Shown: positions 1-59,105 of the stretch, one piece after another
How the letters are laid out: every line of letters starts with the position of its first letter
Position numbering within the stretch: the first letter of the stretch is position 1
NCBI GenBank assembly: GCA_964535215.1
Contig: CAZHST010000014.1
Location: 13,297-72,401, forward strand
Direction: 5' to 3'
DNA from: an uncultured bacterium
Lineage (GTDB): Bacteria; Methylomirabilota; Methylomirabilia; Methylomirabilales; JACQHM01
DNA length: 59,105 nucleotides
Position numbers and translations under genes: made by a program
Notes under the pieces: model-generated
Told to the model about the DNA's origin: nothing
The model's input: only the letters and a program-made list of their open reading frames with translations
Databases searched by the model: none

Positions 1-50
1 GGAGGTTTGTCGAGGCTGTTCGGTGAAACAGGGTCCAGGGGAGGTTCAAG

Positions 51-2180
51 ATGTCCCGTACCCTAAGGCGAATCGCCCCCAGGGGGAAGCGAAGGGGCGG
101 TGAGCTGAAGCGGGCCCTTGTCCTCGGCTCTGGGACAGCCTTCCTGGTCCTTGCCCAGGTCTTTGGCCTCTTTGAGACCCTGGAGCTGAAAAGCCTTGAC
201 GTCCGTTTTATATTTAGGGGGCCCAGGCAGCCTCGTTCTCCGATCCTCCTTGTCACCATTGACGAGGACTCCTTCGATGAGCTGGGCCAGGCCTGGCCCT
301 GGCCCCGGGATCTCCATGCCCGTCTCCTGGATCGGATCAGCGAGGGAAGACCGAAGGTCATCGGCCTGGACCTCCTCTTCGACGAGACCAAGGGGGAGGC
401 TGAGGATCGGGCCTTGACCCGGGCTGTCAAGCGGGCCGGAAACGTCGTCCTGGCCGGGATCTTCACGCAGGTTCAAGGCCCGTATGCGGTGAAGGAAGCC
501 TTCAAGGGCCCGTTCCCGGAGCTCCGGGAGGCGGCGGCAGGCATCGGCTTCGTGAACATTGACCTGGATCGGGATGCCCTGGTCCGGCGGGTTTCTCTGG
601 CCAGGACCTACCAGGATCGGCTCTACGGAAGCTTTGCTTGGCAGCTTGCTACTTTGATCGGGGATCGGCCCCCCGGACCTCCCCCCCATCGGCCGGTCCT
701 CATCAACTTCCGGGGCCCGGCCGGGACCTTCGAGACCATCCCCTACTACATCGTCTTGCGCGGGGAGGTGGATTCTTCCCGCTTCAAGGACAGGATCGTC
801 CTGATCGGGGCGGCCGCCCCTATCCTCCAGGACCTGCACCCGACCCCTTTCTCCCTCCAGCACCGGATGCCGGGGGTCGAGGTCCAGGCCAACCTCCTGG
901 ATACCCTCCTTCAAGGGGACCCCATCGTCGAGACACCCCTGGGGCTTCAGCTCCTGATCCTGGTGGTGTTGGTCATGATGGCCTCGTTCACCACCATCCG
1001 CTTCCGCCCCCTCCTTGCCTTCTTCTCCTCCCTTGTCCTGGTCCTTATCTATTCTGGAGCGACCTTCTACGCCTTTACCAGATATGATCTCTGGCTCCCC
1101 CTGGTCCCCCCCCTGGGGGGGATCGGCCTTGCCTTCGCGGGCCTCACCGTCGTCCGGTACATTGAGGAGGAGCGGGAGAAGCGGAGGCTCTCGCGCTACT
1201 TCTCCCCCCAGGTGGTGGAGGCGATCCTCCGGGAGGGGAAGGACGAGGCCTTGGCCAGCCGCCGGCGAGAGGTCACGGTCCTCTTCGCCGATATCCGTGA
1301 TTTCACCACCATCTCCGAGAAGCTGGCCCCCGAGGAGGTGGTGACCCTCCTCCGGGAGTACCTGACCGCCATGACGGAGATCGTCTTGAGGTATGATGGA
1401 ACCCTGGACAAGTATGTGGGGGACGCCATCATGGCCCTGTTCGGCGCCCCCTTCAGCCACGGCGATGATGCGGTCCGGGCGGTCCGGGCGGCCCTGGAGA
1501 TGCAGGAGCGGGCCCTGGCCCTCTCCCCCTCCTGGGAGGCCCGCTGCGACCGCCCTCTACGGATCGGGGTCGGGATCAACACAGGCGAGGCGGTGGTGGG
1601 GACCATCGGCTCCAAGCAGCGGTTAGAGTACACGGCCGTCGGGGACCCGGTGAACCTGGCCTCGCGGCTGGAAGGGATCACGAAGGAGTTTCAGGCCTCC
1701 ATCGTGATCAGCCAGACGACTTACGAGGCGGTCCAGGGACTCTTCCCCACCCGGTTGCTGGGGGAGATCAGGGTGAAGGGACGGGAGGCCCCCGTCAAGG
1801 TCTACACCGTGGAAAAGCCGGAGAAGCGGAAGGCCCCGAGGGTTGCCGTTGAGCTCCCGATCCTGTTTGAAGGGGGGGAGATCTCCTGGTATGGCTCCGT
1901 GAAAACCCTCAGCAAGGGTGGGGTTTGTGTGCGGAGCCCCAAGCCCTTGACCCTCCAGCAGGAGATCACCCTCCGCTTCAACCTGCCCCGCATCCCTCGG
2001 ACCTTCTCCGTCCGCGGGAGGGTGGTCTGGAGCCGGGAGGAGGAGGCAGGGATCGAATTCCTCGACCTGATGGCCGAGGAGGTGGAGGCCCTTGCGGAGT
2101 TCGTGAAGGGGCAGGGGGCGGGAAAGGCCAACCCTAAGATGCCCCTCACCCCGGGGCCCTTGAACCCGGAGCGCCCATGA
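51..2180 (+). CDS. CHASE2 sensor domain – transmembrane – class III adenylate/guanylate cyclase – C-terminal PilZ domain protein
   Basis: 709 aa ORF. The N-terminal region (LVTIDEDSFDELGQAWPWPRD) is typical of periplasmic CHASE2. Hydrophobic helices follow, then VTVLFADIRDFTTISE...YVGDAIMALFGAP, which is the class III cyclase catalytic core. The C-terminus has RKAPR (RxxxR) and TLSKGG (D/NxSxxG), the PilZ c-di-GMP binding signature. Confidence 0.8.
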   Translation: MSRTLRRIAPRGKRRGGELKRALVLGSGTAFLVLAQVFGLFETLELKSLDVRFIFRGPRQPRSPILLVTIDEDSFDELGQAWPWPRDLHARLLDRISEGRPKVIGLDLLFDETKGEAEDRALTRAVKRAGNVVLAGIFTQVQGPYAVKEAFKGPFPELREAAAGIGFVNIDLDRDALVRRVSLARTYQDRLYGSFAWQLATLIGDRPPGPPPHRPVLINFRGPAGTFETIPYYIVLRGEVDSSRFKDRIVLIGAAAPILQDLHPTPFSLQHRMPGVEVQANLLDTLLQGDPIVETPLGLQLLILVVLVMMASFTTIRFRPLLAFFSSLVLVLIYSGATFYAFTRYDLWLPLVPPLGGIGLAFAGLTVVRYIEEEREKRRLSRYFSPQVVEAILREGKDEALASRRREVTVLFADIRDFTTISEKLAPEEVVTLLREYLTAMTEIVLRYDGTLDKYVGDAIMALFGAPFSHGDDAVRAVRAALEMQERALALSPSWEARCDRPLRIGVGINTGEAVVGTIGSKQRLEYTAVGDPVNLASRLEGITKEFQASIVISQTTYEAVQGLFPTRLLGEIRVKGREAPVKVYTVEKPEKRKAPRVAVELPILFEGGEISWYGSVKTLSKGGVCVRSPKPLTLQQEITLRFNLPRIPRTFSVRGRVVWSREEEAGIEFLDLMAEEVEALAEFVKGQGAGKANPKMPLTPGPLNPERP

Positions 2181-3790
2181 TGACCAGGATGCTGTTCCCC
2201 CTCTTGGGAGGGATCGCCCTCTTCCTGTACGGGCTTCGGTTGGCCGGCGAGGGGTTCCAACGGACCGCCGCCGGGAGGCTCCGCCACCTCCTGTCCGCGA
2301 TCACCCGGAACCGGTTGATGGCGGCGGGGATGGGGGTGCTGATCACCCTGGTCCTCCAGTCCTCAGGGGCGATGGTGGGGATGCTGGTCCGATTTGCCGG
2401 ATCAGGGCTCCTCCAGCTCCCCCAGGCGATGGGGGTCATCCTGGGGGCGGATATCGGCACCACCTTGACCGTCCAGCTCATCGCCTTCCGGTTCTTCGAC
2501 CTTTCCTTTCTCTTCATCGGCTTCGGCTTCTTTACCATCTACCTGGCCAAGCGGCGGCGGTTCGCCGACCTCGGCCAGGGCCTCCTGGGCTTCGGGTTGC
2601 TCTTCTTGGGGATGAAGGTCATGGTGGAAGCCCTGGAACCTTTCAAGGGGGGCGGGCTTTTCCAGGAGGTGCTCCTTTCCCTGGGGGAGCAGCCTTTTCT
2701 GGTCATCCTCCTTTCGGCCATCTTCACAGGCCTTGTCGCCAGCTCGGCCGCGACCATTGGCTTCGCCCTGACCCTGGCCCATCAGGGGCTCCTCCCGCTT
2801 TCCGTCGCCATCCCCTGGATCTTTGGGGCAAACATCGGCACCTGCACCAGCTCGTTGGCCGCCAGCATGGGGGGAGGCACCGAGGCCAAGCGGGTGGCCG
2901 TTGCCCATATCCTCTTCAAGGTCCTGGGTGTCCTCCTTTTCCTCCCTTTGACCCACCCCTTTGCCCGGTTCGTCGGGATGACCGCCACCGACCCGGCCCG
3001 GCAGGTCGCCAATGCCCACACCCTGTTTAATGTCCTGATTGCTGTCCTGTTCCTGCCCTTTATCGGCTTGGGGGCAAAGGTGATCGCCAGGCTCGTCCCG
3101 GAGGAGCGGAGGGCCGAGGATCCGTTCAAACCCCGGTACCTGGACGAGCATCTCCTTGAGGCCCCGGCCCTGGCCCTGGCCCAGGCCACCCGGGAGGCCC
3201 TCCGGATCGCCGATATCGTCTCCGAGATGCTCCACCGAACCGGCGAGGCCCTCTTCCAGGACGACCAGGAGCTGATCGAGGCCATCGAGCGGAAGGATGA
3301 TCAGGTGGATGCCCTGGAGCGGGAGGTGAAGCGGTACCTCACCAAGCTCTCCCAGCAGTTGTTGACCGACGAGCAGTCCAGGAGGGAGGTGGCCATCCTC
3401 GCCTTTGTCAATGACCTGGAGAACATCGGGGATATCGTGGAGCGGAACCTGATGGAGCTGGCGAAGAAGCGGCTGTCCCAGGGGGCCACGTTCTCCGAGG
3501 AGGGGGTGAAGGAGCTCCGGGCGCTCCATGCCAAGGTTTGCCAGAACCTGGAGACGGCCATCTCGGCCTTCGCCAGCCACGACCCCTTCCTGGCCCAGAA
3601 GGTGCTGGACCGGCGCTCGGAGATTGGCCAGATGGAGCGAAGCTTCCGCCAATCCCACATCCAGCGCCTCCACGAGGGGCTGCCGGAGTCTATCGAGACC
3701 AGCGAGATCCACCTGGACATCCTGACGAACCTGAAGCGGATCAACTCCCACGTGAGCGCCATCGCCCACTCGATCCTGGAGGCCCTCTGA
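2177..3790 (+). CDS. Na+/phosphate cotransporter family protein (NptA-like) with C-terminal PhoU-like domain
   Basis: 537 aa polytopic membrane protein with the duplicated Na/Pi cotransporter repeat (GADIGTTLT.. / GANIGTCTSS) followed by a soluble helical PhoU-like tail. ATGA overlap with the upstream gene. Confidence 0.8.
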   Translation: MMTRMLFPLLGGIALFLYGLRLAGEGFQRTAAGRLRHLLSAITRNRLMAAGMGVLITLVLQSSGAMVGMLVRFAGSGLLQLPQAMGVILGADIGTTLTVQLIAFRFFDLSFLFIGFGFFTIYLAKRRRFADLGQGLLGFGLLFLGMKVMVEALEPFKGGGLFQEVLLSLGEQPFLVILLSAIFTGLVASSAATIGFALTLAHQGLLPLSVAIPWIFGANIGTCTSSLAASMGGGTEAKRVAVAHILFKVLGVLLFLPLTHPFARFVGMTATDPARQVANAHTLFNVLIAVLFLPFIGLGAKVIARLVPEERRAEDPFKPRYLDEHLLEAPALALAQATREALRIADIVSEMLHRTGEALFQDDQELIEAIERKDDQVDALEREVKRYLTKLSQQLLTDEQSRREVAILAFVNDLENIGDIVERNLMELAKKRLSQGATFSEEGVKELRALHAKVCQNLETAISAFASHDPFLAQKVLDRRSEIGQMERSFRQSHIQRLHEGLPESIETSEIHLDILTNLKRINSHVSAIAHSILEAL

Positions 3791-4647
3791 TGGGGCAGAA
3801 CCAGCACATCTTTGTCGTCTCCGATGCCACAGGGCAGACGGCCGAGATGGTCCTTCAGGCGGCCCTCGTCCAGTTCCAGGGAGCGAAGGTGGAGATCCAC
3901 CGCCTGGGCCAGATCAGGACCCGGGAGCAGATCGCGGAGGTGGTAAGGGAGGCGGCCAGGGTGAAAGGGTTCATCGTGCACACCTTCGTGTCGGAGGAGC
4001 TTCGCCAGGTGATCCTCTCCGAGGGGATGCGCTGGGATGTGGCCACCATTGACCTCTTGGGCCCCCTCCTCTTCCGGTTGGAGGATCTCCTGAAGGTGCC
4101 TCCGTTGGCCAAGCCAGGCCTCTTCCGCCAACTGCAAGAGGACTACCACCGGAGGATCGAGGTCTTAGAGTTCGCCGTGAAGCACGATGACGGGCAGAAC
4201 GTCAAGGACCTGGTCCAGGCGGACATTGTCCTGATCGGCGTCTCCCGCACCTCCAAGACCCCGTTGAGCATCTACCTGGCCGGCAGGGGGTGGAAGGTGG
4301 CCAACATCCCCGTGATCTTGCGAATGCCCCTCCCCGAGGAGGTGTTGAGGATCGAGCAGCAGAAGATCGTGGGCTTGACCATCAAGGCGGAGCGGCTCCT
4401 GGAGCTTCGGAGGGCCAGGCTGGCCCGGATGGAGGCGGGCCTGGACTTGGCCTACGCTGACCCGGAACAGATCAGGGAGGAGCTGGATTACAGCCGATCC
4501 CTCTTCCGGCGGTTCGGCTGGCCGGTCATTGACGTGACGAATAAGGCCATCGAGGAGACGGCCTCCGAGATCCTCGCCATGAGGCAGCGGGAGGGTGAAG
4601 GCCGGAGGCCGATTGGGAGGACGAGACGTCCCATCAGCTCCGAGTAG
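3790..4647 (+). CDS. PEP synthetase / pyruvate phosphate dikinase regulatory protein (PSRP, DUF299 kinase/pyrophosphorylase)
   Basis: MGQNQHIFVVSDATGQTAE N-terminus and P-loop IGVSRTSKTPLSIYLA are characteristic of the PSRP family. The ATG overlaps the stop of the upstream gene (TGATGG). Confidence 0.75.
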   Translation: MGQNQHIFVVSDATGQTAEMVLQAALVQFQGAKVEIHRLGQIRTREQIAEVVREAARVKGFIVHTFVSEELRQVILSEGMRWDVATIDLLGPLLFRLEDLLKVPPLAKPGLFRQLQEDYHRRIEVLEFAVKHDDGQNVKDLVQADIVLIGVSRTSKTPLSIYLAGRGWKVANIPVILRMPLPEEVLRIEQQKIVGLTIKAERLLELRRARLARMEAGLDLAYADPEQIREELDYSRSLFRRFGWPVIDVTNKAIEETASEILAMRQREGEGRRPIGRTRRPISSE

Positions 4648-4661
4648 AGGAGGACGCGTCT

Positions 4662-5537
4662 ATGCGGGAACGATTCGCGGAGATCAGCATCCAGAACCGG
4701 TTCGGGGGGATCTCGCGGGCGGCGAAGACCGGCCTGCTCCTGGCGGCCCTGGTCGGGCTCCTTCTCAGCCTGAGCCCGGTGGCGCTCATCCCGGCCGGGC
4801 ATCGGGGGGTGGTCTTCAACCGGATCACCGGGGTTCAGCCTTCCATCCTGCCCGAAGGGCTGAACTTCCGGATCCCCCTGGTCCAGCAGGTCATCCCCGT
4901 GGACGTCCGGGCCCAGAAGCACGAGGGGACGTACGATGCGGCGTCCAAGGACCTCCAGGCGGTCCGGGTCCACGCGATCCTGAACTACCGCCTGGTGGCG
5001 GACCGGGTGAACGAGGTGTACCAGAAGATCGGGCTGGACTATGCCAGGAAGATCCTGGACCCGGCCACCCAGGAGGTCATCAAGGCCAACACCGCCCTGC
5101 ACAACGCCGGGGAGATCCTGGCGAAGCGGCCGCTGATCAAAGACGAGATCAAGCAGGATCTGACCCGCTGGCTCAAGGCGTACAACATCGAGCTCCTGGA
5201 GGTCTCGCTGGCCGACATCCGCTTCAGCCAGGAGTATGAGCGCGCCATCGAGCAGAAGCAGGTGGCCGAGCAGCGGGCGGAGCAGAAGCGCTACGAGCTG
5301 CTCCAGGCCCAGCGGCAGGCGGAGATTGAGGTGGCCCAGGCGGAAGGGCACGCCAGGGCCTTGAGGGTCAAGGCTGATGCGGAGGCCTACTATAACGAGA
5401 AGGTGACCCGCTCCCTGACCCCCTTGCTGGTCCAGCAGCGGTTCCTGGAGAAGTGGGAGGGGAAGCTGCCCCAGATCATGGGGGGAAACAGTGTGGTGCC
5501 GTTCATCAACCTCCCCCTCCCCGGGCAGGGGCGCTGA
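4662..5537 (+). CDS. SPFH/band-7 (prohibitin/HflC-like) membrane protein
   Basis: N-terminal TM anchor, SPFH core (GHRGVVFNRITG...), and a long C-terminal coiled coil rich in AEQ/EQR. Confidence 0.8.
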   Translation: MRERFAEISIQNRFGGISRAAKTGLLLAALVGLLLSLSPVALIPAGHRGVVFNRITGVQPSILPEGLNFRIPLVQQVIPVDVRAQKHEGTYDAASKDLQAVRVHAILNYRLVADRVNEVYQKIGLDYARKILDPATQEVIKANTALHNAGEILAKRPLIKDEIKQDLTRWLKAYNIELLEVSLADIRFSQEYERAIEQKQVAEQRAEQKRYELLQAQRQAEIEVAQAEGHARALRVKADAEAYYNEKVTRSLTPLLVQQRFLEKWEGKLPQIMGGNSVVPFINLPLPGQGR

Positions 5538-5608
5538 GGCTGGGGGGCAGGAGAGGCTTGACGAAAGGGGGCAGAGTGTATTAGAAGGGTACCGCTGAGG
5601 AGGATGGG

Positions 5609-6430
5609 GTGAAAGGGAGCCGTCGGTCCCGAGAACCTGTCCCCCCAAGGGATGACCTCATCGTAGTTCAAGAAGGGACAGGCTACGCCACGATCCTCTT
5701 CAACCGCCCGGAGGTGATGAACGCGATCACCGCCAGGATGTGGGAAGAGCTTTCCCGGGTGGTGAAGGATCTGGGAGCGGAGCCTTCAGTCCACGTCCTT
5801 ATCTTCTGCGGGGTTGGAGGGAAGGCCTTTGCCGCCGGTGCCGATATCTCCGAGCTTTTGACCTTCGCCACTTCTGGGAAGGCCCCGGTCTATTATCACC
5901 TCCTGGAGGAGGCCTTGGAGGCGATTGCCTCCTGTCCCCTCCCGACCATCGCCATGATTGATGGGTACGCCTTGGGGGGAGGGTTCGAGGTGGCCCTCGC
6001 CTGTGATCTGAGGGTGGCCTCCACCCGGTCAAGGCTCGGGATCCCGGCCGCCAAACTCGGGGCGGCGGTGGATCCGGGGAGCCTCCTTCGGCTGATGAGC
6101 CTGGTCGGGCCCGGCCACGCCAAGGAGCTTCTCTTCACGGGGAGGCCCATTGAGGCCACCAGGGCCTTCGAGATCGGCCTGGTCAACCACGTCGTGCCGC
6201 CCGAGGCCCTGGAAAGGACCGTCTTGGAGATCACCGAGGCGATCGCCCGAAATGCCCCTCGGACGGTGAAGACCTTGAAGGGACTCCTCTCGAAGCTCGC
6301 GGGTCCGTTCACTTCGGGACTTCGGCGGGAAGCCAAGGCCTTTTTCATCACCTGTTTCGAGTCGCTTGACTTCCGGGAAGGCGTGGAGGCCTTCCTGGAG
6401 AAGCGCCCCCCCCGGTTCACAGGGCGCTGA
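5609..6430 (+). CDS. enoyl-CoA hydratase/isomerase family protein
   Basis: Crotonase fold motifs: ILFNRPEVMNAIT, FCGVGGKAFAAGADI, GYALGGGFEVALACDLRVA. Confidence 0.8.
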   Translation: MKGSRRSREPVPPRDDLIVVQEGTGYATILFNRPEVMNAITARMWEELSRVVKDLGAEPSVHVLIFCGVGGKAFAAGADISELLTFATSGKAPVYYHLLEEALEAIASCPLPTIAMIDGYALGGGFEVALACDLRVASTRSRLGIPAAKLGAAVDPGSLLRLMSLVGPGHAKELLFTGRPIEATRAFEIGLVNHVVPPEALERTVLEITEAIARNAPRTVKTLKGLLSKLAGPFTSGLRREAKAFFITCFESLDFREGVEAFLEKRPPRFTGR

Positions 6431-6447
6431 GGCACCATTCGTAGGAG

Positions 6448-7527
6448 GTGGTAAGGGTAGCTCCCCAGGTTGGGTTCTGGAAAGGAGGGGGAAGAGTGGA
6501 CCGGATCAGATACCTTGTCTTGCGTGAACTGTCTACGGGCCCGAAGAGCTACTGGCAGCTCCTGGCCCAGGGTGGAGTTCATCCTCCCTCCCTGATCCGG
6601 CTCATCCAGGAGCTTCAAGAGGAAGGGGTTGTCTCCGGCGATGCTTTGGCCTTTACCTTGACGGACAAAGGGGAGGAGCTTGTCAAGGGCTTTGGCCCCT
6701 ATGGGCGGCTCTCCGGTCTTTGCCCCCGATGCCGGGGGAGGACCTTGGTGGTCCCCCCCGCCTTTGAGGGGGTGCTGGAACAATTGACCAGGATTGCCAA
6801 GGAGAGGCCCCCGGCCTCCCCGGAGTTCGATCAGGGATCCATCCCCCCGGAGAATTCTGTCCTGCGGGTGGTGGCCTTGTACGAGCGGGGGGATCTGGAG
6901 GGGAAGGATCTCCTCGTCTTGGGGGATGATGATCTCACCTCGGTGGCTGCGGCCTTAACGGGTCTTCCCCGCCGGATCCAGGTCCTGGAGGCCGACCCCC
7001 GCCTCGTCGAGTTTTTGAACACCCTCGCCCAACGGTACTGGTGGAAAGACTTTCGGGTGGCCCGCTACGACGTCCGGTGGCCTCTCCCCCTGGAGTACCG
7101 CCGCTCCTTTGATACCTTCTTCACCGACCCTACCGAGACCCTCCCAGGCTTCAGCCTCTTCCTCTCCCGAACGGCGGCGTGTCTTCGGGGGAAAGGGTCT
7201 GCGGGCTACTTCGGGTTGAGTTATCTGGAGGCCTCTTTGGAGAAGTGGCAGGAGATTCAGCGGAGGCTGCTCTCCATGAACTTTGTCATCACCGATGCCC
7301 TTCGGGGGTTCCACGAGTACGCCCTTGATCCCCAGACGATCATGGCCGGAAACTACCGCGTGGTGACGGAATGTCCCTTCCCGGTGGGAAGGCCGGACTT
7401 GAACTGGTACACCTCGACCCTCTTCAGGCTGGAGCTGCTCGGAGACCCCAGACCCTCCGTTGAGGAAGCCGTTTCCCTCGGGCGGGACCTCTACTACGAC
7501 GAGGAGGCCTACGTCACCTTGGCATGA
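6448..7527 (+). CDS. BpsA-like (DUF43) putative aminopropyltransferase / branched-chain polyamine synthase family protein
   Basis: N-terminal wHTH-like region plus a C-terminal Rossmann-like domain with LLVLGDDDLTSVAAAL, resembling the DUF43/BpsA family. Assignment is from memory of family motifs, not a search. Confidence 0.45.
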   Translation: MVRVAPQVGFWKGGGRVDRIRYLVLRELSTGPKSYWQLLAQGGVHPPSLIRLIQELQEEGVVSGDALAFTLTDKGEELVKGFGPYGRLSGLCPRCRGRTLVVPPAFEGVLEQLTRIAKERPPASPEFDQGSIPPENSVLRVVALYERGDLEGKDLLVLGDDDLTSVAAALTGLPRRIQVLEADPRLVEFLNTLAQRYWWKDFRVARYDVRWPLPLEYRRSFDTFFTDPTETLPGFSLFLSRTAACLRGKGSAGYFGLSYLEASLEKWQEIQRRLLSMNFVITDALRGFHEYALDPQTIMAGNYRVVTECPFPVGRPDLNWYTSTLFRLELLGDPRPSVEEAVSLGRDLYYDEEAYVTLA

Positions 7528-8285
7528 AAAGGTTCCCCCCCATCCTGAACGCTGGGTTCTGCATAATCCTCGCCCTGGCCCCGGATGCCTGGGGAGAAAA
7601 GGGCCTCTACCACATTGTCGAACCGGGTCAGAACCTCTTTCGGATCAGCCAGGCCTACCAGGTGCCCTTGAAGGTCCTGATGGAGAGAAACCGGCTGACC
7701 TCTTCTCACCTTTCCATCGGGCAGCGGCTGTTCATCCCAGGAGCCCAGGCCCGTATGAAAGTCGAACCCTTTAAGCCCCTTTCCTCAAGGGAGCGGGCTG
7801 CCCTCGAGGGTTCTCTCCGGGAGGAGAGATCTTCCCTGGCTCCTCTCCCAGGGAAGTCTGGGGATCGTCAACCTCCCCCTGACCTGATCTGGCCGCTCAT
7901 CGGGCCCATCAATTCCCCCTTCGGTCCAAGGGGGGGAAGGCTCCATGCCGGGCTGGATATCGGTTCCCCCTTCTACCAGGAGGTCCTCTCGGCGGCCGAT
8001 GGGGAGGTCATCTTTGCGGGGAACACGAACAACGGATTGGGAAGGGCGGTCCTGATCCGACACGGTGGGGAGGTGATCACCGTCTACGGCCATCTGTCCA
8101 TTATCATCGCCCGGGAAGGGGAGGCGGTGAAGCAGGGGCAGGCCATCGGAGGGGTAGGGAGCACAGGGAATGCCACCGGTCCCCACCTCCACTTCGAGGT
8201 CCGCCGTCATGGCCGGCCTGTCGACCCCATGCCCTTCCTGCCTCCCACCCTGGACGATCTGGTGGAAAAGCTCATCCGTCCCTAG
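7524..8285 (+). CDS. LysM domain-containing M23 family peptidase (secreted)
   Basis: Signal peptide, LysM (YHIVEPGQNLFRISQAY), M23 motifs (HAGLDIG...; TGNATGPHLHFEVR). Confidence 0.8.
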   Translation: MKRFPPILNAGFCIILALAPDAWGEKGLYHIVEPGQNLFRISQAYQVPLKVLMERNRLTSSHLSIGQRLFIPGAQARMKVEPFKPLSSRERAALEGSLREERSSLAPLPGKSGDRQPPPDLIWPLIGPINSPFGPRGGRLHAGLDIGSPFYQEVLSAADGEVIFAGNTNNGLGRAVLIRHGGEVITVYGHLSIIIAREGEAVKQGQAIGGVGSTGNATGPHLHFEVRRHGRPVDPMPFLPPTLDDLVEKLIRP

Positions 8286-8319
8286 AGGGGGCTGGTCGCC
8301 GGTGGCTGATCGTCCTGGT

Positions 8320-9414
8320 TCATCGGCCGGTTTCACCCCACGAGGGTTTGGTCAGGGCTTCGGCGACCAGGTCCCCCATCCTCTTGGTGCCTACCGGCGT
8401 CGTGCCTGGCTGGACCAGGTCTCCCGTCCGATAGCCCTGGTGGAGGACGTCTTCCACGGCCCTTTCCACGGCCAGGGCGGCCTCCTCGTGATTGAGCGAG
8501 TACCTGAGCAGCATGGCCGCCGAGAGGATGGCCGCCAGCGGGTTTGCCAGATCCCTGCCGGCGATGTCCGGGGCACTCCCGTGGACCGGTTCGTAGAGTC
8601 CCGGTCCGGTCCCCAGGCTTGCCGAGGGGAGGAGACCGATGGAGCCCACAATCATGGCCGCCTCGTCGCTTAACAGGTCCCCGAAGAGGTTGTCCGCCAG
8701 GATGACATCGAAGGGCTTAGGATCCCTGACAAGTTGCATGGCACAGTTGTCCGCGTACATGTGTTCGAGGGTCACCCCAGGGTAGCCCTCACCGACCTCC
8801 CGGACGACCCCCCGCCACAGCTCCGAGGTGGCCATCACGTTGGCCTTGTCCACGGAGGTGACCTTGCGCCTTCGTCTCAAGGCTGCCTGGAAGGCGACCT
8901 CAGCGATCCGTTTCACCTCGTGGGTCGTGTAGATGCAGGTATCCACCGCCCGCTCCCCTTCCCGGGTCTTCTCGATGCCTTTAGGCTCTCCGTAGTAGAT
9001 CCCCCCGGTCAGCTCCCTGACCACCAGGAGATCTGCCCCTTCCACCACTTCTCGTTTTAAGGGGGAAGCGTCAATCAGGGCGGGAAAGACCTTGGCCGGG
9101 CGGAGGTTGGCGTAGAGGCCCAGTTCTCGACGGAGGTTTAAGAGGCCTCGCTCAGGCCGGATGGGCGTTGAAAGGCCGTCCCATTTCGGTCCCCCAACAG
9201 CCCCAAAGAGGATGGCGTCTGATCCCTTGCAGAGGGTCAAGGTCTCCTCGGGAAGGGGGGAGCCTGTTGCGTCAATGGCCGATCCTCCCAAGAGACCCTC
9301 TTGGAACGTTAAAGACAGGTCAAAACGTTCGGCGGCGACCTTCAGCACCTTTACGGCCTCCTGGATGACCTCGGGGCCGATGCCGTCGCCGGGCAAGACC
9401 GCGATCTTGGGCAT
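8320..9414 (-). CDS. leuB: 3-isopropylmalate dehydrogenase
   Basis: [17 protein letters not shown]-terminus and full-length isocitrate/isopropylmalate dehydrogenase motifs. Confidence 0.9.
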
Positions 9415-9429
9415 CCTTATTCTCCTGGT

Positions 9430-9721
9430 TCAAAAAAGCTAACTGTTGTTCACAGCAGCCGGCCTCCCCCTGACCAGGCGTTCGCCCCCTTTCCGGATAC
9501 TTGATTTGCCCCCGAGGGCAGGGCGACAGGGAGACCTTGGCCCGGGAGTCCCACCCGGACGGAAGTGCTGCGCCGGAAGGGCACACCCGGCACGGACCGC
9601 CAAGCCGCGGGGAAGCTTTAAGCTTCCGCCGAGCTGTGTGGGCCTTCCAGCGGGGAATTGCTCCCGCCTCCCGCGTCCTGTGAGGACGCCTACCGGTTTG
9701 TCCGACACCGGCGAAACGGGG
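9430..9721 (-). ncRNA. candidate TnpB-associated omega/right-end RNA region downstream of tnpB
   Basis: About 290 nt non-coding, GC-rich and structured (e.g. palindrome GGAAGCTTTAAGCTTCC at 9611-9627). It lies immediately 3' of tnpB on the same strand, where IS200/IS605/IS607 elements encode their guide RNA scaffold. This is positional inference only. Confidence 0.25.
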
Positions 9722-11409
9722 TCACCGCAGAGCCAGGGCCAACACCTTCAGGTCATGCCAGACAGAGGAATACGCCTCCTGCTGCCACACGGCAAGGCCG
9801 TTGTGCCCAGGAAGCTTCCCCTCCAGCCGCTTCAGGCAAGCCCTGACCCCACGGGTCATCCCTCCTCCTTCCCTCGGGGTATCAGCATTGACCTTCTGGG
9901 TCAGGCTTTGCTTGATTTGGGCTACGAATTGTTGAAGCTCTTTCGTGACCCGTTCCTTAAAGCCCATCGCCCGGCGGCCTATGACCAGGGCCGCCGCGCC
10001 GTGCACCGGAACCCCATACCGCGCCCTGTACTTCCAGTACCCGATGGTGGAGGTGTGCCGGGCGGGCACAAGTCTCAAGGGCACCCTTTCCTTCACCGCC
10101 CTCCGGCACACCGCTTCTACCATCCTGGCAAAGGGAAAGTTGGAAGCCAGGCGGTTAAACGTTTTGTTGGTCTCCAGCCGGTCCTTGCCAAAGGCCAGCT
10201 CCTCCAGGACAAGGGGTTTGCCCAGGAAGGAGGCTGTGTCTCCCACGACTTTGGCTAAAACGCCGATCAGGTAGTCCCGCCGGAACCCCGACGCATAGGC
10301 CAGGTCGGGGAGTCTGATGGAGAGAAAGCCGTTGGGGGACGTGATGACCTGAAACTCCCCCTCATACTTCCCCAAGTTGCCGGGGTAAGGGACCCTGAAC
10401 CCTTCCGGCCACGGCTCCGGCTGGCCTGAAGCGCTGACCTGGCACAGGGCCACGCCGTCGGGGTTCGTGTCCAAAGCCAAACAGCCCTCCGTAAGGTCAG
10501 CCTCCGGCCCCTCCCCCAGAGCAAACGTCAGATGGACCAAATATCGCCCTTCCGGGGTGCGGATCAACTCCCCCGTGTAGGGCCGCTTCATGGCCAACCC
10601 TAGCCGCACCAGGTCCCGGTGCTTCTCCGGCAGCCACAACTTGCCCTCTACCCTGGGAGCGCGGCGCATCTTCGGCCGATGGCGTTGATCTTCGCCCACC
10701 TGCTCCGAAAGGTGTGAGACGGTCACCGCCAGACGAAACTCCCCATCCCGGAAGGACACCTTCAGGTTCGGGTTGCCGCCTTTGGTTTCGTCTCCCCGGG
10801 CATAAAGCCGGTTTTGGCGGGCGGCCCGCCACTCCTCCCGCGCGGCCCGGCCTTTGCAGACCCTCCTCCAGAGCTTCCGGCCGCCGAAGATCACCTTCGG
10901 GATGGTGCCGTTGTCCCGGTAAGCTCTCAGTTCGGCCAGCTTCTCCTCCAGGGACCCCGCACGCCTCTGGCGCCCCCTGACTGTAAGGCGCAGCTTCTCC
11001 AGTTCAGCAGGAGCAACCCCCTTCTTTTCGGCCTTGGCCAGCTTCTTCATGGCCAGGCCGAGCTTCTTCCTGGCCCGGCCAGCTTCTTTTCCGTCTCCTC
11101 TATCTCCAGCTCCAGCAGCTCTTTCTGAGAGTCCAGCAGGGCCTGCGCTTTCAACCGCGCGTCGTCCGCATACCGGGAGTTCAGCCCGAAGAGCTCCTGC
11201 CCCCGCTTCTTGACCTCATCGCGGGAGACGCCTTCCAGGAGCCGGTTGAAGGCCCACCGCTGGCAGGCACAGAAAAGCCGCATCTCCGTAACAAGAGGGT
11301 CTTCCTCACCCCGGCTCCACTCTGGCGACCGGAAGGCCGGGTAACTCTCCGGGAAGAACTCCCCACAGACGGTCAAGCTAACTTTGTCCTTCACCGGCTT
11401 CTTCGGCAT
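9722..11409 (-). pseudogene. tnpB: tnpB (OrfB_IS605/TnpB-like RNA-guided nuclease homolog), frameshifted and with degenerate RuvC-III/Zn-finger region
   Basis: The N-part ORF (11047-11409, LFCACQRWAFNRLL...) and the C-part ORF (9722-11050) are in frames offset by 1 nt, within a repetitive AAGAAGCTGGCC coiled-coil region. RuvC-I LALDTNPDG and RuvC-II LVLEELAFG are present. Where YTSQTC...C..C...DxNAAxNI is expected, the sequence reads RHTSTIGYWKYRARYGVPVHGAAALVIGRRA. There are no cysteines and no Asp. Confidence 0.6.
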
Positions 11410-12008
11410 TCCTTATCAGCTCCCGAAAGCCCTGCCGGATTTTCTTCCCACCCCTCGCCCCATACAGCCGGGCCGAAAACGAGGTGACGACGGCCAGCAG
11501 GTCCCTCACCAGTTCGGCATGCGCGTCTTCCGGCTCTTGCTCGGCGGTGGCGACGATCGCTACACCACAGTACCGCAGGTGCCCCTCAAGGTATTCGTCC
11601 CCGAACCTCGCCAGCCTGTCGGGATCTTCGAGAAGCAGCTTTTTGAACTCACCCCGTTCGGCGCTTTTTAGCACCCGTTCCAGGCCCCGGCGGTTCTGGG
11701 TTAACCCCGAAGCCACATCCGAATACTCTGCCACGACACGGTAGCCCTTCCCCCGTGCGTAGGCCCGCAGCCGCTCCCGTTGCCGTTCCAAATTTCCGGC
11801 CTCGGCCTGCTTCTTCGTAGACACCCGGGCATAGAGGACAACCGCGTCCGGCTCTGCCTTTATCCCTAAATATACGGTTGATTTCCCCCACCGGGTATCT
11901 CCGCTGGCCGCTGGGCAACCGTACTGGCCTAATCAGGCCCTGTTTTTCCCATGCCCGAAGCCTGTTCGGGTGTACACCTAGTCTCTTTGCTGCTTCTCCA
12001 ATGGACAT
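11378..12008 (-). pseudogene. tnpA: tnpA, IS607-type serine recombinase (MerR-like HTH + resolvase catalytic domain), disrupted by a frameshift
   Basis: The HTH MSIGEAAKRLGVHPNRLRAWEKQGLIRP..GEINRIF is in one frame. The catalytic domain GIKAEPDAVVLYARVSTKKQ... (active-site Ser) is in another frame. The junction is near 11850-11870. Confidence 0.6.
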
Positions 12009-12161
12009 ATGTATCAGAATAGTTAACCACAGTCAATTACAGTCAAATCCAGCGAAGCTGCTGCAATCCTCCTTCCGGTGAAAGGCCTGTCCTCAACTAG
12101 CACAGGTCCTCTTTCCCAGTCAAGAGAAAAGGGGCCTTGCTCCCCCTTGGGGTGTTCGAGT

Positions 12162-12770
12162 ATGTTGTTCTGGATGAGGATCACGTCGGCGGAGTTTGTG
12201 AGAAGCGTCGGTTCCCCAGGAGACCTCCCCCGGGGGGACCTCCCCGAGATCGCCTTCGCCGGGCGGTCCAACGTGGGGAAGTCCTCCGTCATCAACCGGC
12301 TTTTGAACCGGAAGGGCCTGGCCAAGGTGGGTAAAACCCCAGGCCTGACCCGGACGATCAACTTCTTCAAGGTCAATGGGGCCTTCTACTTCGTTGATCT
12401 TCCGGGCTACGGCTATGCCGCCCTTCCCCGGGAGGTTCGGAGAGGATGGGGCCCCCTGATCGAAGGGTACCTGGTCTCCCCCCGCCCGCTGAAGGCGGCT
12501 GTCCTGATCCTGGACGCCCGGCACGGCCCGCAGCCTGCCGACCGGGATCTGAAGGCCTTTCTGGATCATCACCGCATCCCGGCCATCATCACCCTGACCA
12601 AGGTGGACAAGCTCCCTCGGGGACGGTGGAGGGATCAGTCCCGGCGGACCGGTGAGCTGTTGCAGGTTCCCCTTGAAGAGGTGATCCTGTTCTCGGCCGT
12701 GACCGGAGAGGGGGTGAAGGAGCTTCTGGCCGCCATCGCTTCCCACCTCTCTTCACCCCGGCGTTTCTAA
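12162..12770 (+). CDS. engB: ribosome biogenesis GTP-binding protein YsxC/EngB
   Basis: PEIAFAGRSNVGKSSVINRL G1 motif and FVDLPGYGYA. Start chosen at the ATG (MLFWMRITSAEF); the upstream portion of the listed ORF overlaps the IS end. Confidence 0.8.
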   Translation: MLFWMRITSAEFVRSVGSPGDLPRGDLPEIAFAGRSNVGKSSVINRLLNRKGLAKVGKTPGLTRTINFFKVNGAFYFVDLPGYGYAALPREVRRGWGPLIEGYLVSPRPLKAAVLILDARHGPQPADRDLKAFLDHHRIPAIITLTKVDKLPRGRWRDQSRRTGELLQVPLEEVILFSAVTGEGVKELLAAIASHLSSPRRF

Positions 12771-12839
12771 ATCACCGTTGACTCCTCCCCGGAACCCTGC
12801 TAAGCTTGCGCTAAACGGGTCAAAAAGGAGTGGAATTCG

Positions 12840-14603
12840 ATGCAGAGATCCCGCAGGCACGTGCACATCGTGGTGGCCATCCTCACCTTCGTGGCCTTTG
12901 GCTGCGCCCAAACAGCCCGGTCGCTGGAAAAGACCCCTTCTATCTTGAGCGCCAGGGACCCCGGAGGGGTCCCACCCGTTGGGGACGTCAGGGGGATTGA
13001 CCAGCGTTCGTATTATGCCTATACCTTGAGCGTCCTCGCCGAGCTGAAAGGGGATGTCCAGGAGGCTATCCGCTGGCAGCGGGAGGCCTTGAAGTATGAT
13101 CCCCAATCGCTCTACATGCAGGTGAACCTTGCCTCCCTCTACTTGAAGGCTGGGGACTTTAAGGCCGCCATTGACATCGGGGAGGAGATCGTGGCGAGGG
13201 AGCCCGATTACCTCCCCGCGCACCTTCTCCTGGCCACGGCCTACCGGAACCTTCGGAATTTTCGGAAGGCTGAGCACTACTATCGGCAGGTGATCCGGTT
13301 GGATCCCACCCACGGGGAGGCGTATCAGGCCCTTGGGAACCTGTACATCGAGGCCAGGAGCTTCCCGGAGGCCATCGAGATCTACAAGAAGCTGGTAGAG
13401 ATCGAACCTGGCTCTCATCTGATCCGCTACAACCTGGGCCGCCTGTACCTCGAGATGAAGGACCAGGAGGAGGCGCGGCGGTACTTCCGGGAGGCCCTCT
13501 CCCTAGAGCCGGATTTTGAGCCAGCCGTCATCGCCCTGGCCTCGAGCTTCGAGGGCGAGGGCCGGTATGATGAAGCGTTGCAGGTGTATGAGGAGGCGCT
13601 GAAAGCGGACCCGGATCGCCGTGAGCTCAGGGAGCGGCTCGCCCAGCTCCTTTTCCGCCAGGGGAATCTCGATGCCGCGAGGAGGGAATACGAGACGCTC
13701 CTGGAGCAGGAGCCTGGCAATACGAACCTGAGGCTCCGGGTTGGGTTCCTCTACTACGAGCAGCAGGCTTACCCCGAGGCCCTGGCGACCTTCCGGGAGA
13801 TCCTGAACCAGGAGCCCGCCAACAAGGAGGCCCTCTACTATCTTGCGGTCACGTTGGAGGAGATGAAACAGTTTGACCAGGCCCTTGAAGCCTTCCAGAA
13901 GTTTGTCCCTCAGGATGCCCATTACGCCGATGCCCTGCTGCACCGAGGATACATCTACGGTCAGAAGGGGATGTACCAGGAGGCCCTGGACACCCTTTCA
14001 ACGGCTGAGAAGCTGAAGCCGGGAGAGGCCAGTATCCCTTACCTTATCGGTGTGGTCTACATGCAGCGGAAGGAGTATGGGGCGGCCATCAAGAGCTTGG
14101 AGAAGGCCGTTTCCCTGGACAAGGACAACGCCAACTACTATTACCAGCTCGGGGCGGCCTTCGAGCGGGATCACAAGATCGAGCAGGCGGAGGAGGCCTT
14201 TAGGCGGGTCTTGGAGCTCAACCCGAAACATGCCGATGCCTATAATTACCTCGGGTATATGTTTGCCGAGGCGGGGATCAAGCTGGACGAGTCCATCGCC
14301 TTGATCAAGAAGGCCTTGGAGCTGGATCCAGACAACGGGGCCTTTGTGGATTCTCTCGGCTGGGCCTACTTTAAAAAGGGGATGGTGGAAGAGGCCCTGG
14401 CCGAGCTTCAACGGGCCGTTCGCCTTCTGAAGCAGCCAGACCCTGTCGTCCTGGAGCACCTAGGCGATGTCTACTTCCAGAAGGGGATGATCAGGGAGGC
14501 GATCCAGGAGTGGGAAAAGGCGGTGAAGCTCGATCCGAGCAATGAAGGCCTCCTCAAGAAGCTAAAGCAGGCCAAGGAGCTCATTTCCAGGGAGGGGAGA
14601 TGA
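12840..14603 (+). CDS. tetratricopeptide-repeat lipoprotein
   Basis: Signal peptide with lipobox (FVAFGCAQ) followed by about 14 TPR units. Confidence 0.75.
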   Translation: MQRSRRHVHIVVAILTFVAFGCAQTARSLEKTPSILSARDPGGVPPVGDVRGIDQRSYYAYTLSVLAELKGDVQEAIRWQREALKYDPQSLYMQVNLASLYLKAGDFKAAIDIGEEIVAREPDYLPAHLLLATAYRNLRNFRKAEHYYRQVIRLDPTHGEAYQALGNLYIEARSFPEAIEIYKKLVEIEPGSHLIRYNLGRLYLEMKDQEEARRYFREALSLEPDFEPAVIALASSFEGEGRYDEALQVYEEALKADPDRRELRERLAQLLFRQGNLDAARREYETLLEQEPGNTNLRLRVGFLYYEQQAYPEALATFREILNQEPANKEALYYLAVTLEEMKQFDQALEAFQKFVPQDAHYADALLHRGYIYGQKGMYQEALDTLSTAEKLKPGEASIPYLIGVVYMQRKEYGAAIKSLEKAVSLDKDNANYYYQLGAAFERDHKIEQAEEAFRRVLELNPKHADAYNYLGYMFAEAGIKLDESIALIKKALELDPDNGAFVDSLGWAYFKKGMVEEALAELQRAVRLLKQPDPVVLEHLGDVYFQKGMIREAIQEWEKAVKLDPSNEGLLKKLKQAKELISREGR

Positions 14604-15385
14604 CGGTCAGGGCTCGGCTTCTCCCCTGGGGGGTCTTGGTGCTCATCGCCGGATGTGCCACCGTCCCCAGGATGCAGGAACTTCAGGGGACGATCCTTCC
14701 TGAAGGCCCGGTTCTGGAAAAGCTCCGGGCCTACGAGGAGCGGATCACCTCCCTGAAAGCCTTCGCCGACATCAAGATCACGAGAGGGGGGGAGAGCCTC
14801 AGGCTTCAGGAGGTCGCCCTGCTCTCCCCCCCCTCCCATCTCCGGCTGGAGGCGTTAGGGTTTGGGGGGCTTCCCACCTTTATCCTGGCCACCGATGGAG
14901 AGTGGCTGTACGCCCATTTCCTTCTCTCCCAGGAGTTCGTCAGGGCACGGGTGACCCCGAATAACCTTTTTGCGCTTACCGGTGTACGAGCCGCCCCCGA
15001 GCATGTCATCAGGATCCTCTCAGGGCTCCCCCCCCTCCCGCCCCAAAAGGGGGTTCTCAGATCCCTTGACGGCGGAAGGCGGACCTGGCTCGAGACCGAT
15101 GCGGGATCCTTCCAGCAGAGGATCTGGCTGGAGGGGGAGGCCTCCATCCAAGGCGGCGAGCTTTATCAGGATAAGGTCCTTACGTTAACCTTTACCTTCA
15201 AGGAGAAGATGAACCAGCAAGGGATCCCCTTCCCCTCCCAGATCACGTTCGAAAAACCCCGAGAGGGGCTCATGGTCGAGGTCACGTATCACCGGGTGGA
15301 CCTGGGCGCCCCCATCCCTCCTGCCGCCTTCACCCTGCCCCTGCCCAATGACGGCTCTACCCGCATCCTTGAGCTTGGATCGTAG
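14600..15385 (+). CDS. outer-membrane lipoprotein LolB-like protein
   Basis: Lipoprotein signal (LIAGCATVP). Position immediately upstream of ispE–prs matches the conserved lolB–ispE–prs arrangement. ATGA overlap with the upstream TPR gene. Confidence 0.55.
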   Translation: MTVRARLLPWGVLVLIAGCATVPRMQELQGTILPEGPVLEKLRAYEERITSLKAFADIKITRGGESLRLQEVALLSPPSHLRLEALGFGGLPTFILATDGEWLYAHFLLSQEFVRARVTPNNLFALTGVRAAPEHVIRILSGLPPLPPQKGVLRSLDGGRRTWLETDAGSFQQRIWLEGEASIQGGELYQDKVLTLTFTFKEKMNQQGIPFPSQITFEKPREGLMVEVTYHRVDLGAPIPPAAFTLPLPNDGSTRILELGS

Positions 15386-15387
15386 GT

Positions 15388-16263
15388 ATGGAGACCCTCG
15401 CCTTGCCCTCCCCTGCCAAGATCAACCTCTTCTTGGAGGTTTTGGCCAAACGGGATGATGGCTACCACGAGATCCGTTCTGCCCTCCAGTTGATCGATCT
15501 TTCTGACCAGGTGACCTTGACCAGGACAGAGGGGGGGATCGTTGTGAAGGTCAAGGGGGAGGCCGCCCCATCCGGGCAGGAGAACTTGGCCTATCGGGCT
15601 GCGGAGCTGTTGCTCAAGGAAGCGGGGATCAGAGGAGGAGCAGAGGTGACCATTGAGAAACGGATCCCTGTCGGAGGAGGGTTAGGGGGGGGATCGAGTA
15701 ATGCGGCGACGACCCTTTGGGGGTTGAACCTCCTCTTCGGTTTGAGGCTTTCCCTGGAAACCTTGATGGACCTGGGGGCTCGGCTCGGGGCCGATGTGCC
15801 GTTTTTCTTCTCGGGAGGTCTTGCCTTCGCCACCGGTCGGGGGGAAAGGCTTCAGCCCCTCCCCCCTCTCCCCCCCTGGTGGGTAGTGGTGGCCAATCCC
15901 GGTCTCTCCATTTCAACGGGCTGGGTCTATCAGACCTTGACGCTGCCGTTGACAGACGAGGCGTTAGCCCTTACCATAAAAGATCTCTTGCTGCGTGGTG
16001 AGGGAGGGAGAGCCCTCTCCCTCTCGTTCAACCGTCTGGAGGAGGTGGTCCTTCCCCGCTATCCGGAGGTCGCCCAGTTGAAAGGGCTCCTCACCTCGTG
16101 GGGGGCCAAGCCTGTCCTGATGGCGGGGAGTGGGTCATCCGTCTTTGGCATGGTGCCGGAGCGCCGGCAGGGGGAGGCGATGGTGGAAAGGTTACGGGAG
16201 GCCGGCATTAGGGCCTTCCTTAGCCGGACCTTGGACCATAATCCCCTGTTCAAGGTTCCGTAG
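15388..16263 (+). CDS. ispE: 4-diphosphocytidyl-2-C-methyl-D-erythritol kinase
   Basis: GHMP kinase motifs: [24 protein letters not shown]. Confidence 0.85.
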
Positions 16264-16292
16264 CGTTCGGCCAATCGGCAATCCGCTAACGG

Positions 16293-16366
16293 TGGGGCGT
16301 GGCCAAGCGGTAAGGCGCGGGACTTTGGATCCCGTATCCGGAGGTTCGAATCCTCCCGCCCCAGCC
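16293..16366 (+). tRNA. tRNA-Gln (anticodon TTG)
   Basis: Cloverleaf TGGGGCG..GCCAAGCGGTAAGGC..CGGGA-CTTTGGA-TCCCG..GGAGGTTCGAATCCTCC-CGCCCCA. The anticodon loop CTTTGGA gives TTG. Confidence 0.85.
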
Positions 16367-16489
16367 CCAGCTTACCCTTCATCCCGATCCGCAAAACGGA
16401 TTGGAGGGGTGGACAAGTTCATGAGGAGCGATTACAATGGTAGGTTGGTGAGCTGGACAAGGAGAACCAATCGCCACAAGAGGGGGGAG

Positions 16490-17425
16490 ATGGCCCAGCT
16501 GATCGTTTTTTCCGGCAATGCAAATCTTCCGCTTGCTCACGAGATCGCTGATTACCTGGGGATCCCGCTGGGGAAGGCCGAGGTCTCCCAGTTCGCCGAT
16601 GGAGAGGTCTTCGTCCAGATCTTCGAGAATGTTCGGGGGGCTGACGTCTTCGTCATCCAGCCGACCTGTCCGCCTGTGGATCATCATCTCATGGAACTGT
16701 TGATCATGGTTGATGCCCTGAAACGGGCCTCGGCTTCCCGGATCACGGCCGTCCTCCCCTACTACGGTTACGCCAGACAGGACCGGAAGGTCCAGCCCAG
16801 GGTTCCTATCACCGCCAAGCTGGTGGCAGACCTCATCACGGCGGCAGGGGCCCATCGGATCTTGACCCTGGATCTCCACGCCGGCCAGATCCAAGGCTTC
16901 TTCAACATCCCGGTGGATCATCTCTACGCCACCCCGGTCCAGCTCGAGTACTTTAAGGAACGGACATGGCAGGAGGAAACGGTGGTGGTCTCTCCCGATG
17001 CCGGCGGCGTGGAACGGGCCCGGGCCTTCGCGAAACGCCTGGGGGCGTCCTTGGCCATCATTGATAAAAGACGGGTCGGCCCCAACGAGGCCCAGATCAT
17101 GAACGTTATCGGCGAGGTCGAGGGGAAGGATGTGATCATCATTGATGACATTGTGGATACGGCCGGCACCCTGACCAAGGCCTCCGAGGCCCTGAAGGGT
17201 AAAGGGGCACGGCGGATTTACGCAAGCTGCACCCATGCGGTCCTCTCGGGGCAGGCCATTGATCGGATCGAGGCCTCGCCGATTGACGAGGTGGTGGTGA
17301 CGAATACCATCCCCCTCGGGGAGAAGTCCTCAAAGAAGCTGACCGTGCTCTCGGTGGCGTCCCTGCTGGGGGAGGCCATTAGGCGGATCCATCGCGAGGA
17401 GTCGGTCAGTTCGCTCTTCGTCTGA
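16490..17425 (+). CDS. prs: ribose-phosphate pyrophosphokinase
   Basis: [21 protein letters not shown]-terminus and PRPP-binding motif DDIVDTAGT. Start set at the ATG that matches the family N-terminus, not the longer upstream ORF. Confidence 0.9.
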
Positions 17426-17481
17426 GAAAAGACACGGGCCTTCAGCCATCCGCCATCAGCCAGGATTTAATGGAGGTTATG

Positions 17482-18108
17482 ATGCAGTTCGTGGACCTGA
17501 AGGGAGAGGTTCGACAGGGGAAAGGGAAAGGGGCTTGCCGGAAGCTCCGTCAGAGGAATCTCCTCCCGGCCGTCGTCTACGGGGGGGGAGGGGGAGGGCT
17601 TCCCATTGTGGTCAACCCCCGGGAGCTCCTGAAGGTTCTGGGGCATGGGGAGAATGTCCTCATCAGGCTCTCCCTGGAAGGGGGTGGGGGCACCAGAACG
17701 GTGATCCTCAAGGAGCTCCAACGGCACCCGGTCCGGGGCAGTCTGCTCCACGCGGATTTTCAGGAGATCTCCATGGAGCGGAAGATTACCGTTGCCGTCC
17801 CCCTGGTCTTGGTGGGCGAGGCGATAGGGAAGCTCAAAGGAGGGATCGTGGATCAGAGCCTCCGGGAGGTTGAGGTGGAGTGCCTGCCCTTGACCATCCC
17901 TGAGCGGATTGAGGTGGACGTGAGTGGTCTTGATCTGGGCGACACCCTCCATGTGCGGGATCTGAAGGTGCCGGAAGGGATCCGGGTCCTGGAGGACCCG
18001 GAGCTGACGGTAGCCTCTGTGGTGGCCCCGGAGGTGGAGGCGGTGGAGGAGACGGCGCCGGTGGCCACCCCCGAGGCTGTGAAGGCGCCGACCAAGCCTG
18101 TTGAGTGA
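17482..18108 (+). CDS. rplY: 50S ribosomal protein L25 / general stress protein Ctc
   Basis: GKGACRKLRQRNLLPAVVYG N-terminal L25 motif. GGAGG lies 5 nt upstream of this ATG. Confidence 0.8.
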   Translation: MQFVDLKGEVRQGKGKGACRKLRQRNLLPAVVYGGGGGGLPIVVNPRELLKVLGHGENVLIRLSLEGGGGTRTVILKELQRHPVRGSLLHADFQEISMERKITVAVPLVLVGEAIGKLKGGIVDQSLREVEVECLPLTIPERIEVDVSGLDLGDTLHVRDLKVPEGIRVLEDPELTVASVVAPEVEAVEETAPVATPEAVKAPTKPVE

Positions 18109-18719
18109 GGGATGCGTTGTGGCTGATCGTGGGATTGGGGAATCCAGGTCCGGATTACGAAAACACCCGGCACAACCTGGGGTTCATGGTGGTGGATGAG
18201 TTGGCCCAGCGCCTCCAGCCTGGGAAGTGGGGGAGGCGGTACGATGCCCGCTATCTGGCCGCGCGGCTCCGGGGGAAGGAGGTGGTTCTGGTCGAACCTT
18301 TGACCTTCATGAACAATAGCGGGGGACCTGTTCGGGCCTGGCTCCAGGCCTTAGGCCTTCCCACCTCCGGCTTGATCGTGGTCCACGATGACCTGGATCT
18401 CCCGTGGGGGAGGTTGAAGGTCGTTGCCGGCGGGGGTCATGGGGGTCACCGAGGGGTGCGCTCCATCCAGGAAGAGCTTCAAGCCTCTGACTTCATCCGG
18501 GTGAAGCTTGGGATCGGCCATCCTGGCCGAGGGGTTGATCCAACCGGTTACGTCCTGGCCCCCTTCGGGGAGGATGAAAAGGAGACGGTAATGGAGGTCG
18601 TCAAGCGGGGGGCCGATGCTGTCGAGGTCATTGTGGCCGACGGAATCGAGGTGGCCCAGAACCGCTTCAATCGCCGCCCCTCCGGACAGGGACTCGGGGC
18701 GAGCGATCAGAGGTGCTGA
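18105..18719 (+). CDS. pth: peptidyl-tRNA hydrolase
   Basis: LIVGLGNPGPDYENTRHNLGF. GTG start overlapping the rplY stop. Confidence 0.85.
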   Translation: MRDALWLIVGLGNPGPDYENTRHNLGFMVVDELAQRLQPGKWGRRYDARYLAARLRGKEVVLVEPLTFMNNSGGPVRAWLQALGLPTSGLIVVHDDLDLPWGRLKVVAGGGHGGHRGVRSIQEELQASDFIRVKLGIGHPGRGVDPTGYVLAPFGEDEKETVMEVVKRGADAVEVIVADGIEVAQNRFNRRPSGQGLGASDQRC

Positions 18720-18762
18720 AAGCCGACGGCTGAAAACTGAATGCTTACAAGGAGGTGAGGCA

Positions 18763-19116
18763 TTGAGATCATACGAGTTTGTCTTCATCCTGGACCCGGC
18801 CCTTCCGGAAGAGGCGGTAGAGGCTGAGGTCAGGGTGGCCCAGGATCTCATCCTCCGCGAGGGGGGGGAGATCCTGGAAGTCCAGCGGTGGGGCAAGAAA
18901 CGTCTGGCCTACGAGATTCGAAAACGGAAAGAGGGGTCTTATGCCCTGATCCGCTTCAGAGGTGGCCCCAGGTTGATCGAGGAGCTGGAGAGGCATGCCA
19001 AGCTGAACGAGGCGATCTTGAGGCACCTCATGGTGAGGGTCACGGAGCCGAAGAAGGCCCCCTCGGAGATAAGCCCGGTGGAGGAGGTGGCGGCCCCGGC
19101 AGAGGAGGCGTCGTAA
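18763..19116 (+). CDS. rpsF: 30S ribosomal protein S6
   Basis: (L/M)RSYEFVFILDP N-terminus. TTG start preceded by AAGGAGGTG. The longer listed ORF overlaps pth and is unlikely. Confidence 0.8.
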   Translation: MRSYEFVFILDPALPEEAVEAEVRVAQDLILREGGEILEVQRWGKKRLAYEIRKRKEGSYALIRFRGGPRLIEELERHAKLNEAILRHLMVRVTEPKKAPSEISPVEEVAAPAEEAS

Positions 19117-19117
19117 G

Positions 19118-19522
19118 ATGGCCAGCTTCAACAAGGTGATCTTGCTTGGCAACCTGACGAGGGATCCTGAACTCCGTTACACCCCGAACGGCTCTCCCGT
19201 CTGTAGCTTCGACCTCGCGGTGGATCGCACCTACACGACCCAGGCCGGTGAGCGGCGCGATGAGGTGTGTTACATCACGATCGTTGTCTGGGGAAAGCAG
19301 GCGGAGCTGTGTGCCGAATACCTGGCCAAAGGTCGGACGACCTTGGTGGAGGGGCGCCTCCAGCAACGCTCCTGGGAAACCCCTGAAGGTCAGCGGCGGA
19401 CCAAGCACGAGGTGGTGGCGGAGCGGATCCAGTTTATTGGGGGCCGAAAGGGCCCTGCTCCGGAACCTTCTGAACCGGACGAGGAGCATCGGAGCCTGGA
19501 GGAAGACGAACCCCCCTTTTAA
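19118..19522 (+). CDS. ssb: single-stranded DNA-binding protein
   Basis: [27 protein letters not shown]-fold and acidic C-terminal tail ending DEPPF. Confidence 0.85.
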
Positions 19523-19605
19523 GACCTTGCGGTTTGCGGTCAGCGGGCTCGGGCTCCCGGGGCAGGGTGCTGGGCATGACCCGCTTGGGTCAACCGCGGA
19601 GCGCC

Positions 19606-19860
19606 TGGTGGATGGAGGAGGAGATGCTGAGGAGACGGAGGAACCTGCGCCGTCAAAAGATCTGTAAGTTCTGTTTAGACAAGGTTGAGTCCATTGATTA
19701 CAAAGATGTGAAGCGCCTGAGGAACTTCATCACCGACCGGGGAAAGATCGTTCCCCGTCGTATCTCCGGTAACTGTGCCTACCATCAACGGCAACTGACC
19801 ACCGCCATCAAGCGGGCGAGGAACCTCGCCCTCCTTCCCTTTGCAGCCGAGATGGCCTAG
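19606..19860 (+). CDS. rpsR: 30S ribosomal protein S18
   Basis: [18 protein letters not shown]...[13 protein letters not shown]. The exact start is uncertain among the upstream Met codons. Confidence 0.75.
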
Positions 19861-19879
19861 TGGAACATCGGAGGGCAAC

Positions 19880-20323
19880 ATGAAGGTGATCCTCTTAGAG
19901 GAGGTGGCCAAGCTGGGGAAGGCCGGGATGACCGTGGACGTGGCCGATGGCTATGCCCGTAACTTCCTCATCCCAAGGAAGATGGCCGTTGTGGCATCCC
20001 GGGCAAACTTGAAAGCCCTTGAGGAGCTGATCGCCCAGGGGAAACTCAGGCAGGAACGGGTGAGGAAAGAAGCGGAGGCCCTGTCCCAGAGGATTGCTGC
20101 CTTAACCGTCGTCCTGCACCGGCAGGCCGGGGGGCAGGGGAAGCTTTTTGGCTCCGTCACCAAGGTGGACATTGCTCAAGCCCTCGAAAAGCAGGGGATC
20201 GTGGTGGATCGGAAGAACATCCTCCTGGAGGAGCCTATCAAGGCCGTTGGCGAGTACCGGATCCCCATCAAGGTTCACCCCGAGATCAAGGCCTCCCTGA
20301 CCCTTGTCGTCGAGGCGGCCTGA
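19880..20323 (+). CDS. rplI: 50S ribosomal protein L9
   Basis: MKVILLEEVAKLGKAG...GYARNFLIP. Confidence 0.85.
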   Translation: MKVILLEEVAKLGKAGMTVDVADGYARNFLIPRKMAVVASRANLKALEELIAQGKLRQERVRKEAEALSQRIAALTVVLHRQAGGQGKLFGSVTKVDIAQALEKQGIVVDRKNILLEEPIKAVGEYRIPIKVHPEIKASLTLVVEAA

Positions 20324-21728
20324 GGAGGCTCAGATGGCTGGGCAGCTTCGAGATCGCCGGACAGGGACCTTTGATCCGGTTCAAGAGCGGGTCCCCCCGC
20401 AGGCCCTCGAAGCCGAGGTGGCGGTCCTGGGGGCCATCCTGCAGGAGCGGGAGGCGCTGCTCAAGAGCCTGGAGGTCCTCAAGCCGGAACACTTCTACCG
20501 GGAGGCCCACCGGAAGATCTACGCCGCCGCCATCAGCCTCTTTGAGCGAAACGAGCCGGTGGACCTCATCACCTTGACCCACGAGCTCAGCCGTCGGGGG
20601 GAGCTGGAGGCGGTGGGGGGCGCCGCCTTCCTGACCCAGCTCCTGGAGGCGGTCCCCACGGCCGCCAACGTGGTCTACCATGCCAGGATCGTTCGGGACA
20701 AGGCCGTTCTCCGGGAGCTGATCCGGGTGGCCACTGACCTGGTGGCGGAGGGGTATGCGGAGCGGGAGGATGTGGATGGGCTCCTCGACCTAGCAGAACG
20801 AAAGGTGTTCGAGATCTCCCAGGATCGGGTCTCCCGTACCTTCACCCCCCTGAAGCATGTCCTGAAGGAGACCTTCGAGTTAATCGAGAGGCTTCACGGT
20901 CGGAAAAGCCTGGTCACCGGTGTCCCGACAGGGTTCCGGGAGTTTGACGAGAAAACGGCCGGGCTCCAGCCTTCAGATCTCATCGTCATTGCCGGACGGC
21001 CCTCGATGGGGAAGACAAGTTTCGCCTTGGGGATCGCCCAGCACGCGGCCATCGTGGAACGGTACCCGGTGGCGATCTTCAGCCTGGAGATGTCCATGGA
21101 GCAGGTGGCCCTCAGGATGCTCTGCTCCGAGGCCCGTGTGGATTCGAACAAGGTAAGGACAGGCTATTTGAGCGGCGAGAAGGACTGGCGGCCCCTGATT
21201 GATGCCGCCAGTCGTCTCTCAGAGGCTCCCATCTTTATCGACGACACCCCGGGGAACACGGTCCTCGAGATGCGGGCCAAGGCGAGAAGGCTGAAGGCCG
21301 AGCAGAATCTTCAACTGGTGATCATCGATTATCTTCAGCTCATCCAAGGGAGGGGGAGGGCCGAGAACCGCCAGCAGGAGATCGCCGAGATCTGCCGGGG
21401 GCTGAAGGCCATGGCCAAGGAGCTGAACGTCCCGGTGGTGGCCCTTTCCCAGCTCTCCCGACGGGTCGAGGAGCGGGAGGAGGGGAGGCCTCAGCTAGCG
21501 GATCTCCGGGAGTCAGGAGCCATCGAGCAGGACGCGGATCTGGTCGCCTTCCTCTACCGACCAGGCCTCTACAAGAAGCCGAAGGACCCATCGGCCGCCG
21601 ACGACCGGACGACGGAGGTCATTATCGCCAAGCAGCGAAATGGCCCCACCGGGACGGTGAAGCTGGCCTTCCTGCGAGAGTATGCCAGGTTTGAACCGCT
21701 GGAGGAGGTCTACGGGGAACCCGCTTGA
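20304..21728 (+). CDS. dnaB: replicative DNA helicase
   Basis: N-terminal PPQALEAEVAVLGAIL, Walker A GRPSMGKTSFALG, conserved DnaB C-terminal motifs. Confidence 0.9.
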   Translation: MSSRRPEEAQMAGQLRDRRTGTFDPVQERVPPQALEAEVAVLGAILQEREALLKSLEVLKPEHFYREAHRKIYAAAISLFERNEPVDLITLTHELSRRGELEAVGGAAFLTQLLEAVPTAANVVYHARIVRDKAVLRELIRVATDLVAEGYAEREDVDGLLDLAERKVFEISQDRVSRTFTPLKHVLKETFELIERLHGRKSLVTGVPTGFREFDEKTAGLQPSDLIVIAGRPSMGKTSFALGIAQHAAIVERYPVAIFSLEMSMEQVALRMLCSEARVDSNKVRTGYLSGEKDWRPLIDAASRLSEAPIFIDDTPGNTVLEMRAKARRLKAEQNLQLVIIDYLQLIQGRGRAENRQQEIAEICRGLKAMAKELNVPVVALSQLSRRVEEREEGRPQLADLRESGAIEQDADLVAFLYRPGLYKKPKDPSAADDRTTEVIIAKQRNGPTGTVKLAFLREYARFEPLEEVYGEPA

Positions 21729-21731
21729 AGA

Positions 21732-22697
21732 TCAGGGATCCGGGAGGAGCAGGCTTTTCAGCCACACGTGGAGGGCGATCAGGAACCTTCGGGATCGGGG
21801 CAGGGTGATCCGCTGTTGGAACACGTTGTACGAGGCCTCCTCGATCTCCTGGAGGAGCTTGAAGTAGATCCCTCGCATGATCTCCGCGGCCGGCATCGAG
21901 CGGCGATCCTTCTCGGCCAAGGCAGCTTCGGCCTTTCGGAAGTATTCTCTGGCCCTGCTCCCCTGAAACCTCATCAGCTCCACAAAAGAAGCGTTGTAGC
22001 GACCCTTGAGGAGATCCTCCTCAGAATAGCCAAATCGCCGGAGTTCTCCCTGGGGGAGGTAGATCCTTCCCCGCGTGGCATCAACGGCAAGATCCCGCAT
22101 GATGTTCGTCAGCTGGAAGGCGATGCCTAGGTTCTCAGCGTACACCTTGGCGGTAGGGCTTGTGTAGCCGAAGATCTCGATGCAGATGAGCCCGACGGCT
22201 GAGGCGACCCGGTAGCAGTATTCGTAAAGCTCCTCGAAGGTCTCATACCGGGCCTTCCTGAGATCCATCTCCACCCCATCCACCACCAGCTCGAAATACG
22301 CCTTCGGAATCGCGAACCATCTCAGGACCTCCGAAAGCTTCATCGTGATGGGGTGGGCCGCCTCCCCACGGAAGCACCGGTCCAGCTCCTCCCGCCACCG
22401 CTTGAGTTGCTCCTCTGCCTCCTCGGGCCGTGGATTTTCATCAACGATGTCATCCAGGTGGCGGCAGAAGGCATAGACGGCATAGATGGCGTCCCGCTTT
22501 TTCTTCGGCAGGAAGAGGAAGGCGTAGTAGAAGTTGGAGCGGCTCCCCTTTGTCAATTTCCTGCTGTAGCTTCCAACGTCCAAGGGGATTTCCTCCCTCT
22601 TCAGACCCTTTTCCAAGCCCGTTTCAAGCCGGGAATTGTCACAAATTGTAGTATGGGTGGGGGGGAAGTCAAGGGAAAATCGGCCTGCTATGGGCAT
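21732..22697 (-). CDS. squalene/phytoene synthase family protein (HpnD/HpnC/SQS-like)
   Basis: YSRKLTKGSRSNFYYAFLFLP, YAFCRHLDDIVDE, NIMRDLAVD Asp-rich motifs. The start is uncertain; the listed ORF extends further upstream. Confidence 0.75.
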   Translation of the reverse strand: MPIAGRFSLDFPPTHTTICDNSRLETGLEKGLKREEIPLDVGSYSRKLTKGSRSNFYYAFLFLPKKKRDAIYAVYAFCRHLDDIVDENPRPEEAEEQLKRWREELDRCFRGEAAHPITMKLSEVLRWFAIPKAYFELVVDGVEMDLRKARYETFEELYEYCYRVASAVGLICIEIFGYTSPTAKVYAENLGIAFQLTNIMRDLAVDATRGRIYLPQGELRRFGYSEEDLLKGRYNASFVELMRFQGSRAREYFRKAEAALAEKDRRSMPAAEIMRGIYFKLLQEIEEASYNVFQQRITLPRSRRFLIALHVWLKSLLLPDP

Positions 22698-22828
22698 CCT
22701 CCTTGACCGGGGAAAGGGGAACTTGCTATCGTAGGTGCGTTTGCCAACCCTTTTCCAGGTTCCCCGGGTTGATCCGGTTTGTTGGGTTCCTGGGGACCGG
22801 GTCAGCCCTGGGAGGACGGAGGTGTCTG

Positions 22829-23749
22829 ATGGCCGGAAGCAGCGCTCCCCAACCTCGGGTGTTTCCCCCTCCACCCCCCACGGAGAGCCCCTTGGAGGGG
22901 GTCATTGACTTTCATGTGCATACCGGTCCCGATGTGTTCGGCCGGAGTTTGAATGATCTGGAGGTGGCCCGGAAGGCGGCCGAAGCCAGGATGGGGGCTC
23001 TCGTTTTGAAGAACCACGTGACCGAGACCTCCGGGCGGGCCTACCTCGCCAGGCTCCAGGTTTCGGGGGTCAAGATCTTTGGCGGCATCGTTTTGAACAG
23101 AGCCGTGGGTGGGATCAACCCCGATGCGGTCCGGTGGATGATCCGGATGGAAGGGGGGTTGGGGAAGGTGGTGTGGCTTCCCACTTTCGACGCGGACCAT
23201 CACGTCAAGTACTTTCAGGAGGCCTCTGACGGCATCCGGGTCGTCGAGGGGGGGAAGGTCCTCACCCAGGTCGAAGAGGTCATGCGGATCTGTGCCGATC
23301 ACGATCTCGTCCTCCACACCGGTCACGCCTCGGCCCAGGAGGCCCTGATCCTGATCGAGCGGGCCAGGGAGCTAAATGTTCGTAACATCGTCGTCACCCA
23401 TGCCCAACTGGCCGTCGTGGGCATGTCTGTCCCGGAGATGAAACAGGCCGCTCAGATGGGGGCCTACCTGGAGATCGCCTACATCGGTGACCTGATGGGG
23501 GAAACTGCTCACCTGGAGTGGATGCGTCAGTGGAAGCGGGTCAGCATCGTCGAATACGCCAAGGCCATTAAGGCGGTAGGGGCCAGGCACTTCATCTTAA
23601 GCACCGACCTCGGTCAAACGGGCAATCCTTCCCATGTGGACGGGTACAAGGTCCTGATCGCCGGTCTCCTGAAAGAGGGGATTTCGGCGAAAGAGATTGA
23701 CCTGATGGCCAGGAAGAACCCTGCCCGGCTTCTGGGGCTCAAGCTCTAA
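22829..23749 (+). CDS. amidohydrolase-superfamily TIM-barrel metal-dependent hydrolase
   Basis: DFHVHTGPD ... HVKYF ... LHTGHA ... STDLGQ metal-ligand pattern. Preceded by GGAGGacGGAGG. Divergent from the squalene synthase gene. Confidence 0.5.
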   Translation: MAGSSAPQPRVFPPPPPTESPLEGVIDFHVHTGPDVFGRSLNDLEVARKAAEARMGALVLKNHVTETSGRAYLARLQVSGVKIFGGIVLNRAVGGINPDAVRWMIRMEGGLGKVVWLPTFDADHHVKYFQEASDGIRVVEGGKVLTQVEEVMRICADHDLVLHTGHASAQEALILIERARELNVRNIVVTHAQLAVVGMSVPEMKQAAQMGAYLEIAYIGDLMGETAHLEWMRQWKRVSIVEYAKAIKAVGARHFILSTDLGQTGNPSHVDGYKVLIAGLLKEGISAKEIDLMARKNPARLLGLKL

Positions 23750-23774
23750 CCTTTCCCCTGGGGCGCGCTGGAGA

Positions 23775-24575
23775 TCACCCTCCAACACCAGGGTAGAAGG
23801 TCCTGGGAGAGGAAGCGTCCGCCTCGAGAGGCAGCCAGGAGAGGAAGTGGAGGAGAAAGGGCGCAAGGGCCCGAAGGGCAGCTCCGCTCGTCTCTTTAAG
23901 GCGCCAGAGGGAAGGGCCAACCTTTGGGCAGGCCAGAAGGGTCAGAAGGACCTTAAGGGGAGACACTTCCCCTTTCCTCCCCGTGAGCCGGTTAAAGTCC
24001 ATCCCCAATCGTTGATCGGAGGTGTCAGAGACGACACGGATAGCCAGGAAGGGGAGACGGGCTTGAAAGGCGATCTGGGCCACGGCGGCACTCTCCAGAT
24101 CAGCGGCAAGGGCTCCCGATCGGCCGGCCCCTCGTTTCTCCTCAGGTTCTATGAGGATCCGAGCCGACGTAAGCAGGGTCCCCTGACGGTAAGGGATCTC
24201 AAGGGCCTCGGCCGTTTCCCTGGCAAGCCTGAGCAAAAGGGGGGATGAGGGGAGCGGGCAGGGATCGGAGGAGGTCTGGTCGAGGATCTGTTCACCCAGG
24301 ATGATCTCACCGGGCCGGAGGTCCGGCTGAAGGGCCCCGGCGAGGCCAGTGGAAAGGAGGGTTGAAGGGCTAAAGCCTTCTACCAAAGTGGTGGCGGCGT
24401 GTCGGGTCCGCCCTCTGCCCATGCCGCTTGCCACGAGGACGATCCTCTGGCCTCCCAAGCTTCCGGTGAGAAACGAAAACCCTTGACGGTCCTCCCTCTT
24501 CCTCCCCTCAAGCTTCTTCCCCAGACCTCTCGTCTCCCGCTTGAGGGCCATCACGATGCCGATCGGCCGGTCCAT
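23775..24575 (-). CDS. hpnG: hopanoid-associated phosphorylase/nucleosidase (PNP_UDP_1 family, HpnG-like)
   Basis: Purine nucleoside phosphorylase family fold (VLVASGMGRGRTRHAA...AADLESAAVAQ). Located immediately downstream of shc. Confidence 0.65.
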   Translation of the reverse strand: MDRPIGIVMALKRETRGLGKKLEGRKREDRQGFSFLTGSLGGQRIVLVASGMGRGRTRHAATTLVEGFSPSTLLSTGLAGALQPDLRPGEIILGEQILDQTSSDPCPLPSSPLLLRLARETAEALEIPYRQGTLLTSARILIEPEEKRGAGRSGALAADLESAAVAQIAFQARLPFLAIRVVSDTSDQRLGMDFNRLTGRKGEVSPLKVLLTLLACPKVGPSLWRLKETSGAALRALAPFLLHFLSWLPLEADASSPRTFYPGVGG

Positions 24576-26443
24576 AGGGATGCACGCCCCAGGGCCAGTA
24601 AGGGGAAGTAGACCCGGTAGAGGTGATAGCGAAGGTAGAAGAACCTCGGGAAGCCGGTCCCGGTGAAGGCCTCCTCCGCCCAGTCCCCCTCTTCTCGCTG
24701 GGACTCAACCAGGTAATGGATCCCTCTCTTGACGGCTTCGGAGGCGCCCTCACCGGCGGCGAGGAGGGCGAGGAGGGCCCAGGCCGTTTGGGAAGGGGTG
24801 CTCTCACCGATCCCGGCGAAGGCCTTCCCCTCGTAGCTCTTGCACGATTCTCCCCACCCCCCATCGGGGTTTTGTTGGGCTTTAAGCCAGTGGACGGCCT
24901 TCCTGATCCAGGGCTGGTCCATGTCTTCGCCGATAGCCTTCAAGGCGCTTAGGACAGACCAGGTGCCGTAGATGTAGTTCACCCCCCACCTTCCGAACCA
25001 GCACCCCTCCGGTTCTTGCTCATTTTTAAGGAAGTTGAGGGCCTTGGAAGCCGGGGGGAATGTAGGGTCATAGCCCAATGTCCCCATTAGCTCTAGGACC
25101 CGGGCCGTCACGTCAGCTGTCGGTGGGTCGAGCAGGGCTTTGTGATCGGCGAACGGGATCTCGTTCAGAAACAGCTTGGTGTTGTCAGCGTCGTAGGCCC
25201 CCCATCCACCGTTCTTACTCTGCATCCCCAGGAGCCAGCGGAGGCCCCTTTCGATGCTTGCCTGCTGGATCTCGTGTTCCCCAGGCGGGAGCTTCACCCG
25301 GTGGAGGGCCATGAGGACCATGGCCGTATCGTCACAATCCGGGTAGAAGCCATTTTCATACTGGAAGCACCATCCGCCAGGTCTCAAGCCCGGTCGTTTC
25401 ACGGCCCAATCCCCCACGGTATCAATCTGCTGGGAAAGGAGCCAGCGGGCTCCCCTTTGGAGGGCAGGGTGGGAGGGATCGAGGCCGCTGTCTACCAAGG
25501 CGATGATAGTGTTGGCCGTATCCCAGACGGGGGAGAAGCAGGGCTGGAGGTGAAGGGTGTCCTCGTCCTCAACCTTTAGCTCATCAATCTCCCGAAGCGC
25601 CTTGGTGACGAGGGGATGGTCCATCGGATACCCAAGGGCCATAAGAGCCCAAACGGAATTGGCCATCGCCGGGTAGATGGCCCCCAGGCCTCCTGATCCT
25701 TTCATCCGTTCGAGCATCCAGGCCTCAGCCCTTTTGAGGGCCTTCCCCCTTACCCATTCCAACGGGTGGGCATCGTAGGCCCTGAGGAGACGGTCAAGGG
25801 TCAGGAAGAAGGTCCGCCAGCTCAGCCCTGTTCCATCTTCCTCGAACCACCGGGTGACCTCCTCCGGGGGGGTGACGTAAAGCTCGCGGATCCCCTGCTC
25901 CGGCGGGATCCTTTTCAGGGGACGTTTGGCGAAGATGATGAGGAGGGGCATCAGGACAGTCCTGGACCAGTAGGAGATCTCGTAAAGAAAAGCCCGGGGC
26001 AGCAGGGCGAGTTCTACGGGCATCGCCGGGATTCCCTTCCAGGGGTACTGGCCGAAGAGGGCCAAGGCGATCCTGGTGAAGATGTTCACCTTTGCCGCTC
26101 CCCCCTTGCCCAAGATGTTTGCCCTCGCCCTTCTCATGTGGGGGGCTTCGGGGGACTCCCCCGCCAGTTTCAGGGCGAAGTAGGCCTTGACGGTGCAGGA
26201 AAGCTCACCCGGTCCCCCATGGTAGATGGGCCAGCCCCCATCGGGAAGCTGCTTCCTCAGGAGATACCGGACTACCTTTTGATCCCGTGTCGGATCCAGC
26301 CGCCCGAGGAAGTGGTTTAACATCAGGTACTCGGAGGTCAGGGTGGAGTCCGCTTCCAGTTCAGCCACCCAGAACCCTTGAGGGGCCTGTCGCTTCAACA
26401 GATATTCTTGGGTCGTGAGGATCGCTGCTTTCAAGTGTTCCAT
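24551..26443 (-). CDS. shc: squalene-hopene cyclase
   Basis: 630 aa with repeated QW motifs, the DCDDTAMVLMAL catalytic DxDD motif, and GGWG repeats. Confidence 0.9.
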   Translation of the reverse strand: MEHLKAAILTTQEYLLKRQAPQGFWVAELEADSTLTSEYLMLNHFLGRLDPTRDQKVVRYLLRKQLPDGGWPIYHGGPGELSCTVKAYFALKLAGESPEAPHMRRARANILGKGGAAKVNIFTRIALALFGQYPWKGIPAMPVELALLPRAFLYEISYWSRTVLMPLLIIFAKRPLKRIPPEQGIRELYVTPPEEVTRWFEEDGTGLSWRTFFLTLDRLLRAYDAHPLEWVRGKALKRAEAWMLERMKGSGGLGAIYPAMANSVWALMALGYPMDHPLVTKALREIDELKVEDEDTLHLQPCFSPVWDTANTIIALVDSGLDPSHPALQRGARWLLSQQIDTVGDWAVKRPGLRPGGWCFQYENGFYPDCDDTAMVLMALHRVKLPPGEHEIQQASIERGLRWLLGMQSKNGGWGAYDADNTKLFLNEIPFADHKALLDPPTADVTARVLELMGTLGYDPTFPPASKALNFLKNEQEPEGCWFGRWGVNYIYGTWSVLSALKAIGEDMDQPWIRKAVHWLKAQQNPDGGWGESCKSYEGKAFAGIGESTPSQTAWALLALLAAGEGASEAVKRGIHYLVESQREEGDWAEEAFTGTGFPRFFYLRYHLYRVYFPLLALGRASLWTGRSAS

Positions 26444-26456
26444 CTCGCGTGAACCG

Positions 26457-27263
26457 TTACAACTTTTGACCGTGAAGCCCGACCCTCAGATCGCTGATGG
26501 CGACCGTCTGGGAGCCGGGGTCTGGACCCTTCTGTCCGTTCTTCACCCGGACGATGGAGAACCCGAGCAGGGGGAGGGAGAGGGCGAGGCCGATGCCCCC
26601 CAGGATCGGCTCGCCGATCCAGAAGGTCATGCCAACCCCGGAGAGAAGGATGAAGAAGTAGAGGAAAGGACCTCCAAGCCCGGGGGGCTTCGCCCCTGCC
26701 GGTACCCCGCTCAGGGACCGATCCATTACCTCGAAGAGCAGGAAGATCACCGCCCCCACGACCCCCCACCCCAGGAAGTTCGAGAGGGGAACCCCGAAAT
26801 AGATCCCTCCTCCTGGATAGTCATAGATCTTCCCTAAGAACCATCGGTCCCCCCGGAGGGCCAGGGGATCAATGATGAGATCCAAGAGGACGAACAGGAG
26901 GGTGGCTAGGGAGAGGATCCTCCAGCGCCGGAGCCCTTTCCAAGCGGGTTGGAGGAGGCGGAGGGCAAGGGTGTAGCTGGCATAGGCGAGGAAGGTAAAG
27001 GAGAGGGAGTCCATAAAAGGGATATTCAGAATCCAGAGTTCCCTCCCCTTCGTCCCGGGGATGTACACGTAGAGGCCGAAAGGGAAACCGATCCTGGTGG
27101 AGGAGAATTCGGCGGCGAAGGCGACTCCCCAGCCCAGGAAGGTGAGGAGGAGGGTCCGCTTCCAGCCCCAGGATCGGATCCCTGAGACGAAGAAGATCGC
27201 AAAAAAGATGAAGACATACGGCCTGAGCATCAGGGTAGAGAGCAAAAGCTTCAGGGACTCCAT
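26457..27263 (-). CDS. polytopic membrane protein of unknown function (possibly DUF422/carotenoid-biosynthesis-associated family)
   Basis: About 270 aa, 7–8 predicted TM helices. Embedded in the hopanoid operon between the FPP synthase gene and shc. Confidence 0.45.
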   Translation of the reverse strand: MESLKLLLSTLMLRPYVFIFFAIFFVSGIRSWGWKRTLLLTFLGWGVAFAAEFSSTRIGFPFGLYVYIPGTKGRELWILNIPFMDSLSFTFLAYASYTLALRLLQPAWKGLRRWRILSLATLLFVLLDLIIDPLALRGDRWFLGKIYDYPGGGIYFGVPLSNFLGWGVVGAVIFLLFEVMDRSLSGVPAGAKPPGLGGPFLYFFILLSGVGMTFWIGEPILGGIGLALSLPLLGFSIVRVKNGQKGPDPGSQTVAISDLRVGLHGQKL

Positions 27264-27282
27264 CGTCCTCCCGCATCCCTTC

Positions 27283-28230
27283 TCAGTGGCGCCGGGTGGC
27301 GAGATATTCCGCAATGGCGTGGAGGGCCCATGCCCGCCCGCCGAAAGGTTGGAGGGCCTCTTTGGCCTCCGCCGTCAGACGCTCAACCTCTATCTCCGAC
27401 CGCTCTTTCCCTAAGAGGGCGGGATAGGTCGCCTTTCCATGCCTCAGGTCGCTCTTCGCCGGCTTCCCCAGCTCCTCCGTCGTCCCGGTGACATCGAGGA
27501 GGTCATCCACGATCTGGAAGGCAAGGCCGATCCGCTCCCCGTACCGGCTTAAGGCCCCGATCTGTTCTTCGGAGGCCCCCGCGACCAACCCTCCGGCGAT
27601 GACCGACGCCCGGATGAGGGCCCCTGTCTTGTGGGTGTGGAGGTAGAGGAGCGTCTCCTGGTCAATCACTTTCCCCTGCGAGAGGATATCAACCGACTGC
27701 CCCCCGACCATCCCGCGGCTTCCCGCGGCCCGGGCGATCTCCTGGATCAGGGTGGAATGCCTCTCGGCGTTCATCCTTTGGGCAACAGCACCCTGGGAGA
27801 GGAGCTCAAAGGCCAGGGTGAGGAGGGCATCCCCGGCCAGGATGGCCAGGGCCTCGCCGTAGACCTTGTGGCAGGTTGGCTTTCCCCGTCGGAAGTCGTC
27901 ATCGTCCATGCTGGGCAGATCATCGTGGATGAGAGAGTAGGTGTGGATGCATTCTAGAGCAGCGGCAATGGGGAGGACACCTTCGACCTCCCCTCCCACC
28001 GCCTCGGCCGCGGCGATGGCGAGGATCGGCCGGAGGCGTTTCCCTCCGGCGAAGACGCTGTAGCGGATCGCTTCGTGGAGGAGGCGGGGGTAGGTCTCGG
28101 CCGGAGGGAGGAGCCGATCCAGGGCCTGATCAATTAGCCTTCGCCGTTCTGCCAGATAGGCCTCTAGCTGCGTCATCACGCGCCTCGCTCTTAGGTCATG
28201 CCGCCAGGGCCTGGGGCTCGACCGCTTCAC
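27283..28230 (-). CDS. polyprenyl diphosphate synthase (farnesyl/geranylgeranyl diphosphate synthase)
   Basis: First and second Asp-rich motifs LIHDDLPSMDDDDFRRG and FQIVDDLLD. Confidence 0.8.
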   Translation of the reverse strand: MKRSSPRPWRHDLRARRVMTQLEAYLAERRRLIDQALDRLLPPAETYPRLLHEAIRYSVFAGGKRLRPILAIAAAEAVGGEVEGVLPIAAALECIHTYSLIHDDLPSMDDDDFRRGKPTCHKVYGEALAILAGDALLTLAFELLSQGAVAQRMNAERHSTLIQEIARAAGSRGMVGGQSVDILSQGKVIDQETLLYLHTHKTGALIRASVIAGGLVAGASEEQIGALSRYGERIGLAFQIVDDLLDVTGTTEELGKPAKSDLRHGKATYPALLGKERSEIEVERLTAEAKEALQPFGGRAWALHAIAEYLATRRH

Positions 28231-29077
28231 CGACCCGGGGAGCCCGGTACCAGCTCCAGTAAAAGATCAGCTCGCTCCACTGGTGGATGACGGAGATGTG
28301 GAGGAACAGCTCCGCCACAGGGAAAAAGGCCTGGGGCCCGTTCAGCAGGGCCCTCATGGACCCATAGAGCCAGTAGAGGGAGAAGGCCAACGTCGAGCCC
28401 CACCGGATCATCCTGGCCCTCCCCGAGTCCAGGGGGTTGTTCCCCCGGGCCCGGGCCTTGACCGTGATGGTGGTGTTCCAGGTGAGGGCATGGGCGAACC
28501 CGTTAAAGCCCAAGGAGGCAACGATCCATCGGTTCGGGGTCGTCTTCCACTGACCGGGGACACCCTGCCCCGAGGCCTCCCAGAGGGCCTTGAGGATGGC
28601 ATCAACGATCCCGGTGACGAGGAGAAAGAGGGCCGGGTACGTGAGGAGCCAGCGCTCCAGGCCGTCCATCCCCCGCTCCTCCCCAAGCTCTTTCTTCAGG
28701 ACCAGTTGGGGCATGAGACCGTTATGGACGACCCCGTTAAAGAGCGAGTAGGCGATCAGGAAGCTTCCGTAGTGGTGGTGGAGCGGGGTGCCCTCCTTGG
28801 GCCAGAAGAAGATGGCAAGGGGGAGGATGATGAGAAGCCACTGCCAGAAGGTCAAGCGGTTCCTATGCCGTTCGGCATCCCGGTTCAGACCATACCAGAA
28901 AAACTGGGCCTCCCGCACCTGGTGGTGGAAGCCGTAGACCATGAACAGGGCGGCAAACGGATACGGAAGGGTGAGGGCCACGACGAGGGCGGGGAGGAGG
29001 AGGTAGCACCTCCGCCGGAGGAGGGCCGTCGTGGTGAAAGAACCATATCCCCAGAGGAGCTTCACACCTTCCTTCAT
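28196..29077 (-). CDS. integral membrane protein with histidine-box-like motifs (fatty-acid hydroxylase/desaturase-like), function unknown
   Basis: Multiple conserved His clusters (FHHQ, ERHRN, LHHHYG, VVHNG) in a polytopic protein. Located between hpnA and the FPP synthase gene. Confidence 0.4.
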   Translation of the reverse strand: MKEGVKLLWGYGSFTTTALLRRRCYLLLPALVVALTLPYPFAALFMVYGFHHQVREAQFFWYGLNRDAERHRNRLTFWQWLLIILPLAIFFWPKEGTPLHHHYGSFLIAYSLFNGVVHNGLMPQLVLKKELGEERGMDGLERWLLTYPALFLLVTGIVDAILKALWEASGQGVPGQWKTTPNRWIVASLGFNGFAHALTWNTTITVKARARGNNPLDSGRARMIRWGSTLAFSLYWLYGSMRALLNGPQAFFPVAELFLHISVIHQWSELIFYWSWYRAPRVGEAVEPQALAA

Positions 29078-29089
29078 GGCAAAGACCTC

Positions 29090-30103
29090 TTACGGGCGTG
29101 AGAGGGCAGGGACCCTTCGCTTCACGTAGCCGTTCTCCACGAACCACCGGACGGCCTTCTCCAGGGCCTCCTCGACAGGGGTCTGGGGCAGGCCCAGTTC
29201 CTTCACCGCCTTGGAGGCGTCGAAGAACATATACCTCTTGGCCATCTTGACCCCCTCCAGGGGGATCAGGGGTGGGCGCTTTGTGATCCAGTCGGCGATC
29301 CCCTTGTTCATGTAGGCGAGGGGGAGGACGGCCCAGTATGGGAGCTTCAGGGTAGGGGCTTTCAGTCCCGTGATCCGGGAGAGGATGGCGAAGATCTCGT
29401 GGAGGGTCAGGTTCTTGTGGCCGAGGATGTATCGCTCTCCCACCTTTCCCCTCTCGGCGGCGAGGAGGTGACCTTCCGCCACGTCATCCACGGCAATCAG
29501 GTTCAGGCCGGTGTCGAGGTAGCCGAACATCCTGCCGTTTAGGAAATCCACGATCAGCTTTCCGGTTGGGGTAGGCTTGACATCCCTTGGCCCGACGGGG
29601 GTGCTGGGATTGACGATGACAACGGGGAGATCTTCGTTGGCGAAGCGGCGGGCGACCTCCTCGGCGAGGAATTTCGATCGTTTGTAGTGCCCGATCATGT
29701 CTTGAAGAGAGACCGGGGTCTCTTCCGTTCCAGGGCCTCCTTCCCTGGGGAGCCCAAGGACCCCGACGGTGCTGGTATAGACGACCCGGGCGACCCGGGC
29801 CTTCCGCGCCGCCTCCAGGATGTTCTTCGTCCCCTCAACGTTCGTTTCGTAGAGCTCCCGAGGGTCGGGGGCCCAAAGCTTATAGCACGCCGCCACATGG
29901 TACAGTCGGTGACAGCCGTCCAGGGCCCTGTCCAGGGACCTGGGGTCCCGCAGGTCGCCTTGAACGCTCTCTACCCGGAGCCCTTGGAGGTTTCGAAGAT
30001 CGGAGCCCGGTCGAACGAGGACCCGGACGGCTTCCCCCCGTTTAAGGAGGTGGAGGACGACGGCCGATCCGACAAAGCCGGTGGCCCCTGTTACCAGGTT
30101 CAT
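29090..30103 (-). CDS. hpnA: hopanoid-associated NAD-dependent sugar epimerase/dehydratase (HpnA-like)
   Basis: MNLVTGATGFVGSAVV Rossmann motif, YxxxK SDR-extended signature, full-length HpnA-like. Confidence 0.75.
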   Translation of the reverse strand: MNLVTGATGFVGSAVVLHLLKRGEAVRVLVRPGSDLRNLQGLRVESVQGDLRDPRSLDRALDGCHRLYHVAACYKLWAPDPRELYETNVEGTKNILEAARKARVARVVYTSTVGVLGLPREGGPGTEETPVSLQDMIGHYKRSKFLAEEVARRFANEDLPVVIVNPSTPVGPRDVKPTPTGKLIVDFLNGRMFGYLDTGLNLIAVDDVAEGHLLAAERGKVGERYILGHKNLTLHEIFAILSRITGLKAPTLKLPYWAVLPLAYMNKGIADWITKRPPLIPLEGVKMAKRYMFFDASKAVKELGLPQTPVEEALEKAVRWFVENGYVKRRVPALSRP

Positions 30104-30117
30104 GGTCCCTGCGGCTC

Positions 30118-31149
30118 CTAGAAACGATAGTCCAGGTTTGTGAAGATGGTGACGTCGGCATCAGCCCCTGGGCTGTTGAAGACATCCTCGGCGGCCCCCA
30201 CCTGCCAGGAAAGGTCTCTGGCGAGCCTGACGTTCAGGCCGAGGACCACTTCCAGGAGCTCCCGATCGAAGATCTTGTTCCCCACGTTCCTGAAGGGCCT
30301 CGTCGCCGCGTCCAGTTGGAGGACGGCCGAGAGCCGGGGGGAGAAGCGGTACTCGACGGCGATGGCCCCGGAGAAGAAGGGACCAAAGTCCAGACCGGAG
30401 AACCTTTCAGGTTTGAAAGGGACCACAAGGCTCCCGTTGACGTAGAGGATGAAGGGCCCCACCCCTTTTTCCACGATCACGCCAAAACCTAGGTCAGGCT
30501 CGCCGCTACTGAAGGCCAGGTCGGGATCCCCTGTCGGGATCTTGATCCCCACCCGGGCTGTCACCGCCGGGAGGTACCTCTGCTCCTGGAGGATCTCCCC
30601 TTTCACCCGGAGGACGAGGTCACCGGGGCTTAGAACATGGTCGTTCTTGTCGAAGAGGGAGACGCCATCTTTCCGGATATCAAATGTCACGGTGAAGTCG
30701 GGGAACTCTTCTCTGCGGCGCCTGAGCTTGGCCTCCGCGCCGAAGGCCCGCTCGACACCCCTGATGATCTGATCCAGGAAGCCCCCGGAGATGTAGTAAA
30801 AGGGAACCTCCAAACCGACTTCGAACCTGTGGCCAAGGCCGTAGGCCACGTTCAGATCGATCCTCGTCATCTCCAGGTCGAGGGTGGCATCGATCCCCCC
30901 TCCCTTCTTTTGAAGGAGGACATTGGTCTGGGAGAGGGCCAGCCGGACATCCCCTTTCCCCTTTGGGAGGACCGTTGCCTGTTCCGCGTCGAAGCCAAGG
31001 AACAGGAGCTGAAGGGGCTGTTGGTTCCTAATCGCCAGGGGACCGGCACGGACCCCGGACTCCTGAACGTCGTCGGTAAAGCCAGCGGTCGATGTGGCAA
31101 GCAGGAAAGTAAGGACCCAGGGGAACGCTGTCCAAAAACGTTTGGGCAT
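30118..31149 (-). CDS. putative outer-membrane beta-barrel protein (secreted)
   Basis: Signal peptide MPKRFWTAFPWVLTFLLATSTAG, alternating amphipathic strands, C-terminal ...NLDYRF aromatic terminus. Start placed at the Met preceding the signal peptide. Confidence 0.5.
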   Translation of the reverse strand: MPKRFWTAFPWVLTFLLATSTAGFTDDVQESGVRAGPLAIRNQQPLQLLFLGFDAEQATVLPKGKGDVRLALSQTNVLLQKKGGGIDATLDLEMTRIDLNVAYGLGHRFEVGLEVPFYYISGGFLDQIIRGVERAFGAEAKLRRRREEFPDFTVTFDIRKDGVSLFDKNDHVLSPGDLVLRVKGEILQEQRYLPAVTARVGIKIPTGDPDLAFSSGEPDLGFGVIVEKGVGPFILYVNGSLVVPFKPERFSGLDFGPFFSGAIAVEYRFSPRLSAVLQLDAATRPFRNVGNKIFDRELLEVVLGLNVRLARDLSWQVGAAEDVFNSPGADADVTIFTNLDYRF

Positions 31150-31157
31150 CTTGCACC

Positions 31158-32156
31158 TTAGGACATGTTCCAGCGGATCATGGTCCACAGATCCTTCCAA
31201 CTCTTCCCCAGGGCTCGGACGGCCGAGGCCTCGAAGCCGGAATGCATCATGCAGTTCTGGCAGCGCCGATCCCTTCGGGACTCCCAATAATCCCAATCAA
31301 CTCCCCGCCAGAACTCCTCCCAGGTTTTAAAGTATTTCTCCCCGATCAGGTAGCAGGGTCCCTTCCAGCCCAGAGGGGTATAGGTGACGGTGCTCCACGG
31401 GGAACAGGGATAGTCGCGCAGGCCGGCGGCGAACTCGAGGAACATCGGGGTGGAGGTCAACCGGTATCGCTTGGACAAGTCCAGCACCTGCCTGAACTTT
31501 CGATGGATGTCCTGGCGGGTCAGGAAGATGTTCCGATCTACGGACTCGTAATGGTAACCCGGGGAGATCAGCATCCCGTCCACCCTCAGGTCGTGGAGCA
31601 GCTCGCAGAGCTTCTCTACCTCGTTGATATCGGTCTCCTTAAAGACCGTGGTGTTGGTCATCACGTGATAGCCGAGACGCTTCCCTTCCCTGATCATGGC
31701 GATGGCTTTCTCAAAAACCCCATCCCGATCGCAGACGTAGTCGTGGGTGTGTTTCAGCCCATCCAGATGGACGTTGATGGTCAGTCTCTTGTGAGGGGGG
31801 ATGACGCCATAGACCTTCTTGTCAAGCAGGAGACCGTTGGTGCACAGGTAGATGTGCCGCTTCCTGGCGATGATTCCTGCGATTAACTCCCTTAGCTCCG
31901 GGTAGATGGTCGGCTCACCGCCGCAAATGGAAACGGCGGGTGCTCCGCACTCGTCTACCGCCTTGAGGCATTGCTCAACCGTTAACCGGTCTTCCAGCTT
32001 CCCCGTATGCCGCTCCAGCGCACAGCCCAGGCAGGCCAGGTTGCAGGTGTAGAGCGGTTCAAGCATTAAGACGAAGGGATAGCGTCGGTTACCTTTCAAC
32101 AGGTTTCGGATCTGGTGCTTCACCATACCCGTGGTGATATGCAGTGGAAACCGCAT
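31158..32156 (-). CDS. hpnH: hopanoid biosynthesis radical SAM protein HpnH (adenosylhopane synthase)
   Basis: RYPFVLMLEPLYTCNLACLGCA CxxxCxxC cluster followed by HTGKLE, collinear with HpnH. The start may be 48 nt further upstream (32204). Confidence 0.8.
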   Translation of the reverse strand: MRFPLHITTGMVKHQIRNLLKGNRRYPFVLMLEPLYTCNLACLGCALERHTGKLEDRLTVEQCLKAVDECGAPAVSICGGEPTIYPELRELIAGIIARKRHIYLCTNGLLLDKKVYGVIPPHKRLTINVHLDGLKHTHDYVCDRDGVFEKAIAMIREGKRLGYHVMTNTTVFKETDINEVEKLCELLHDLRVDGMLISPGYHYESVDRNIFLTRQDIHRKFRQVLDLSKRYRLTSTPMFLEFAAGLRDYPCSPWSTVTYTPLGWKGPCYLIGEKYFKTWEEFWRGVDWDYWESRRDRRCQNCMMHSGFEASAVRALGKSWKDLWTMIRWNMS

Positions 32157-32212
32157 CCCCAAGCTCCCATCCACCGCTGACGTCCGCAGGTCATCGGCAG
32201 TCAACGTCTGGT

Positions 32213-33256
32213 TTACCGGTCTTCAAGGCCTTTCGGCTCGGACCCGCCTAAGGGCCTGTTATCCCTCGTGGGGCAACCCCAGCCCCTCACCTCATAGTGG
32301 GTGAGCGCCAACAGGCCAAAGCCCACCCATAAAAGCTCCCGTCCCCTCCGGACCAGGCTGAAGGTCATCGCGGCCTCGGAGGGGAGGGAGAACGCGAGAA
32401 AGATGAGGACGTTCCCTCCTTCCTGGAGGCCAAGGCTCCCCGGGATGAAGAAGGCGGCAGCCTTGGTGAGCGTTGAAAGGGCTTCAATGGCGACGGCCGT
32501 GGAAAGCCTAACGGGTATCCCGAGGAAGGCGAGGAGGAAGTAGACTTCTAAGCTGCCGATCATCCATCCTGAGAAGAAGAAGGTAAACGAGGTCGTGAAG
32601 GACCACCGGTTCTTCAGGTAGAAATCGGCGATCATCCGATCGAGGGAGCCAAGCTCCGCCTCCCGCTTTTCCAAAGGTGGGAGCGAAAGCTTGACAGCCT
32701 TGGTGAGTTTTAAGAGGCCGGAGAAGAGGCCCCGTCGTTGGGCGAGGAGAAAGAGGGCGATGGCCGGGATCCCCGTCGCCGTTAGGGCCATCGAGGCCAC
32801 GATGAAGGGACCCCCGGCCCCCCCTGGGCGGATGGCCATGAGCAATCCTAGGACGATGAAGACCAGATGGGCCATGGCCATAATGGTCTTGGTCACCACC
32901 AGCGAGGCAAGGCCCTGGTCCTGGGGAATCCCCTGCCGGTTCAGGAGATAGGCCTTTAACGGTTCCCCCCCGAGGGAGGCCAGGGGGGTTAGGTAGTTCA
33001 GAGCCTCCCCAGCCATCCTGATGGAAAAGATCGTGGAGGCGGGGATGGAGCGGGCCTTTGTCCCCAGCACACACCTCCACCCGAGAGTGTCAAAGATATA
33101 CACCATGAGGTACGGTGTGAGGAGGATCGGCAACCTCCAGCCCAACCGTTTCAGACGGGAGAAGAGGATGCCTGGGCCTGTCTGGAAGATCAGGAAGGCA
33201 AAGAGGGCAATCCCGATGACCAGGAAGAGTAAGGTGACTTTCTTAGGGGGCCTCAT
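32213..33256 (-). CDS. HpnL-like flippase-like membrane protein (UPF0104 / lysyl-PG synthase TM-region family), copy 1
   Basis: 347 aa, about 8 TM helices. The N-terminus LLFLVIGIALFAFLIFQTGPGILFSRLKRLGWRLPILL is typical of UPF0104. First gene of the long leftward hopanoid operon. Confidence 0.6.
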   Translation of the reverse strand: MRPPKKVTLLFLVIGIALFAFLIFQTGPGILFSRLKRLGWRLPILLTPYLMVYIFDTLGWRCVLGTKARSIPASTIFSIRMAGEALNYLTPLASLGGEPLKAYLLNRQGIPQDQGLASLVVTKTIMAMAHLVFIVLGLLMAIRPGGAGGPFIVASMALTATGIPAIALFLLAQRRGLFSGLLKLTKAVKLSLPPLEKREAELGSLDRMIADFYLKNRWSFTTSFTFFFSGWMIGSLEVYFLLAFLGIPVRLSTAVAIEALSTLTKAAAFFIPGSLGLQEGGNVLIFLAFSLPSEAAMTFSLVRRGRELLWVGFGLLALTHYEVRGWGCPTRDNRPLGGSEPKGLEDR

Positions 33257-33506
33257 CCAAGAATTCCCCCCGAGGAGAGGGCCGTCGTCCCCGAAGGATC
33301 GGGGTGACAGCTCCCGTGATCTCAGAGAAGCTCCAGGGGTGCATCACCGAACACCGATTGTGGTCAATTCTTCGAGAAGTGTCAAGCGAAAAGGGCATCC
33401 GGTGGCGTTGGTCACCCCTTATATAGCATATTGATCAGCGAAGGACAAGCCGTTAAGCACCTCACCCGTAAAGGCGACGGGGAGGGACGTCGGCTGGCAT
33501 TTCCGT

Positions 33507-33535
33507 TTGACAGCTCCGCCGGGCAACGGTATCAT
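33507..33535 (+). promoter_or_regulatory. predicted sigma70-type promoter for the decarboxylase genes
   Basis: TTGACA – 17 nt – TATCAT in a roughly 300 nt intergenic region, about 30–45 nt upstream of the candidate start codons. Confidence 0.35.
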
Positions 33536-33562
33536 AGCGTTCATGGACGGGGCTTGTCGGCC

Positions 33563-34072
33563 ATGACAGGGGAAGACATGCAGGGTGGGGCAAAACGGTT
33601 CGTGGCCCTCCTGGAGGCGGCGGGCTTCAACTTCTTCACAGGGGTCCCCTGTTCCCTCCTTGAAGGCATCCTGGCCGTTCTGGAGAGACACCCCCGCCTC
33701 CCCTACATCCCTGCCGTCCGGGAGGATGCGGCGGTCGGGATGGCGAGTGGAGCGTTCCTGGCCGGGAAACGGCCGGTTGTCCTTATGCAGAATTCCGGTC
33801 TCGGCACATCCTTAAATGCCCTGGTCTCCTTGAACCTCCTCTACAAGATCCCGCTCCTCCTGGTGGTAAGCTGGCGGGGGTATCGGGGGAAGGATGCCCC
33901 TGAACACCTCATCATGGGGGATGTGTCGCCTCGACTTCTGGAGGATCTCAGCCTGCCCTACCTTGCTCTGGACGAGGAGAAGTTGGAGGACGCCCTCTCC
34001 TGGGCGAAAGGGGTGCTGGAGGGGCAGGGGCTCCCGGCAACCTTCCTCGTCCGTCCCGGGGTCTTACGATGA
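33563..34072 (+). CDS. TPP-dependent phosphonopyruvate/sulfopyruvate decarboxylase, alpha subunit (ComD/Ppd N-terminal half)
   Basis: FVALLEAAGFNFFTGVPCSLLEGIL...MQNSGLGTSLNAL is the TPP-enzyme N-terminal (pyrimidine-binding) domain. Start chosen at the internal ATG; an ATG at 33578 is also possible. Confidence 0.65.
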   Translation: MTGEDMQGGAKRFVALLEAAGFNFFTGVPCSLLEGILAVLERHPRLPYIPAVREDAAVGMASGAFLAGKRPVVLMQNSGLGTSLNALVSLNLLYKIPLLLVVSWRGYRGKDAPEHLIMGDVSPRLLEDLSLPYLALDEEKLEDALSWAKGVLEGQGLPATFLVRPGVLR

Positions 34073-34644
34073 CGAGAGCCGAGGCCATCCGACTGATCGT
34101 TTCCCACCTCACCCATGAGCTGGTTGTCCACGCCAACGGGATGATCTGTCGGGAATCCTTCACCGTCCGGGATCGGCCTGAGAATTTCTACATGATCGGG
34201 TCCATGGGGTTGGCCTCCTCCATCGCCTTGGGAGTTGCCCTCTGCCGTCCCGATCGGAGGGTGGTCATCTTCGACGGGGACGGAAACGTCCTGATGAACC
34301 TGGGAGGCGTGGCGATGGTCGGTGCCCTCCAGCCGAAGAACCTGGTCCATGTCGTCTTCGACAATGAGGCTTATGGTTCCACGGGGGGGCAGGCCAGCCT
34401 TTCCAAGCACCTCCCCCTCCAGGAGATCGCAAGGGCTTCCGGCTACCGGTGGGCCGGGCGGGTTGAGGATCAGGAGGCCCTCGTCACGACCGTTCGAAAG
34501 CTTCTCAATTCGGAAGGTCCTTCCTTCCTCCTGGTCAAGGTCTCCCTTCATGAGGAGGAGGGGATCCCGCGGGTCTCCCATCCCCCTGAGGTGATCCGTG
34601 ACCGCTTCATCGCCGCCCTTCAGGGGACCGGCGTTGGGGGTTAG
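34069..34644 (+). CDS. TPP-dependent phosphonopyruvate/sulfopyruvate decarboxylase, beta subunit (ComE/Ppd C-terminal half)
   Basis: GSMGLASSIALGVAL...VIFDGDGNVLMNLG is the TPP diphosphate-binding GDG motif. It overlaps the alpha subunit by 4 nt. Confidence 0.65.
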   Translation: MTRAEAIRLIVSHLTHELVVHANGMICRESFTVRDRPENFYMIGSMGLASSIALGVALCRPDRRVVIFDGDGNVLMNLGGVAMVGALQPKNLVHVVFDNEAYGSTGGQASLSKHLPLQEIARASGYRWAGRVEDQEALVTTVRKLLNSEGPSFLLVKVSLHEEEGIPRVSHPPEVIRDRFIAALQGTGVGG

Positions 34645-34667
34645 GTGTGTTCCCTTACGCGATCCCC

Positions 34668-35660
34668 CTATCCCACCTCTGACCTTATCCGTTTGAGGCC
34701 ATAACGGGCCAGCGTGGCGAGACCTAGGCTGACCCAGAAAAGCTCCCTGCCCCGTCTCACCAAGCTGAACGTCATCCCTGCCTCCATGGGAAGGGAGAAG
34801 CCAAGGAAGATCAGCATATTCCCCCCCTCTTGGGCTCCTAGAGCTCCTGGGATGACGAAGGCTACGGCTTTGGTGAGGACCGAGAGACCTTGGATAGCAA
34901 AGGCCGTCGGAAGGTCCACGGGCAGCTTTAGAAAGGAGAGCAGCAGGTAGACCTCCAGGCTCTGAACCATCCAACCACCCAGGTGGAACCCCCAGGAGAG
35001 GAGAAAGCTTCGGGCATCTTTGGTGTAAAAGGCGGCGATCTGACGGTCCAGGCTCCGGATCCGTTCCTCCCACCGCTGGAGCCGGGTCTTCAGGAAGGTT
35101 ACGGCTCTGGCAGGCAAGAGAAGCCAGGTGAACAGGCCCTGTCGCTGGAGCACAATCAAGAACGCCATGGCGGGGATCCAAGCGAGGATCAGCACGACTG
35201 AAAAGGTGAGGAAGGGGCTCTTTGCCCCTATCTGGTGTATGGCCAGGATGATCCCGATGACGGTGAAGGTCATCTGGGCCAGGGTCATGGCGGTCTTGGT
35301 GACGACGACAGAGGTCAGGCCCTTCTCAAGGGGGATCTCGTGGGATTTTAGCAAATACGCCTTGACCGGCTCGCCTCCAAGGGAGGCTGAGAAGGTCAGG
35401 TAGTTTACGGCCTCACCGGCCGCTCGGATAAGAAAGAGCCTTGAAAACGGGATTGATGCGCCATCCGCCAACGTCACTCTCCACCCCAGGGTAAAGAAGA
35501 AATAACCGAACGCATACGGCAGGAGGAGGAGGGTCAGCTTCCAGCCCAGGGCCCGAAGGTGGAGGGCGATGGTCAAGGGACCGACCCGGTACACGAGGAA
35601 GGCAAACAAGAGAAGGCCGAGGCTTAGCACCAAAACGTTTAGGGTCTTCGTCTTGATCAC
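34668..35660 (-). CDS. HpnL-like flippase-like membrane protein (UPF0104 family), copy 2
   Basis: Paralog of 32213-33256 with the same N-terminal pattern VLSLGLLLFAFLVYRVGPLTIALHLRALGWKL. It overlaps the upstream fusion gene by 4 nt. Confidence 0.6.
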   Translation of the reverse strand: MIKTKTLNVLVLSLGLLLFAFLVYRVGPLTIALHLRALGWKLTLLLLPYAFGYFFFTLGWRVTLADGASIPFSRLFLIRAAGEAVNYLTFSASLGGEPVKAYLLKSHEIPLEKGLTSVVVTKTAMTLAQMTFTVIGIILAIHQIGAKSPFLTFSVVLILAWIPAMAFLIVLQRQGLFTWLLLPARAVTFLKTRLQRWEERIRSLDRQIAAFYTKDARSFLLSWGFHLGGWMVQSLEVYLLLSFLKLPVDLPTAFAIQGLSVLTKAVAFVIPGALGAQEGGNMLIFLGFSLPMEAGMTFSLVRRGRELFWVSLGLATLARYGLKRIRSEVG

Positions 35661-36994
35661 GGCCTTGGTCCTTGGGCTTTCTCGGAGCGCCGACGGGCCT
35701 TAACCCTTCTCCGGAAGGCAGCGTAGAGGACGAGGGGCCAGAAGAGATTTGTCCCGATGGCCCCAACCCAGAAGAACCAGTGGATCTTGTTCACAACCGC
35801 GAGGAGGAGGAAGAGGAGGGAGAAATCCCGGTGTCTGATCGCCTCGACGATCCCCTCAAGCCTTCGATCGAGGTTTTCTGTCTCCCCGGGCCCTCCACTC
35901 CTGGTCTTGGGGCCCATCATGTGGAGGGTAAAGGCCAGACCGGAAAGGAGAGTCCCTCCTATCAACAGGATCCCGAAGGTAAGGACCTGCCAGCTGGGGG
36001 AGCGGAGGTAGACGACCCGGGTGAGACCCGCGAAGATCCCCAGATGGACGGCGTTATCCAGGATGAAGTCCAACCACCCTCCCCCTCGGCTTTCCAGGAA
36101 CTTGATCCGGGCCAGCATCCCGTCCGCTAAGTCCATCACGAAGGAAAGGACGAGGAGAAGGGCCCCTGTCAGGACGCTGGCATACCCAGCCTGCCACAGG
36201 AAGGCGGCGGCCGCTATCCCTGAGAGGAAGCTGAGGAAGGTAAGCTGGTTGGGGGTGGCTTGAGTCTCGACGAGGGCCTTCACCACCAGGGCCGCCACCT
36301 TCCGGGTCTCTCGGATCACGATGGTGTCGGTTGGCTTTCCCAAGGAGCGGTATAACGCCCTCTCGGCTTCGTCAGTCGGGAGGGAAGAGGTGTCAAAGAC
36401 GTAGGCGTATTCGTCTGGGAGGGTCAGAAGGTACTTTCGGTGGTCCTTGAAGGTCAGGAGGAGCTCTTCCCATCCCTTTGGTCCTTCCCGGTCCAGGGCT
36501 TCGGCGATGAGGCGTATGATCCGTGAGGAGACCAGGGCGATCCCGTGATGGCCTTCCGAGGCCCCCCGGGCAGGAATCAGAATGTCCAGATCCTCTTCAA
36601 AGGCGGCGTGCATCCGTTCCAGCACGACGGGGGCAAAGATCGTCCCCCCATCGAGCAGGAACACTGGGGGTCGTTCCTCTTCCAACCACTCCTCTAGGGT
36701 TCCCCCTTGGGGGTGGAGCGGAGGACAGAACCATGAGACCTGGGCCTTGATCCCGGACCTCTCCGCCAGGAGGGTCTGGAGCTTGGGGGTCTCAGGTCCC
36801 GAGAGGACAAGGAACCGGTGAACCCCCGCTCGTTGTGCCGCAAGGATGATCCTGATGAAGACAGGCACCCCGGCTAACGGGTGGAGGGCAGGGGTCCAGT
36901 CCCCTCCTGGGGGGGGAACGATCAGGGCTGAGAGGGTGATCGCTTTCATAGCGCTCTTCCCCGTTCCCGATCCACGGGGTGGGCGTTTGTTCAC
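35657..36994 (-). CDS. bifunctional nucleotidyltransferase-like / CDP-alcohol phosphatidyltransferase fusion protein
   Basis: The N-terminal roughly 230 aa is an NTP-transferase-like fold (LHPLAGVPVFIRII) with a degenerate Gly-rich loop (IVPPPGGDW). The C-terminal membrane domain carries the CDP-OH-P transferase signature DLADGMLAR...GGWLDFILDNAVH (D-G-x2-A-R...G-x3-D-x3-D). Confidence 0.65.
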   Translation of the reverse strand: MNKRPPRGSGTGKSAMKAITLSALIVPPPGGDWTPALHPLAGVPVFIRIILAAQRAGVHRFLVLSGPETPKLQTLLAERSGIKAQVSWFCPPLHPQGGTLEEWLEEERPPVFLLDGGTIFAPVVLERMHAAFEEDLDILIPARGASEGHHGIALVSSRIIRLIAEALDREGPKGWEELLLTFKDHRKYLLTLPDEYAYVFDTSSLPTDEAERALYRSLGKPTDTIVIRETRKVAALVVKALVETQATPNQLTFLSFLSGIAAAAFLWQAGYASVLTGALLLVLSFVMDLADGMLARIKFLESRGGGWLDFILDNAVHLGIFAGLTRVVYLRSPSWQVLTFGILLIGGTLLSGLAFTLHMMGPKTRSGGPGETENLDRRLEGIVEAIRHRDFSLLFLLLAVVNKIHWFFWVGAIGTNLFWPLVLYAAFRRRVKARRRSEKAQGPRP

Positions 36995-37141
36995 CAGGAA
37001 GCAAAGCTGTCATCCTTTGTATCACTGCCGGCCTGAAAAGTAAAGGAGATACCCAGGACAGGGGCTTCAGGGGTCCGGTCTGAGCTGGGGCCTTCATGGC
37101 CACCGCCTGACGCCCCTGGTCGGGGGCCACATCTAAGCCTG

Positions 37142-37170
37142 TTGCGAGAATGGGGGCGGGTTGCTACAAT
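37142..37170 (+). promoter_or_regulatory. predicted sigma70-type promoter for hpnN
   Basis: TTGCGA – 17 nt – TACAAT. AGGGGGGGAA follows, then a GTG at 37204. Confidence 0.35.
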
Positions 37171-37203
37171 CTTTTACCTGAAACGCCGTCAGGGGGGGAA
37201 ATC

Positions 37204-39987
37204 GTGCTGGTCCGGTTCCTAAAGTTCATCTATCGGCATCCGCGAAGTGTCATCGTTGTCTCTCTGGCAGTAGCCGTCGTCTCTGTCCTCTATGCCGCGA
37301 CCCACTTGAGCTTTAAGACCAGCCGCCTTGACCTCGTTTCCTCCAAGGACAGGTATAGCCTGCTCCACCGGGAGCATAGCAGGGAGTTTGAGTCCCTGGA
37401 TCGGATTGTCATTGTGGTTCAAAGCCATCATCCAGAGCGGGCCAAGGCCTTCGCCAGCCTGTTGGGAAGACGGTTGGAGGCGGACAGGGAGGATTTCGAA
37501 AAGGTCTTTTATCGAATCGACATCGAACCCTTGAAAAACAGAGGCCTCCTTTACCTATCCGCTGACGACCTCCTCGCCCTCAGGCGGAAGCTCCAAAGGC
37601 ATGCGGAGCTGATCAGAGACCTGGCCGCCTCCCCCACCCTCCCCGGCCTCTTCTCCCTGATCAATCGGGAGATGACCTCGGCGATGATCAGCCATACCTT
37701 CACCGGTTTCTTGCTGGAGGAGGAGCAGGGGGGGGAAAAGGAACCTGTTGATCTCGGCCTGCTGATCTCCATCCTGAGAGCGATGGACGAGTGGGTTGAG
37801 GGTCAACACGCCTACGTCTCCCCCTGGGAGGCCTTTTTCACCAAGGAGAAGTGGAAGACATCGGAGGATGGGTTCCTCTGGTCAGAGGATAAGACGTTTC
37901 TCTTCCTCCTGGTCACCCCCCGGCAGGTCTCCGGGACCTTCGACCGGTTCAGGAAGGCCGTTGAGCGTGTCCGGCAGGAGGTCCGGGAGCTTCGCAAAGC
38001 TTTTCCAGACCTCGAGGTCGGGGTCACGGGGCAATCGGTCCTGGATTCGGATGAGATGGGGGCGGCCCAGCGGGATACCGCCATGGCGGCTTTGATCTCC
38101 CTCGTAGGGGTCGGGCTTCTCTATTTCGTCATGTTCAGAGGGGTCATGAGACCCCTCTTCGCCCTCGTGACGCTGGTCATTGGTCTGGGCTGGTCCATCG
38201 GCTTCACCGCCCTGACGGTGGGGCATCTGAACATCATCACCATGACCTTTGCGCCGCTTTTGATCGGCCTGGGGATTGATTACGGCAGCTACTTTATCGG
38301 TCGGTACATGGAAGAGAGGATGCCAGGGGTTGGGGTGCCTTTCGTCATGGAGCGGACCACCGCTGCCGTTGGGCCGGGGATAGCGGCGACCGCCCTCATC
38401 ACCGCGTTCTCCTTCTTCACCCTCGTCTTCACCGACTTCAAAGGTCTGGTCGAGCTGGGCTTCATCAGCGGGACCGGCATCCTCCTCATCCTGCTCGCCA
38501 CCTTCACGGTTCTTCCGGCGTTCCTCATCCTCTATGATGGCCGGAGAGGGGCAACCTTCGATCTCCGCGGAATGAGGGGCGGTGAGGCCCGCTCCGGCTA
38601 CCTGGAAGGGCTGTACCGCTATCCGCTGGTCACCCTCTCGGCGAGTGCCCTCCTTGTCCTCCTTTCCCTCGCGTTTCTCGGGAGGGTTGGGGCTGACTTT
38701 AACCTCCTCCACATGCAGGCCGAAGGGACCGAGTCCGTTGTCTGGGAGCTTAAGATCCTGGAGAACGCCAAGCGGTCGGCCTGGTTTGCGGTGAGCGTCG
38801 CCGACTCTCTGGAGGAGGTGAGGCGAAGGGAGAAGGCCTTTAAGGCCCTTCCTTTGGTGGCAGGGGTCCAGAGCCTTGCCTCCCTGATCCCTCAGGACCA
38901 GGAGCGGAAGCTCCGCCTTCTCAAAAGCCTCCGTCCCTTCCTGGCCGATATCCCCATCCCTCAGGTCAAGCCCGGGCCCCTGGACCTGGAGGTCCTCCTG
39001 TCCACCTTGGAGAGGATCAAGTTCAAGATGGTAGAGGATGGTGGCGAAACCTGGGACCCCAGGAAGAGGCCACCCGTGGAGGCGATGCGTGAGGTGCGCC
39101 GCCTCATTGACCAGTTCTTAACATGGGCCAAGCAAACGGAGCCTGAGGAAGTCCATCGGGCCCTTCAAGGGTTCGAGAGGGAGATTTTCGGGGACTTGAA
39201 GGACAAGCTGGATTTCCTGAAACGGGGCCTCGACGCCGGACCGGTAACGCTCCAGACCATTCCCCCTGAGCTTAAGGAGCGCTTCGTGGGCAGGACGGGA
39301 AGGTACCGGGTATTGATCTTTCCCGCCGAGAACATCTGGGAGCCTGAGCACCTGGCGAAGTTCGTCCGGGCGATCAGGGCTGTGGACCCTGATGCCATCG
39401 GTGATCCGGTCCTGGGCTTTGAGCACATGCAGGCGATGAAGACGGCCTACAAGAAAGCCGGGTTGTATTCGGTCGTCGGTCTCCTCCTCCTGGTCTTTCT
39501 CACGTTTAAGGAGGTGAAGGCTTCCCTCTTGGCCCTGATCCCTTTGGTCCTTGGTTCCCTGTGGACCTTAGGCTTCATGGGGGCCTTTCAGGTGAAGTTC
39601 AACCTGGCCAACCTTATCGTCCTCCCCTTGATAGGGGCTCCTGGGATCGAAGGTGGCATCATGGTCCTCACCCGTTACCGCGAGGAGAGGACCACCAGGA
39701 AGCTCCCCCTTCCCCTCCCCAAGAGCACCGGGAGGGCCATGGCGTTCTCGGCCTTGTCCACGATGGTCGGATTCGGGAGCTTGATGATCTCCCGCCATCG
39801 GGGGATTTACAGCATCGGCCTCCTCCTCATGGTTGGGGTGGGGTGTATCCTCCTGGCTTCCGTCACCGCCCTTCCTGCCGTCCTGCGACTCCGCTTATCA
39901 AAGCAGGCGAAGGTTTCGGGGGAGGATCAAGAGATGCCTCAAACCGTTGGGGCCAAGGAAGGAGGCTGGAAAGGCAGGGGGGGGTAA
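37204..39987 (+). CDS. hpnN: hopanoid-associated RND-superfamily (MMPL-like) transporter HpnN
   Basis: About 927 aa with two 6-TM bundles (the sterol-sensing-like GxxxD..., second bundle near 39480-39900) and two large periplasmic loops. GTG start after the RBS; the upstream ATG at 37150 lies inside the predicted promoter. Confidence 0.7.
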   Translation: MLVRFLKFIYRHPRSVIVVSLAVAVVSVLYAATHLSFKTSRLDLVSSKDRYSLLHREHSREFESLDRIVIVVQSHHPERAKAFASLLGRRLEADREDFEKVFYRIDIEPLKNRGLLYLSADDLLALRRKLQRHAELIRDLAASPTLPGLFSLINREMTSAMISHTFTGFLLEEEQGGEKEPVDLGLLISILRAMDEWVEGQHAYVSPWEAFFTKEKWKTSEDGFLWSEDKTFLFLLVTPRQVSGTFDRFRKAVERVRQEVRELRKAFPDLEVGVTGQSVLDSDEMGAAQRDTAMAALISLVGVGLLYFVMFRGVMRPLFALVTLVIGLGWSIGFTALTVGHLNIITMTFAPLLIGLGIDYGSYFIGRYMEERMPGVGVPFVMERTTAAVGPGIAATALITAFSFFTLVFTDFKGLVELGFISGTGILLILLATFTVLPAFLILYDGRRGATFDLRGMRGGEARSGYLEGLYRYPLVTLSASALLVLLSLAFLGRVGADFNLLHMQAEGTESVVWELKILENAKRSAWFAVSVADSLEEVRRREKAFKALPLVAGVQSLASLIPQDQERKLRLLKSLRPFLADIPIPQVKPGPLDLEVLLSTLERIKFKMVEDGGETWDPRKRPPVEAMREVRRLIDQFLTWAKQTEPEEVHRALQGFEREIFGDLKDKLDFLKRGLDAGPVTLQTIPPELKERFVGRTGRYRVLIFPAENIWEPEHLAKFVRAIRAVDPDAIGDPVLGFEHMQAMKTAYKKAGLYSVVGLLLLVFLTFKEVKASLLALIPLVLGSLWTLGFMGAFQVKFNLANLIVLPLIGAPGIEGGIMVLTRYREERTTRKLPLPLPKSTGRAMAFSALSTMVGFGSLMISRHRGIYSIGLLLMVGVGCILLASVTALPAVLRLRLSKQAKVSGEDQEMPQTVGAKEGGWKGRGG

Positions 39988-40035
39988 ACAGGCGTCCCGG
40001 GGAAAGGCGTTTCTCCAGGCCTTCTGGCCGGATCG

Positions 40036-40776
40036 TCAGGACCCCTCGTCCAGCTTTCTCCCCAGGGCCCTTGCCTGCTCCAGTTCTTCCGGCGTGTCAA
40101 TGTCCATCCAGGGAAGCCCCCCGGTGAGGGAATAGCCGACCGGGACCCCCCGGGCGATCAAGGCTTCAATGGCTGCCGTGAAATAGAGATCCGTTCTCGC
40201 CTGCTGGATGAATCCTCTCATCTCCTCAAAGAAGAGGCGGCTGCCTCGTCCTGAGAATCTGGCGATGCCGATGAAGGTTCCCGTGGCTTCACCGGGGAGG
40301 ATGGATTTGCTGACGGCGGTGATCCGGTCCCCTTGGGAGGTCACCTTCATCGTCTCCCCGAGGATCTCGCGATCAATGACCAGGCAGATATCTCCTGGAA
40401 ATGCCAGGCATCCAGGGAGGATCGCCTTGTGAAAGAGGACATCGGCATGGAGGATGAAACAGGGCAGGCCTTCCACTTGCTCCCGCGCGATCCATGCTGA
40501 ATAGAGATTGTTGGTCTCGGCGTAGAGAGGGTTGTGGAGGAGGGTAAGGCGAAAGGGGTAGCGGCGAGCAGCCCTAGCGGCAAAGCGGTGGATGGCATCA
40601 GCCCGATGGCCGGTGACGATCAGGACCTCGGCGACTCCCGATCCCGCCAGGGCGTCAAGTTGGTATTCCAACAGGGACCTTCCCCCAACATCCAAAAGGC
40701 ACTTCGGCGTGTCGGCCGTCAGCGGGTGAAGCCTGGTGGCCCTCCCCGCTGCGAGGATCAGGGCCTTCATGACCAC
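40036..40776 (-). CDS. sugar-/phosphobase nucleotidyltransferase (LicC/PntC-like cytidylyltransferase family)
   Basis: MKALILAAGRATRLHPLTADTPKCLL is the canonical GxGxRL nucleotide-binding loop. Confidence 0.7.
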   Translation of the reverse strand: MVMKALILAAGRATRLHPLTADTPKCLLDVGGRSLLEYQLDALAGSGVAEVLIVTGHRADAIHRFAARAARRYPFRLTLLHNPLYAETNNLYSAWIAREQVEGLPCFILHADVLFHKAILPGCLAFPGDICLVIDREILGETMKVTSQGDRITAVSKSILPGEATGTFIGIARFSGRGSRLFFEEMRGFIQQARTDLYFTAAIEALIARGVPVGYSLTGGLPWMDIDTPEELEQARALGRKLDEGS

Positions 40777-41094
40777 CTCCCAAAGCTTAGAGACCTGTCA
40801 GGGGGGTCCCATCTTATGTACCACGGTTTTGCCGAAAAGCAAGGAAAAAATCCCGGGTCGAGGATCGGAGGCGTTTGACAAACCCCCGGGCCTACGCTAT
40901 CATGCTCCCCGATCTCCAGTCCCATGGCATTTTTTGAACCATGGGGCCCCAGCCGACGTATCTGGAGGGAGGGAACAATCTGGGAAGAGGTGGTGTTCTG
41001 TAAGGGAGGGGTGGGTCAGCCTGGGAGGCCCATGGAGGGGGAGCGAGCCGGTGGGATTTATCATCGGGGTCCCTGGTTCCGAAAGGAGGGTTCG

Positions 41095-42501
41095 ATGAAC
41101 TGGAGGCGAGGACCGAGGGTGGTGCTAGGACTCCTGGGAGCTTTTGGGCTCTTTGCCTTTCCCCCTCCCCTGAAGGCGCAAGAGGTGCCGAGAACAGGGA
41201 CGGTCATCCTTGACCTCAAGCAGGCCATTGAAATGGCGGTCATGACAAGCCCTGACATCAAGCGGGTGCAGGCGGGTGTGGACGCTGCCCAGGCCAAGAA
41301 GGATCAGGCCGATGCCGGACGACTCCCCCAGTTCGAGTTCACGAGCGTCTTGGGCCCCTCGCCCGAGGCCCGGGTCTTCACCACGGAATTGGGCGATGTC
41401 CGATCAACCGATCGAACGGACCGGCCAACCATCAACGGGATCTTCGGGCGGAGTGACTTTACGTTGATCCAGCCCTTGTACACCTTTGGTAGGATCTCGG
41501 GGCTCCGGGAGGCCGCCGGCCATGGGGTTCGGGTCGAGCAGGCGCGGGTGGAAGAAAAGACCTCGGAGGTCATCTTGAAGGTCAAGGAGGCCTATTACAG
41601 CCTCCTCCTCGGGATGGAGCTCCAGAACCTCCTCCTCGATATCCAGGAGCAGTTGGAGCGGGCCCTGGAGAAGGTGGAACGGATCCTGGAGGCTGGGGCG
41701 CCCGGGGCGGATGAGGTGGATCGGTACAAGCTCAGGACCTTCCGGGGGGAGCTTCAGCGGAACCTGAATGAGGTGGCGAAGGTGATTGATGTGGCCACCG
41801 CCGGGCTCAAGACCTTGACCGGCTTGGCGCCCGATCAGGTGGTCGAGCCAGCGGTGAAAACGCTGGAACCGGATCCCAGGCCCGTCCCTCCTCTCGAGCA
41901 GGCCCTTAAGGAGGCCCAGGAGCGGCGGCCGGAGTTCGTTCAGATCCGCGAAGGCCTGTTGGCCACCCAGGCCTTGGTGGCGGCCGCGAGGGCAGAACGC
42001 TATCCCCAGCTGTTCATGGCCGTCACAGGTTCCGTGTCCCGGGCCACCAACCGTACCCCCCTCACCAACCCGTTCGTCTTCGACGAGCTGAATCATACGG
42101 TGGTAGTCCCGCTGATCGGCTTCAAGTGGCACTTCGACTTCGGCATCCTTGCCGGCAAGGTTCGAGAAGCCCAGGCCGAGCATCAGAAGGTGGTTCACGC
42201 CAAGGAACTGGCGGAGCAGGGGGTCCCCTTTCAGGTGAGAAAAGCCTACCGGGAGCTGGAGGAGGCCCGGCAGAGCATCAAGGCGACGGAGGAGGCGTAT
42301 GCCAACGCGAGGAGGTGGCTGGTGGCCGCGGTGGCCAACTTCGATTTGGGCGTGGGCGAGGCCAAGGAGGTAGCCGATGCCCTTGTCGCCTTCGTCAAGA
42401 TGCGGGCGGAGAATTTCAAGGCGATCTTTAACTACAACATGGCCCTTGCCGCCCTGGACCAGGCGACCGGCAAGGCCGTCCAAGAAGTGGGAAGACCCTG
42501 A
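41095..42501 (+). CDS. TolC-like outer membrane efflux protein
   Basis: Signal peptide MNWRRGPRVVLGLLGAFGLFAFPPP, two OEP repeats with coiled-coil segments. RBS GAAAGGAGGG upstream of this ATG; the longer ORF from 40924 is unlikely. Confidence 0.7.
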   Translation: MNWRRGPRVVLGLLGAFGLFAFPPPLKAQEVPRTGTVILDLKQAIEMAVMTSPDIKRVQAGVDAAQAKKDQADAGRLPQFEFTSVLGPSPEARVFTTELGDVRSTDRTDRPTINGIFGRSDFTLIQPLYTFGRISGLREAAGHGVRVEQARVEEKTSEVILKVKEAYYSLLLGMELQNLLLDIQEQLERALEKVERILEAGAPGADEVDRYKLRTFRGELQRNLNEVAKVIDVATAGLKTLTGLAPDQVVEPAVKTLEPDPRPVPPLEQALKEAQERRPEFVQIREGLLATQALVAAARAERYPQLFMAVTGSVSRATNRTPLTNPFVFDELNHTVVVPLIGFKWHFDFGILAGKVREAQAEHQKVVHAKELAEQGVPFQVRKAYRELEEARQSIKATEEAYANARRWLVAAVANFDLGVGEAKEVADALVAFVKMRAENFKAIFNYNMALAALDQATGKAVQEVGRP

Positions 42502-42561
42502 GGGGAAGGCAACGGGGGAGGCGTGGCTCCGGGAACACGGGGAGAGAGGAGGTTTTTGAGG

Positions 42562-43197
42562 ATGGGACGACGATGGGGGCACACCAAGAGGATGGCTTGG
42601 GCAGGGTCCTGGTTGGGGATCCTCTTCCTGGCTCAAGGGTTCCTTTCCACCGCCGTGGCCGGGGAACCCTTGGAACAGGTCAAGGCAACCCTGGAGGCTG
42701 CTTCGGCGATCCTGGGGGACCCGAAGCTTGCTGGGCCGGAAAAGGAGGAGGAGCGGAGGGAGGCGGTCAAGAAGATCATCTTCGATCGCTTTGATCTTCG
42801 GGAGATGGCGGCCCGCTCCCTGGGGGATCAGTGGGCCAAGCTGACCCCATCCCAACAGGAGGAGTTTGTCCAGGTCTTTGGCGACCTCTTCCAAAGGTCC
42901 TACACCCGCCTGGTGCTCAGGTTTCTCCCGGAAAGGCGGACCCTTTATGGGCAGGAGAGGCTGGATGGGTCAACGGCCCTGGTGAAAACGACCCTGGTCA
43001 GTCAGCGGAACGAGCGGTTGCCGGTTGATTACCGACTCATCAAGAAGGGGCCCCGGTGGGCCTTTTTCGACGTGATCATTGATGGGGTCAGCATCGTTGG
43101 GAACTATCGAACCCAGTTCAGCAAAATTATCCGAAACTCCTCCTATGAGAGCCTCGTCCGCCGCATGAAACTCAAACAGGAACAGGAGTCCTTTTAG
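42562..43197 (+). CDS. MlaC/Ttg2D-family lipid-binding periplasmic protein (HpnM-like)
   Basis: Signal peptide, then IIFDRFDLREMAARSLGDQWAKLTPSQQEEFVQVF...FFDVIIDGVSIVGNYRTQF, the toluene-tolerance Ttg2D/MlaC fold. Next to the hpnN/TolC genes. Confidence 0.65.
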   Translation: MGRRWGHTKRMAWAGSWLGILFLAQGFLSTAVAGEPLEQVKATLEAASAILGDPKLAGPEKEEERREAVKKIIFDRFDLREMAARSLGDQWAKLTPSQQEEFVQVFGDLFQRSYTRLVLRFLPERRTLYGQERLDGSTALVKTTLVSQRNERLPVDYRLIKKGPRWAFFDVIIDGVSIVGNYRTQFSKIIRNSSYESLVRRMKLKQEQESF

Positions 43198-43240
43198 ATC
43201 GGCTCTGGGGATGGGCTTTTCGCTCTTCCCGCGCCGCGGG

Positions 43241-44470
43241 TTACCGCTCCCGGTAGAAGATCAGCAACACGCCGAAGGCGATCACCAGGAACCGCCAGAG
43301 GAGCTTGGGGATGGAGGAACCAGGGTCCCGGTCCCAGAGGAGCTTTGTTCCCCCGATGAGGATGGCCAGGAGGCCCATCGCGGCGTGTTGGAGATAGATC
43401 TTGAAGCCGGAAAGGCCCCAGGTGAGCTGCTGGGTGATGAAGGCGAAAAGGTGTCCAGACTTACCGTGGCCCCCATGAGAGACCAGGAGGGCCCCTGAGA
43501 CAATGGCCAGACCAGGGAAGAGGTAACCCCAGGCCGGGTGGAGGAGCCATCCCTCCTTCCTGAAAAGCTCGATCAACCCGATGGCCAACATGGCGAGGCC
43601 GAGGACCTTATGCTGCCAGACCGAGGGGATGGCCAACCCTTCCAGGAGGGGGATCGGGCCTAGCGGCCAGACCTGCGGGTCACTCCGGACGAGGACCCAG
43701 AGGCTTAAGCCGATGGCTCCAAGGGGCCAGAGGGATTTCAGCCAGCGACGGCCCGGGAGGAAGACCTCAATCACGGCCAGGATCCCGACCAGCAGGAGGA
43801 GGAACCCCGAGGAGCGGTGGTTAAACTCGGAGAACGCAATCTGCCCCGGGGTCCGTTGCCAGCCCCCGTGCTCGTGGCCTCCTCCCGGGAGGCCCTCGCT
43901 CCCCCCATAGGAGGCGAGGAACGGGTTGGTCTCCGCGAAAAGGCCGCTCGGGTTGGGGAACCAGGCCCAGACGTGGAGACTCCAGAGACTGGGATGCCAG
44001 ACTTCGAAGGGAGCTCCCGTTTTGGGATGGGTCTTTGGGCAGAGATCGGCGGCGGAGGCTTCCTCCTCGCTCCCGTCAGCGTAATGACAACTGGCTTTAT
44101 GCCGGAACCAGGGAGCCCTGGGAAAGAAGGTGCGGGGAGGGGTTGGGCCTCCGGCCACGTACTCCACGCCGGCCAACTGCCATTGACCCCTCTCCTCCAC
44201 GTAGAGGAGCATCTGGGGCCGGGTGAGGTCGAAGTCGGTGATGGAAGGGTTGAAGTAGTGATAGCCATGGAGGCGGATCATGCCGGTCATCTGGCGGTAC
44301 CCATGCTTCCTGGCCTGATCGATGTCGAGGAACTGGATGGTCGCCGTGCGGATCTGGGCGACGATCTGGCTCAGATCCCCTTCAGCAGCCTGGCCGGGGA
44401 GCACCCCCCAGACCAAGCCCCCGACGATCAAGCCCCCAAGCCAGCGCTTCATTTCGTTCCTCCTTTCCAT
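43241..44470 (-). CDS. membrane protein of unknown function (N-terminal periplasmic domain + C-terminal polytopic domain)
   Basis: 409 aa. Signal or anchor helix, about 200 aa soluble region, then about 6 TM helices with His/Gly-rich loops (HGGHGKSGH). Confidence 0.4.
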   Translation of the reverse strand: MERRNEMKRWLGGLIVGGLVWGVLPGQAAEGDLSQIVAQIRTATIQFLDIDQARKHGYRQMTGMIRLHGYHYFNPSITDFDLTRPQMLLYVEERGQWQLAGVEYVAGGPTPPRTFFPRAPWFRHKASCHYADGSEEEASAADLCPKTHPKTGAPFEVWHPSLWSLHVWAWFPNPSGLFAETNPFLASYGGSEGLPGGGHEHGGWQRTPGQIAFSEFNHRSSGFLLLLVGILAVIEVFLPGRRWLKSLWPLGAIGLSLWVLVRSDPQVWPLGPIPLLEGLAIPSVWQHKVLGLAMLAIGLIELFRKEGWLLHPAWGYLFPGLAIVSGALLVSHGGHGKSGHLFAFITQQLTWGLSGFKIYLQHAAMGLLAILIGGTKLLWDRDPGSSIPKLLWRFLVIAFGVLLIFYRER

Positions 44471-44623
44471 GGCTGAACGGAGAGGCCTTGCTCGAGAACG
44501 ATAGGGGAATCATAGCATTCCTCCTCCAAAACCGCAAAGGCTGGCGGGGGCTCGGGGAGTCTGCGATTTCCTTGACCTCCCCCGGTGTTTGTGCTACCAT
44601 TTGCTCCAGTTTTGGAGGTGCCG

Positions 44624-44962
44624 ATGAGACGATCCCCGCCGGCTAGACTGGAGACGATGGGGGCCATCCTGACCGCGGTGGTCTTGGTGCTTGGGTCCCT
44701 CCTGATTGAAAGGGTTGGCTCTTTCCAGGAGGCCCAGGCCTGCGAAAGCTCCCCCTTCGAAGAGGTGCTCCAGTTGGTCCGGTCTGATGGATCCTCTGCC
44801 CGAAGTTTCCCCCCTGCCCATCTCCAACCTCTTTCCCCCCTTCTGCCATGGGTTGCCCTTGGTCCCGGCACGACCCCTCGTCCCTCGGAATTCTATGCCG
44901 TTACCTTACCTCTCCAGGCATCCTCCCGCGAATTCTCTTCCCACCTCCCCCTTCGCCTGTGA
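44624..44962 (+). CDS. small hypothetical membrane-anchored protein
   Basis: 112 aa ORF with an N-terminal TM helix and a Pro-rich tail. Preceded by TTGACC-17-TACCAT (44572-44600) and GGAGG. No recognisable family. Confidence 0.25.
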   Translation: MRRSPPARLETMGAILTAVVLVLGSLLIERVGSFQEAQACESSPFEEVLQLVRSDGSSARSFPPAHLQPLSPLLPWVALGPGTTPRPSEFYAVTLPLQASSREFSSHLPLRL

Positions 44963-45050
44963 TCCGGACCTTCCTCCTCCCGGCTTCGGACCTCATCACG
45001 CTCCTTAAGGGGCAGACAGGTTTCCCTTACCTTGGAGAGGACATGGCAGA

Positions 45051-46373
45051 ATGGAGCTGGACTCCCATCGGAACCGGCGATCCCTGGAGGAACGGCCCAG
45101 GTTGGCTGTGGGGGTGCTCGTTGACCTAAAGTGGCGTCCTGAGGCCGGTGGACAGGTCAAGTGCTGGGAGCGCTTGGCCAGGGCCGCCGCCGCGTTCAAA
45201 GATCAGGTGGACCTGACCATCCATTTCCTGGGGGATCAGGAGGAGAGGGACAGCATCTCCGAGAACGTGCGCTACATTACCCACCCGCCCCTCCTCAGTA
45301 CGGGACGGCTTCGCTTCCTGGGCCAGATCCCGGAACATACCGACCTCGCCCCTTTGCACCCGAGGCTTCTTCCCTACCTGGGCTGCTACCAGGTGATCCA
45401 CACCACCGACGCCTTCTTCGCCTTCGCCAAAACGGCCCTTGCCTTCACGAGGCGATCCCGGGTGCCGTTGGTCACTTCGATCCACACCGATACCCCCCGG
45501 TATACCCGGCTCTACACCCAAGCGGTCATCCGCCGGCTCTTCAAAGAGGGGCGATTGGCTCGCTTCCTCCTCGACCGGTTCCGTTTCGACGAACGCTGTT
45601 ACGTCTCCACGTTGCGGAAGCTCGACCGGTATCTCGAGCGGTGCGACTGGATCCTGGTCTCGAACCGGGAGGATTGGGAACGGGTTTCAAGGGTGTTGCC
45701 GGAAAAGCGGATTTCTTTCCTCCGGCGGGGGATTGACAAGGAGGCCTTCCACCCCCGGTGGCGGCATCGGGCGAAGCTGGAGGCGGCCTTCGGCATCCCC
45801 CCGGATCGGTTCCTGTTGCTCTTTGTGGGGCGGGTGGACCAGGGGAAGAACGTGATGACCCTGGCCCAGGCGGCCAAGCGGTTACTGGATCAGGGGGAGC
45901 CTATCCATGTCATGATCGTTGGGGAGGGGAGCCAGAAAGAGGCGGTCCGCACCCTCCTTGGTCCTCATGTCACCCTTCCAGGGGTGGTCTCGCCCTCGAC
46001 CCTCGCCTGGCTGTATGCCAGTGCCGATCTCTTCGTGTTCCCTTCGGAAATCGAGGTCTGCCCCAACGTGGTGATCGAAGCAAAGGCGTCAGGGCTTCCC
46101 GTCCTGGTCTCGGCAAAGGGGGGGGCGGCCCAGTGTCTCAAACAGCCCGGCGTGGACGGAGTCATCGTCGAGGCGAACAACCCTGCCCTCTGGGCCCGGG
46201 CTGTTGCCTTCTTGAGGAGGGATTTAACGCTCCGGGTCCGGATGGGGCAAGAGGCGAGGCGGCATATCGAAACGGAGTGGCCTTCGTGGGAGGAGGTCCT
46301 GGCTCAGGATCTCCTCCCGGTCTGGCAGACGGTGGCCAAGAAAGGCCAGGTCTTCTCGGATCCACACGCCTGA
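45051..46373 (+). CDS. glycosyltransferase family 4 (GT-B, group 1) protein
   Basis: The C-terminal domain has the EX7E-type motif region (FVFPSEIEVCPNVVIEAKASGLPVLVS). Exact start uncertain. Confidence 0.75.
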   Translation: MELDSHRNRRSLEERPRLAVGVLVDLKWRPEAGGQVKCWERLARAAAAFKDQVDLTIHFLGDQEERDSISENVRYITHPPLLSTGRLRFLGQIPEHTDLAPLHPRLLPYLGCYQVIHTTDAFFAFAKTALAFTRRSRVPLVTSIHTDTPRYTRLYTQAVIRRLFKEGRLARFLLDRFRFDERCYVSTLRKLDRYLERCDWILVSNREDWERVSRVLPEKRISFLRRGIDKEAFHPRWRHRAKLEAAFGIPPDRFLLLFVGRVDQGKNVMTLAQAAKRLLDQGEPIHVMIVGEGSQKEAVRTLLGPHVTLPGVVSPSTLAWLYASADLFVFPSEIEVCPNVVIEAKASGLPVLVSAKGGAAQCLKQPGVDGVIVEANNPALWARAVAFLRRDLTLRVRMGQEARRHIETEWPSWEEVLAQDLLPVWQTVAKKGQVFSDPHA

Positions 46374-46390
46374 GCCACCCGGAGGGGGAA

Positions 46391-47506
46391 ATGGGGAAGC
46401 CGGTCTCGGTCCTGAAACAGGTCAGGGCAGGATGGCAGCTCCTGGCGGGCGGTGGGCCGGGGATCTGCAACATCGCCATCACCAATGCCTGTAACGCCAG
46501 GTGTGACTTCTGTAACTACGCGTACGATAAACCGTTTGTCACCAAGAAGGTCATGGTGGGCTTTCAGGAGCTATGCGAGGCCATTGATATCCTTTACGAG
46601 AGAGGGATCCGGTACCTCACTTTTTCAGGGGGCGAGCCCCTCCTCCATCCGAGGCTCAAGGATATGGTGGCGTACGCGGTGGAGAAGAGGATGAGGCCCT
46701 CCATCTGCACTAACGGCTTCCTCCTTACGCCCCGGATGATTCGCGACCTCAAGGCCAGCGGCCTTCAGACGCTCTTCATCTCCATTGATGCCACCTCATC
46801 CCAGGAGCACGAGCAGAACCGAGGGCTCCCTGGCGTCTGCGGGCGGATCAAGGAGGCAAACCATGAACTCAAAGGCCTCGGGATCAAGACCGTGGCCTCG
46901 GTGACCATCAACAAATTGGTTAAGGACTTTGCCCGACTCCTCCGCTTTCTTCAAGAGCTTGGGTTCGAGACCGTGACCTTCTCCTACCCGAAGCGGGTCC
47001 TGGGCTCGTCCTCCCTGGTCTTTTCCGAGACCTCGCCCCTTGTCGATTACACCCCTGAGGAGCTGATCGTGGCCTTTGAGGAGATCAGGCGGCTCAAGGG
47101 TCAGTTCCGCATCCTGAACCCAGGGGAATCCCTGGCGGAGATGGTCCGGTTCCTCAAGAGAGAGCCGCAGCGCTTCCCCTGCTTCGGGGGGTACAAGTAC
47201 TTCTTCCTGGATTGGAACCTGGACGTCTACCGGTGCGACTTCTGGCCGACGCGGATGGGCTCCATCTATGAGTTCCGGGAGACGCCGTTCATTCGGGACA
47301 ACTGCACCCTCTGCATGAGCGATTGCTACCGGGACTCTAGCGTCTTGCTGCATGTGGCCGTCTCCCTGGGGGATGCCATCGGCCACCTGAGGCAGGGCCA
47401 CCTGTTAAGGGCCATGCGTGCCCTCGTGACCCGGAGCAACGCCTGGTCTCTCAAGGCCCTGGTCCAGGAGTGGGGAACGCTTAGGAGCCTGGCGAAGCGG
47501 AGGTGA
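46391..47506 (+). CDS. radical SAM protein with C-terminal Cys-rich (SPASM/twitch-like) region
   Basis: ITNACNARCDFCNY CxxxCxxC cluster near the N-terminus. Additional cysteines CTLCMSDC near the C-terminus. Confidence 0.75.
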   Translation: MGKPVSVLKQVRAGWQLLAGGGPGICNIAITNACNARCDFCNYAYDKPFVTKKVMVGFQELCEAIDILYERGIRYLTFSGGEPLLHPRLKDMVAYAVEKRMRPSICTNGFLLTPRMIRDLKASGLQTLFISIDATSSQEHEQNRGLPGVCGRIKEANHELKGLGIKTVASVTINKLVKDFARLLRFLQELGFETVTFSYPKRVLGSSSLVFSETSPLVDYTPEELIVAFEEIRRLKGQFRILNPGESLAEMVRFLKREPQRFPCFGGYKYFFLDWNLDVYRCDFWPTRMGSIYEFRETPFIRDNCTLCMSDCYRDSSVLLHVAVSLGDAIGHLRQGHLLRAMRALVTRSNAWSLKALVQEWGTLRSLAKRR

Positions 47507-48294
47507 ACCCCTCGGTGTTCGGGAAGCGAATCCTCCTGCTCATCCCCCACCCGGACGACGAGGTGGTGGGGTGCTCGGCAGCGGTAGGGCGGGCGCGAGT
47601 CCAGGGGGCGGAGATTTTTGGGTTTTACCTGACCACGGGGGTCCCGCCTCGGGAGGCGCTCTGGTGGTGGCAGCGGAGAGGCTACCCACGTCTCGTCGAG
47701 CGACGCCGAAAGGAGGCCGAGCAGGTGGCGGCGCTCCTCGGGATCGAGGCCGTCGAGTTCCAGGAGATCCCCTCCCGGACGTTAAAAAGCTTTCTCGGTC
47801 CAACCCGGGAGAAGCTCATCAGGGCAATTCGGGGGCATCAGATCGACACCCTCTGGGCTCCGACCTACGAGGGGGGGCACCAGGATCACGATGCCGCCAG
47901 CTTCCTCTCGAGTACGCTTAAAGGCTCCGTCCAGGTCTGGGAGTTCAGCGAGTACCACTACTTCGGGGGAAGGGTGCGGTGTCACGAATTTTTCGCCCCC
48001 AACGGGACAGAATGGGTTCTTCTCCTGGACGACGGGGAGCGGGAGGTGAAGCGGAAGGCCCTCGCCCTTTACCGGTCGGAACGGAAGAACCTTCGGCACA
48101 TCGAGATTGCCCGCGAGGCCTTCCGCCCGTTGGCCAGCTACGACTACCGTCAGCCCCCGTATCGGGGAAAGCTGTTCTACCAGCGCTTTCAATGGGTTCC
48201 GGCCCATCCCCGGATCGATCCCTGTCGGCCTGAAGCCGTGTGTCAGGCCTTTGACCGCTTCATGTTAGAGGGGGGAGACCGGGGAGAGGGATAG
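47503..48294 (+). CDS. PIG-L/LmbE family N-acetylglucosaminyl deacetylase
   Basis: LLIPHPDDEVVGCSAAV zinc-binding motif. 4-nt overlap with the radical SAM gene. Confidence 0.75.
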   Translation: MNPSVFGKRILLLIPHPDDEVVGCSAAVGRARVQGAEIFGFYLTTGVPPREALWWWQRRGYPRLVERRRKEAEQVAALLGIEAVEFQEIPSRTLKSFLGPTREKLIRAIRGHQIDTLWAPTYEGGHQDHDAASFLSSTLKGSVQVWEFSEYHYFGGRVRCHEFFAPNGTEWVLLLDDGEREVKRKALALYRSERKNLRHIEIAREAFRPLASYDYRQPPYRGKLFYQRFQWVPAHPRIDPCRPEAVCQAFDRFMLEGGDRGEG

Positions 48295-48322
48295 GCCGGT
48301 CAACCTCTTCACCAGAGGCGCT

Positions 48323-50059
48323 CTATTCCTTGATCTCGGCCCAAGCCCGCTGGTAGTCCTCGAAGGTGTTGATCTCCATCCAGCCTTTGTAGATCTCGAC
48401 ACAGGAGACCTTGACCCCTTCGTCGATCATCGCCTGAAGGAGGTCGGTCAACGAGGCCTTCTCGATGGATTCAGCCTCATAGAACCTCTGATGCCGGTAT
48501 CGGTCCAGGGCCCGTCGGTAGGCTTCTTTGAGGCTTTGAGCCCCTTTCTCCGAGAACATCGCCATGCCGATGAACTCCCCGTGGGCCTCGTCAGGGTCGA
48601 TGTCATGACCGATCCTGACCACGGTGTTTTCCCCTTCAGGGGGAAGGAAGCGGTAACCATGAACCGGGGGGGTTTTCATCACGACCAGGGCCGGCTTTGC
48701 CTTGTACGTCGGAGGGTCGATGCCGTCCCGACGATTATGGTACCAGGCCCGATCCACGGCCAGCACGATGTCCCCTTTGCTCTTCAAGAGCTTCTCCAAG
48801 ACCCCCCGGTCAAAGATGATGTCCCCGTAAAGGAAGATAAAACGACCCTCGATCTCAGGTTCAGCGCAGAAGAGAGAATACAGGATGTGGGTTTCCTGGA
48901 ACCGGTCATTCTCATAGTAGCGGATATTTGGGTAATCGATGCTTTCCTTCTTATACCCCCGGACAACGGCGATCTCCTTGATGGAACACTCGTTGAGCCT
49001 GGCGATCTGGCGCTCCAGGATGGTTTTCCCTTTGATGTCCAGCATCGTCTTGGGCCGGTCCTTGATCAGCGGGAGGAGTTCCTTCTCGAATCCGGCCGCG
49101 AGGATGATGGCCTTAACCTTCTCCGCGCCCACGGGGAGGAACCGTTCTTCCCGATCTTTTAGCTCACTCACCCCTACCAGGTCGTAGACCTTTTCCAAAG
49201 GGACGATCCGGGCGGAGACGGCCTCCGCCGAGCCTTTCTCCTTCAAGAGGTGGAGGGTCTCCTCCATGGCCTTGATGGCCGCCCGGATGGCCTGATTGGC
49301 GAAGATGACGACCTTGAACCCCGACTCCTGAAGCTCCTCCAGGGTCACCGAGGGGAACAGGGTCGGAACGACAACCAGGGGTGCGGTTCCACTCCAGACC
49401 CTGGCGAACTCGCGAAGCTCGTGGAAAGAGCTGGCCTTGGAGTGGACGAGGATGGCGTCAGCGCCGGCCTCAGCGTACGCCTTGGCCCTCTTCAAGGCCT
49501 CTTCCATCCCCCAGCCGGCGATCAACGCCTCGGTCCTGGCAATGATCACAAAATCCCCCGTTCTCTGGACCTCCTTGGCCGCCCTGATCTTTCCGACATG
49601 TTCCTCGATGGAGACAAGCTCCCGGCGGACTCCCGGGTAAAAGCTACACCGCTTTGGAAAGACGTTGTCCTCGATGCAGATCCCTGCAATTCCCGCCGCT
49701 TCGAACTCGATGGTGGTCCGCATGACGTTGATGGCGTTGCCATACCCATCATCGCAATCGGCGATGACAGGAATCGAGACGGCCTGATTGATCTTCTTGA
49801 CGATCTCCAGGTTCTCGGTCATGGTTAAAAGCCCCGCGTCGGGGAGACCCATCTGGGCTGTGGAGATCCCGAAGCTCGAGGTCCAGACCGCATCAAAGCC
49901 GGCCCGCTCGATGAGTTTGGCACTGATGGCATCATGGGCCCCGGCCACCAAGATCATCCCAGGCCGTCGCAGGAGCTCTCGGAGCCTGATGGTTTTCTGC
50001 ACGGGTGAAGACCTCCTTCTGGCCAACGAAGCGGACGAACCCTCCGAGGTGACCCACAA
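48323..50059 (-). CDS. bifunctional phosphoenolpyruvate phosphomutase (PepM) / nucleotidyltransferase fusion
   Basis: The N-terminal roughly 300 aa (ILVAGAHDAISAKLIERAGFDAVWTSSFGIS...IADCDDGYG...GICIEDNVFPKRCSF) matches the PEP mutase branch of the ICL/PEPM family (EDKxFPKxNS-type, no KKCGH). The C-terminal roughly 250 aa is an NTP-transferase (KAIILAAGFEKELLPLIKDRPKTMLDIKGKTILE). Confidence 0.8.
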   Translation of the reverse strand: MWVTSEGSSASLARRRSSPVQKTIRLRELLRRPGMILVAGAHDAISAKLIERAGFDAVWTSSFGISTAQMGLPDAGLLTMTENLEIVKKINQAVSIPVIADCDDGYGNAINVMRTTIEFEAAGIAGICIEDNVFPKRCSFYPGVRRELVSIEEHVGKIRAAKEVQRTGDFVIIARTEALIAGWGMEEALKRAKAYAEAGADAILVHSKASSFHELREFARVWSGTAPLVVVPTLFPSVTLEELQESGFKVVIFANQAIRAAIKAMEETLHLLKEKGSAEAVSARIVPLEKVYDLVGVSELKDREERFLPVGAEKVKAIILAAGFEKELLPLIKDRPKTMLDIKGKTILERQIARLNECSIKEIAVVRGYKKESIDYPNIRYYENDRFQETHILYSLFCAEPEIEGRFIFLYGDIIFDRGVLEKLLKSKGDIVLAVDRAWYHNRRDGIDPPTYKAKPALVVMKTPPVHGYRFLPPEGENTVVRIGHDIDPDEAHGEFIGMAMFSEKGAQSLKEAYRRALDRYRHQRFYEAESIEKASLTDLLQAMIDEGVKVSCVEIYKGWMEINTFEDYQRAWAEIKE

Positions 50060-50271
50060 AAGATACCCTATGATACTTCAGGGGTCCTGGTCGGACAAGC
50101 CTTTTTCGAGTCCCCGTTCTGCCGAGGCAACACCCCGGGCTCCCCGAGACCTCGGGAAACGGGAGAACCCCGGCGATCCCCTGGGTTTTTCCGGAGAATT
50201 TGCTTGACCTTTTTTCGGGATTTCATCTATAAAAAAACTAATGCAAGGGTTTGGTCGTTGGTGTTCAAGCG

Positions 50272-51654
50272 ATGGAGGAGGACCGCCTGACGGTGAGGGA
50301 AAAGATCAGGTTCGTCTGTCAACAGTGCGGCTACTGGAGCCCGAGATGGATGGGCCGCTGCCCGGAGTGTGGAACATGGGGTGGCCTGCTCGAAGAGCGG
50401 GAGGTCAGGATGCATCCCCCCCCCTTGGGGCCCCATGGTCCCGGAGAAGGGCCAAAGCCGATTACGGGGATTGATGCGACCGCCTTTCCCCGGCTTCCCA
50501 CCGATGTTCAAGAGTTCGACCGGGTCCTGGGAGGAGGGATCGTGCCCGGGTCCCTCATCTTGATCGGTGGAGAACCGGGGGTGGGCAAATCGACCCTCTT
50601 GCTCCAAGCGTGTGCCGGGGTGGCGTCAAGGGGGGAGAAGGTCCTCTATGTTTCAGGCGAGGAATCCTTGGAACAGGTCAGGGGGCGTGGGGAGCGCCTG
50701 AAGGCTCTGCATAGGGAGCTGCTGCTTATGGCCGAGACTAACCTTGGTCGGATCCTGGAGGCGGCGGAGGCTGTCAGCCCGCGTTTCCTCGTCATGGACT
50801 CCGTCCAAACGACCTATACGGAGGAGATGGAGTCCCCACCGGGGAGCCTGAGCCAGATCCGGGAGGTGGCCGCTCGTCTCATGCGGTTTGCCAAAGAGAC
50901 CAAGGTGAGTGTCTTGCTGATTGGGCATGTCACCAAAGACGGCTCCCTGGCTGGGCCGAAGGCCTTGGAACATATCGTTGATGCCGTCCTCTCCTTTGAG
51001 GGGGAGCGCCAGTTGCCTTACCGCATCCTCCGAGCCACCAAAAACCGCTTTGGGTCCACCGAGGAGATCGGGGTTTTCGAGATGACCGAGGAGGGTCTTC
51101 TGGAGGTCACGAACCCTTCTGAACTCTTTCTCGCCGAACGCTCCCTCCAGGCCCCCGGGTCCGTAGTGGTCCCGACGATGGAGGGGACGAGGCCGATCCT
51201 GGTGGAGCTCCAAGCCTTGGTCACCTCGACGGGGGCAGCGATCCCTCGTCGGGTCTTCGGGGGGTTGGACTTTCAGCGGGCCTCGTTGATCCTGGCCATC
51301 GTCGAGAAGCGTCTCGGGCTTCCCCTGGCCGCTTGCGATGTCTATTTGAACGTGGCCGGCGGGGTGAGGGTCTCTGAACCAGCGGCCGACCTCGCCATCG
51401 CCGCGGCCGTCGTGTCCAGCTTCAAAAACGCACCAGTTGATCCCTCCGCTGTGATTTTCGGAGAAGTGGGGCTGGGAGGCGAGGTGCGGGCGGTCCGTTC
51501 GGCAGAACGGCGCCTCATGGAGGGTGTCCGCTTGGGCTTCGCCAGGGGCCTGTTACCCCAGGCCAATCTGGAGCGGCAGCGGATGGCCGTCTCCATGCAG
51601 CTCACGGGACTCCGGAGCGTCTTGGATTTGGTCAGGGAACTCTTTAACGGATAG
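50272..51654 (+). CDS. radA: DNA repair protein RadA/Sms
   Basis: N-terminal C4 zinc ribbon (CQQCGYWSPRWMGRCPECGTWG), Walker A GEPGVGKSTLLLQ, KNRFG motif, Lon-like C-terminal domain. Confidence 0.9.
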   Translation: MEEDRLTVREKIRFVCQQCGYWSPRWMGRCPECGTWGGLLEEREVRMHPPPLGPHGPGEGPKPITGIDATAFPRLPTDVQEFDRVLGGGIVPGSLILIGGEPGVGKSTLLLQACAGVASRGEKVLYVSGEESLEQVRGRGERLKALHRELLLMAETNLGRILEAAEAVSPRFLVMDSVQTTYTEEMESPPGSLSQIREVAARLMRFAKETKVSVLLIGHVTKDGSLAGPKALEHIVDAVLSFEGERQLPYRILRATKNRFGSTEEIGVFEMTEEGLLEVTNPSELFLAERSLQAPGSVVVPTMEGTRPILVELQALVTSTGAAIPRRVFGGLDFQRASLILAIVEKRLGLPLAACDVYLNVAGGVRVSEPAADLAIAAAVVSSFKNAPVDPSAVIFGEVGLGGEVRAVRSAERRLMEGVRLGFARGLLPQANLERQRMAVSMQLTGLRSVLDLVRELFNG

Positions 51655-51672
51655 CATCAAATAAATAAAGCT

Positions 51673-51702
51673 TTGACTCTGATCGGTTTCTTCAGGTATG
51701 AT
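51673..51702 (+). promoter_or_regulatory. predicted sigma70-type promoter for carD
   Basis: TTGACT – 18 nt – TATGAT, about 18 nt upstream of the carD ATG. Confidence 0.4.
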
Positions 51703-51719
51703 GGTGACGAGGTACGACC

Positions 51720-52202
51720 ATGTTTGAGATCGGGACGAAGGTCATTTATCCGACTCATGGGGTGGGCGTCATCGAGGCCATCGAGAGGCGGGAGGTCGCA
51801 GGAAGGCGGCAGAACTTCTACATCCTACGGATTCTGGGGAATGGGATGACCATCATGATCCCCACCCAGAATGCCAAGAAGGTGGGCCTCCGGAAAGTGA
51901 TCCATCCCTCCGAGCTCTCCAAGGTTATGGAGATCCTGAGGCGAGACGACCTGGAGATCTGTCCGAACTGGAACCGAAGGTTTAAGGACAACCTGGAGCG
52001 GATCAAGACCGGATCCCTCTACGAGATCGCCCTCGTCCTGCGTCGGCTTCTCCTCTTGCAGAAAGGGCGTAACCTTTCCTTCGGGGAAAAACGGATGTTG
52101 GAAACCGTTCGGAACCTGATGGTGACGGAGATCGCCCACGCCATAGGTGTCTGCGAAGACGAGGCCAGGGCGATGATCGACAGGACCATCGCCCAGGCCT
52201 GA
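51720..52202 (+). CDS. carD: CarD/CdnL family RNA-polymerase-binding transcriptional regulator
   Basis: MFEIGTKVIYPTHGVGVIEAIE... is the CarD_CdnL_TRCF N-domain. Confidence 0.85.
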   Translation: MFEIGTKVIYPTHGVGVIEAIERREVAGRRQNFYILRILGNGMTIMIPTQNAKKVGLRKVIHPSELSKVMEILRRDDLEICPNWNRRFKDNLERIKTGSLYEIALVLRRLLLLQKGRNLSFGEKRMLETVRNLMVTEIAHAIGVCEDEARAMIDRTIAQA

Positions 52203-52245
52203 TCTCAAAGCGTTCGACCCTCGAAGGGAAAGGAGATGAGGTTCG

Positions 52246-53256
<1,011 letters not shown>

Positions 53257-53259
53257 CCC

Positions 53260-53952
53260 ATGTTCGTGACCGCCATTGTTCCGGCCGCCGGCGGGGGGGC
53301 CAGATTTGGAGGCAACCTCCCCAAGCAGTTCGTTCCTTTGGGGGGTGTTCCTGTCCTCATCCGGACCCTTACCGCCCTGACCCACAACGATCTTATCCAG
53401 CATCTTATCGTTGTCGTGCCTCCCGGGGAGGAGGCATGGGTAGAGGATCTTGTCCGTCGTTTCGAGATCCACCGGCCTGTTGAGTTTGTGGGAGGTGGAA
53501 GGGAACGCCAGGAGTCTGTGTATTTGGGGCTGATGCGGGCGAAGGCCACCACGGATCTCGTGGTGATCCATGATGGTGTTCGCCCCTTTCTTTCCCCAAC
53601 CCTCTTAGAGGCGTGTGTTCGGGAGGCGGAGAGGTGGGGAGCCGCCGTGGTTGCTGTCCCGGTTAAGGAAACCATCAAGGAGGTTGAGGGAGACTTCGTC
53701 CTTGGGACGCCGGGGCGGGACAAGCTGTGGGTAGCCCAGACCCCTCAAGCCTTCCACTACCCGTTGATCCTTGAGGCTCATCGTCTCGCTCGAGCGCAAG
53801 GGTTCCTGGGAACCGACGACACCTCGCTGGTGGAGCGGCTCGGGGCCAAGGTCAGGGTCGTGCCAGGTTCCTACGAGAACATTAAGATCACGACCCCTGA
53901 GGATTTGCTCTTAGCCGAGCGGTTCATCGAGAGGGAGGTCATGGGAGGGTGA
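53260..53952 (+). CDS. ispD: 2-C-methyl-D-erythritol 4-phosphate cytidylyltransferase
   Basis: AIVPAAGGGARFG...PKQF N-terminal motif, full-length IspD. Confidence 0.85.
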   Translation: MFVTAIVPAAGGGARFGGNLPKQFVPLGGVPVLIRTLTALTHNDLIQHLIVVVPPGEEAWVEDLVRRFEIHRPVEFVGGGRERQESVYLGLMRAKATTDLVVIHDGVRPFLSPTLLEACVREAERWGAAVVAVPVKETIKEVEGDFVLGTPGRDKLWVAQTPQAFHYPLILEAHRLARAQGFLGTDDTSLVERLGAKVRVVPGSYENIKITTPEDLLLAERFIEREVMGG

Positions 53953-54434
53953 GGGTCGGGCTTGGGTTTGATGCCCATCCCCTGGTGGAAGGGAAGCGGC
54001 TGATCCTGGGAGGGATCGAGATCCCTTACGGCAGAGGACTCCACGGCCATTCGGATGCCGATGTCCTCCTCCATGCGATCATTGACGCCTTGCTAGGAGC
54101 GGCCGGATTGGGGGATATCGGGGCCCACTTTGGGACCGCTGATCCCCGGTACGAAGGGGTGTCAAGCCTCCTCTTCCTGAAAGCGATTTGGGAGCAGATC
54201 TCGGCGAAGGGGTTCGTCATAGGGAACATTGACGCAACCATTATTGCCGAGGCCCCAGTGCTCGCCCCTTTTAGAGAGCCGATGCGCCAGACCATCGCCC
54301 GCTCCCTGGAGGTCCCCCCGGAGCGGATCAATATCAAGGCCTCAAGTACAAACGGGCAGGGCTTCATCGGACGGGGGGAGGGGATCGCAGCCTTTGCCGT
54401 CGCCTCCTTGAATCTGAAGGTTGAGGAGAGGTGA
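53949..54434 (+). CDS. ispF: 2-C-methyl-D-erythritol 2,4-cyclodiphosphate synthase
   Basis: RVGLGFDAHPL...GHSDADVLLHAI. GTG start overlapping the ispD stop. Confidence 0.9.
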   Translation: MRVGLGFDAHPLVEGKRLILGGIEIPYGRGLHGHSDADVLLHAIIDALLGAAGLGDIGAHFGTADPRYEGVSSLLFLKAIWEQISAKGFVIGNIDATIIAEAPVLAPFREPMRQTIARSLEVPPERINIKASSTNGQGFIGRGEGIAAFAVASLNLKVEER

Positions 54435-55915
54435 TGAGCCCCGTGCGGGTCCGCTTTGCCCCTTCCCCCACAGGGCCCCTCCATCTGGGAGGGGCCAGGA
54501 CCGCTCTCGTCAACTGGCTCTTCGCCAGAAAGCACGGTGGTGCCTTTCTCCTTCGGATCGAGGACACAGATCCTGATCGTTCGAGTCCTGAGTGGGAGAA
54601 GCTCATCCTGCAGGATCTGAGCTGGCTTGGACTCGATCCGGATGAAGGGCCTGACCAGGGTGGACCCTATGGGCCGTATCGTCAGTCGGAGCGTCTTTCC
54701 CTCTACCGATCTTACGCTGAGCGGCTCCTGAAAGAGGGGAAAGCCTATCGGTGTTTCTGTACCCCTAAGGAGTTAGAGCAGGAGCGGGAGGCCCGGCGGA
54801 AAGCGGGGAGGGCGCCCCGCTATTCGGGCCGGTGCCGTACCTTGTCGTCGGAACAGGTGCGGGCCTGTCTCACAGAAGGTCTGTCTTACACCCTTCGCTT
54901 TCAGGTGGAGACGGGCGACCCCATCGTTTTCAGAGATTTGATCCACGGAGAGATGCGTTTCGAGCGGGAGGAGCTCAGCGACTTCATCATCCTAAAGGGG
55001 GATGGGTGGCCGACCTACTTGTTTGCCGGCGTCGTGGACGACCATCTCATGGAGATTAGCCACGTCATCCGGGGTGAGGATCATCTCCCCAACACGCCGC
55101 GCCAGCTCCTCCTGTACCAGGCCTTGGGCTTCGAGACCCCAACCTTTGCCCATCTTCCTTTGCTTCTCGGTTTGGATCGGACCCCTCTCTCCAAGCGTCA
55201 TGGTACGACGGCCGTCGCCGAGTTCAGAGAGGCGGGCTATCTCCCGGAGGCATTGATCAACTACCTGGCCCTCCTCGGCTGGTCACCCGGGGGCGGTGAG
55301 GAAGTCCTTTTGCGAGAAGACCTGATCGAACGGTTCGATCTGGCCAGGGTTGGCAGAGCAGCGGCCATCTTTGACAGGAAGAAGCTCGACTGGCTGAACG
55401 GTCAGCATATGAGAAGGGCGGATCTGAAGAGGCTTGTGGAGCTCGCCGTTCCTTACCTTCGGAAGGCGGGTCTCTTCAGCGAATTCCCCGAACCTGGTTA
55501 CCTCGCCCGCGTCATCGAGGCTGTCCGGGATAGTCTCTCCACCCTGTCAGAGCTTCCCGAAGGGGTTCAGATCTTCTTCCGCTTCGATCCTTCCGAGGCC
55601 CTGTCCCTCCTCTCCGGCCTCCCGTCCCCGGTCCCTCGTCTCCGGAGGATCCTGGAGGCCCTTCGGGAGGAACTTTCGAACCGGGAGGTTCTGACACCCG
55701 AGGACTACCCTGCGCTCGTCAAGGCCCTTGAGCAGAAGACCGGTCTCAAGGGGAAAGCCCTCTTCCGCCCTCTCCGCGCTGCCCTTACCGGGAAGATGTC
55801 CGGCCCTGAACTCAGCGTGTTAATCCCTACCCTTGGGAAAGAGGAGTGTCTGAGAAGGCTTGAGTTGGTGGTAAAGACTTGGGAGCAAGGCTCCTTCCCG
55901 GCGGCGATCTTTTGA
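54431..55915 (+). CDS. gltX: glutamyl-tRNA synthetase
   Basis: RFAPSPTGPLHLGGARTAL (HIGH) and KMSKR-like LSKR motif. Confidence 0.9.
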   Translation: MMSPVRVRFAPSPTGPLHLGGARTALVNWLFARKHGGAFLLRIEDTDPDRSSPEWEKLILQDLSWLGLDPDEGPDQGGPYGPYRQSERLSLYRSYAERLLKEGKAYRCFCTPKELEQEREARRKAGRAPRYSGRCRTLSSEQVRACLTEGLSYTLRFQVETGDPIVFRDLIHGEMRFEREELSDFIILKGDGWPTYLFAGVVDDHLMEISHVIRGEDHLPNTPRQLLLYQALGFETPTFAHLPLLLGLDRTPLSKRHGTTAVAEFREAGYLPEALINYLALLGWSPGGGEEVLLREDLIERFDLARVGRAAAIFDRKKLDWLNGQHMRRADLKRLVELAVPYLRKAGLFSEFPEPGYLARVIEAVRDSLSTLSELPEGVQIFFRFDPSEALSLLSGLPSPVPRLRRILEALREELSNREVLTPEDYPALVKALEQKTGLKGKALFRPLRAALTGKMSGPELSVLIPTLGKEECLRRLELVVKTWEQGSFPAAIF

Positions 55916-55939
55916 TCGAGTGTCCCTGTCAGGCCCAAG

Positions 55940-57550
55940 ATGGCCCTCAGGATCTACAACACGCTGACAAGGAAAAAGGAACTCTTTGAGCCCCTGGTGC
56001 CGGGCAAGGTCGGGATGTACGCCTGCGGGGTGACGGTGTACGACATCTGTCACATCGGCCACGCCCGACAGGCCTTGATCTTCGATGTGATCCGTCGCTA
56101 CCTGGAGTACAAGGGGTACCAGGTGACCTATGTCCGGAACTTCACCGATATTGATGACAAGATCCTCGTCCGGGCGAGGGAGCTGGGGATTTCCTGGGAT
56201 CAGGTAGCGAAGAGAAATATTGAGGCTTACTATCAGGATATGGATCGTCTGGAGATCCGGAGGGCGACGATCGAACCGAGGGCGACGGAGCATATCCCGG
56301 AGATGATCTGGATCATTGAGGGCCTCCTTCAGAAAGGCTACGCGTATCAGGTAAACGGCGACATCTACTTTGAGGTGAAACGGTTCCCCGACTACGGCAA
56401 GCTCTCCCATCGGGACCCTGATGAGATGTTAGCCGGGGCCCGGGTCGAGGTGGACCCTCGGAAGCGGGATCCCCTGGATTTTGCCCTCTGGAAGGCTTCG
56501 AAGAAGGGTGAACCCGCCTGGGAAAGCCCCTGGGGTCCTGGCCGGCCCGGCTGGCACATCGAGTGCTCGGCGATGTCCATGAAGTACCTTGGTGAGAGTT
56601 TCGACATCCATGGTGGTGGAGAAGACCTCATCTTCCCTCACCATGAGAACGAGATTGCCCAATCGGAGGCCTTGACCGGGAAACCTTTCGCCCGTTACTG
56701 GATCCATAATGGCTTTGTCAAGATCCGCCAGGAGAAGATGTCCAAGTCCCTCGGCAACGTCTTCACGATCCGAGAGCTTCTGGACCGCTACAGCCCCGGG
56801 GCCCTCAAGCTCTTCCTCCTCTCGACCCACTACCGGAGCCCCGTGGATTTTACCGAAGAGAAACTGGAGGAGGCGGAGAAGGCCGCCGAGAGGATCCAGA
56901 CGCTCCTCAGGAGGATTGCTGATCTGGAAGCCGTTGCCAAGGTTTGGCCTTCCCCATCGCCGATGGGAGAAGTGGAGGGGTTTCGTCGCTTGTTCGAGGC
57001 CAAGCAAACGGCTTTCGAAGAGGCGATGGATGACGATTTTAATACAGCTCAGGCTCTTGGGGTTCTCTTCGAGGTCGTCGAAGTTCTGAACCGGCTCTGT
57101 GATAGGCTGATCTCCCGGGGTATCGGGGTTGCCTCTGAAGACCTTTCCTTGCTCCGCCAGGGTAAAGCCCTGGTGCATAGAGTCGGAGACGTTTTTGGCT
57201 TATCGTTTAAAGCCAGCCCCAACGAATCGTTCTACAGTTCCATTTCCGGCATCGCCGAGGTTGATCAGGCCCTAGAATCGTCCAAGCGGGCGATTTTGAC
57301 CAAGCGATTTGAGGAGGCCGTGGAGATCATCGGGGGTCTCCTCAAGCGAAGGGAACAGGTGCGGGCCGCCGGGTTGTATGAGGAGGCTGATCGGATCCGG
57401 AGGGAACTTGAAGCTATGGGTATCAAGGTTGATGACACAAGGTTCTTCACGGCGGTCACCACCCCTTTTCCCAGTGGTCCTCAAGGTTCCCTGTACGTGA
57501 CCTTGATCAAAGATGAGAACTTTTCGCCCTCGTCGGCAAAGGATGGATGA
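55940..57550 (+). CDS. cysS: cysteinyl-tRNA synthetase
   Basis: [15 protein letters not shown] (HIGH), KMSKSLGN, zinc-binding cysteines. Confidence 0.9.
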
Positions 57551-58283
57551 GGTTTTGATCGGCTTCAATGCCGTTTTGGAGGCTCTCAAGGCTGGCCGGA
57601 GGGATGTGGATCACCTTTATCTCAGCGAGGATCGCCATGATGGACGGATCCGTGAACTGCTCTCCCTCGCCAGGGCAAAGGGGGTTCCGTTCACGCGGGA
57701 GCCTAAAGCTCGTTTGACGATACGGGCTGGAACCCCCAACCATCAGGGGGTGGTTGCCCTCGTTGCTGGAGCGAAATATCTCGAGGTTGAAGAACTCCTC
57801 GATCTGGCGAAAAGGAAAGGTGAATCCCCCTTTTTCCTGGTCCTCGATGGTGTGGAGGATCCCAGGAATTTCGGCTCCATTCTGAGGACGGCCGAGGCGG
57901 CTGGGGTTGAGGGGGTTATTGTCCCGAAGCATCGGGCTGTTGGGCTGAATCAGACGGTGGCGAAGGTAGCCTGTGGGGCCTTAGAATATATAGGGGTGGC
58001 CCGTGTGGCTAACATCCCCTCTTGCCTCGAACGCTTGAAAGCGGAGGGATTTTGGATCATTGGGGCGGATCCAAGGTCTCCTCGGGTTCTCTACGAAGCT
58101 GACTTCCGGGGGCCGCTCGCTTTGGTAGTTGGAGGAGAAGACGTAGGCTTAAGGCCGATGGTCAAGGCCCGGTGCGATCTCCTTGTCTCCATTCCCATGA
58201 AGGGGCAGATCTCCTCCCTGAACACGGCTGTTGCTACCGCGATCCTGGTATTTGAGGCAATTCGGCAAAGGGGCTACTGGTAG
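57543..58283 (+). CDS. rlmB: 23S rRNA 2'-O-methyltransferase (SpoU/TrmH family, RlmB-like)
   Basis: SPOUT motifs: LVLDGVEDPRNFGSILRTAEA, SLNTAVATAI. The ATG overlaps the cysS stop. Confidence 0.8.
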   Translation: MDEVLIGFNAVLEALKAGRRDVDHLYLSEDRHDGRIRELLSLARAKGVPFTREPKARLTIRAGTPNHQGVVALVAGAKYLEVEELLDLAKRKGESPFFLVLDGVEDPRNFGSILRTAEAAGVEGVIVPKHRAVGLNQTVAKVACGALEYIGVARVANIPSCLERLKAEGFWIIGADPRSPRVLYEADFRGPLALVVGGEDVGLRPMVKARCDLLVSIPMKGQISSLNTAVATAILVFEAIRQRGYW

Positions 58284-58369
58284 CTTTAAAAATTCACGAT
58301 TTTTTTAAAAATTTTTGAAAAAATTGTAAATTTTGGAAAATTTTTTGAAAATTCACCAATTTTTGGTAT

Positions 58370-58398
58370 TTGCTAAAAGGAATATGATAAGGTAATGT
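58370..58398 (+). promoter_or_regulatory. predicted tRNA-operon promoter with upstream AT-rich UP-like element
   Basis: TTGCTA – 17 nt – TAATGT, ending about 12 nt before tRNA-Thr. Preceded by a roughly 90-nt AT-rich tract (58290-58365), unusual in this GC-rich sequence. Confidence 0.4.
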
Positions 58399-58410
58399 AT
58401 AAGTTTACGT

Positions 58411-58482
58411 GCTGGCGTAGCTCAGCGGTAGAGCGGCTGATTTGTAATCAGCGGGTCGGGGGTTCAAATCCCTCCGCCAGCT
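58411..58482 (+). tRNA. tRNA-Thr (anticodon TGT)
   Basis: GCTGGCG acceptor pairs with CGCCAGC. Anticodon arm GCTGA-TTTGTAA-TCAGC. T-arm GGGGG-TTCAAAT-CCCTC. Confidence 0.8.
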
Positions 58483-58547
58483 TACCGCTCATCCGGTGTA
58501 GGGTTCCCGCGGTTGGCTCGGGGCATAAGGGTGGGAACCCAAAGAGA

Positions 58548-58633
58548 GGGGAGATACCCAAGTGGCCAAAGGGGGCAGACTGTAAATCTGCTGGCGGATG
58601 CCTTCGGGGGTTCAAATCCTCCTCTCCCCACCA
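58548..58633 (+). tRNA. tRNA-Tyr (anticodon GTA)
   Basis: GGGGAGA acceptor, anticodon arm GCAGA-CTGTAAA-TCTGC, long variable arm, encoded CCA. Confidence 0.85.
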
Positions 58634-58747
58634 AATATTGGGAAACGGCATTCAGGTCGAGGACAGAAAAGCCTGGCAACCTCATCGATCTATCCCACGT
58701 TATCTCCTCTGGATGATACGTCTCTTGCACACCGGAGCACTCCTGGG

Positions 58748-58823
58748 GCGGGAATAGCTCAGTGGGTAGAGCGTCAGCCTTCCAAGCTGAGGGTCGCGGG
58801 TTCGAATCCCGTTTCCCGCTCCA
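58748..58823 (+). tRNA. tRNA-Gly (anticodon TCC)
   Basis: GCGGGAA acceptor, anticodon arm TCAGC-CTTCCAA-GCTGA, encoded CCA. Confidence 0.85.
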
Positions 58824-58928
58824 TCAGGAAAGCTGCCCCAGGCATTCGTTGGGTTTCCGAAAACCATTGTCCTGGGCTGAAGGCTGATGGTGGATAGCTA
58901 AGCGCTTAATGATAAAGAGCCCACGTGG

Positions 58929-59001
58929 CGCAGTCGGTAGCGCACCTCATTGGTAATGAGGAGGTCACCGGTTCAATCCCGGTCGTGGGCTCCCCTTCCG
59001 A
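58929..59001 (+). tRNA. tRNA-Thr (anticodon GGT)
   Basis: GCCCACG acceptor, anticodon arm CCTCA-TTGGTAA-TGAGG. Confidence 0.85.
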
Positions 59002-59051
59002 GGTGAAGCCTCAGAGGAGACCTACTCCCTACGACCTAGAGGAGGACATCC

Positions 59052-59105
59052 ATGGCGAAGCCGAAGTTTGAGCGGACGAAGGAGCACATGAACGTGGGGA
59101 CGATT
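59052..59105 (+). CDS. tuf: elongation factor Tu (5' fragment, runs off window)
   Basis: MAKPKFERTKEHMNVGTI after AGAGGAGGA. The conserved tRNA-Thr-Tyr-Gly-Thr–tuf arrangement supports the call. Confidence 0.8.
   Translation, partial: MAKPKFERTKEHMNVGTI

Follow-up and report, generated by a model that had tools for sequence, protein, structure and literature searches.

A CHASE2-class III cyclase-PilZ fusion family of Methylomirabilota that may couple c-di-GMP to cAMP synthesis

The window, by which we mean the whole 59-kb stretch of DNA analysed here, carries at positions 51-2180 (+ strand) a complete coding sequence with an ATG start codon and a TGA stop codon. A GGAGG motif is located 6 nt upstream of the ATG. 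The encoded protein has 709 residues, and an exact copy of it exists in public collections (P0001). According to Pfam and AF2, the protein is built in the order CHASE2, three transmembrane (TM) helices, class III cyclase and PilZ. The three domains named in a preliminary description of the sequence, CHASE2 (PF05226), Guanylate_cyc (PF00211) and PilZ (PF07238), were each detected above the curated cut-off. The AF2 model of the whole protein, calculated as a monomer, reached a mean pLDDT of 89.7. The architecture proposed in that description was borne out by the profile HMMs, by the confident model and by the fold matches of the PilZ domain. Rfam found neither a riboswitch nor any other significant match in the gene or its leader.

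The extracytoplasmic sensor domain CHASE2 occupies residues 32-309 (positions 144-977, + strand; 203.5 bits, E 5.8e-60) and was modelled with pLDDT values mostly above 90. In the AF2 model, one helix lies before this domain (residues 15-37) and three helices follow it (residues 297-317, 320-345 and 352-381). The N-terminal helix (positions 93-161, + strand) coincides with a hydrophobic stretch before CHASE2 and would contain the first transmembrane segment. The three later helices (residues 297-381, positions 939-1193, + strand) are likely to form a membrane bundle together with a signalling helix. CHASE2 would thus have one membrane helix on its N-terminal side and three on its C-terminal side, with membrane insertion and topology deduced from the model. 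CyaD1 of Sinorhizobium meliloti becomes constitutively active once its CHASE2 is removed, so that CHASE2 serves as a gate there (PMC5498481).

The catalytic domain (residues 404-587, positions 1260-1811, + strand) scored 94 bits with the Guanylate_cyc profile, whose cut-off is 21.9. The cyclase core is intact, as described before: all six catalytic residues are present, namely D414 and D458 for metal binding, K454 and T528 for substrate binding, and N535 and R539 for transition-state stabilization. Each of them is kept in at least 90 of 92 family members (see below), and D414, D458, N535 and R539 in 91-92 of these 92 relatives. The catalytic domain of Pseudomonas aeruginosa CyaB (PDB 3r5g) matched with E 4e-42 and 41-42% identity by sequence, and with a TM score of 0.90 (normalised to the target) and an rmsd of about 1.5 A by Foldseek against the modelled domain. 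In CyaB the residues aligned with K454 and T528 are likewise Lys and Thr, while the guanylate cyclase Cya2 of Synechocystis has Glu and Gly at these sites. Thr in place of the substrate Asp, as in T528, is what we take to be the IIIb signature of class III cyclases. Because the Lys454/Thr528 pair is that of CyaB, we predict adenylate rather than guanylate cyclase activity for the enzyme, and its product is presumably cAMP. The earlier wording "cAMP/cGMP synthesis" can thus be narrowed: inspection of the specificity residues favours cAMP and speaks against cGMP, since the pair is of the ATP type.

The PilZ domain covers residues 591-686 (positions 1821-2108, + strand). It scored 60.3 bits (E 2.4e-16, gathering cut-off 22.5) in the Pfam scan of the whole protein and 64.7 bits when the tail was scanned in isolation. 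Six beta-strands (residues 598-670) and a helix (residues 675-688) were modelled with a pLDDT of about 90 (89.4 for the tail alone), and the tail is confidently predicted to be a canonical PilZ barrel with one long C-terminal helix. The best structural matches in Foldseek were the c-di-GMP-bound Alg44 (4rt0) and MapZ (5xly), both with a TM score of 0.82, followed by further c-di-GMP-bound domains of BcsA, MotI and YcgR. In contrast, the non-binding XC1028 reached a TM score of only 0.51. Among NCBIfam models the best match was TIGR02266, a PilZ-like paralogous domain of Myxococcus and Geobacter, but its 47.9 bits are below the cut-off of 68.7 and the tail is not a member. The protein ends with a disordered extension (residues 691-709, positions 2121-2177, + strand; pLDDT below 50), which is its least conserved part. 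In the 15 codons of this extension that can be compared with L003, the locus of a close relative, 11 differences are non-synonymous and 5 are synonymous (dN/dS 0.68, from few sites).

The preliminary description assigned both halves of the PilZ signature to this tail. The first half stands. RKAPR at residues 593-597 (positions 1827-1841, + strand) is a true RxxxR motif, which begins 6 residues past the last cyclase strand within a 10-residue flexible linker (pLDDT about 69); the PilZ profile accepts the tail, and neither of the two Arg residues varies in the family. The second half holds in part. TLSKGG at residues 619-624 (positions 1905-1922, + strand) matches the hSxxG part of the consensus [D/N]hSxxG, with L620, S621 and G624 present, but position 619 is Thr (codon ACC) instead of Asp or Asn. 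T619 is located 22 positions after R597 (21 residues between), which is the same offset as from R13 to D35 in MapZ. Thr at the D/N position is rare, occurring in 2 of 221 domains in a broad PilZ sample (about 1%). Since Thr replaces D/N, c-di-GMP binding by this protein is less certain than first assumed. From its motifs the tail is nevertheless a candidate c-di-GMP receptor, and the Thr619 variant deserves particular caution. PilZ domains within fusion proteins have been reported to keep c-di-GMP binding.

The fusion is shared by a large family. Among the best 120 homologue clusters, 92 of the 119 near-full-length proteins (at least 560 aa) have the CHASE2-cyclase-PilZ architecture. These at least 92 clusters come mostly from metagenome-assembled genomes (MAGs) of Methylomirabilota (NC10/Rokubacteria). 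R593, R597 and G624 are invariant in 92 of 92 members, while the PilZ tails as a whole are only 17-50% identical. The three-domain match is therefore far beyond chance, the same protein being present in 92 homologues with these three residues unchanged. Position 619 is occupied by Asp in 75 members, Asn in 15 and Thr in 2 (D/N in 90 of 92), and the Ser of the second motif (position 621) is found in 82 of 92. The window protein, P0002 and P0271 make up a subclade in which all three members have Thr619. P0271, the closest relative, is a full-length protein of 706 aa in which Ser621 is also changed to Gly.

Selection on the domains of the Thr subclade was estimated against L003, which offered few substitutions, and the comparison was repeated against L088. 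At a dS of about 0.6, dN/dS against L088 was 0.29 for PilZ and 0.27 for the TM region; the other three folded domains all had slightly lower values than PilZ. PilZ in the Thr subclade is under purifying selection. Among close relatives, however, PilZ has been lost repeatedly, which implies that it is dispensable for the basic function.

Across bacteria as a whole the fusion is scarce. In a sample of at least 600 stretches from a genome collection, short of a full census, 2 of 80 CHASE2-cyclase loci carried a PilZ tail, and the cyclases of loci from other phyla stopped near query residue 585-600. A profile of the PilZ tail searched against 1.84 billion representatives retrieved mostly generic multi-PilZ proteins, and the cyclase-containing matches all belonged to the same family or were its fragments. 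The fusion had earlier been called uncommon. This is right across bacteria, but within Methylomirabilota it forms a large conserved family.

The next gene (positions 2177-3790, + strand) encodes a Na/Pi cotransporter with PhoU domains (Na_Pi_cotrans 170 bits, PhoU 86 bits) and shares an ATGA overlap with the cyclase gene. The same neighbour is present in L003 and L088, and the two genes are probably in one operon. A FecR gene (40.9 bits) is located directly upstream of the L003 orthologue. In L001 the C-terminal end of a FecR gene lies just before the window start, so that FecR is outside the window itself, and FecR was also found in L002, L004, L008 and L089. An extracytoplasmic FecR-domain neighbour is a frequent partner of CHASE2 but not a strict requirement. 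FecR genes and an MBL-fold PDEase_II/Apyc1-like gene were considered as PilZ-specific partners and rejected, as both also flank PilZ-less CHASE2 cyclases of other phyla, and neither lies inside the window. Most of the larger ORFs of the 59-kb window were scanned for GGDEF, EAL, HD-GYP and CRP genes, and none was detected; they included neither a diguanylate cyclase nor a phosphodiesterase gene. Further PilZ genes are present in sister genomes, such as the REC-PilZ gene of L089.

Taken together, we favour with moderate confidence a reading in which c-di-GMP binding at the linker between cyclase and PilZ allosterically tunes CHASE2-gated cAMP synthesis. The protein would be a class IIIb adenylate cyclase that sits in the membrane as a homodimer and integrates two inputs. 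The first would be an extracytoplasmic signal sensed by CHASE2, probably with participation of the neighbouring periplasmic FecR-domain protein. The second would be c-di-GMP inside the cell, whose level the C-terminal PilZ would read. On the model of BcsA and YcgR/PlzD, c-di-GMP would wrap the RxxxR linker against the PilZ barrel, and the barrel would thereby be repositioned against the catalytic dimer and change the cAMP output, up or down. The allosteric coupling, and with it the direct control by c-di-GMP claimed at the outset, is thus proposed from known PilZ systems. The two-input reading is supported by the Pfam domains, the conserved catalytic residues, the PilZ fold, the invariant ligand residues, the MapZ-like spacing, the purifying selection, the c-di-GMP binding of PA2989 despite its Ser at the D/N position, the binding reported for other PilZ fusions and the further PilZ genes of sister genomes. 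It is weakened by Thr619, by the relatively high dN/dS of PilZ, by its repeated loss and by the lack of c-di-GMP enzymes among the window genes scanned.

Rather unlikely, in our estimate, is that c-di-GMP binding by the PilZ of the window lineage (the window protein, P0002 and P0271) is gone or much reduced. The domain would then act independently of ligand, in protein-protein interaction or autoregulation, like the eponymous PilZ proteins of Xanthomonas and Pseudomonas. The replacement common to all three proteins, its rarity among PilZ domains, the additional Ser to Gly change in P0271 and the slightly elevated PilZ dN/dS agree with such a loss. So do the best PDB sequence matches of the tail, which are non-binding XC1028-type PilZ proteins, although these matches are weak (E about 0.01) and the fold search placed the tail much nearer to c-di-GMP-bound canonical domains than to XC1028. 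Moreover, the non-binding PilZ proteins are without RxxxR, which is intact here, and Leu620, Ser621, Gly624, Trp660 and Gly667 are all retained. PA2989 has Ser at the same position and still binds c-di-GMP. Because Thr619 is rare at a ligand-contacting site and P0271 has also lost Ser621, the affinity for c-di-GMP may be lowered or lost in the Thr subclade.

We give a lower probability to a PilZ domain that binds c-di-GMP without regulating catalysis. It would then control localisation, oligomerisation or the recruitment of a partner, or the protein would be a c-di-GMP effector with an incidental cyclase. The C-terminal helix of PilZ is a known protein-interaction surface, as in MapZ-CheR1, and would suit such a role. 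However, the RxxxR motif adjoins the catalytic domain as it does in the linkers of regulated PilZ enzymes and adaptors, and the catalytic residues are strictly conserved together with those of PilZ. Very improbable is that the fusion arose as an error of assembly or gene calling, or that the enzyme is a guanylate cyclase. In favour of these readings, the source contig is metagenome-assembled, the L003 gene of the closest relative is apparently split and the CHASE2 cyclase Cya2 makes cGMP. Against them, assemblies of independent origin (NCBI, JGI, ENA and Logan) contain the same continuous ORF in at least 92 clusters, the L003 split is a frame change at an ambiguous base and not a real truncation or pseudogene, as full-length P0271 exists, and the substrate residues are the Lys/Thr of CyaB rather than the Glu/Gly of Cya2.

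Going beyond the favoured reading of a c-di-GMP-tuned adenylate cyclase, one may speculate that the family is the first enzyme-level allosteric relay from c-di-GMP to cAMP. In the window subclade, a change from Asn to Thr in the motif that contacts the base would then have retuned the affinity or shifted the specificity to another cyclic dinucleotide as the gene moved beside the Na/Pi cotransporter-PhoU gene. We regard this extended scenario as a long shot.

No nucleotide messengers of bacteria are more widespread than cAMP and c-di-GMP, and each is known to influence the other. The links between them described in the literature that we found are either transcriptional or go from cAMP to the synthesis of c-di-GMP. 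In the literature searched, no published description of a PilZ-cyclase fusion and no study of c-di-GMP signalling in Methylomirabilota was found, and the word "cyclase" is absent from a PilZ survey. The fusion, conserved across an uncultured phylum, may represent direct control of the synthesis of one second messenger by another. If this is true, a single protein would provide the mechanism for c-di-GMP-to-cAMP coupling and would act as a three-way integrator, in which a signal from outside (through CHASE2), the c-di-GMP of the cell and the output of cAMP meet. For Methylomirabilota (NC10/Rokubacteria), which are uncultured and environmentally important, it would also be a first way into the study of second-messenger signalling. 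As everything lies in one polypeptide, the coupling is testable with a recombinant cytoplasmic fragment, for which the natural Asp, Asn and Thr variants of the family and its PilZ-less relatives are built-in controls.

The sensor-TM-cyclase architecture is common to the window protein, the adenylate cyclases CyaD1, CyaD2 and CyaK of S. meliloti and the guanylate cyclase Cya2 of Synechocystis (PDB 2w01), whose catalytic domain is about 40% identical to that of the window protein. Extracytoplasmic proteins with FecR or TPR domains are associated with these CHASE2 cyclases as well as with the present family. Unlike the window protein, none of the four has a C-terminal PilZ. CyaB (class IIIb) is the closest solved catalytic domain and has the same Lys/Thr, metal and transition-state residues; the 3r5g construct is the 198-residue catalytic domain alone, so the comparison is mute on any tail. 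The membrane domain of CyaB is MASE2 and not CHASE2.

On the PilZ side, BcsA (PDB 4p00) and Alg44 carry a canonical PilZ barrel and helix fused to an output protein, with TM scores of 0.62-0.82 to the tail. The PilZ of BcsA follows the catalytic domain, as it does in the window protein, and c-di-GMP binding at the RxxxR linker relieves auto-inhibition. The outputs of BcsA and Alg44 are polysaccharide synthesis and secretion rather than another second messenger, and both have the regular D/N residue where the window protein has Thr. YcgR, PlzD (VCA0042) and MotI, represented among the fold matches by 5y6f, 2rde and 5vx6, have RxxxR in an inter-domain linker like the window protein, and c-di-GMP bound there draws their two domains together. 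Their N-terminal partner is a PilZ-like domain without enzymatic activity, whereas here PilZ is fused to a cyclase. The same two messengers are connected in Leptospira by a cAMP-dependent diguanylate cyclase, which, as cited in PMC7288161, works in the opposite direction, from cAMP to c-di-GMP synthesis. In P. putida, c-di-GMP and FleQ control the transcription of cyaA (PMC8125075). That link is transcriptional, whereas in the present family the putative c-di-GMP receptor is fused to the predicted cAMP synthase itself.

The cyclase gene runs from position 51 to 2180 on the forward strand of the window. Its ATG start lies 6 nt downstream of a GGAGG, and the ORF listing gives a product of 709 residues. 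Pfam HMM search of this protein identified CHASE2 (residues 32–309, 203.5 bits), Guanylate_cyc (residues 404–587, 94 bits) and PilZ (residues 591–686, 60.3 bits against a cut-off of 22.5, and 64.7 bits when the tail was scanned by itself), all far above the curated cut-offs. The preliminary description had proposed exactly this three-domain protein; since the domains exceed their cut-offs and both quoted PilZ peptides are present, the observation is real. Of the two signature halves it claimed, RKAPR (residues 593–597, nt 1827–1841, forward strand) is an RxxxR motif. TLSKGG (residues 619–624, nt 1905–1922, forward strand) is present, but falls short of [D/N]xSxxG because its first position is Thr (codon ACC). 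Apart from this strict D/N criterion, all three domains are genuine members of their known families.

The AlphaFold2 model, for which a family alignment of 92 sequences was the input, was confident (mean pLDDT 89.7, pTM 0.70). It comprises an N-terminal helix (residues 15–37), the mixed alpha/beta CHASE2 domain, three long helices (297–317, 320–345 and 352–381), the cyclase domain, a lower-confidence linker (588–597, pLDDT about 69), six PilZ beta-strands (598–670), the PilZ C-terminal helix (675–688) and a disordered tail (691–709). Six strands followed by a helix is also how canonical PilZ has been defined (Galperin and Chou, bioRxiv 10.1101/814665). The PilZ tail was also modelled by itself (pLDDT 89.4), and this model served as query for a Foldseek search of the PDB. 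The top matches were c-di-GMP-bound PilZ domains, Alg44 (4rt0, TM 0.82, E 3e-7) and MapZ (5xly), and BcsA, MotI, PA0012, YcgR, PlzD and PlzA came next. The non-binding PilZ of XC1028, which is the best PDB match by sequence alone, though a weak one, reached a TM of only 0.51. In MapZ, D35 stands 22 positions after R13; T619 stands at the same offset from R597 (21 residues between).

The PilZ tails of the family share 17–50% identity with that of the window protein (mean column identity 37%). R593, R597 and G624 are invariant (92/92), Ser621 is kept in 82 of the 92, and Trp660, Gly667 and Phe670 are nearly invariant. At position 619, Asp is found in 75 members, while 15 others have Asn and 2 have Thr. 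If the tail had been selected for c-di-GMP binding, this is the conservation one would expect. Thr is confined to the window protein and the sequences closest to it, P0002 (75% identity) and P0003/P0271 (about 89%), and P0271 has Ser621 changed to Gly in addition. The sister sequences of this subclade have Asn, whose codon AAC is one transversion from ACC. Thr is rare at this position, since it occurs in only 2 of 221 broadly sampled PilZ domains with intact RxxxR (D 127, N 84, S 2).

The main rival to c-di-GMP control is that binding was weakened or lost in the Thr lineage and that PilZ there is a ligand-independent module. We consider this unlikely. PA2989, with Ser at the D/N position, binds c-di-GMP experimentally (Galperin and Chou, bioRxiv 10.1101/814665), so by analogy Thr619 would not necessarily be disabling. 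Identity between the window protein and P0002 is 72% in PilZ, 78% in CHASE2, 74% in the TM region and 83% in the cyclase. The Nei-Gojobori dN/dS against the relative in locus L088, at dS of about 0.5–0.65, is 0.29 for PilZ, 0.21 for CHASE2, 0.27 for TM and 0.17 for the cyclase; the comparison with locus L003 offers too few substitutions to draw on. Sequence comparison indicates that PilZ is still maintained in the Thr subclade.

We lean, with some reserve, towards a dual-input adenylate cyclase, controlled by CHASE2 from outside and by c-di-GMP through PilZ. CHASE2, probably with a FecR-domain protein, would gate the cyclase from outside the cell. c-di-GMP would bind to PilZ at the RxxxR linker and on the face of the barrel, and the bound ligand would fix the barrel against the catalytic domain, which would alter the active sites at the dimer interface. 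Such fixing would be expected because RxxxR starts six residues past the last cyclase strand. A non-catalytic role of the bound ligand is a minor alternative.

At E ≤ 1e-10, 2459 relatives of the window protein were found among 5.8 billion proteins. Among the best 120 clusters, 119 were near full length (at least 560 aa); all three domains were present in 92 of these, and 27 ended after the cyclase. Named sources were mostly MAGs labelled as candidate division NC10, Rokubacteria or Methylomirabilota, and judging by these names the window probably belongs to the same phylum. Family proteins are already public under generic names, e.g. 'CHASE2 domain-containing protein' and 'adenylate cyclase'. 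The minor possibility that the fusion is an artefact is contradicted by its occurrence in many independent assemblies. Among 80 listed CHASE2-cyclase loci, a sample from species-representative genomes of many phyla, the PilZ tail was found only in L008 (Methylomirabilota) and L010 (Rokubacteria). A tail-only profile run against 1.84 billion representatives gave 33,044 matches, which represent the general PilZ superfamily. In the best 150 of them, every cyclase-containing protein was a member or fragment of the same CHASE2 family, and no other sensor-cyclase-PilZ combination was seen. A rough neighbour-joining tree, built on the CHASE2-cyclase part, scatters PilZ-less relatives among PilZ-bearing ones, which suggests repeated loss, or possibly gain, of PilZ. 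Some 'PilZ-less' relatives appear to carry decaying tail remnants. P0046 (677 aa) ends '...EKRQTPGARLEAPLTSID...' with disrupted RxxxR spacing, and in L010 (6715–7232) PilZ is split across two reading frames; both are consistent with ongoing PilZ loss in some lineages.

The six residues that a homodimeric class III cyclase requires are all present, namely D414 and D458 (metal), K454 and T528 (substrate) and N535 and R539 (transition state), and each is kept in at least 90 of 92 relatives. In the class III classification, Thr at the second substrate position goes with subclass IIIb. The closest solved catalytic domain is that of P. aeruginosa adenylate cyclase CyaB (E 4e-42, 41–42% identity; fold match with TM 0.90 normalised to target, rmsd about 1.5 Å), which has the same Lys and Thr pair, whereas in the same alignment Glu and Gly occupy these two positions in Synechocystis Cya2 (2w01), a guanylate cyclase linked to CHASE2. 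Inspection of the specificity residues, as the preliminary description had proposed, thus leads to the prediction of a Lys/Thr-type (IIIb) adenylate cyclase. A guanylate cyclase is a minor alternative, contradicted by this pair.

The window begins 50 nt 5' of the cyclase gene. Directly upstream of the cyclase in the syntenic locus L003 is a gene for a FecR-domain protein (8147–9019, 290 aa, Pfam 40.9 bits), itself preceded by that of a TPR protein. The Logan contig L001 reaches 159 nt further upstream than the window and encodes the C-terminal end of the FecR counterpart (1–100). The FecR-domain protein is likely the sensing partner in the window's lineage, missing here because the window starts so close to the cyclase. 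Family members in L002, L004, L008 and L089 likewise have FecR-domain genes beside them. These neighbours agree with the literature: CHASE2 sensors are accompanied by periplasmic proteins of the FecR or LysM-FecR kind (PMC5192318), and the CHASE2 cyclases of S. meliloti act upstream of FecR- and TPR-domain proteins, which are Clr/cAMP-regulated targets, while one of these cyclases, CyaD1, becomes constitutively active once CHASE2 is deleted (PMC5498481).

Many diverged family members are divergently paired with a gene for a 254-aa metallo-beta-lactamase-fold protein (L002 7139–7903, L004 5153–5917, L006 5192–5956) that matches PDEase_II (42 bits) and Apyc1 (Anti-Pycsar), a candidate cyclic-nucleotide phosphodiesterase. 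Since it also directly follows PilZ-less CHASE2 cyclases of Betaproteobacteria (L033, L057, L060, L062, L070, L072, L076 and L082), it partners CHASE2 cyclases generally, in what looks like a conserved cyclase/phosphodiesterase pair. This gene is absent from the window. In the Thr subclade, a Na/Pi cotransporter-PhoU gene comes right after the cyclase instead; in the window (2177–3790) its ATG overlaps the cyclase TGA stop by 4 nt (ATGA). This adjacency is kept in the two closest relatives (L003 and L088) and not in more distant members, and a functional link with phosphate transport is possible. Genes for a PEP-synthase-regulatory-type kinase/pyrophosphorylase, a Band 7 protein and an enoyl-CoA hydratase follow. 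The window ORFs scanned include no gene of the GGDEF, EAL, HD-GYP or CRP type, and Rfam gave no match in the cyclase gene or its leader. In the sister-clade locus L089, a REC-PilZ response-regulator gene (583–1413) precedes the cyclase gene by 5 kb, so other PilZ receptors exist in such genomes.

Elsewhere in the window, a degenerate IS607-type element occupies 9722–11824 (reverse strand). Its serine-recombinase transposase (11378–11824; NF033518, 113.6 bits) lacks the N-terminal part, as the match is restricted to profile positions 63–186. The following TnpB gene is apparently split into an N-terminal-domain ORF (11047–11409, reverse strand, 119 aa, TIGR01765 41 bits) and a second ORF (9722–11050, reverse strand, 441 aa) whose C-terminal TnpB match is only weak (27.5 bits) and for which Pfam gave nothing. 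A hopanoid and membrane-lipid gene cluster at about 21700–40000 encodes, by Pfam, a squalene/phytoene synthase (21732–22874), a PNP_UDP_1 phosphorylase (23775–24575), an MMPL transporter (37150–39987), a lysyl-PG-synthase-like TM protein and a CDP-alcohol phosphatidyltransferase; by eye, the 630-aa ORF at 24551–26443 is a putative squalene-hopene cyclase. Beyond the cluster are an MlaC/OEP pair and a PEP-mutase-nucleotidyltransferase fusion (48323–50059), which suggests phosphonate-modified lipids or glycans. Three ORFs of 261–408 aa had no Pfam match (33958–35181 and 43241–44470, reverse strand; 14600–15385, forward strand), and the first two had no NCBIfam match.

The CHASE2-cyclase-PilZ combination appears undescribed. 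Phrase searches of one searchable literature library found nothing on the fusion, which is not proof of novelty, and no paper on c-di-GMP in Methylomirabilota. The links between the two messengers found in that library run through transcription, as with FleQ on cyaA (PMC8125075), or from cAMP to c-di-GMP synthesis, the latter as cited in PMC7288161. The family would offer a plausible node for the direct coupling of two major messengers, one that lends itself readily to testing, but this coupling rests wholly on sequence inference, and the window copy itself carries an atypical binding motif. The models for such coupling are BcsA as well as YcgR and PlzD, in which the mechanism works through an inter-domain linker; c-di-GMP control is inferred by analogy with these, and all three are among the fold matches of the window protein's tail.

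What the first reader, a model, noticed from the sequence alone, without database searches (positions are those of the whole stretch)
21732..43197. Extended hopanoid locus: synthesis (SQS-family, shc, hpnG, hpnH, hpnA, FPP synthase) plus dedicated export (HpnN RND, TolC-like, MlaC-like HpnM)
A roughly 9.5 kb leftward operon (33256→23775) carries HpnL-like, hpnH, an outer-membrane barrel, hpnA, a His-box membrane protein, the FPP synthase gene, a membrane protein, shc and hpnG. A squalene-synthase-family gene sits just downstream. hpnN, a TolC-like channel and an MlaC-like periplasmic lipid carrier follow to the right. Having the inner-membrane RND pump, a periplasmic lipid-binding protein and an outer-membrane channel adjacent suggests a complete envelope-spanning hopanoid trafficking route. 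Only a single SQS-family gene is present rather than hpnCDE.
Basis: partly seen in the sequence, partly recalled or inferred. Interest (0 to 1): 0.55.

Follow-up and report, generated by a model that had tools for sequence, protein, structure and literature searches.

The report
Hopanoid cluster with embedded phosphonate cassette

Summary
SHC, HpnH, HpnA, an FPP synthase and an HpnD-type synthase pass curated NCBIfam cut-offs. HpnN-, HpnM-, HpnG- and HpnL-like proteins hit those families best but score below cut-off.

A PEP-mutase-like/nucleotidyltransferase fusion lies 5 kb further right. Together these match the predicted but uncharacterised "Group 1 phosphonolipid" cassette.

This cassette sits inside hopanoid clusters in two diverged NC10 lineages and, independently, in Roseomonas (Alphaproteobacteria). 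In Proteobacteria its flippase-like member is a bona fide HpnL.

The HpnN/MlaC-like/TolC-like trio is conserved across NC10. That supports a trafficking module, an idea already published for HpnN+HpnM+HpnS, but no adaptor protein is present.

My best reading is one lipid supercluster that makes hopanoids, adds a phosphonyl head group (acceptor unproven, possibly bacteriohopanepolyol), flips the product and exports it. The PEP-mutase-like enzyme lacks the diagnostic EDKX5NS motif. I rate this a new variant of a known kind, of moderate to high interest.

The parts
21732..22697 (-). HpnD-type presqualene diphosphate synthase (the ORF can extend to 22874)
   Evidence: TIGR03465 scores 327.9, above the 278.6 cut-off. 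HpnC scores 195.6 (below 250.5) and eukaryote-type SQS only 24.6. The called gene is 321 aa in L001.
22829..23749 (+). DUF6282 / amidohydrolase-like gene on the opposite strand, between hpnG and hpnD
   Evidence: PF19799 scores 222 bits. The called gene is 306 aa. Its role is unknown.
23775..24575 (-). HpnG-like nucleoside phosphorylase; overlaps shc by 25 nt
   Evidence: The best NCBIfam hit is TIGR03468 HpnG at 124.1, below the 187.1 cut-off. It belongs to the PNP_UDP_1 family.
24551..26443 (-). Squalene-hopene cyclase
   Evidence: TIGR01507 scores 803.7, above the 431.1 cut-off.
26457..27263 (-). PF04240 (CruF-like 'carotenoid biosynthesis') membrane protein
   Evidence: Pfam scores 85 bits. 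It is conserved beside hpnH/shc in all NC10 clusters at 46-49% identity. Its function in hopanoid metabolism is unknown.
27283..28176 (-). Farnesyl diphosphate synthase
   Evidence: NF045485 scores 372.8, above the 275 cut-off.
28196..29077 (-). Orphan polytopic membrane protein with four invariant histidines
   Evidence: No Pfam or NCBIfam hit. Only 2 homologues exist among 1.84 billion representative proteins. H52, H118, H196 and H265 are invariant. The AF2 model is all-helical but low confidence.
29090..30103 (-). HpnA (hopanoid-associated SDR/epimerase)
   Evidence: TIGR03466 scores 489, above the 367.65 cut-off.
30118..31149 (-). DUF3187 protein with a signal peptide and a C-terminal ...DYRF; candidate outer-membrane beta-barrel
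   Evidence: PF11383 scores 65.6 bits. The AF2 model is unusable at pLDDT 33.
31158..32156 (-). HpnH, adenosyl-hopene transferase (radical SAM)
   Evidence: TIGR03470 scores 384.5, above the 225 cut-off.
32213..33256 (-). HpnL-like 1 (LPG_synthase_TM, flippase-like), first gene of the leftward operon
   Evidence: TIGR03476 scores 181, below the 195.65 cut-off. A promoter-like site lies at 33385-33357. It is 52% identical to HpnL-like 2 and 43-44% identical to the cassette partners in Nitrospirota.
33578..34072 (+). Phosphonopyruvate decarboxylase, alpha (TPP_enzyme_N) subunit
   Evidence: The concatenated alpha+beta sequence scores 318.2 on TIGR03297, above the 312.5 cut-off. The sulfopyruvate decarboxylase models stay below their cut-offs. 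The best PDB match is 9iz3_A, a 'putative phosphonopyruvate decarboxylase alpha subunit'. A promoter-like site lies at 33507-33535.
34069..34644 (+). Phosphonopyruvate decarboxylase, beta (TPP_enzyme_C) subunit
   Evidence: best PDB match 9iz3_B.
34668..35660 (-). HpnL-like 2 (LPG_synthase_TM), translationally coupled to the CDP-alcohol phosphotransferase
   Evidence: TIGR03476 scores 155.3, below cut-off. The same adjacency is seen in Nitrospirota, NC10 and Acidobacteriota.
35657..36949 (-). CDP-alcohol phosphotransferase with a degenerate N-terminal nucleotidyltransferase-like domain (AF2299/IPCT-DIPPS architecture)
   Evidence: PF01066 hit. The motif DxxDGxxAR..G...D...D is invariant in 12 homologues. 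The profile's best PDB hits are AF2299 (4O6M, 79.6 bits) and IPCT/DIPPS (4MND).
37243..39987 (+). HpnN-like HAE3/MMPL RND transporter (the ORF can start at 37150)
   Evidence: TIGR03480 scores 629.5 (below 751.85) and NF052374 scores 378.9 (below 1100). It aligns full-length to the B. multivorans HpnN structure 5KHN at E=1e-62.
40036..40776 (-). Stand-alone nucleotidyltransferase (PntC/LicC-like candidate)
   Evidence: PF00483 and PF12804 hits. The best NCBIfam hit is the IPCT domain. It is always adjacent to the CDP-OH transferase in NC10 group 2, Nitrospirota and Acidobacteriota.
41092..42501 (+). TolC-family outer-membrane protein (OEP x2), non-lipoprotein signal peptide (the ORF can start at 40924)
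   Evidence: PF02321 scores 138 bits. It aligns full-length to the TolC structures at low scores. The OEP-MlaC pair is conserved across NC10. A promoter-like site lies at 40875-40903.
42592..43197 (+). HpnM-like MlaC-family periplasmic lipid-binding protein
   Evidence: TIGR03481 scores 84.8, below the 160.1 cut-off. It matches MlaC/Ttg2D structures.
45051..48294 (+). Operon of a GT4 glycosyltransferase, a non-B12 radical SAM protein and a PIG-L deacetylase (membership of the system is uncertain)
   Evidence: It is conserved in L004. The enzyme types parallel HpnI/HpnJ/HpnK, but the families differ.
48323..49957 (-). PEP-mutase-like domain fused to NTP_transf_3 (PntC-like); non-canonical motif EDNVFPKRCS
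   Evidence: TIGR02320 scores 281.7, below the 319.55 cut-off. The best PDB hit is PEP mutase 5UNC at 287 bits. All 120 best homologues carry EDN..PKRCS. It co-occurs with the split Ppd, Aminotran_5, NTP transferase, CDP-OH transferase and HpnL-like genes in Nitrospirota.

Best explanation
The region is one membrane-lipid supercluster of an NC10/Methylomirabilota bacterium, made of three interleaved modules.

(1) C35 hopanoid synthesis. This is shown by HMM scores. FPP synthase and HpnD lead to squalene; hpnC and hpnE must lie elsewhere in the genome or be dispensable. SHC, HpnH and an HpnG-like protein then lead to ribosylhopane/BHP, and HpnA is also present.

(2) A head-group cassette of the 'Group 1 phosphonolipid / Burkholderiales_CDP-OH' type. 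Its composition is shown; its chemistry is inferred. The inferred pathway is:
- The PepM-like/PntC fusion and the split Ppd convert PEP to phosphonoacetaldehyde, and then to a phosphonate.
- A cytidylyltransferase activates that phosphonate as the CMP conjugate.
- The AF2299/DIPPS-type CDP-alcohol phosphotransferase transfers the phosphonyl group to a lipid hydroxyl on the cytoplasmic face.
- An HpnL-like, MprF-flippase-related protein flips the product.

(3) A trafficking module. Its conserved synteny is shown; its mechanism is inferred. The HpnN-like RND protein extracts lipid from the outer leaflet of the inner membrane. The MlaC-like HpnM carries it across the periplasm. The TolC-family protein, and possibly the DUF3187 barrel, is the outer-membrane end.

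The acceptor of the phosphonyl group is not established. I favour bacteriohopanepolyol, with diacylglycerol as the alternative.
For: Evidence that the cassette belongs to the hopanoid cluster:
- In NC10 MAGs with only 34-36% (CDP-OH transferase) and 41% (HpnN) identity, the order is HpnN-MlaC-OEP-MlaDFE-CruF-like-HpnH-HpnG-NTPt-CDPOH-x-Ppd alpha-Ppd beta-HpnL-HpnA-FPPS-HpnD. The cassette therefore lies inside the hopanoid operon despite rearrangement.
- Roseomonas marmotae (Alphaproteobacteria) assembled the same combination independently: VacJ(HpnS)-HpnN-...-FPPS-PntC-aepX-aepY-HpnL-AEPT-CDP-OH transferase-ispH-hpnH-hpnG-shc.
- In Mycetohabitans the cassette lies next to dxs and a bona fide HpnN that scores 1244, above the 1100 cut-off.
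- The same cassette occurs on its own in Nitrospirota, with 28-63% identity part by part.

Evidence from HpnL:
- The cassette's LPG-synthase-domain protein is a bona fide HpnL in Proteobacteria, scoring 329.8 and 259.6 against a 195.65 cut-off.
- Bona fide HpnL also sits next to hpnI/hpnJ, which decorate the BHT C-35 hydroxyl.
- In a rough NJ tree the two contexts are not separate clades.

Evidence for the link to transport:
- An HpnN-HpnL fusion protein exists, with an MlaC neighbour.
- In Acidobacteriota the HpnL-like/CDPOH/NTPt triad is operonic with a LolA-like protein and an outer-membrane barrel.

Literature:
- shc-ppm linkage was noted in Roseomonas as a possible 'terpene-phosphonate' (PMC8776678).
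- HpnN+HpnM+HpnS trafficking has been proposed (PMC12324291).
- The Group 1 cassette has been described, but its product has never been identified (PMC8942020).
Against: - In Burkholderia, Cupriavidus and Nitrospirota the cassette lies away from hopanoid genes: 9-20 kb of flanks were checked. Clustering with hopanoid genes is therefore not universal, and the acceptor could be a glycerolipid.
- The PepM-like enzyme lacks two residues of the diagnostic EDKX5NS motif (K->N and N->C) and scores below the TIGR02320 cut-off.
- No PepM was seen in the 32 kb inspected in an NC10 group-2 MAG.
- The window has no AEP transaminase or phosphonoacetaldehyde reductase.
- HpnN, HpnM, HpnL and HpnG all score below their curated cut-offs.
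- No membrane-fusion protein or MlaA is encoded, so how a TolC-family protein would take part is unknown.
- No phosphorus-containing BHP is mentioned in a large 2025 survey of BHPs in Alphaproteobacteria (PMC12583986).
- All functional statements rest on homology and synteny.
Confidence: 0.6

Rival explanations
1. The modules are independent neighbours. The phosphonate/CDP-alcohol cassette makes an ordinary diacylglycerol- or ceramide-based phosphonolipid, or decorates a glycan. It merely sits in a 'membrane-lipid island' next to a standard hopanoid operon and its HpnN/HpnM transporters, and hopanoids are never phosphonylated.
For: - The cassette occurs without hopanoid genes nearby in Nitrospirota, Burkholderia and Cupriavidus.
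- It was classified by others as a 'phosphonolipid' cluster (PMC8942020).
- In eukaryotes, CDP-alcohol phosphotransferases use CMP-AEP with diacylglycerol (established Kennedy-type chemistry; from my own knowledge).
- No P-containing BHP is mentioned in the BHP survey PMC12583986.
Against: - The cassette is embedded within hopanoid operons, on the same strand and tightly packed, in two diverged NC10 lineages and independently in Roseomonas.
- Its flippase-like member is the hopanoid-associated family HpnL, which also accompanies hpnI/hpnJ.
- No Group 1 phosphonoglycerolipid has been characterised, even though ppm expression has been detected.
Confidence: 0.3
2. One reading: a plain extended hopanoid locus plus a complete HpnN-HpnM-TolC envelope-spanning hopanoid export route. 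The intervening genes play no part.
For: - The hopanoid genes pass their cut-offs.
- The HpnN-like/MlaC-like/OEP trio is conserved in NC10 next to shc.
- A published hypothesis proposes HpnN+HpnM trafficking.
Against: - It ignores five conserved genes inside the span.
- No adaptor (MFP) gene is present.
- HpnN and HpnM score below their cut-offs.
- The HpnN-like clade also occurs fused to HpnL, with DAG-kinase and PAP2 neighbours and no hopanoid genes, so its cargo need not be an unmodified hopanoid.
Confidence: 0.25
3. The head group is not a phosphonate. The EDN..KRCS enzyme is not a PEP mutase but another isocitrate-lyase-superfamily activity. The split TPP enzyme decarboxylates a different 2-oxo acid, for example sulfopyruvate. 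The CDP-alcohol transferase then installs a phospho-alcohol such as inositol or glycerol phosphate, as in DIPPS/AF2299.
For: - The diagnostic Ppm motif is not met, and the KRC signature resembles the lyase branch.
- TIGR02320 scores below its cut-off.
- The Ppd model is passed only narrowly, 318 vs 312.5.
- The closest NCBIfam and PDB relatives of the transferase are inositol-phosphate enzymes.
- The Acidobacterial triads lack both the TPP enzyme and PepM.
Against: - The other PepM catalytic residues align: the Mg-binding Asp/Glu, K120, R159 and H190 (read against the 1M1B numbering from my own knowledge).
- PEP mutase structures are the best matches by far, 287 bits versus about 150 for the lyases.
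- The clade co-occurs with Ppd-like genes, a class-V aminotransferase (the family that includes AEP transaminase PhnW, from my own knowledge) and PntC-like genes, just as canonical Ppm does in Burkholderiales.
- The sulfopyruvate decarboxylase models score below their cut-offs.
Confidence: 0.15

Closest known systems
Canonical hpn hopanoid biosynthesis clusters (Rhodopseudomonas palustris, Burkholderia, Methylobacterium)
   Same: It has shc, hpnH, an hpnG-like gene, hpnA, hpnD, a polyprenyl synthase, an HpnN-like RND protein, and HpnL- and HpnM-like genes in one locus.
   Different: It has no hpnC or hpnE, and no hpnI/J/K, hpnO, hpnP or hpnR orthologues. It adds a CruF-like protein, a DUF3187 protein, an orphan histidine-rich membrane protein and the phosphonate cassette. 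HpnN, HpnM, HpnL and HpnG score below their equivalog cut-offs.
Group 1 phosphonolipid / 'Burkholderiales_CDP-OH' ppm gene-cluster family (Yu et al. 2013 as cited in PMC8942020; Rice et al. 2019, PMC6697681)
   Same: It has a Ppm-like/PntC fusion, a Ppd, a second nucleotidyltransferase, a CDP-alcohol phosphotransferase and an LPG-synthase-domain (HpnL) protein.
   Different: The Ppm-like domain carries EDNVFPKRCS instead of EDKX5NS. Ppd is split into two subunits. There is no AEP transaminase and no 2OG oxygenase. The transferase has an AF2299-like N-terminal domain. The parts are dispersed over 16 kb and interleaved with hopanoid and transport genes.
shc-ppm 'hybrid' clusters of Roseomonas (Acetobacteraceae), noted by antiSMASH as a possible 'terpene-phosphonate' (PMC8776678)
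   Same: The phosphonate cassette is embedded between HpnN and FPP synthase on one side and hpnH, hpnG and shc on the other.
   Different: The phylum differs. Roseomonas has a canonical Ppm (382 vs a 319.6 cut-off), a single-chain Ppd, an AEPT, a short (200 aa) CDP-OH transferase and a VacJ/MlaA-type outer-membrane partner instead of a TolC-type one. No product is known for either cluster.
Proposed HpnN-HpnM-HpnS(/HpnT) hopanoid trafficking pathway (Lawrence et al. 2025 preprint, PMC12324291) and the Mla system
   Same: It has an inner-membrane HpnN-type RND protein plus a periplasmic MlaC-like carrier encoded together near hopanoid genes. NC10 group 2 also carries MlaFED.
   Different: The candidate outer-membrane partner here is a TolC-family OEP (plus a DUF3187 protein), not an MlaA-like lipoprotein or a DUF2147 lipocalin. 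That paper does not discuss any TolC or phosphonate association.
AF2299 / IPCT-DIPPS CDP-alcohol phosphotransferases (PDB 4O6M, 4MND)
   Same: It has a cytosolic nucleotidyltransferase-like N-domain fused to a six-TM CDP-alcohol phosphotransferase with an intact DxxDGxxAR..G...D...D motif.
   Different: The N-domain lacks the GxGxR loop; it reads PPPGGDW instead. The genomic partners are phosphonate and hopanoid genes, not inositol-phosphate synthase.

Membership tests
Hopanoid (hpn) biosynthesis cluster | Squalene-hopene cyclase present | tested here: met
   TIGR01507 scores 803.7, above the 431.1 cut-off.
Hopanoid (hpn) biosynthesis cluster | C35 side-chain enzymes HpnH and HpnG | tested here: met
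   HpnH scores 384.5, above 225. The HpnG-like protein has HpnG as its best hit but is sub-threshold at 124 vs 187; it overlaps shc.
Hopanoid (hpn) biosynthesis cluster | Three-enzyme squalene route HpnC+HpnD+HpnE | tested here: not met
   Only HpnD is present (328 vs 279). No HpnC or HpnE is found among the ORFs of the 59 kb window. The rest of the genome is not available.
HpnN hopanoid transporter (TIGR03480 / NF052374) | Score at or above the curated equivalog cut-off | tested here: not met
   It scores 629.5 vs 751.85 and 378.9 vs 1100. HpnN is still the best family and the best PDB match, full-length to 5KHN.
HpnN hopanoid transporter (TIGR03480 / NF052374) | Hopanoid transport to the outer membrane | not testable with these tools
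   Only synteny with shc and hpnH in NC10 bears on this.
HpnM (TIGR03481, MlaC-like) | Score at or above cut-off; periplasmic MlaC fold | tested here: inconclusive
   It scores 84.8 vs 160.1. It matches MlaC-family structures and has a signal peptide by inspection.
HpnL (TIGR03476) | Score at or above cut-off | tested here: not met
   The two copies score 181 and 155.3 vs 195.65. The proteobacterial cassette orthologues do pass, at 329.8 and 259.6.
Tripartite RND-MFP-TolC efflux pump | Periplasmic membrane-fusion adaptor encoded with the RND and OEP genes | tested here: not met
   No HlyD/MFP family protein is found in the window. The OEP domains themselves are present.
PEP mutase (Ppm/AepX) | Diagnostic motif EDKXXXXXNS | tested here: not met
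   The sequence here is EDNVFPKRCS. All 120 best homologues share EDN..PKRCS. The motif definition comes from PMC6697681.
PEP mutase (Ppm/AepX) | TIGR02320 score at or above cut-off | tested here: not met
   It scores 281.7 vs 319.55, although this is the best-scoring family.
PEP mutase (Ppm/AepX) | Coupled to a PnPy-consuming enzyme (Ppd) and fused or adjacent to PntC | tested here: met
   It carries a C-terminal NTP_transf_3 fusion. The split Ppd is in the same locus here, and adjacent in Nitrospirota.
Phosphonopyruvate decarboxylase (TIGR03297) | Score at or above cut-off and better than the sulfopyruvate decarboxylase models | tested here: met
   The concatenated subunits score 318.2 vs 312.5. 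ComD and ComE score 122.5 (cut-off 148) and 173.7 (cut-off 221.5). The best PDB match is 9iz3. The margin is narrow.
Group 1 phosphonolipid cassette (Burkholderiales_CDP-OH) | Seven-gene core: Ppm-PntC, Ppd, AEPT, 2OG oxygenase, second PntC, CDP-OH transferase, LPG-synthase-domain protein | tested here: inconclusive
   Five of the seven are present. AEPT and the 2OG oxygenase are absent from the window.
CDP-alcohol phosphotransferase (PF01066) | Catalytic motif D(x)2DG(x)2AR(x)8G(x)3D(x)3D | tested here: met
   The motif is intact and invariant across 12 homologues.
Mla phospholipid transport system | MlaFEDB inner-membrane complex and MlaA outer-membrane lipoprotein | tested here: not met
   Neither is in the window. 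MlaFED is present in the NC10 group-2 clusters.

The most novel reading that the evidence does not exclude
The HpnL-associated cassette attaches a 2-carbon phosphonate head group (an AEP/HEP-type group, donated as a CMP conjugate) to the terminal hydroxyl of a bacteriohopanepolyol. HpnL flips the product and HpnN/HpnM/OEP deliver it to the outer membrane. This would be the first phosphorus-containing hopanoid. It would give a function to the long-unassigned HpnL and identify the product of the most abundant predicted 'phosphonolipid' gene-cluster family. It would also show that a large EDN..PKRCS clade, which the standard Ppm motif filter discards, makes C-P bonds.
Probability: 0.3. Interest if true: 0.8.

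Novelty: new variant of a known kind. Interest (0 to 1): 0.58.

Why it matters
Hopanoids are major bacterial membrane lipids and geological biomarkers. The functions of HpnL, HpnA and HpnM are still listed as unknown.

Separately, the most common predicted phosphonolipid gene-cluster family has no known product. This locus, with its relatives in Roseomonas and Mycetohabitans, physically joins the two problems. The same HpnL family sits in both hopanoid head-group loci and phosphonate cassettes.

That makes a concrete hypothesis testable in cultured strains: phosphonylated hopanoids, or at least a co-exported phosphonolipid. The locus also flags a large PEP-mutase-like clade that current phosphonate genome mining discards. 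Finally, it offers a TolC-type variant of the proposed hopanoid trafficking route.

Tried and rejected
- A genome-contig scan with the single HpnN-like protein found no relative. It was replaced by a scan with the CDP-OH transferase alignment.
- AlphaFold2 on the orphan 293-aa protein (3-sequence alignment, pLDDT 47.5) and on DUF3187 (single sequence, pLDDT 33) gave unusable models, so I ran no fold searches.
- The orphan 293-aa protein is not related to the unannotated 286-aa ORF that sits beside the CDP-OH transferase in NC10 group 2.
- I considered sulfopyruvate decarboxylase (ComDE) for the split TPP enzyme and rejected it on model scores.
- I considered a canonical PEP mutase assignment and rejected it on motif and cut-off. 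I kept it as 'PepM-like, probably functional' on context.
- I rejected a classical RND-MFP-TolC pump because there is no adaptor gene.
- HpnI/HpnJ/HpnK orthology for the GT4/rSAM/PIG-L operon found no matching models.
- The Rfam scan found only tRNAs.
- The literature search found no report of a phosphorus-containing hopanoid.

Full report
**Origin and reliability.** The window is about 62% G+C. Its proteins have their closest named relatives in 'candidate division NC10 / Candidatus Methylomirabilota' MAGs. The exact SHC protein occurs on a Logan metagenome contig. An independent JGI assembly (L004) shows the same gene order at about 92% amino-acid identity, so the arrangement is not a mis-assembly. 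The flanks are housekeeping genes:
- on the left: ispE, prs, bL25, pth, bS6, ssb, bL9 and dnaB
- on the right: radA, carD, ispD, gltX and cysS

**Checking the observation.** The leftward operon 33256->23775 is real. It has nine minus-strand genes with gaps of at most 56 nt or overlaps. Five proteins pass curated NCBIfam cut-offs:
- SHC: 803.7 vs 431.1
- HpnH: 384.5 vs 225
- HpnA: 489 vs 367.7
- FPP synthase: 372.8 vs 275
- the downstream 'SQS-family' gene, which is specifically HpnD-type: 327.9 vs 278.6 (its HpnC score of 195.6 is below cut-off)

The HpnG-like (124 vs 187) and HpnL-like (181 vs 196) proteins are best hits but sub-threshold.

- The 'membrane protein' is a PF04240 CruF-like protein.
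- The 'outer-membrane barrel' is a DUF3187 protein with a signal peptide and a C-terminal Phe.
- The 'His-box protein' is an orphan. It has only two homologues among 1.84 billion representatives and four invariant histidines.

To the right lie an HpnN-like RND protein (629.5 vs 751.85; full-length match to the B. multivorans HpnN structure), a TolC-family OEP and an MlaC-family HpnM-like protein (84.8 vs 160.1). No hpnC or hpnE is found in the 59 kb.

Five genes lie between the operon and hpnN, and between hpnN and the OEP gene:
- A split TPP decarboxylase. Its concatenated subunits pass the phosphonopyruvate decarboxylase model (318.2 vs 312.5), while the sulfopyruvate decarboxylase models fail. 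Its best PDB match is a 'putative phosphonopyruvate decarboxylase alpha/beta'.
- A second HpnL-like protein.
- A CDP-alcohol phosphotransferase with an intact catalytic motif and a degenerate N-terminal nucleotidyltransferase-like domain. It is closest to AF2299 and IPCT/DIPPS.
- A stand-alone nucleotidyltransferase.

Five kb right of HpnM lies a GT4/radical-SAM/PIG-L operon, followed by a PEP-mutase-like domain fused to NTP_transf_3.

**The cassette is a known type.** In Nitrospira sp. Kam-Ns4a and in another Nitrospirota contig, the same parts form one compact cluster: the PepM-like fusion, a split Ppd, an NTP transferase, a long CDP-OH transferase and an LPG_synthase_TM protein. That cluster also contains a class-V aminotransferase. 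The window's proteins are 28-63% identical to these, part by part. The composition matches the 'Burkholderiales_CDP-OH / Group 1 phosphonolipid' family, whose product has never been characterised (PMC8942020; PMC6697681). I confirmed the family's composition directly in Mycetohabitans rhizoxinica.

**Link to hopanoids.**
1. Four NC10 MAGs of a different lineage (CDP-OH transferase 34-36% identical, HpnN 41%) have the order HpnN-MlaC-OEP-MlaD/F/E-CruF-like-HpnH-HpnG-NTPt-CDP-OH transferase-x-Ppd alpha-Ppd beta-HpnL-HpnA-FPPS-HpnD. The cassette is inside the hopanoid operon even though the order differs from the window.
2. Roseomonas marmotae (Alphaproteobacteria) has VacJ-HpnN-...-FPPS-PntC-aepX-aepY-HpnL-AEPT-CDP-OH transferase-ispH-hpnH-hpnG-shc. 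A 2021 survey remarked on shc-ppm linkage in several Roseomonas species and suggested an 'undiscovered terpene-phosphonate' (PMC8776678).
3. In Mycetohabitans the cassette is followed by dxs and a bona fide HpnN.
4. The LPG-synthase-domain proteins inside the proteobacterial cassettes score well above the HpnL cut-off (329.8 and 259.6 vs 195.65). Bona fide HpnL also sits beside hpnI/hpnJ, which modify the BHT C-35 hydroxyl, in Methylobacterium bullatum and Paraburkholderia graminis. A rough NJ tree does not separate the two contexts.

So HpnL, whose function recent hopanoid papers call unknown, is the shared partner of two different head-group-adding machineries.

Against a universal link, Burkholderia, Cupriavidus and the Nitrospirota loci show no hopanoid genes within 9-20 kb of the cassette.

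**Transport.** The HpnN-like/MlaC-like/OEP trio is conserved in all NC10 clusters with enough flank. In group 2 it comes with MlaFED, a second MlaC and a PagL-like outer-membrane protein directly upstream of shc. Further links to trafficking:
- An HpnN-HpnL fusion protein exists, with MlaC, DAG-kinase and PAP2 neighbours.
- In Acidobacteriota, including cultured Edaphobacter, the HpnL-like/CDP-OH transferase/NTPt triad is operonic with a LolA-like protein, an outer-membrane barrel and an Exo_endo_phos protein.

The recurring logic is: make a head-group-modified lipid at the inner membrane, flip it, then hand it to a periplasmic carrier and an outer-membrane protein.

An HpnN+HpnM+HpnS (MlaA-like) route was already proposed in 2025 for Pseudomonadota. 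The TolC-family partner here is a variant. No membrane-fusion adaptor is encoded, so a classical tripartite pump is not supported.

**Caveat on the C-P step.** The PepM-like domain aligns best with PEP mutase structures (5UNC, 287 bits). It keeps the aligned Asp/Glu metal ligands, K120, R159 and H190. But it reads EDNVFPKRCS where Ppm has EDKxxxxxNS. All 120 best homologues, mostly Nitrospirota, share EDN..PKRCS. The standard motif filter would remove them. Their constant association with Ppd-like, aminotransferase and PntC-like genes argues that they still supply phosphonopyruvate, but this is inference.

The window also lacks an AEP transaminase or reductase. I saw no PepM in the 32 kb examined in NC10 group 2.

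**Transcription units.** Promoter-like sites (7 found against 3.0 expected) include identical TTGACA-17-TATCAT sites upstream of the Ppd and OEP genes, and one upstream of HpnL-like 1. This fits about nine alternating units rather than one operon.

**Verdict.** The more interesting content is the hopanoid/phosphonate/HpnL connection, which recurs across phyla. It is a new variant of kinds that are known but uncharacterised.

Noticed in passing
window 9722-12008 (- strand): This looks like an IS607-like remnant. A MerR-HTH ORF (11649-12008) and a Resolvase_N ORF (11378-11824) overlap in different frames. They are followed by ORFs 11047-11409 and 9722-11050 (442 aa) with no Pfam match. There is a local GC-skew dip of -0.157.
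   Followed up: partly
window 48323-49957 (-); homologues P0134-P0253: A large clade of PEP-mutase-like/NTP_transf_3 fusions, mostly from Nitrospirota, has the invariant motif EDN[VIL][FY]PKRCS instead of EDKX5NS. Current phosphonate genome-mining filters would discard them, yet they sit beside Ppd, aminotransferase and PntC genes.
   Followed up: partly
window 26457-27263 (-): A PF04240 (CruF-like carotenoid hydratase family) membrane protein is conserved beside hpnH/shc in every NC10 hopanoid cluster examined. It is a possible terpenoid hydratase with no assigned role in hopanoid biosynthesis.
   Followed up: no
window 28196-29077 (-): An orphan polytopic membrane protein lies within the hopanoid operon. 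It has four invariant histidines, no family match and only two homologues among 1.84 billion representative proteins.
   Followed up: partly
window 45051-48294 (+): An operon encodes a GT4 glycosyltransferase, a non-B12 radical SAM protein and a PIG-L deacetylase. These are the same three enzyme types as HpnI/HpnJ/HpnK (BHT-glucosamine and cyclitol ether synthesis) but come from unrelated families. The operon is conserved in L004.
   Followed up: no
window 43241-44470 (-): A 409-aa protein has a signal peptide, a periplasmic domain and a His-rich multi-TM C-terminal part. It matches no family and is conserved in L004.
   Followed up: no
L011-L041 (e.g. Edaphobacter modestus L017 5781-12851 and L026): Acidobacteriota and Verrucomicrobia share a conserved six-gene operon: CarboxypepD_reg/OMP barrel, LolA-like, HpnL-like, long CDP-OH transferase, NTP transferase and Exo_endo_phos. 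E. modestus carries two copies. No TPP decarboxylase or PepM is present.
   Followed up: partly
L044 10001-13855 (P0026, GCA_030157145.1): A single 1284-aa protein fuses an HpnN-like RND transporter (53% identical to the window's) to an HpnL-like LPG_synthase_TM domain. DAG-kinase-like, MlaC and PAP2 genes flank it, and no hopanoid genes are nearby.
   Followed up: partly
L051 7166-10906; L052 14791-19369: Bona fide HpnL (TIGR03476 scores 340 and 337) lies directly beside hpnI/hpnJ in Paraburkholderia graminis and Methylobacterium bullatum. This is a second genomic context for HpnL besides the phosphonate cassette.
   Followed up: yes
L002 17264-19329: In NC10 group-2 clusters, two zinc-type alcohol dehydrogenase genes and ispH follow hpnD. 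They could supply the phosphonoacetaldehyde reduction step that is missing from the cassette.
   Followed up: no
window 16293-16364 and 58411-58991: One tRNA gene lies inside the over-long N-terminal extension of the prs ORF (16130-17425). A cluster of four tRNA genes lies at the right end of the window.
   Followed up: no

Follow-up and report, generated by a model that had tools for sequence, protein, structure and literature searches.

A phosphonate module among hopanoid genes of an NC10 bacterium points to a possible, undescribed hopanoid-phosphonate lipid

Gene clusters of the "Group 1 phosphonolipid" or "Burkholderiales_CDP-OH" family have been catalogued, and their lipid product has never been chemically solved (PMC8942020, PMC5987646). 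No phosphonoglycerolipid was detected in this family although the genes are expressed (PMC8942020). The sequence analysed here, the window, is a stretch of 59,105 nt from contig CAZHST010000014.1 of an NC10 (Methylomirabilota) bacterium, and it holds a variant of this predicted module set among hopanoid (hpn) genes. On evidence that is entirely genomic, this combination points to an undescribed hopanoid-phosphonate lipid, and a hopanoid acceptor is the leading, if tentative, reading. An earlier note on this DNA had suggested that such a lipid would be new. Indeed, no phosphorus-containing hopanoid was found in the searched literature, recent broad LC-MS surveys included, a result that also counts against the hopanoid reading; the claim of novelty does not extend to the module, which was already catalogued, or to the general idea, as hints of a "terpene-phosphonate" or "phosphonoterpene" are in print (PMC8776678, PMC8942020).

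Profile and family scores placed all four proposed pathway elements, and the flanking hpnH, hpnN, TolC-like gene and hpnM, where the earlier note had them (Table 1). Upstream of the module lies a full hopanoid core (hpnD, hpnG, shc, FPPS and hpnA) in the order hpnD, DUF6282, hpnG, shc, PF04240, FPP synthase, a 293-aa gene, hpnA, DUF3187 and hpnH. HpnL-like gene 1 opens a minus-strand operon in which hpnH follows after 8 bp. The hpnN gene is divergent from the CDP-OH transferase gene, as is the tolC-like gene from the stand-alone nucleotidyltransferase (NTase) gene. Synteny extends to two other NC10 contigs (protein identities of 57% and 36%), so a chance origin is implausible.

Table 1. Features of the window with their positions, strands and supporting matches
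Feature	Position	Strand	Evidence or remark
Hopanoid core genes, hpnD through hpnH	21732..32204	- (DUF6282 gene +)	
HpnL-like membrane protein 1 (LPG_synthase_TM, flippase-like)	32213..33256	-	TIGR03476 181.0, cut-off 195.65
Divergent promoter-like region	33357..33535		between HpnL-like 1 and ppdA; consensus matches only
Ppd-type TPP enzyme, alpha (N-terminal) subunit	33563..34072	+	TPP_enzyme_N
Ppd-type TPP enzyme, beta (C-terminal) subunit	34069..34644	+	TPP_enzyme_C
HpnL-like flippase-like membrane protein 2	34668..35660	-	TIGR03476 155.3
CDP-alcohol phosphotransferase, N-terminal degenerate NTase-like domain	35657..36994	-	CDP-OH_P_transf, motif, AF2 fold
HpnN, RND-type hopanoid transporter	37150..39987	+	TIGR03480 629.5, cut-off 751.85, still best match
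Stand-alone LicC/PntC-like cytidylyltransferase	40036..40776	-	NTP_transferase, canonical AAGRATRL loop
TolC-like outer-membrane efflux protein	40924..42501	+	PF02321 OEP
HpnM (MlaC-like periplasmic lipid-binding protein)	42523..43197	+	PF05494 MlaC, TIGR03481 HpnM
409-aa membrane protein	43241..44470	-	signal peptide, beta-rich His/Cys-rich domain, six-helix CopD-like domain
GT4 glycosyltransferase	45051-46373	+	
Radical SAM enzyme	about 46391-47506	+	
PIG-L deacetylase	47503-48294	+	
AepX-like PepM–NTase fusion	48323..50059	-	PF13714 PEP_mutase, then NTP_transf_3/NTP_transferase

Together the four elements make up a coherent make-activate-transfer pathway, as had been proposed, with a Ppd-type decarboxylase, LicC/PntC-like cytidylyltransferases and an intact CDP-OH motif. 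The PepM-like domain would convert PEP to phosphonopyruvate, and the split TPP decarboxylase, assigned by family, would form phosphonoacetaldehyde and thereby draw the unfavourable mutase reaction forward. The aldehyde would go on to 2-aminoethylphosphonate by amination or to 2-hydroxyethylphosphonate by reduction, through an enzyme not present in the window, and a LicC/PntC-type cytidylyltransferase (fused, stand-alone or both) would activate it to the CMP-phosphonate. The membrane CDP-alcohol phosphotransferase would then move the phosphonyl-alcohol from CMP to a lipid hydroxyl; gene linkage suggests that this may belong to the side chain of bacteriohopanetetrol or another HpnH/HpnG polyol. 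The two HpnL-like, MprF-flippase-like proteins may carry the product across the inner membrane, and HpnN, HpnM and the TolC-like protein may take it onward to the outer membrane.

The decarboxylase is Ppd-type by its family scores. Its genes overlap by 4 bp, and the start at 33563, Met45 of an ORF open from 33431, agrees with homologue lengths of 161-165 aa. Joined, the subunits pass the Ppd model TIGR03297 (318.2 vs a cut-off of 312.5, positions 1-358 of 360), bearing out the earlier assignment to Ppd rather than ComDE. A sulfopyruvate decarboxylase is rejected, as the ComD score (122.5, cut-off 147.95) and the ComE score of the beta subunit (176.3 vs 193.7 for Ppd; ComE cut-off 221.5) both fall short. 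The earlier note had seen neither a PhnW-like transaminase nor an alcohol dehydrogenase, and ORF scans and a tblastn search of the whole window with a Nitrospira AEP transaminase agree; the lack of a transaminase or reductase for the aldehyde in the window counts against the hopanoid reading, and with no transaminase present the organism's head group could be either 2-aminoethylphosphonate or 2-hydroxyethylphosphonate.

The CDP-alcohol phosphotransferase is proposed as the putative head-group transferase. A profile search places CDP-OH_P_transf at residues 247-358, and 12 homologues all keep the motif D288-x2-D291-G292-x2-A295-R296-x8-G305-x3-D309-x3-D313 unchanged. An AF2 model (pLDDT 68.5) resembles the IPCT-DIPPS fusion 4mnd in its entirety, as well as AF2299, while its N-terminal part gives weak matches to GlmU/RmlA/IspD folds. 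This domain reads PPPGGDW and is best called NTase-like but degenerate because the GxGxR signature is missing. The stand-alone NTase, also reported before, is canonical; it reads AAGRATRLHPL, and among solved structures LicC is the nearest relative, with PntC 6pd1 also matched. In L002, L091 and Nitrospira L004 its gene immediately precedes that of the CDP-OH transferase. The two HpnL-like paralogues (54% mutual identity) do flank the module as described, but they belong to the phosphonate module itself and are not separate hopanoid genes. An orthologue of the first is present in the Nitrospira, Roseomonas and Mycetohabitans modules, and the gene of the second overlaps the transferase gene by 4 bp. 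HpnL has no established function (PMC12324291, PMC12583986), which we count in favour of the hopanoid reading.

Other genes and sites accompany the module. The gene of the 409-aa membrane protein does so in NC10-like lineages only. The GT4–radical SAM–PIG-L block is kept in L001 and stops 28 bp short of the PepM fusion; it may stand in for HpnI/J/K as a non-orthologous analogue. Promoter-like -10/-35 sites, all of them consensus matches only, precede HpnL-like 1 (33385-33357, minus strand), ppdA (33507-33535, plus strand) and the tolC-like gene (TTGACA-17-TATCAT at 40875-40903); seven such sites were observed vs 2.6 +/- 1.5 in shuffles, and the ppdA and tolC-like sites each have 11/12 consensus matches with partly shared spacers.

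Linkage to hopanoid genes recurs in other genomes. Phosphonate genes are co-operonic with hpnH, hpnG or hpnM, and at least seven different gene orders of this kind occur among NC10, Rokubacteria, Nitrospirales, Roseomonas and Mycetohabitans. Besides the window these include hpnG overlapping the NTase gene by 1 nt with the CDP-OH transferase next (L002), hpnH-ppdA-ppdB-AEPT with gaps of 3-35 bp (L080), module-PF04240-hpnA-hpnG-shc (L012) and, in three Rokubacteria loci (L053, L078, L086), hpnM directly upstream of the PepM fusion and ppdAB. Outside NC10 the linkage involves both window-type PepM and canonical aepX, the latter lying between hpnH/ispH and FPPS/hpnN in Roseomonas and adjoining dxs-hpnN-hpnM-like-ispH-hpnH-hpnA in Mycetohabitans. 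In 11 of the 80 species-level loci hpn genes lie within 10 kb of the module, for which a naive binomial (p = 0.0125) gives P = 5.5e-9, a significance overstated by the phylogenetic non-independence of the loci. The expected linkage in relatives is seen in NC10 and other phyla and fails elsewhere: most Nitrospiraceae loci, B. cenocepacia and Cupriavidus have no hpn genes within 10-20 kb of the module, which counts against the hopanoid reading.

The chemistry of the first step has to be weighed separately. In the fusion, a PEP-mutase-family domain (residues ~20-312; PF13714 at 216 bits over residues 26-270) precedes a LicC/PntC-like NTase (~314-578; profile match from residue 316), of which LicC 1jyk is the best solved relative and PntC 6pd1 a further match; the TTG at 50059 probably lies upstream of the real start. 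The fusion reported earlier is therefore real, but a standard PEP mutase motif is not present: the variant gating loop reads EDNVFPKRCS, without the Ppm-specific EDKX5NS. The earlier note had held that loss of PepM active-site residues would speak against its reading. Alignment to PepM (5unc, 1m1b) and PPH (2dua) structures gives K116N and N122C, with the Mg- and phosphoryl-binding residues retained (D58, D85, D87, E114, K120, S123, R159 and H190). These two changes, the missed TIGR02320 equivalog (281.7 bits, cut-off 319.55) and the grade position of N..CS sequences allow another chemistry, for example a C-C lyase or hydrolase-type reaction on an oxo-acid, with the module then building a non-phosphonate CDP-activated head group. 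The grade position comes from a rough NJ tree, drawn without support values, in which the N..CS sequences fall between canonical PepMs and methylisocitrate-lyase-like sequences. The Cys aligns with the catalytic Cys of isocitrate/methylisocitrate lyases, whose loop KRCGH resembles KRCS. The hydrolase PPH is as similar to PepM as PepMs are to one another, differing mainly at this loop position (PMC7916636); Binatia and Thermodesulfobacteriota have the fusion with no nearby Ppd; and the best NCBIfam matches of the NTase and transferase are IPCT/DIPPS. Against this, the retained H190 and R159 are phosphoryl-binding residues typical of PepM/PPH rather than of lyases, the domain shares 48% identity with a bona fide PepM, and a phosphate-based head group would need a supplying alcohol kinase or inositol-phosphate synthase, families with no match among ~55 scanned window ORFs. 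Ppd-type decarboxylase genes adjoin the PepM-type gene in ~55/80 loci, as do AEP transaminase genes in Nitrospira, Rokubacteria and others (363.1 vs a PhnW-AepZ cut-off of 360.8 in a related Nitrospira module); both enzymes require phosphonopyruvate, which can come from nothing but the variant PepM because none of 83 loci holds a second PepM-like gene. We consider a non-mutase improbable. Since the domain fails the Ppm motif, we infer mutase activity from gene context rather than residues, and the variant group probably represents an active mutase clade that has been overlooked. Cys-Ser is retained in 203/203 relatives examined, with N/S/A at the third motif position, and equivalog-grade Ppd and AEP transaminase genes lie beside this variant.

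With the pathway unchanged to CMP-phosphonate, the acceptor may instead be diacylglycerol or another glycerolipid, yielding an ordinary phosphonolipid analogous to phosphatidylethanolamine; hpn proximity would then reflect joint outer-membrane remodelling, with regulation and the HpnN/HpnM/TolC route perhaps in common. CDP-alcohol phosphotransferases usually use diacylglycerol or soluble polyol phosphates as acceptors. We know of no member that uses a hopanoid, which counts against the hopanoid reading. The prevailing prediction for Group 1 clusters is a glycerolipid (PMC8942020, PMC5987646), the closest solved structures to the transferase are DIPPS, AF2299 and PIP synthases, the modules noted above stand away from hpn genes, and the 8.7-kb contig of L091, a compact operon, carries no hopanoid gene. 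Yet such lipids went undetected in the best-studied carriers, and the operons with hpnH, hpnG and hpnM are tighter than co-regulation usually requires. To our knowledge, the module carriers of known lipid phenotype are hopanoid producers. Nitrospirales are documented as such (PMC10579370). A glycerolipid acceptor is thus somewhat unlikely. In a further scheme, likened to PIP synthase with its CDP-diacylglycerol donor, the stand-alone NTase would convert a hopanoid phosphate (for example, HpnG-released ribosylhopane phosphate) to a CDP-hopanoid, whose lipid phosphate the transferase would couple to a soluble alcohol. The hpnG overlap in L002, the PIP synthases among the structural matches and the similarity of the NTase to sugar-1-phosphate nucleotidyltransferases are suggestive, but the NTase-transferase pair also occurs in modules with no nearby hpnG, the NTase is nearest to LicC/PntC, enzymes of small phospho-/phosphono-amines, and PepM-Ppd would have no role unless the acceptor were hydroxyethylphosphonate. 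This scheme is very improbable.

Of the earlier interpretation, the pathway and the hopanoid linkage are supported, and the PepM motif and the status of the HpnL-like genes need changing; the module itself is a variant of a known cluster family. The fusion is co-linear with annotated aepX (33-36% identity), the catalytic core of the transferase shares 44% identity with the Mycetohabitans Group 1 CDP-OH transferase across 93 residues, and the stand-alone NTase is the counterpart of the 'second PntC' found in Group 1 clusters. Our tentative reading, which we put a little short of an even chance, is that the window holds the AepX/AepY "phosphonolipid" module in its NC10 form within an hpn locus, its most likely product being a phosphonate-headed bacteriohopanepolyol.

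Pfam and NCBIfam scans of the long ORFs show that a single unbroken lipid locus occupies the window between about 21.7 and 50.1 kb. The closest database proteins carry NC10 or Methylomirabilales labels, which places the window in that phylum. The profile scans found each of the four elements that the earlier note had read as a phosphonate head-group module, together with the hopanoid genes flanking them. The locus includes shc, the side-chain genes hpnH and hpnG, and the accessory genes hpnA, hpnD, hpnN and hpnM. The shc product matches PF13243 and PF13249 at 527 and 423 bits, HpnH (384.5), HpnA (489) and HpnD (327.9) score past their cut-offs, and HpnG, HpnN and HpnM are best matches that each fall below the cut-off. 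The minus-strand operon from HpnL-like 1 to hpnG has intergenic gaps of -139 to +14 bp.

Features of the lipid locus and of the left end of the window, by position
Feature	Position	Strand	Remark
CHASE2-adenylate/guanylate cyclase-PilZ protein, then Na/Pi cotransporter-PhoU fusion	51-3790	+	left window end
hpnD			further upstream of operon
DUF6282 (amidohydrolase-like) gene	22898-23749	+	further upstream of operon; between hpnD and hpnG, opposite strand
hpnG		-	operon
shc		-	operon
PF04240 gene	26457-27314	-	operon
FPP synthase gene		-	operon
293-aa multi-pass membrane protein	28196-29077	-	operon
hpnA		-	operon
DUF3187 protein	30118-31296	-	operon
hpnH		-	operon
HpnL-like 1	32213-33256	-	operon
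TTGACA-17-TATCAT	33507-33535	+	upstream of ppdA
ppdA (decarboxylase alpha)	33563-34072	+	first of the alternating-strand genes beyond the operon
ppdB (decarboxylase beta)	34069-34644	+	
HpnL-like 2	34668-35660	-	4-bp overlap with CDP-OH transferase
CDP-OH transferase	35657-36994	-	
hpnN		+	between CDP-OH transferase and stand-alone nucleotidyltransferase
Stand-alone nucleotidyltransferase	40036-40776	-	
TTGACA-17-TATCAT	40875-40903	+	upstream of TolC-like gene/hpnM
TolC-like gene, hpnM		+	after stand-alone nucleotidyltransferase
409-aa membrane protein		-	no assigned family; between hpnM and GT4 gene
GT4, radical SAM, PIG-L deacetylase	45051-48294	+	one tight operon; radical SAM about 46391-47506
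PepM-nucleotidyltransferase fusion	48323-50059	-	
radA (housekeeping)			beyond the fusion; boundary of lipid locus

Several other features of the locus were observed. The longest ORF of the DUF6282 gene starts at 22703, overlapping hpnD, and so its true start is probably later. The 293-aa membrane protein and the DUF3187 protein, embedded in the hpnH-to-shc part of the operon, are both kept in the NC10 locus L001, and the DUF3187 protein is also found in L012, from an unclassified MAG. The 409-aa membrane protein has distant homologues without linkage to the phosphonate module. The two promoter-like sites each have 11/12 matches and partly identical spacers (CGTTTGACA..CC.C.GG.C.ACG.TATCAT), which hints at shared regulation of ppdA and the TolC-like gene/hpnM. 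No Rfam or tRNA matches were found between 32 and 50 kb of the window, and the genes at its left end are unrelated to the phosphonate/hopanoid locus.

The linkage of the phosphonate module to hopanoid genes is not particular to this genome. One genome per GTDB species was scanned with a family alignment and with peptide patterns from the variant PepM family, and the best 80 loci were kept and searched by tblastn with the window proteins; flanks were 10 kb, so that "unlinked" means not within 10 kb. Genes of the hpn set lie within 10 kb in 11 of these best 80 species-level loci. Under a naive binomial with 1.25% per locus this has a probability of 5.5e-9, but the loci are related and the real weight therefore lies on the seven or so different gene orders.

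Arrangements in which the phosphonate module and hopanoid genes are linked
Locus	Source	Arrangement
Window	NC10	HpnL-like 1 ends 8 bp before hpnH
L001	NC10	transferase 57% identical; layout as in window
L002	Methylomirabilales (36% identical)	hpnH, small gene, hpnG overlapping nucleotidyltransferase by 1 nt, transferase, unassigned gene, ppdAB, HpnL-like, hpnA, FPPS, hpnD-like
L053, L078, L086	Rokubacteria	hpnD-hpnA..hpnH-PF04240-shc..hpnM-fusion-ppdAB-(transaminase)-nucleotidyltransferase
L012	unclassified MAG	fusion-ppdAB-HpnL-transferase-nucleotidyltransferase-PF04240-hpnA-hpnG-shc
L080	MAG labelled Planctomycetia	hpnH-ppdA-ppdB-transaminase, co-directional, gaps 3-35 bp; then hpnA, hpnG
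L007-L009, L014, L016, L023	Nitrospirales	FPPS and hpnA 5-8 kb from fusion; PF04240 too except L023
L087	Roseomonas marmotae	canonical aepX module between hpnH/ispH and polyprenyl synthetase/MMPL, inside hpnA-GT-hpnC-hpnD-hpnE-shc-hpnG-hpnH
L088	Mycetohabitans	seven-gene Group 1 core, then dxs, two unassigned genes, MMPL, MlaC-like binding protein, ispH, hpnH, hpnA

The neighbourhood comparison proposed in the earlier note thus gives a divided answer: hopanoid linkage recurs in several phyla, but it is not universal. No hpn gene was found within 10-20 kb of the module in most Nitrospiraceae loci, in B. cenocepacia or in Cupriavidus, nor on an 8.7-kb contig carrying a compact NC10-like operon. 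As Nitrospirales encode shc and hpnH (PMC10579370), a hopanoid acceptor is possible there as well. In most Nitrospiraceae the module consists of the fusion, two small genes, ppdAB, a class-V aminotransferase, a nucleotidyltransferase, a 475-aa CDP-OH transferase of the extended type and an HpnL-like gene. The Nitrospira aminotransferase scores 363.1 against the curated AEP aminotransferase cut-off of 360.8, and an AEP transaminase is also present in the module versions of L053 (Rokubacteria) and L080 (the MAG labelled Planctomycetia). The two small genes (194 and 202 aa, no Pfam match; 8711-9916 in locus L004) always lie between ppdA and the PepM fusion.

Two further sets of genes in the locus may bear on hopanoid modification. 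The PF04240 gene ('carotenoid biosynthesis protein', CruF-like) lies beside shc or hpnA in the hopanoid-linked loci of NC10, Rokubacteria and Nitrospirales (with the exception of L023), including L001, L002 and L012. Its position suggests that it may encode an unrecognised hopanoid-modifying enzyme. The GT4, radical SAM and PIG-L trio, next to the hopanoid genes and kept in L001, corresponds in its chemistry to HpnI, HpnK and HpnJ (GlcNAc transfer, deacetylation and radical ring contraction to the BHT cyclitol ether), although the families are unrelated. By analogy, the trio may provide composite hopanoids by a non-orthologous route.

Two other readings of the downstream enzymes were considered. 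A decarboxylase of this type could act on sulfopyruvate, as ComDE does, and ppdA or ppdB taken singly is indeed ambiguous between Ppd and ComDE profiles. The TIGR03297 Ppd model describes a single chain and the window Ppd is a split gene; when alpha and beta were joined in silico, they scored 318.2 against the Ppd cut-off of 312.5 and covered profile positions 1-358 of 360. The ComDE profiles (TIGR03845/TIGR03846) were missed by both subunits, alpha with 122.5-123.7 (cut-off 147.95) and beta with 173.7-176.3 (cut-off 221.5). The profile scores thus do not support membership of ComDE, which the earlier note had named, together with a PepM-like domain lacking its active-site residues, as a result that would refute its reading. 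The second reading, di-myo-inositol-phosphate or phosphoinositol synthesis, is suggested by the NCBIfam best matches of the nucleotidyltransferase and the CDP-OH transferase. The AF2 model of the transferase (445 aa) can also be superposed from end to end on AF2299 and on the IPCT-DIPPS fusion of Archaeoglobus. Nevertheless, the scores are about one tenth of the cut-offs (for IPCT-DIPPS, NF041135, 59 bits against 580), the N-terminal domain is degenerate, the gene partners are phosphonate enzymes, and no match to the inositol-1-phosphate synthase family was found among the scanned window ORFs. We rejected both readings, the second as a claim of family membership.

For both nucleotidyltransferases the closest solved relative is LicC, the pneumococcal phosphocholine cytidylyltransferase, and the Treponema PntC 6pd1 is also matched (stand-alone enzyme: 1jyk E = 8.8e-16, 6pd1 5.7e-9; fused domain: 1jyk 6.7e-13, 6pd1 1.6e-5). 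The fused domain has AAGFEK at the position of LicC's AAGLGTR. The CDP-OH transferase carries the complete motif of the CDP-alcohol phosphotransferases (PF01066), D-x2-D-G-x2-A-R-x8-G-x3-D-x3-D, and its residues D288, D291, G292, A295, R296, G305, D309 and D313 are invariant across 12 homologues. In the AF2 model, of which the pLDDT is only 68.5, the six-helix membrane domain gives Foldseek matches to 4mnd, 4q7c and 4o6n (E = 2.5e-10 to 1e-9). The N-terminal 200 residues of this moderate-confidence model give weak fold matches to GlmU, RmlA and IspD and have no GxGxR nucleotide-binding signature. The description "nucleotidyltransferase-like" in the earlier note is therefore right as to the fold, but the domain has lost its signature and is probably not catalytic. 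A separate canonical nucleotidyltransferase gene accompanies the extended transferase in every lineage. A search of the window bore out that it has neither an AEP transaminase nor an alcohol dehydrogenase, and it also found no 2OG-Fe(II) oxygenase. In L002, a Methylomirabilales locus without a transaminase, two zinc alcohol dehydrogenase genes (17264-19329) follow the hpnD-like gene, beside the hpn genes; they are candidates for the reduction of phosphonoacetaldehyde to hydroxyethylphosphonate.

The PepM domain is of a non-canonical kind. Residues 26-270 of the fusion have the ICL/PEP-mutase superfamily fold (PF13714, 216 bits), and the best solved relative is the Streptomyces PepM 5unc (290 bits, 48% identity), with 43% identity to phosphonopyruvate hydrolase and 37% to Mytilus PepM. 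In alignments with 1m1b and 5unc the domain retains the metal ligands D58, D85, D87 and E114 (Mg), K120 and S123, and the phosphoryl binders R159 and H190 (Mytilus numbering). Its gating loop reads EDNVFPKRCS, as against EDK-x5-NS in PepMs and EDK-x5-TS in the hydrolase; two changes, K116N and N122C, take it outside the Ppm-specific motif EDKX5NS. It also scores 281.7 bits, under the cut-off of 319.55, with the TIGR02320 equivalog. The identification of this domain as PepM was thus borne out for the fold and for the metal and phosphoryl ligands but not for the diagnostic motif and the equivalog cut-off. EDKX5NS divides Ppm from other superfamily members in both large inventories of phosphonate biosynthesis (PMC6697681, PMC8942020), and those inventories would therefore have discarded the window protein. 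In the work on Ppm-PntC fusions (Rice et al. 2019, PMC6697681), 22 fusions without the motif were discarded, and the window protein would belong among them.

The altered loop is widespread. All of the 120 closest database homologues (120/120), which are fusions of about 555 aa, 60-76% identical and from Nitrospirota, Thermodesulfobacteriota and NC10, have an ED[N/S/A]xxPK[R/K]CS loop, as do 83/83 of the genomic loci recovered. Representatives of 50%-identity clusters were searched exhaustively and the best 150 classified: 84 have the canonical K..NS loop, 24 have N/S/Y..CS (ED(N/S/Y)-x4-K-x-CS), 15 have N..NS (EDN-x5-NS), seven have the methylisocitrate-lyase-like Q..CG, and in 20 the loop is of another kind or the motif was not found. 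In a rough neighbour-joining tree, calculated without support values, N..CS and N..NS branch as a grade, with the lyase-like outgroup on one side and the canonical clade on the other. Judged by its sequences, the variant PepM forms a sizeable branch of its own within the PepM/PPH group. A substantial share of the PepM/PPH branch is lost to the widely used EDKX5NS filter, and counts of phosphonate producers that rely on the motif may therefore be too low.

The chemistry of this branch is not readable from the residues alone. Its gene partners are informative: a ppdA/ppdB-type decarboxylase is present in the window locus and adjoins the fusion in about 55 of the best 80 related loci, and 95% of the window fusion aligns co-linearly with aepX as annotated in Roseomonas and Burkholderiaceae. 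No second, canonical PepM-like gene was found in the 83 loci or in the window. As Ppd and AEP transaminase need phosphonopyruvate, the variant PepM is the only candidate source of it. We think that the variant domain is a mutase, to judge from this context. The fusion contexts in Binatia and Thermodesulfobacteriota, PmbA/TldD and an RNase T-GIY-YIG gene, are uninformative. In the Binatia locus L061 a 429-aa protein with weak squalene-hopene-cyclase-type repeats (11448-12737) directly follows a stand-alone PepM fusion, which has no Ppd within 10 kb.

The family assignments, intact catalytic motifs and gene linkage are observed features of the locus; from homology and synteny we infer the catalytic activities, the acceptor and the transport roles in the following pathway. 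The PepM domain would convert PEP to phosphonopyruvate and the split Ppd would decarboxylate this to phosphonoacetaldehyde, which an enzyme encoded outside the window would turn into AEP or hydroxyethylphosphonate. A LicC/PntC-type nucleotidyltransferase would then form the CMP-phosphonate, and the CDP-alcohol phosphotransferase would transfer the phosphonate to a lipid hydroxyl. The HpnL-like proteins are predicted to flip the product, and HpnN, HpnM and the TolC-like protein to export it. We consider it very probable that the module makes and transfers a phosphonate and, if it does, we see an even chance that the acceptor is a bacteriohopanepolyol. We know of no CDP-alcohol phosphotransferase that acts on a hopanoid. 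No description of a phosphorus-containing hopanoid was found in the literature, and none is reported in recent broad LC-MS surveys of bacteriohopanepolyols; the earlier note's remark that a phosphono-hopanoid is undescribed agrees with this, but the module itself was already catalogued as a cluster family. The "35-ethenolamine-BHT" of PMC12583986 was considered as a trace of the predicted lipid, its formula being AEP-BHT minus H3PO2; no sensible fragmentation of this kind is known, and the match is treated as a coincidence.

Taken further, the data lead us to speculate on three linked points, which are tentative and, as a set, somewhat less than an even bet. At least six lineages (NC10, Rokubacteria, Nitrospirota and Alpha-, Beta- and Gammaproteobacteria) may make a bacteriohopanepolyol esterified with a phosphonate such as AEP by a dedicated CDP-alcohol phosphotransferase and flipped by HpnL. 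This would give HpnL a function, and would be the reason why the commonest ppm family has no known lipid product. The PEP-mutase clade with ED(N/S/A)xxPK(R/K)CS in place of EDKX5NS may be catalytically active, in which case phosphonate biosynthesis would have escaped EDKX5NS-filtered surveys among nitrite oxidisers, NC10 methanotrophs and their relatives.

The hopanoid literature to late 2025 lists HpnL as of unknown function and sees no other candidates for side-chain genes in the surroundings of hpn clusters (PMC12324291, PMC12583986). Li and Horsman (PMC8942020) describe Burkholderiales_CDP-OH as the largest ppm neighbourhood family; it corresponds to the Group 1 phosphonolipids of Yu et al. 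(2013, in the summary given there). Although it is the most abundant ppm family, no lipid product has been identified and no phosphonolipid characterised from it (PMC8942020). The unsolved role of HpnL and the unsolved Group 1 lipid product here come down to one set of genes: HpnL recurs as a conserved part of the phosphonate/CDP-alcohol module, which is itself repeatedly built into hpn operons. The idea of a terpene-phosphonate is already in print, three times and only in passing: a "possible phosphonoterpene" in Nitrosococcus (PMC8942020; antiSMASH call in PMC7285500) and an "undiscovered terpene-phosphonate" in Acetobacteraceae in general (PMC8776678). What is new is the recognition of HpnL as a member of the module, the operon-level interleaving of phosphonate and hopanoid genes in several phyla, and a large PepM clade without the diagnostic motif yet in bona fide AEP gene sets. 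Both questions can be tested together, and the prediction can be checked directly by lipidomics. Such a lipid, should it exist, would be a zwitterionic outer-membrane hopanoid, resistant to phosphatases, of nitrite-dependent methanotrophs, Nitrospira and Burkholderia relatives, groups of environmental importance, and a new potential biomarker and sink of reduced phosphorus.

Eukaryotic phosphonolipid synthesis of the Kennedy type joins CMP-AEP to diacylglycerol through choline/ethanolamine phosphotransferases. The proposed pathway shares its logic, in which a CMP-activated phosphonate is passed to a lipid hydroxyl by a CDP-alcohol phosphotransferase, but CEPT1 matches only marginally (E = 0.5), and a hopanoid polyol is proposed as the acceptor in place of diacylglycerol. 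In both structure and sequence the window transferase is matched best by IPCT-DIPPS and AF2299 of Archaeoglobus fulgidus (4mnd, 4o6m), with which it shares a cytosolic domain of nucleotidyltransferase fold and, after it, a six-helix transferase carrying DxxDGxxAR...GxxxDxxxD. It differs from them in an identity of about 20%, an N-terminal domain without the nucleotide-binding signature, and phosphonate gene partners. HpnI, HpnK and HpnJ, which make the composite head groups BHT-glucosamine and BHT cyclitol ether (table in PMC12324291), are a precedent for hpn-locus enzymes that attach head groups to the BHT side chain, although they use glycosyl rather than phosphonyl transfer and belong to families unrelated to the window module. 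The two HpnL-like proteins match LPG_synthase_TM (PF03706), which they share with MprF, but have no attached synthase domain. Their best NCBIfam match is HpnL (TIGR03476), at 181.0 and 155.3 bits under the cut-off of 195.65.

The closest known systems are the AepX fusions and the Group 1 clusters. Like AepX, the window fusion has a PEP mutase with a PF12804 nucleotidyltransferase behind it (33-36% identity across 95% of the length; PMC6697681), but it fails the EDKX5NS filter that defines Ppm there. The Group 1 core has seven genes: a Ppm-PntC fusion, Ppd, AEP transaminase, 2OG-Fe oxygenase, a second PntC and two phospholipid-type genes (PMC8942020), the last two being named as CDP-alcohol phosphatidyltransferase and hpnL in the Nostoc paper (PMC5987646). 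The Group 1 examples from Roseomonas (L087) and Mycetohabitans (L088) align gene for gene with the window module, and across 93 residues the core of the window transferase shares 44% identity with the enzyme of the Mycetohabitans cluster. Compared with Group 1, the window has Ppd split in two genes and HpnL duplicated, a transferase of 445 aa with an extra degenerate nucleotidyltransferase-like domain instead of 200-231 aa, and the PepM loop EDNVFPKRCS instead of EDK(L/Q)FPKTNS; its module genes are dispersed in five transcription units among hpn genes, whereas those of Group 1 form one block. With the Ppm-cytidylyltransferase fusion, Ppd, second PntC, CDP-OH transferase and HpnL-like gene, the window has 5/7 of the Group 1 core genes and lacks the transaminase and the oxygenase, and it is thus a variant of the catalogued Burkholderiales_CDP-OH cluster type.
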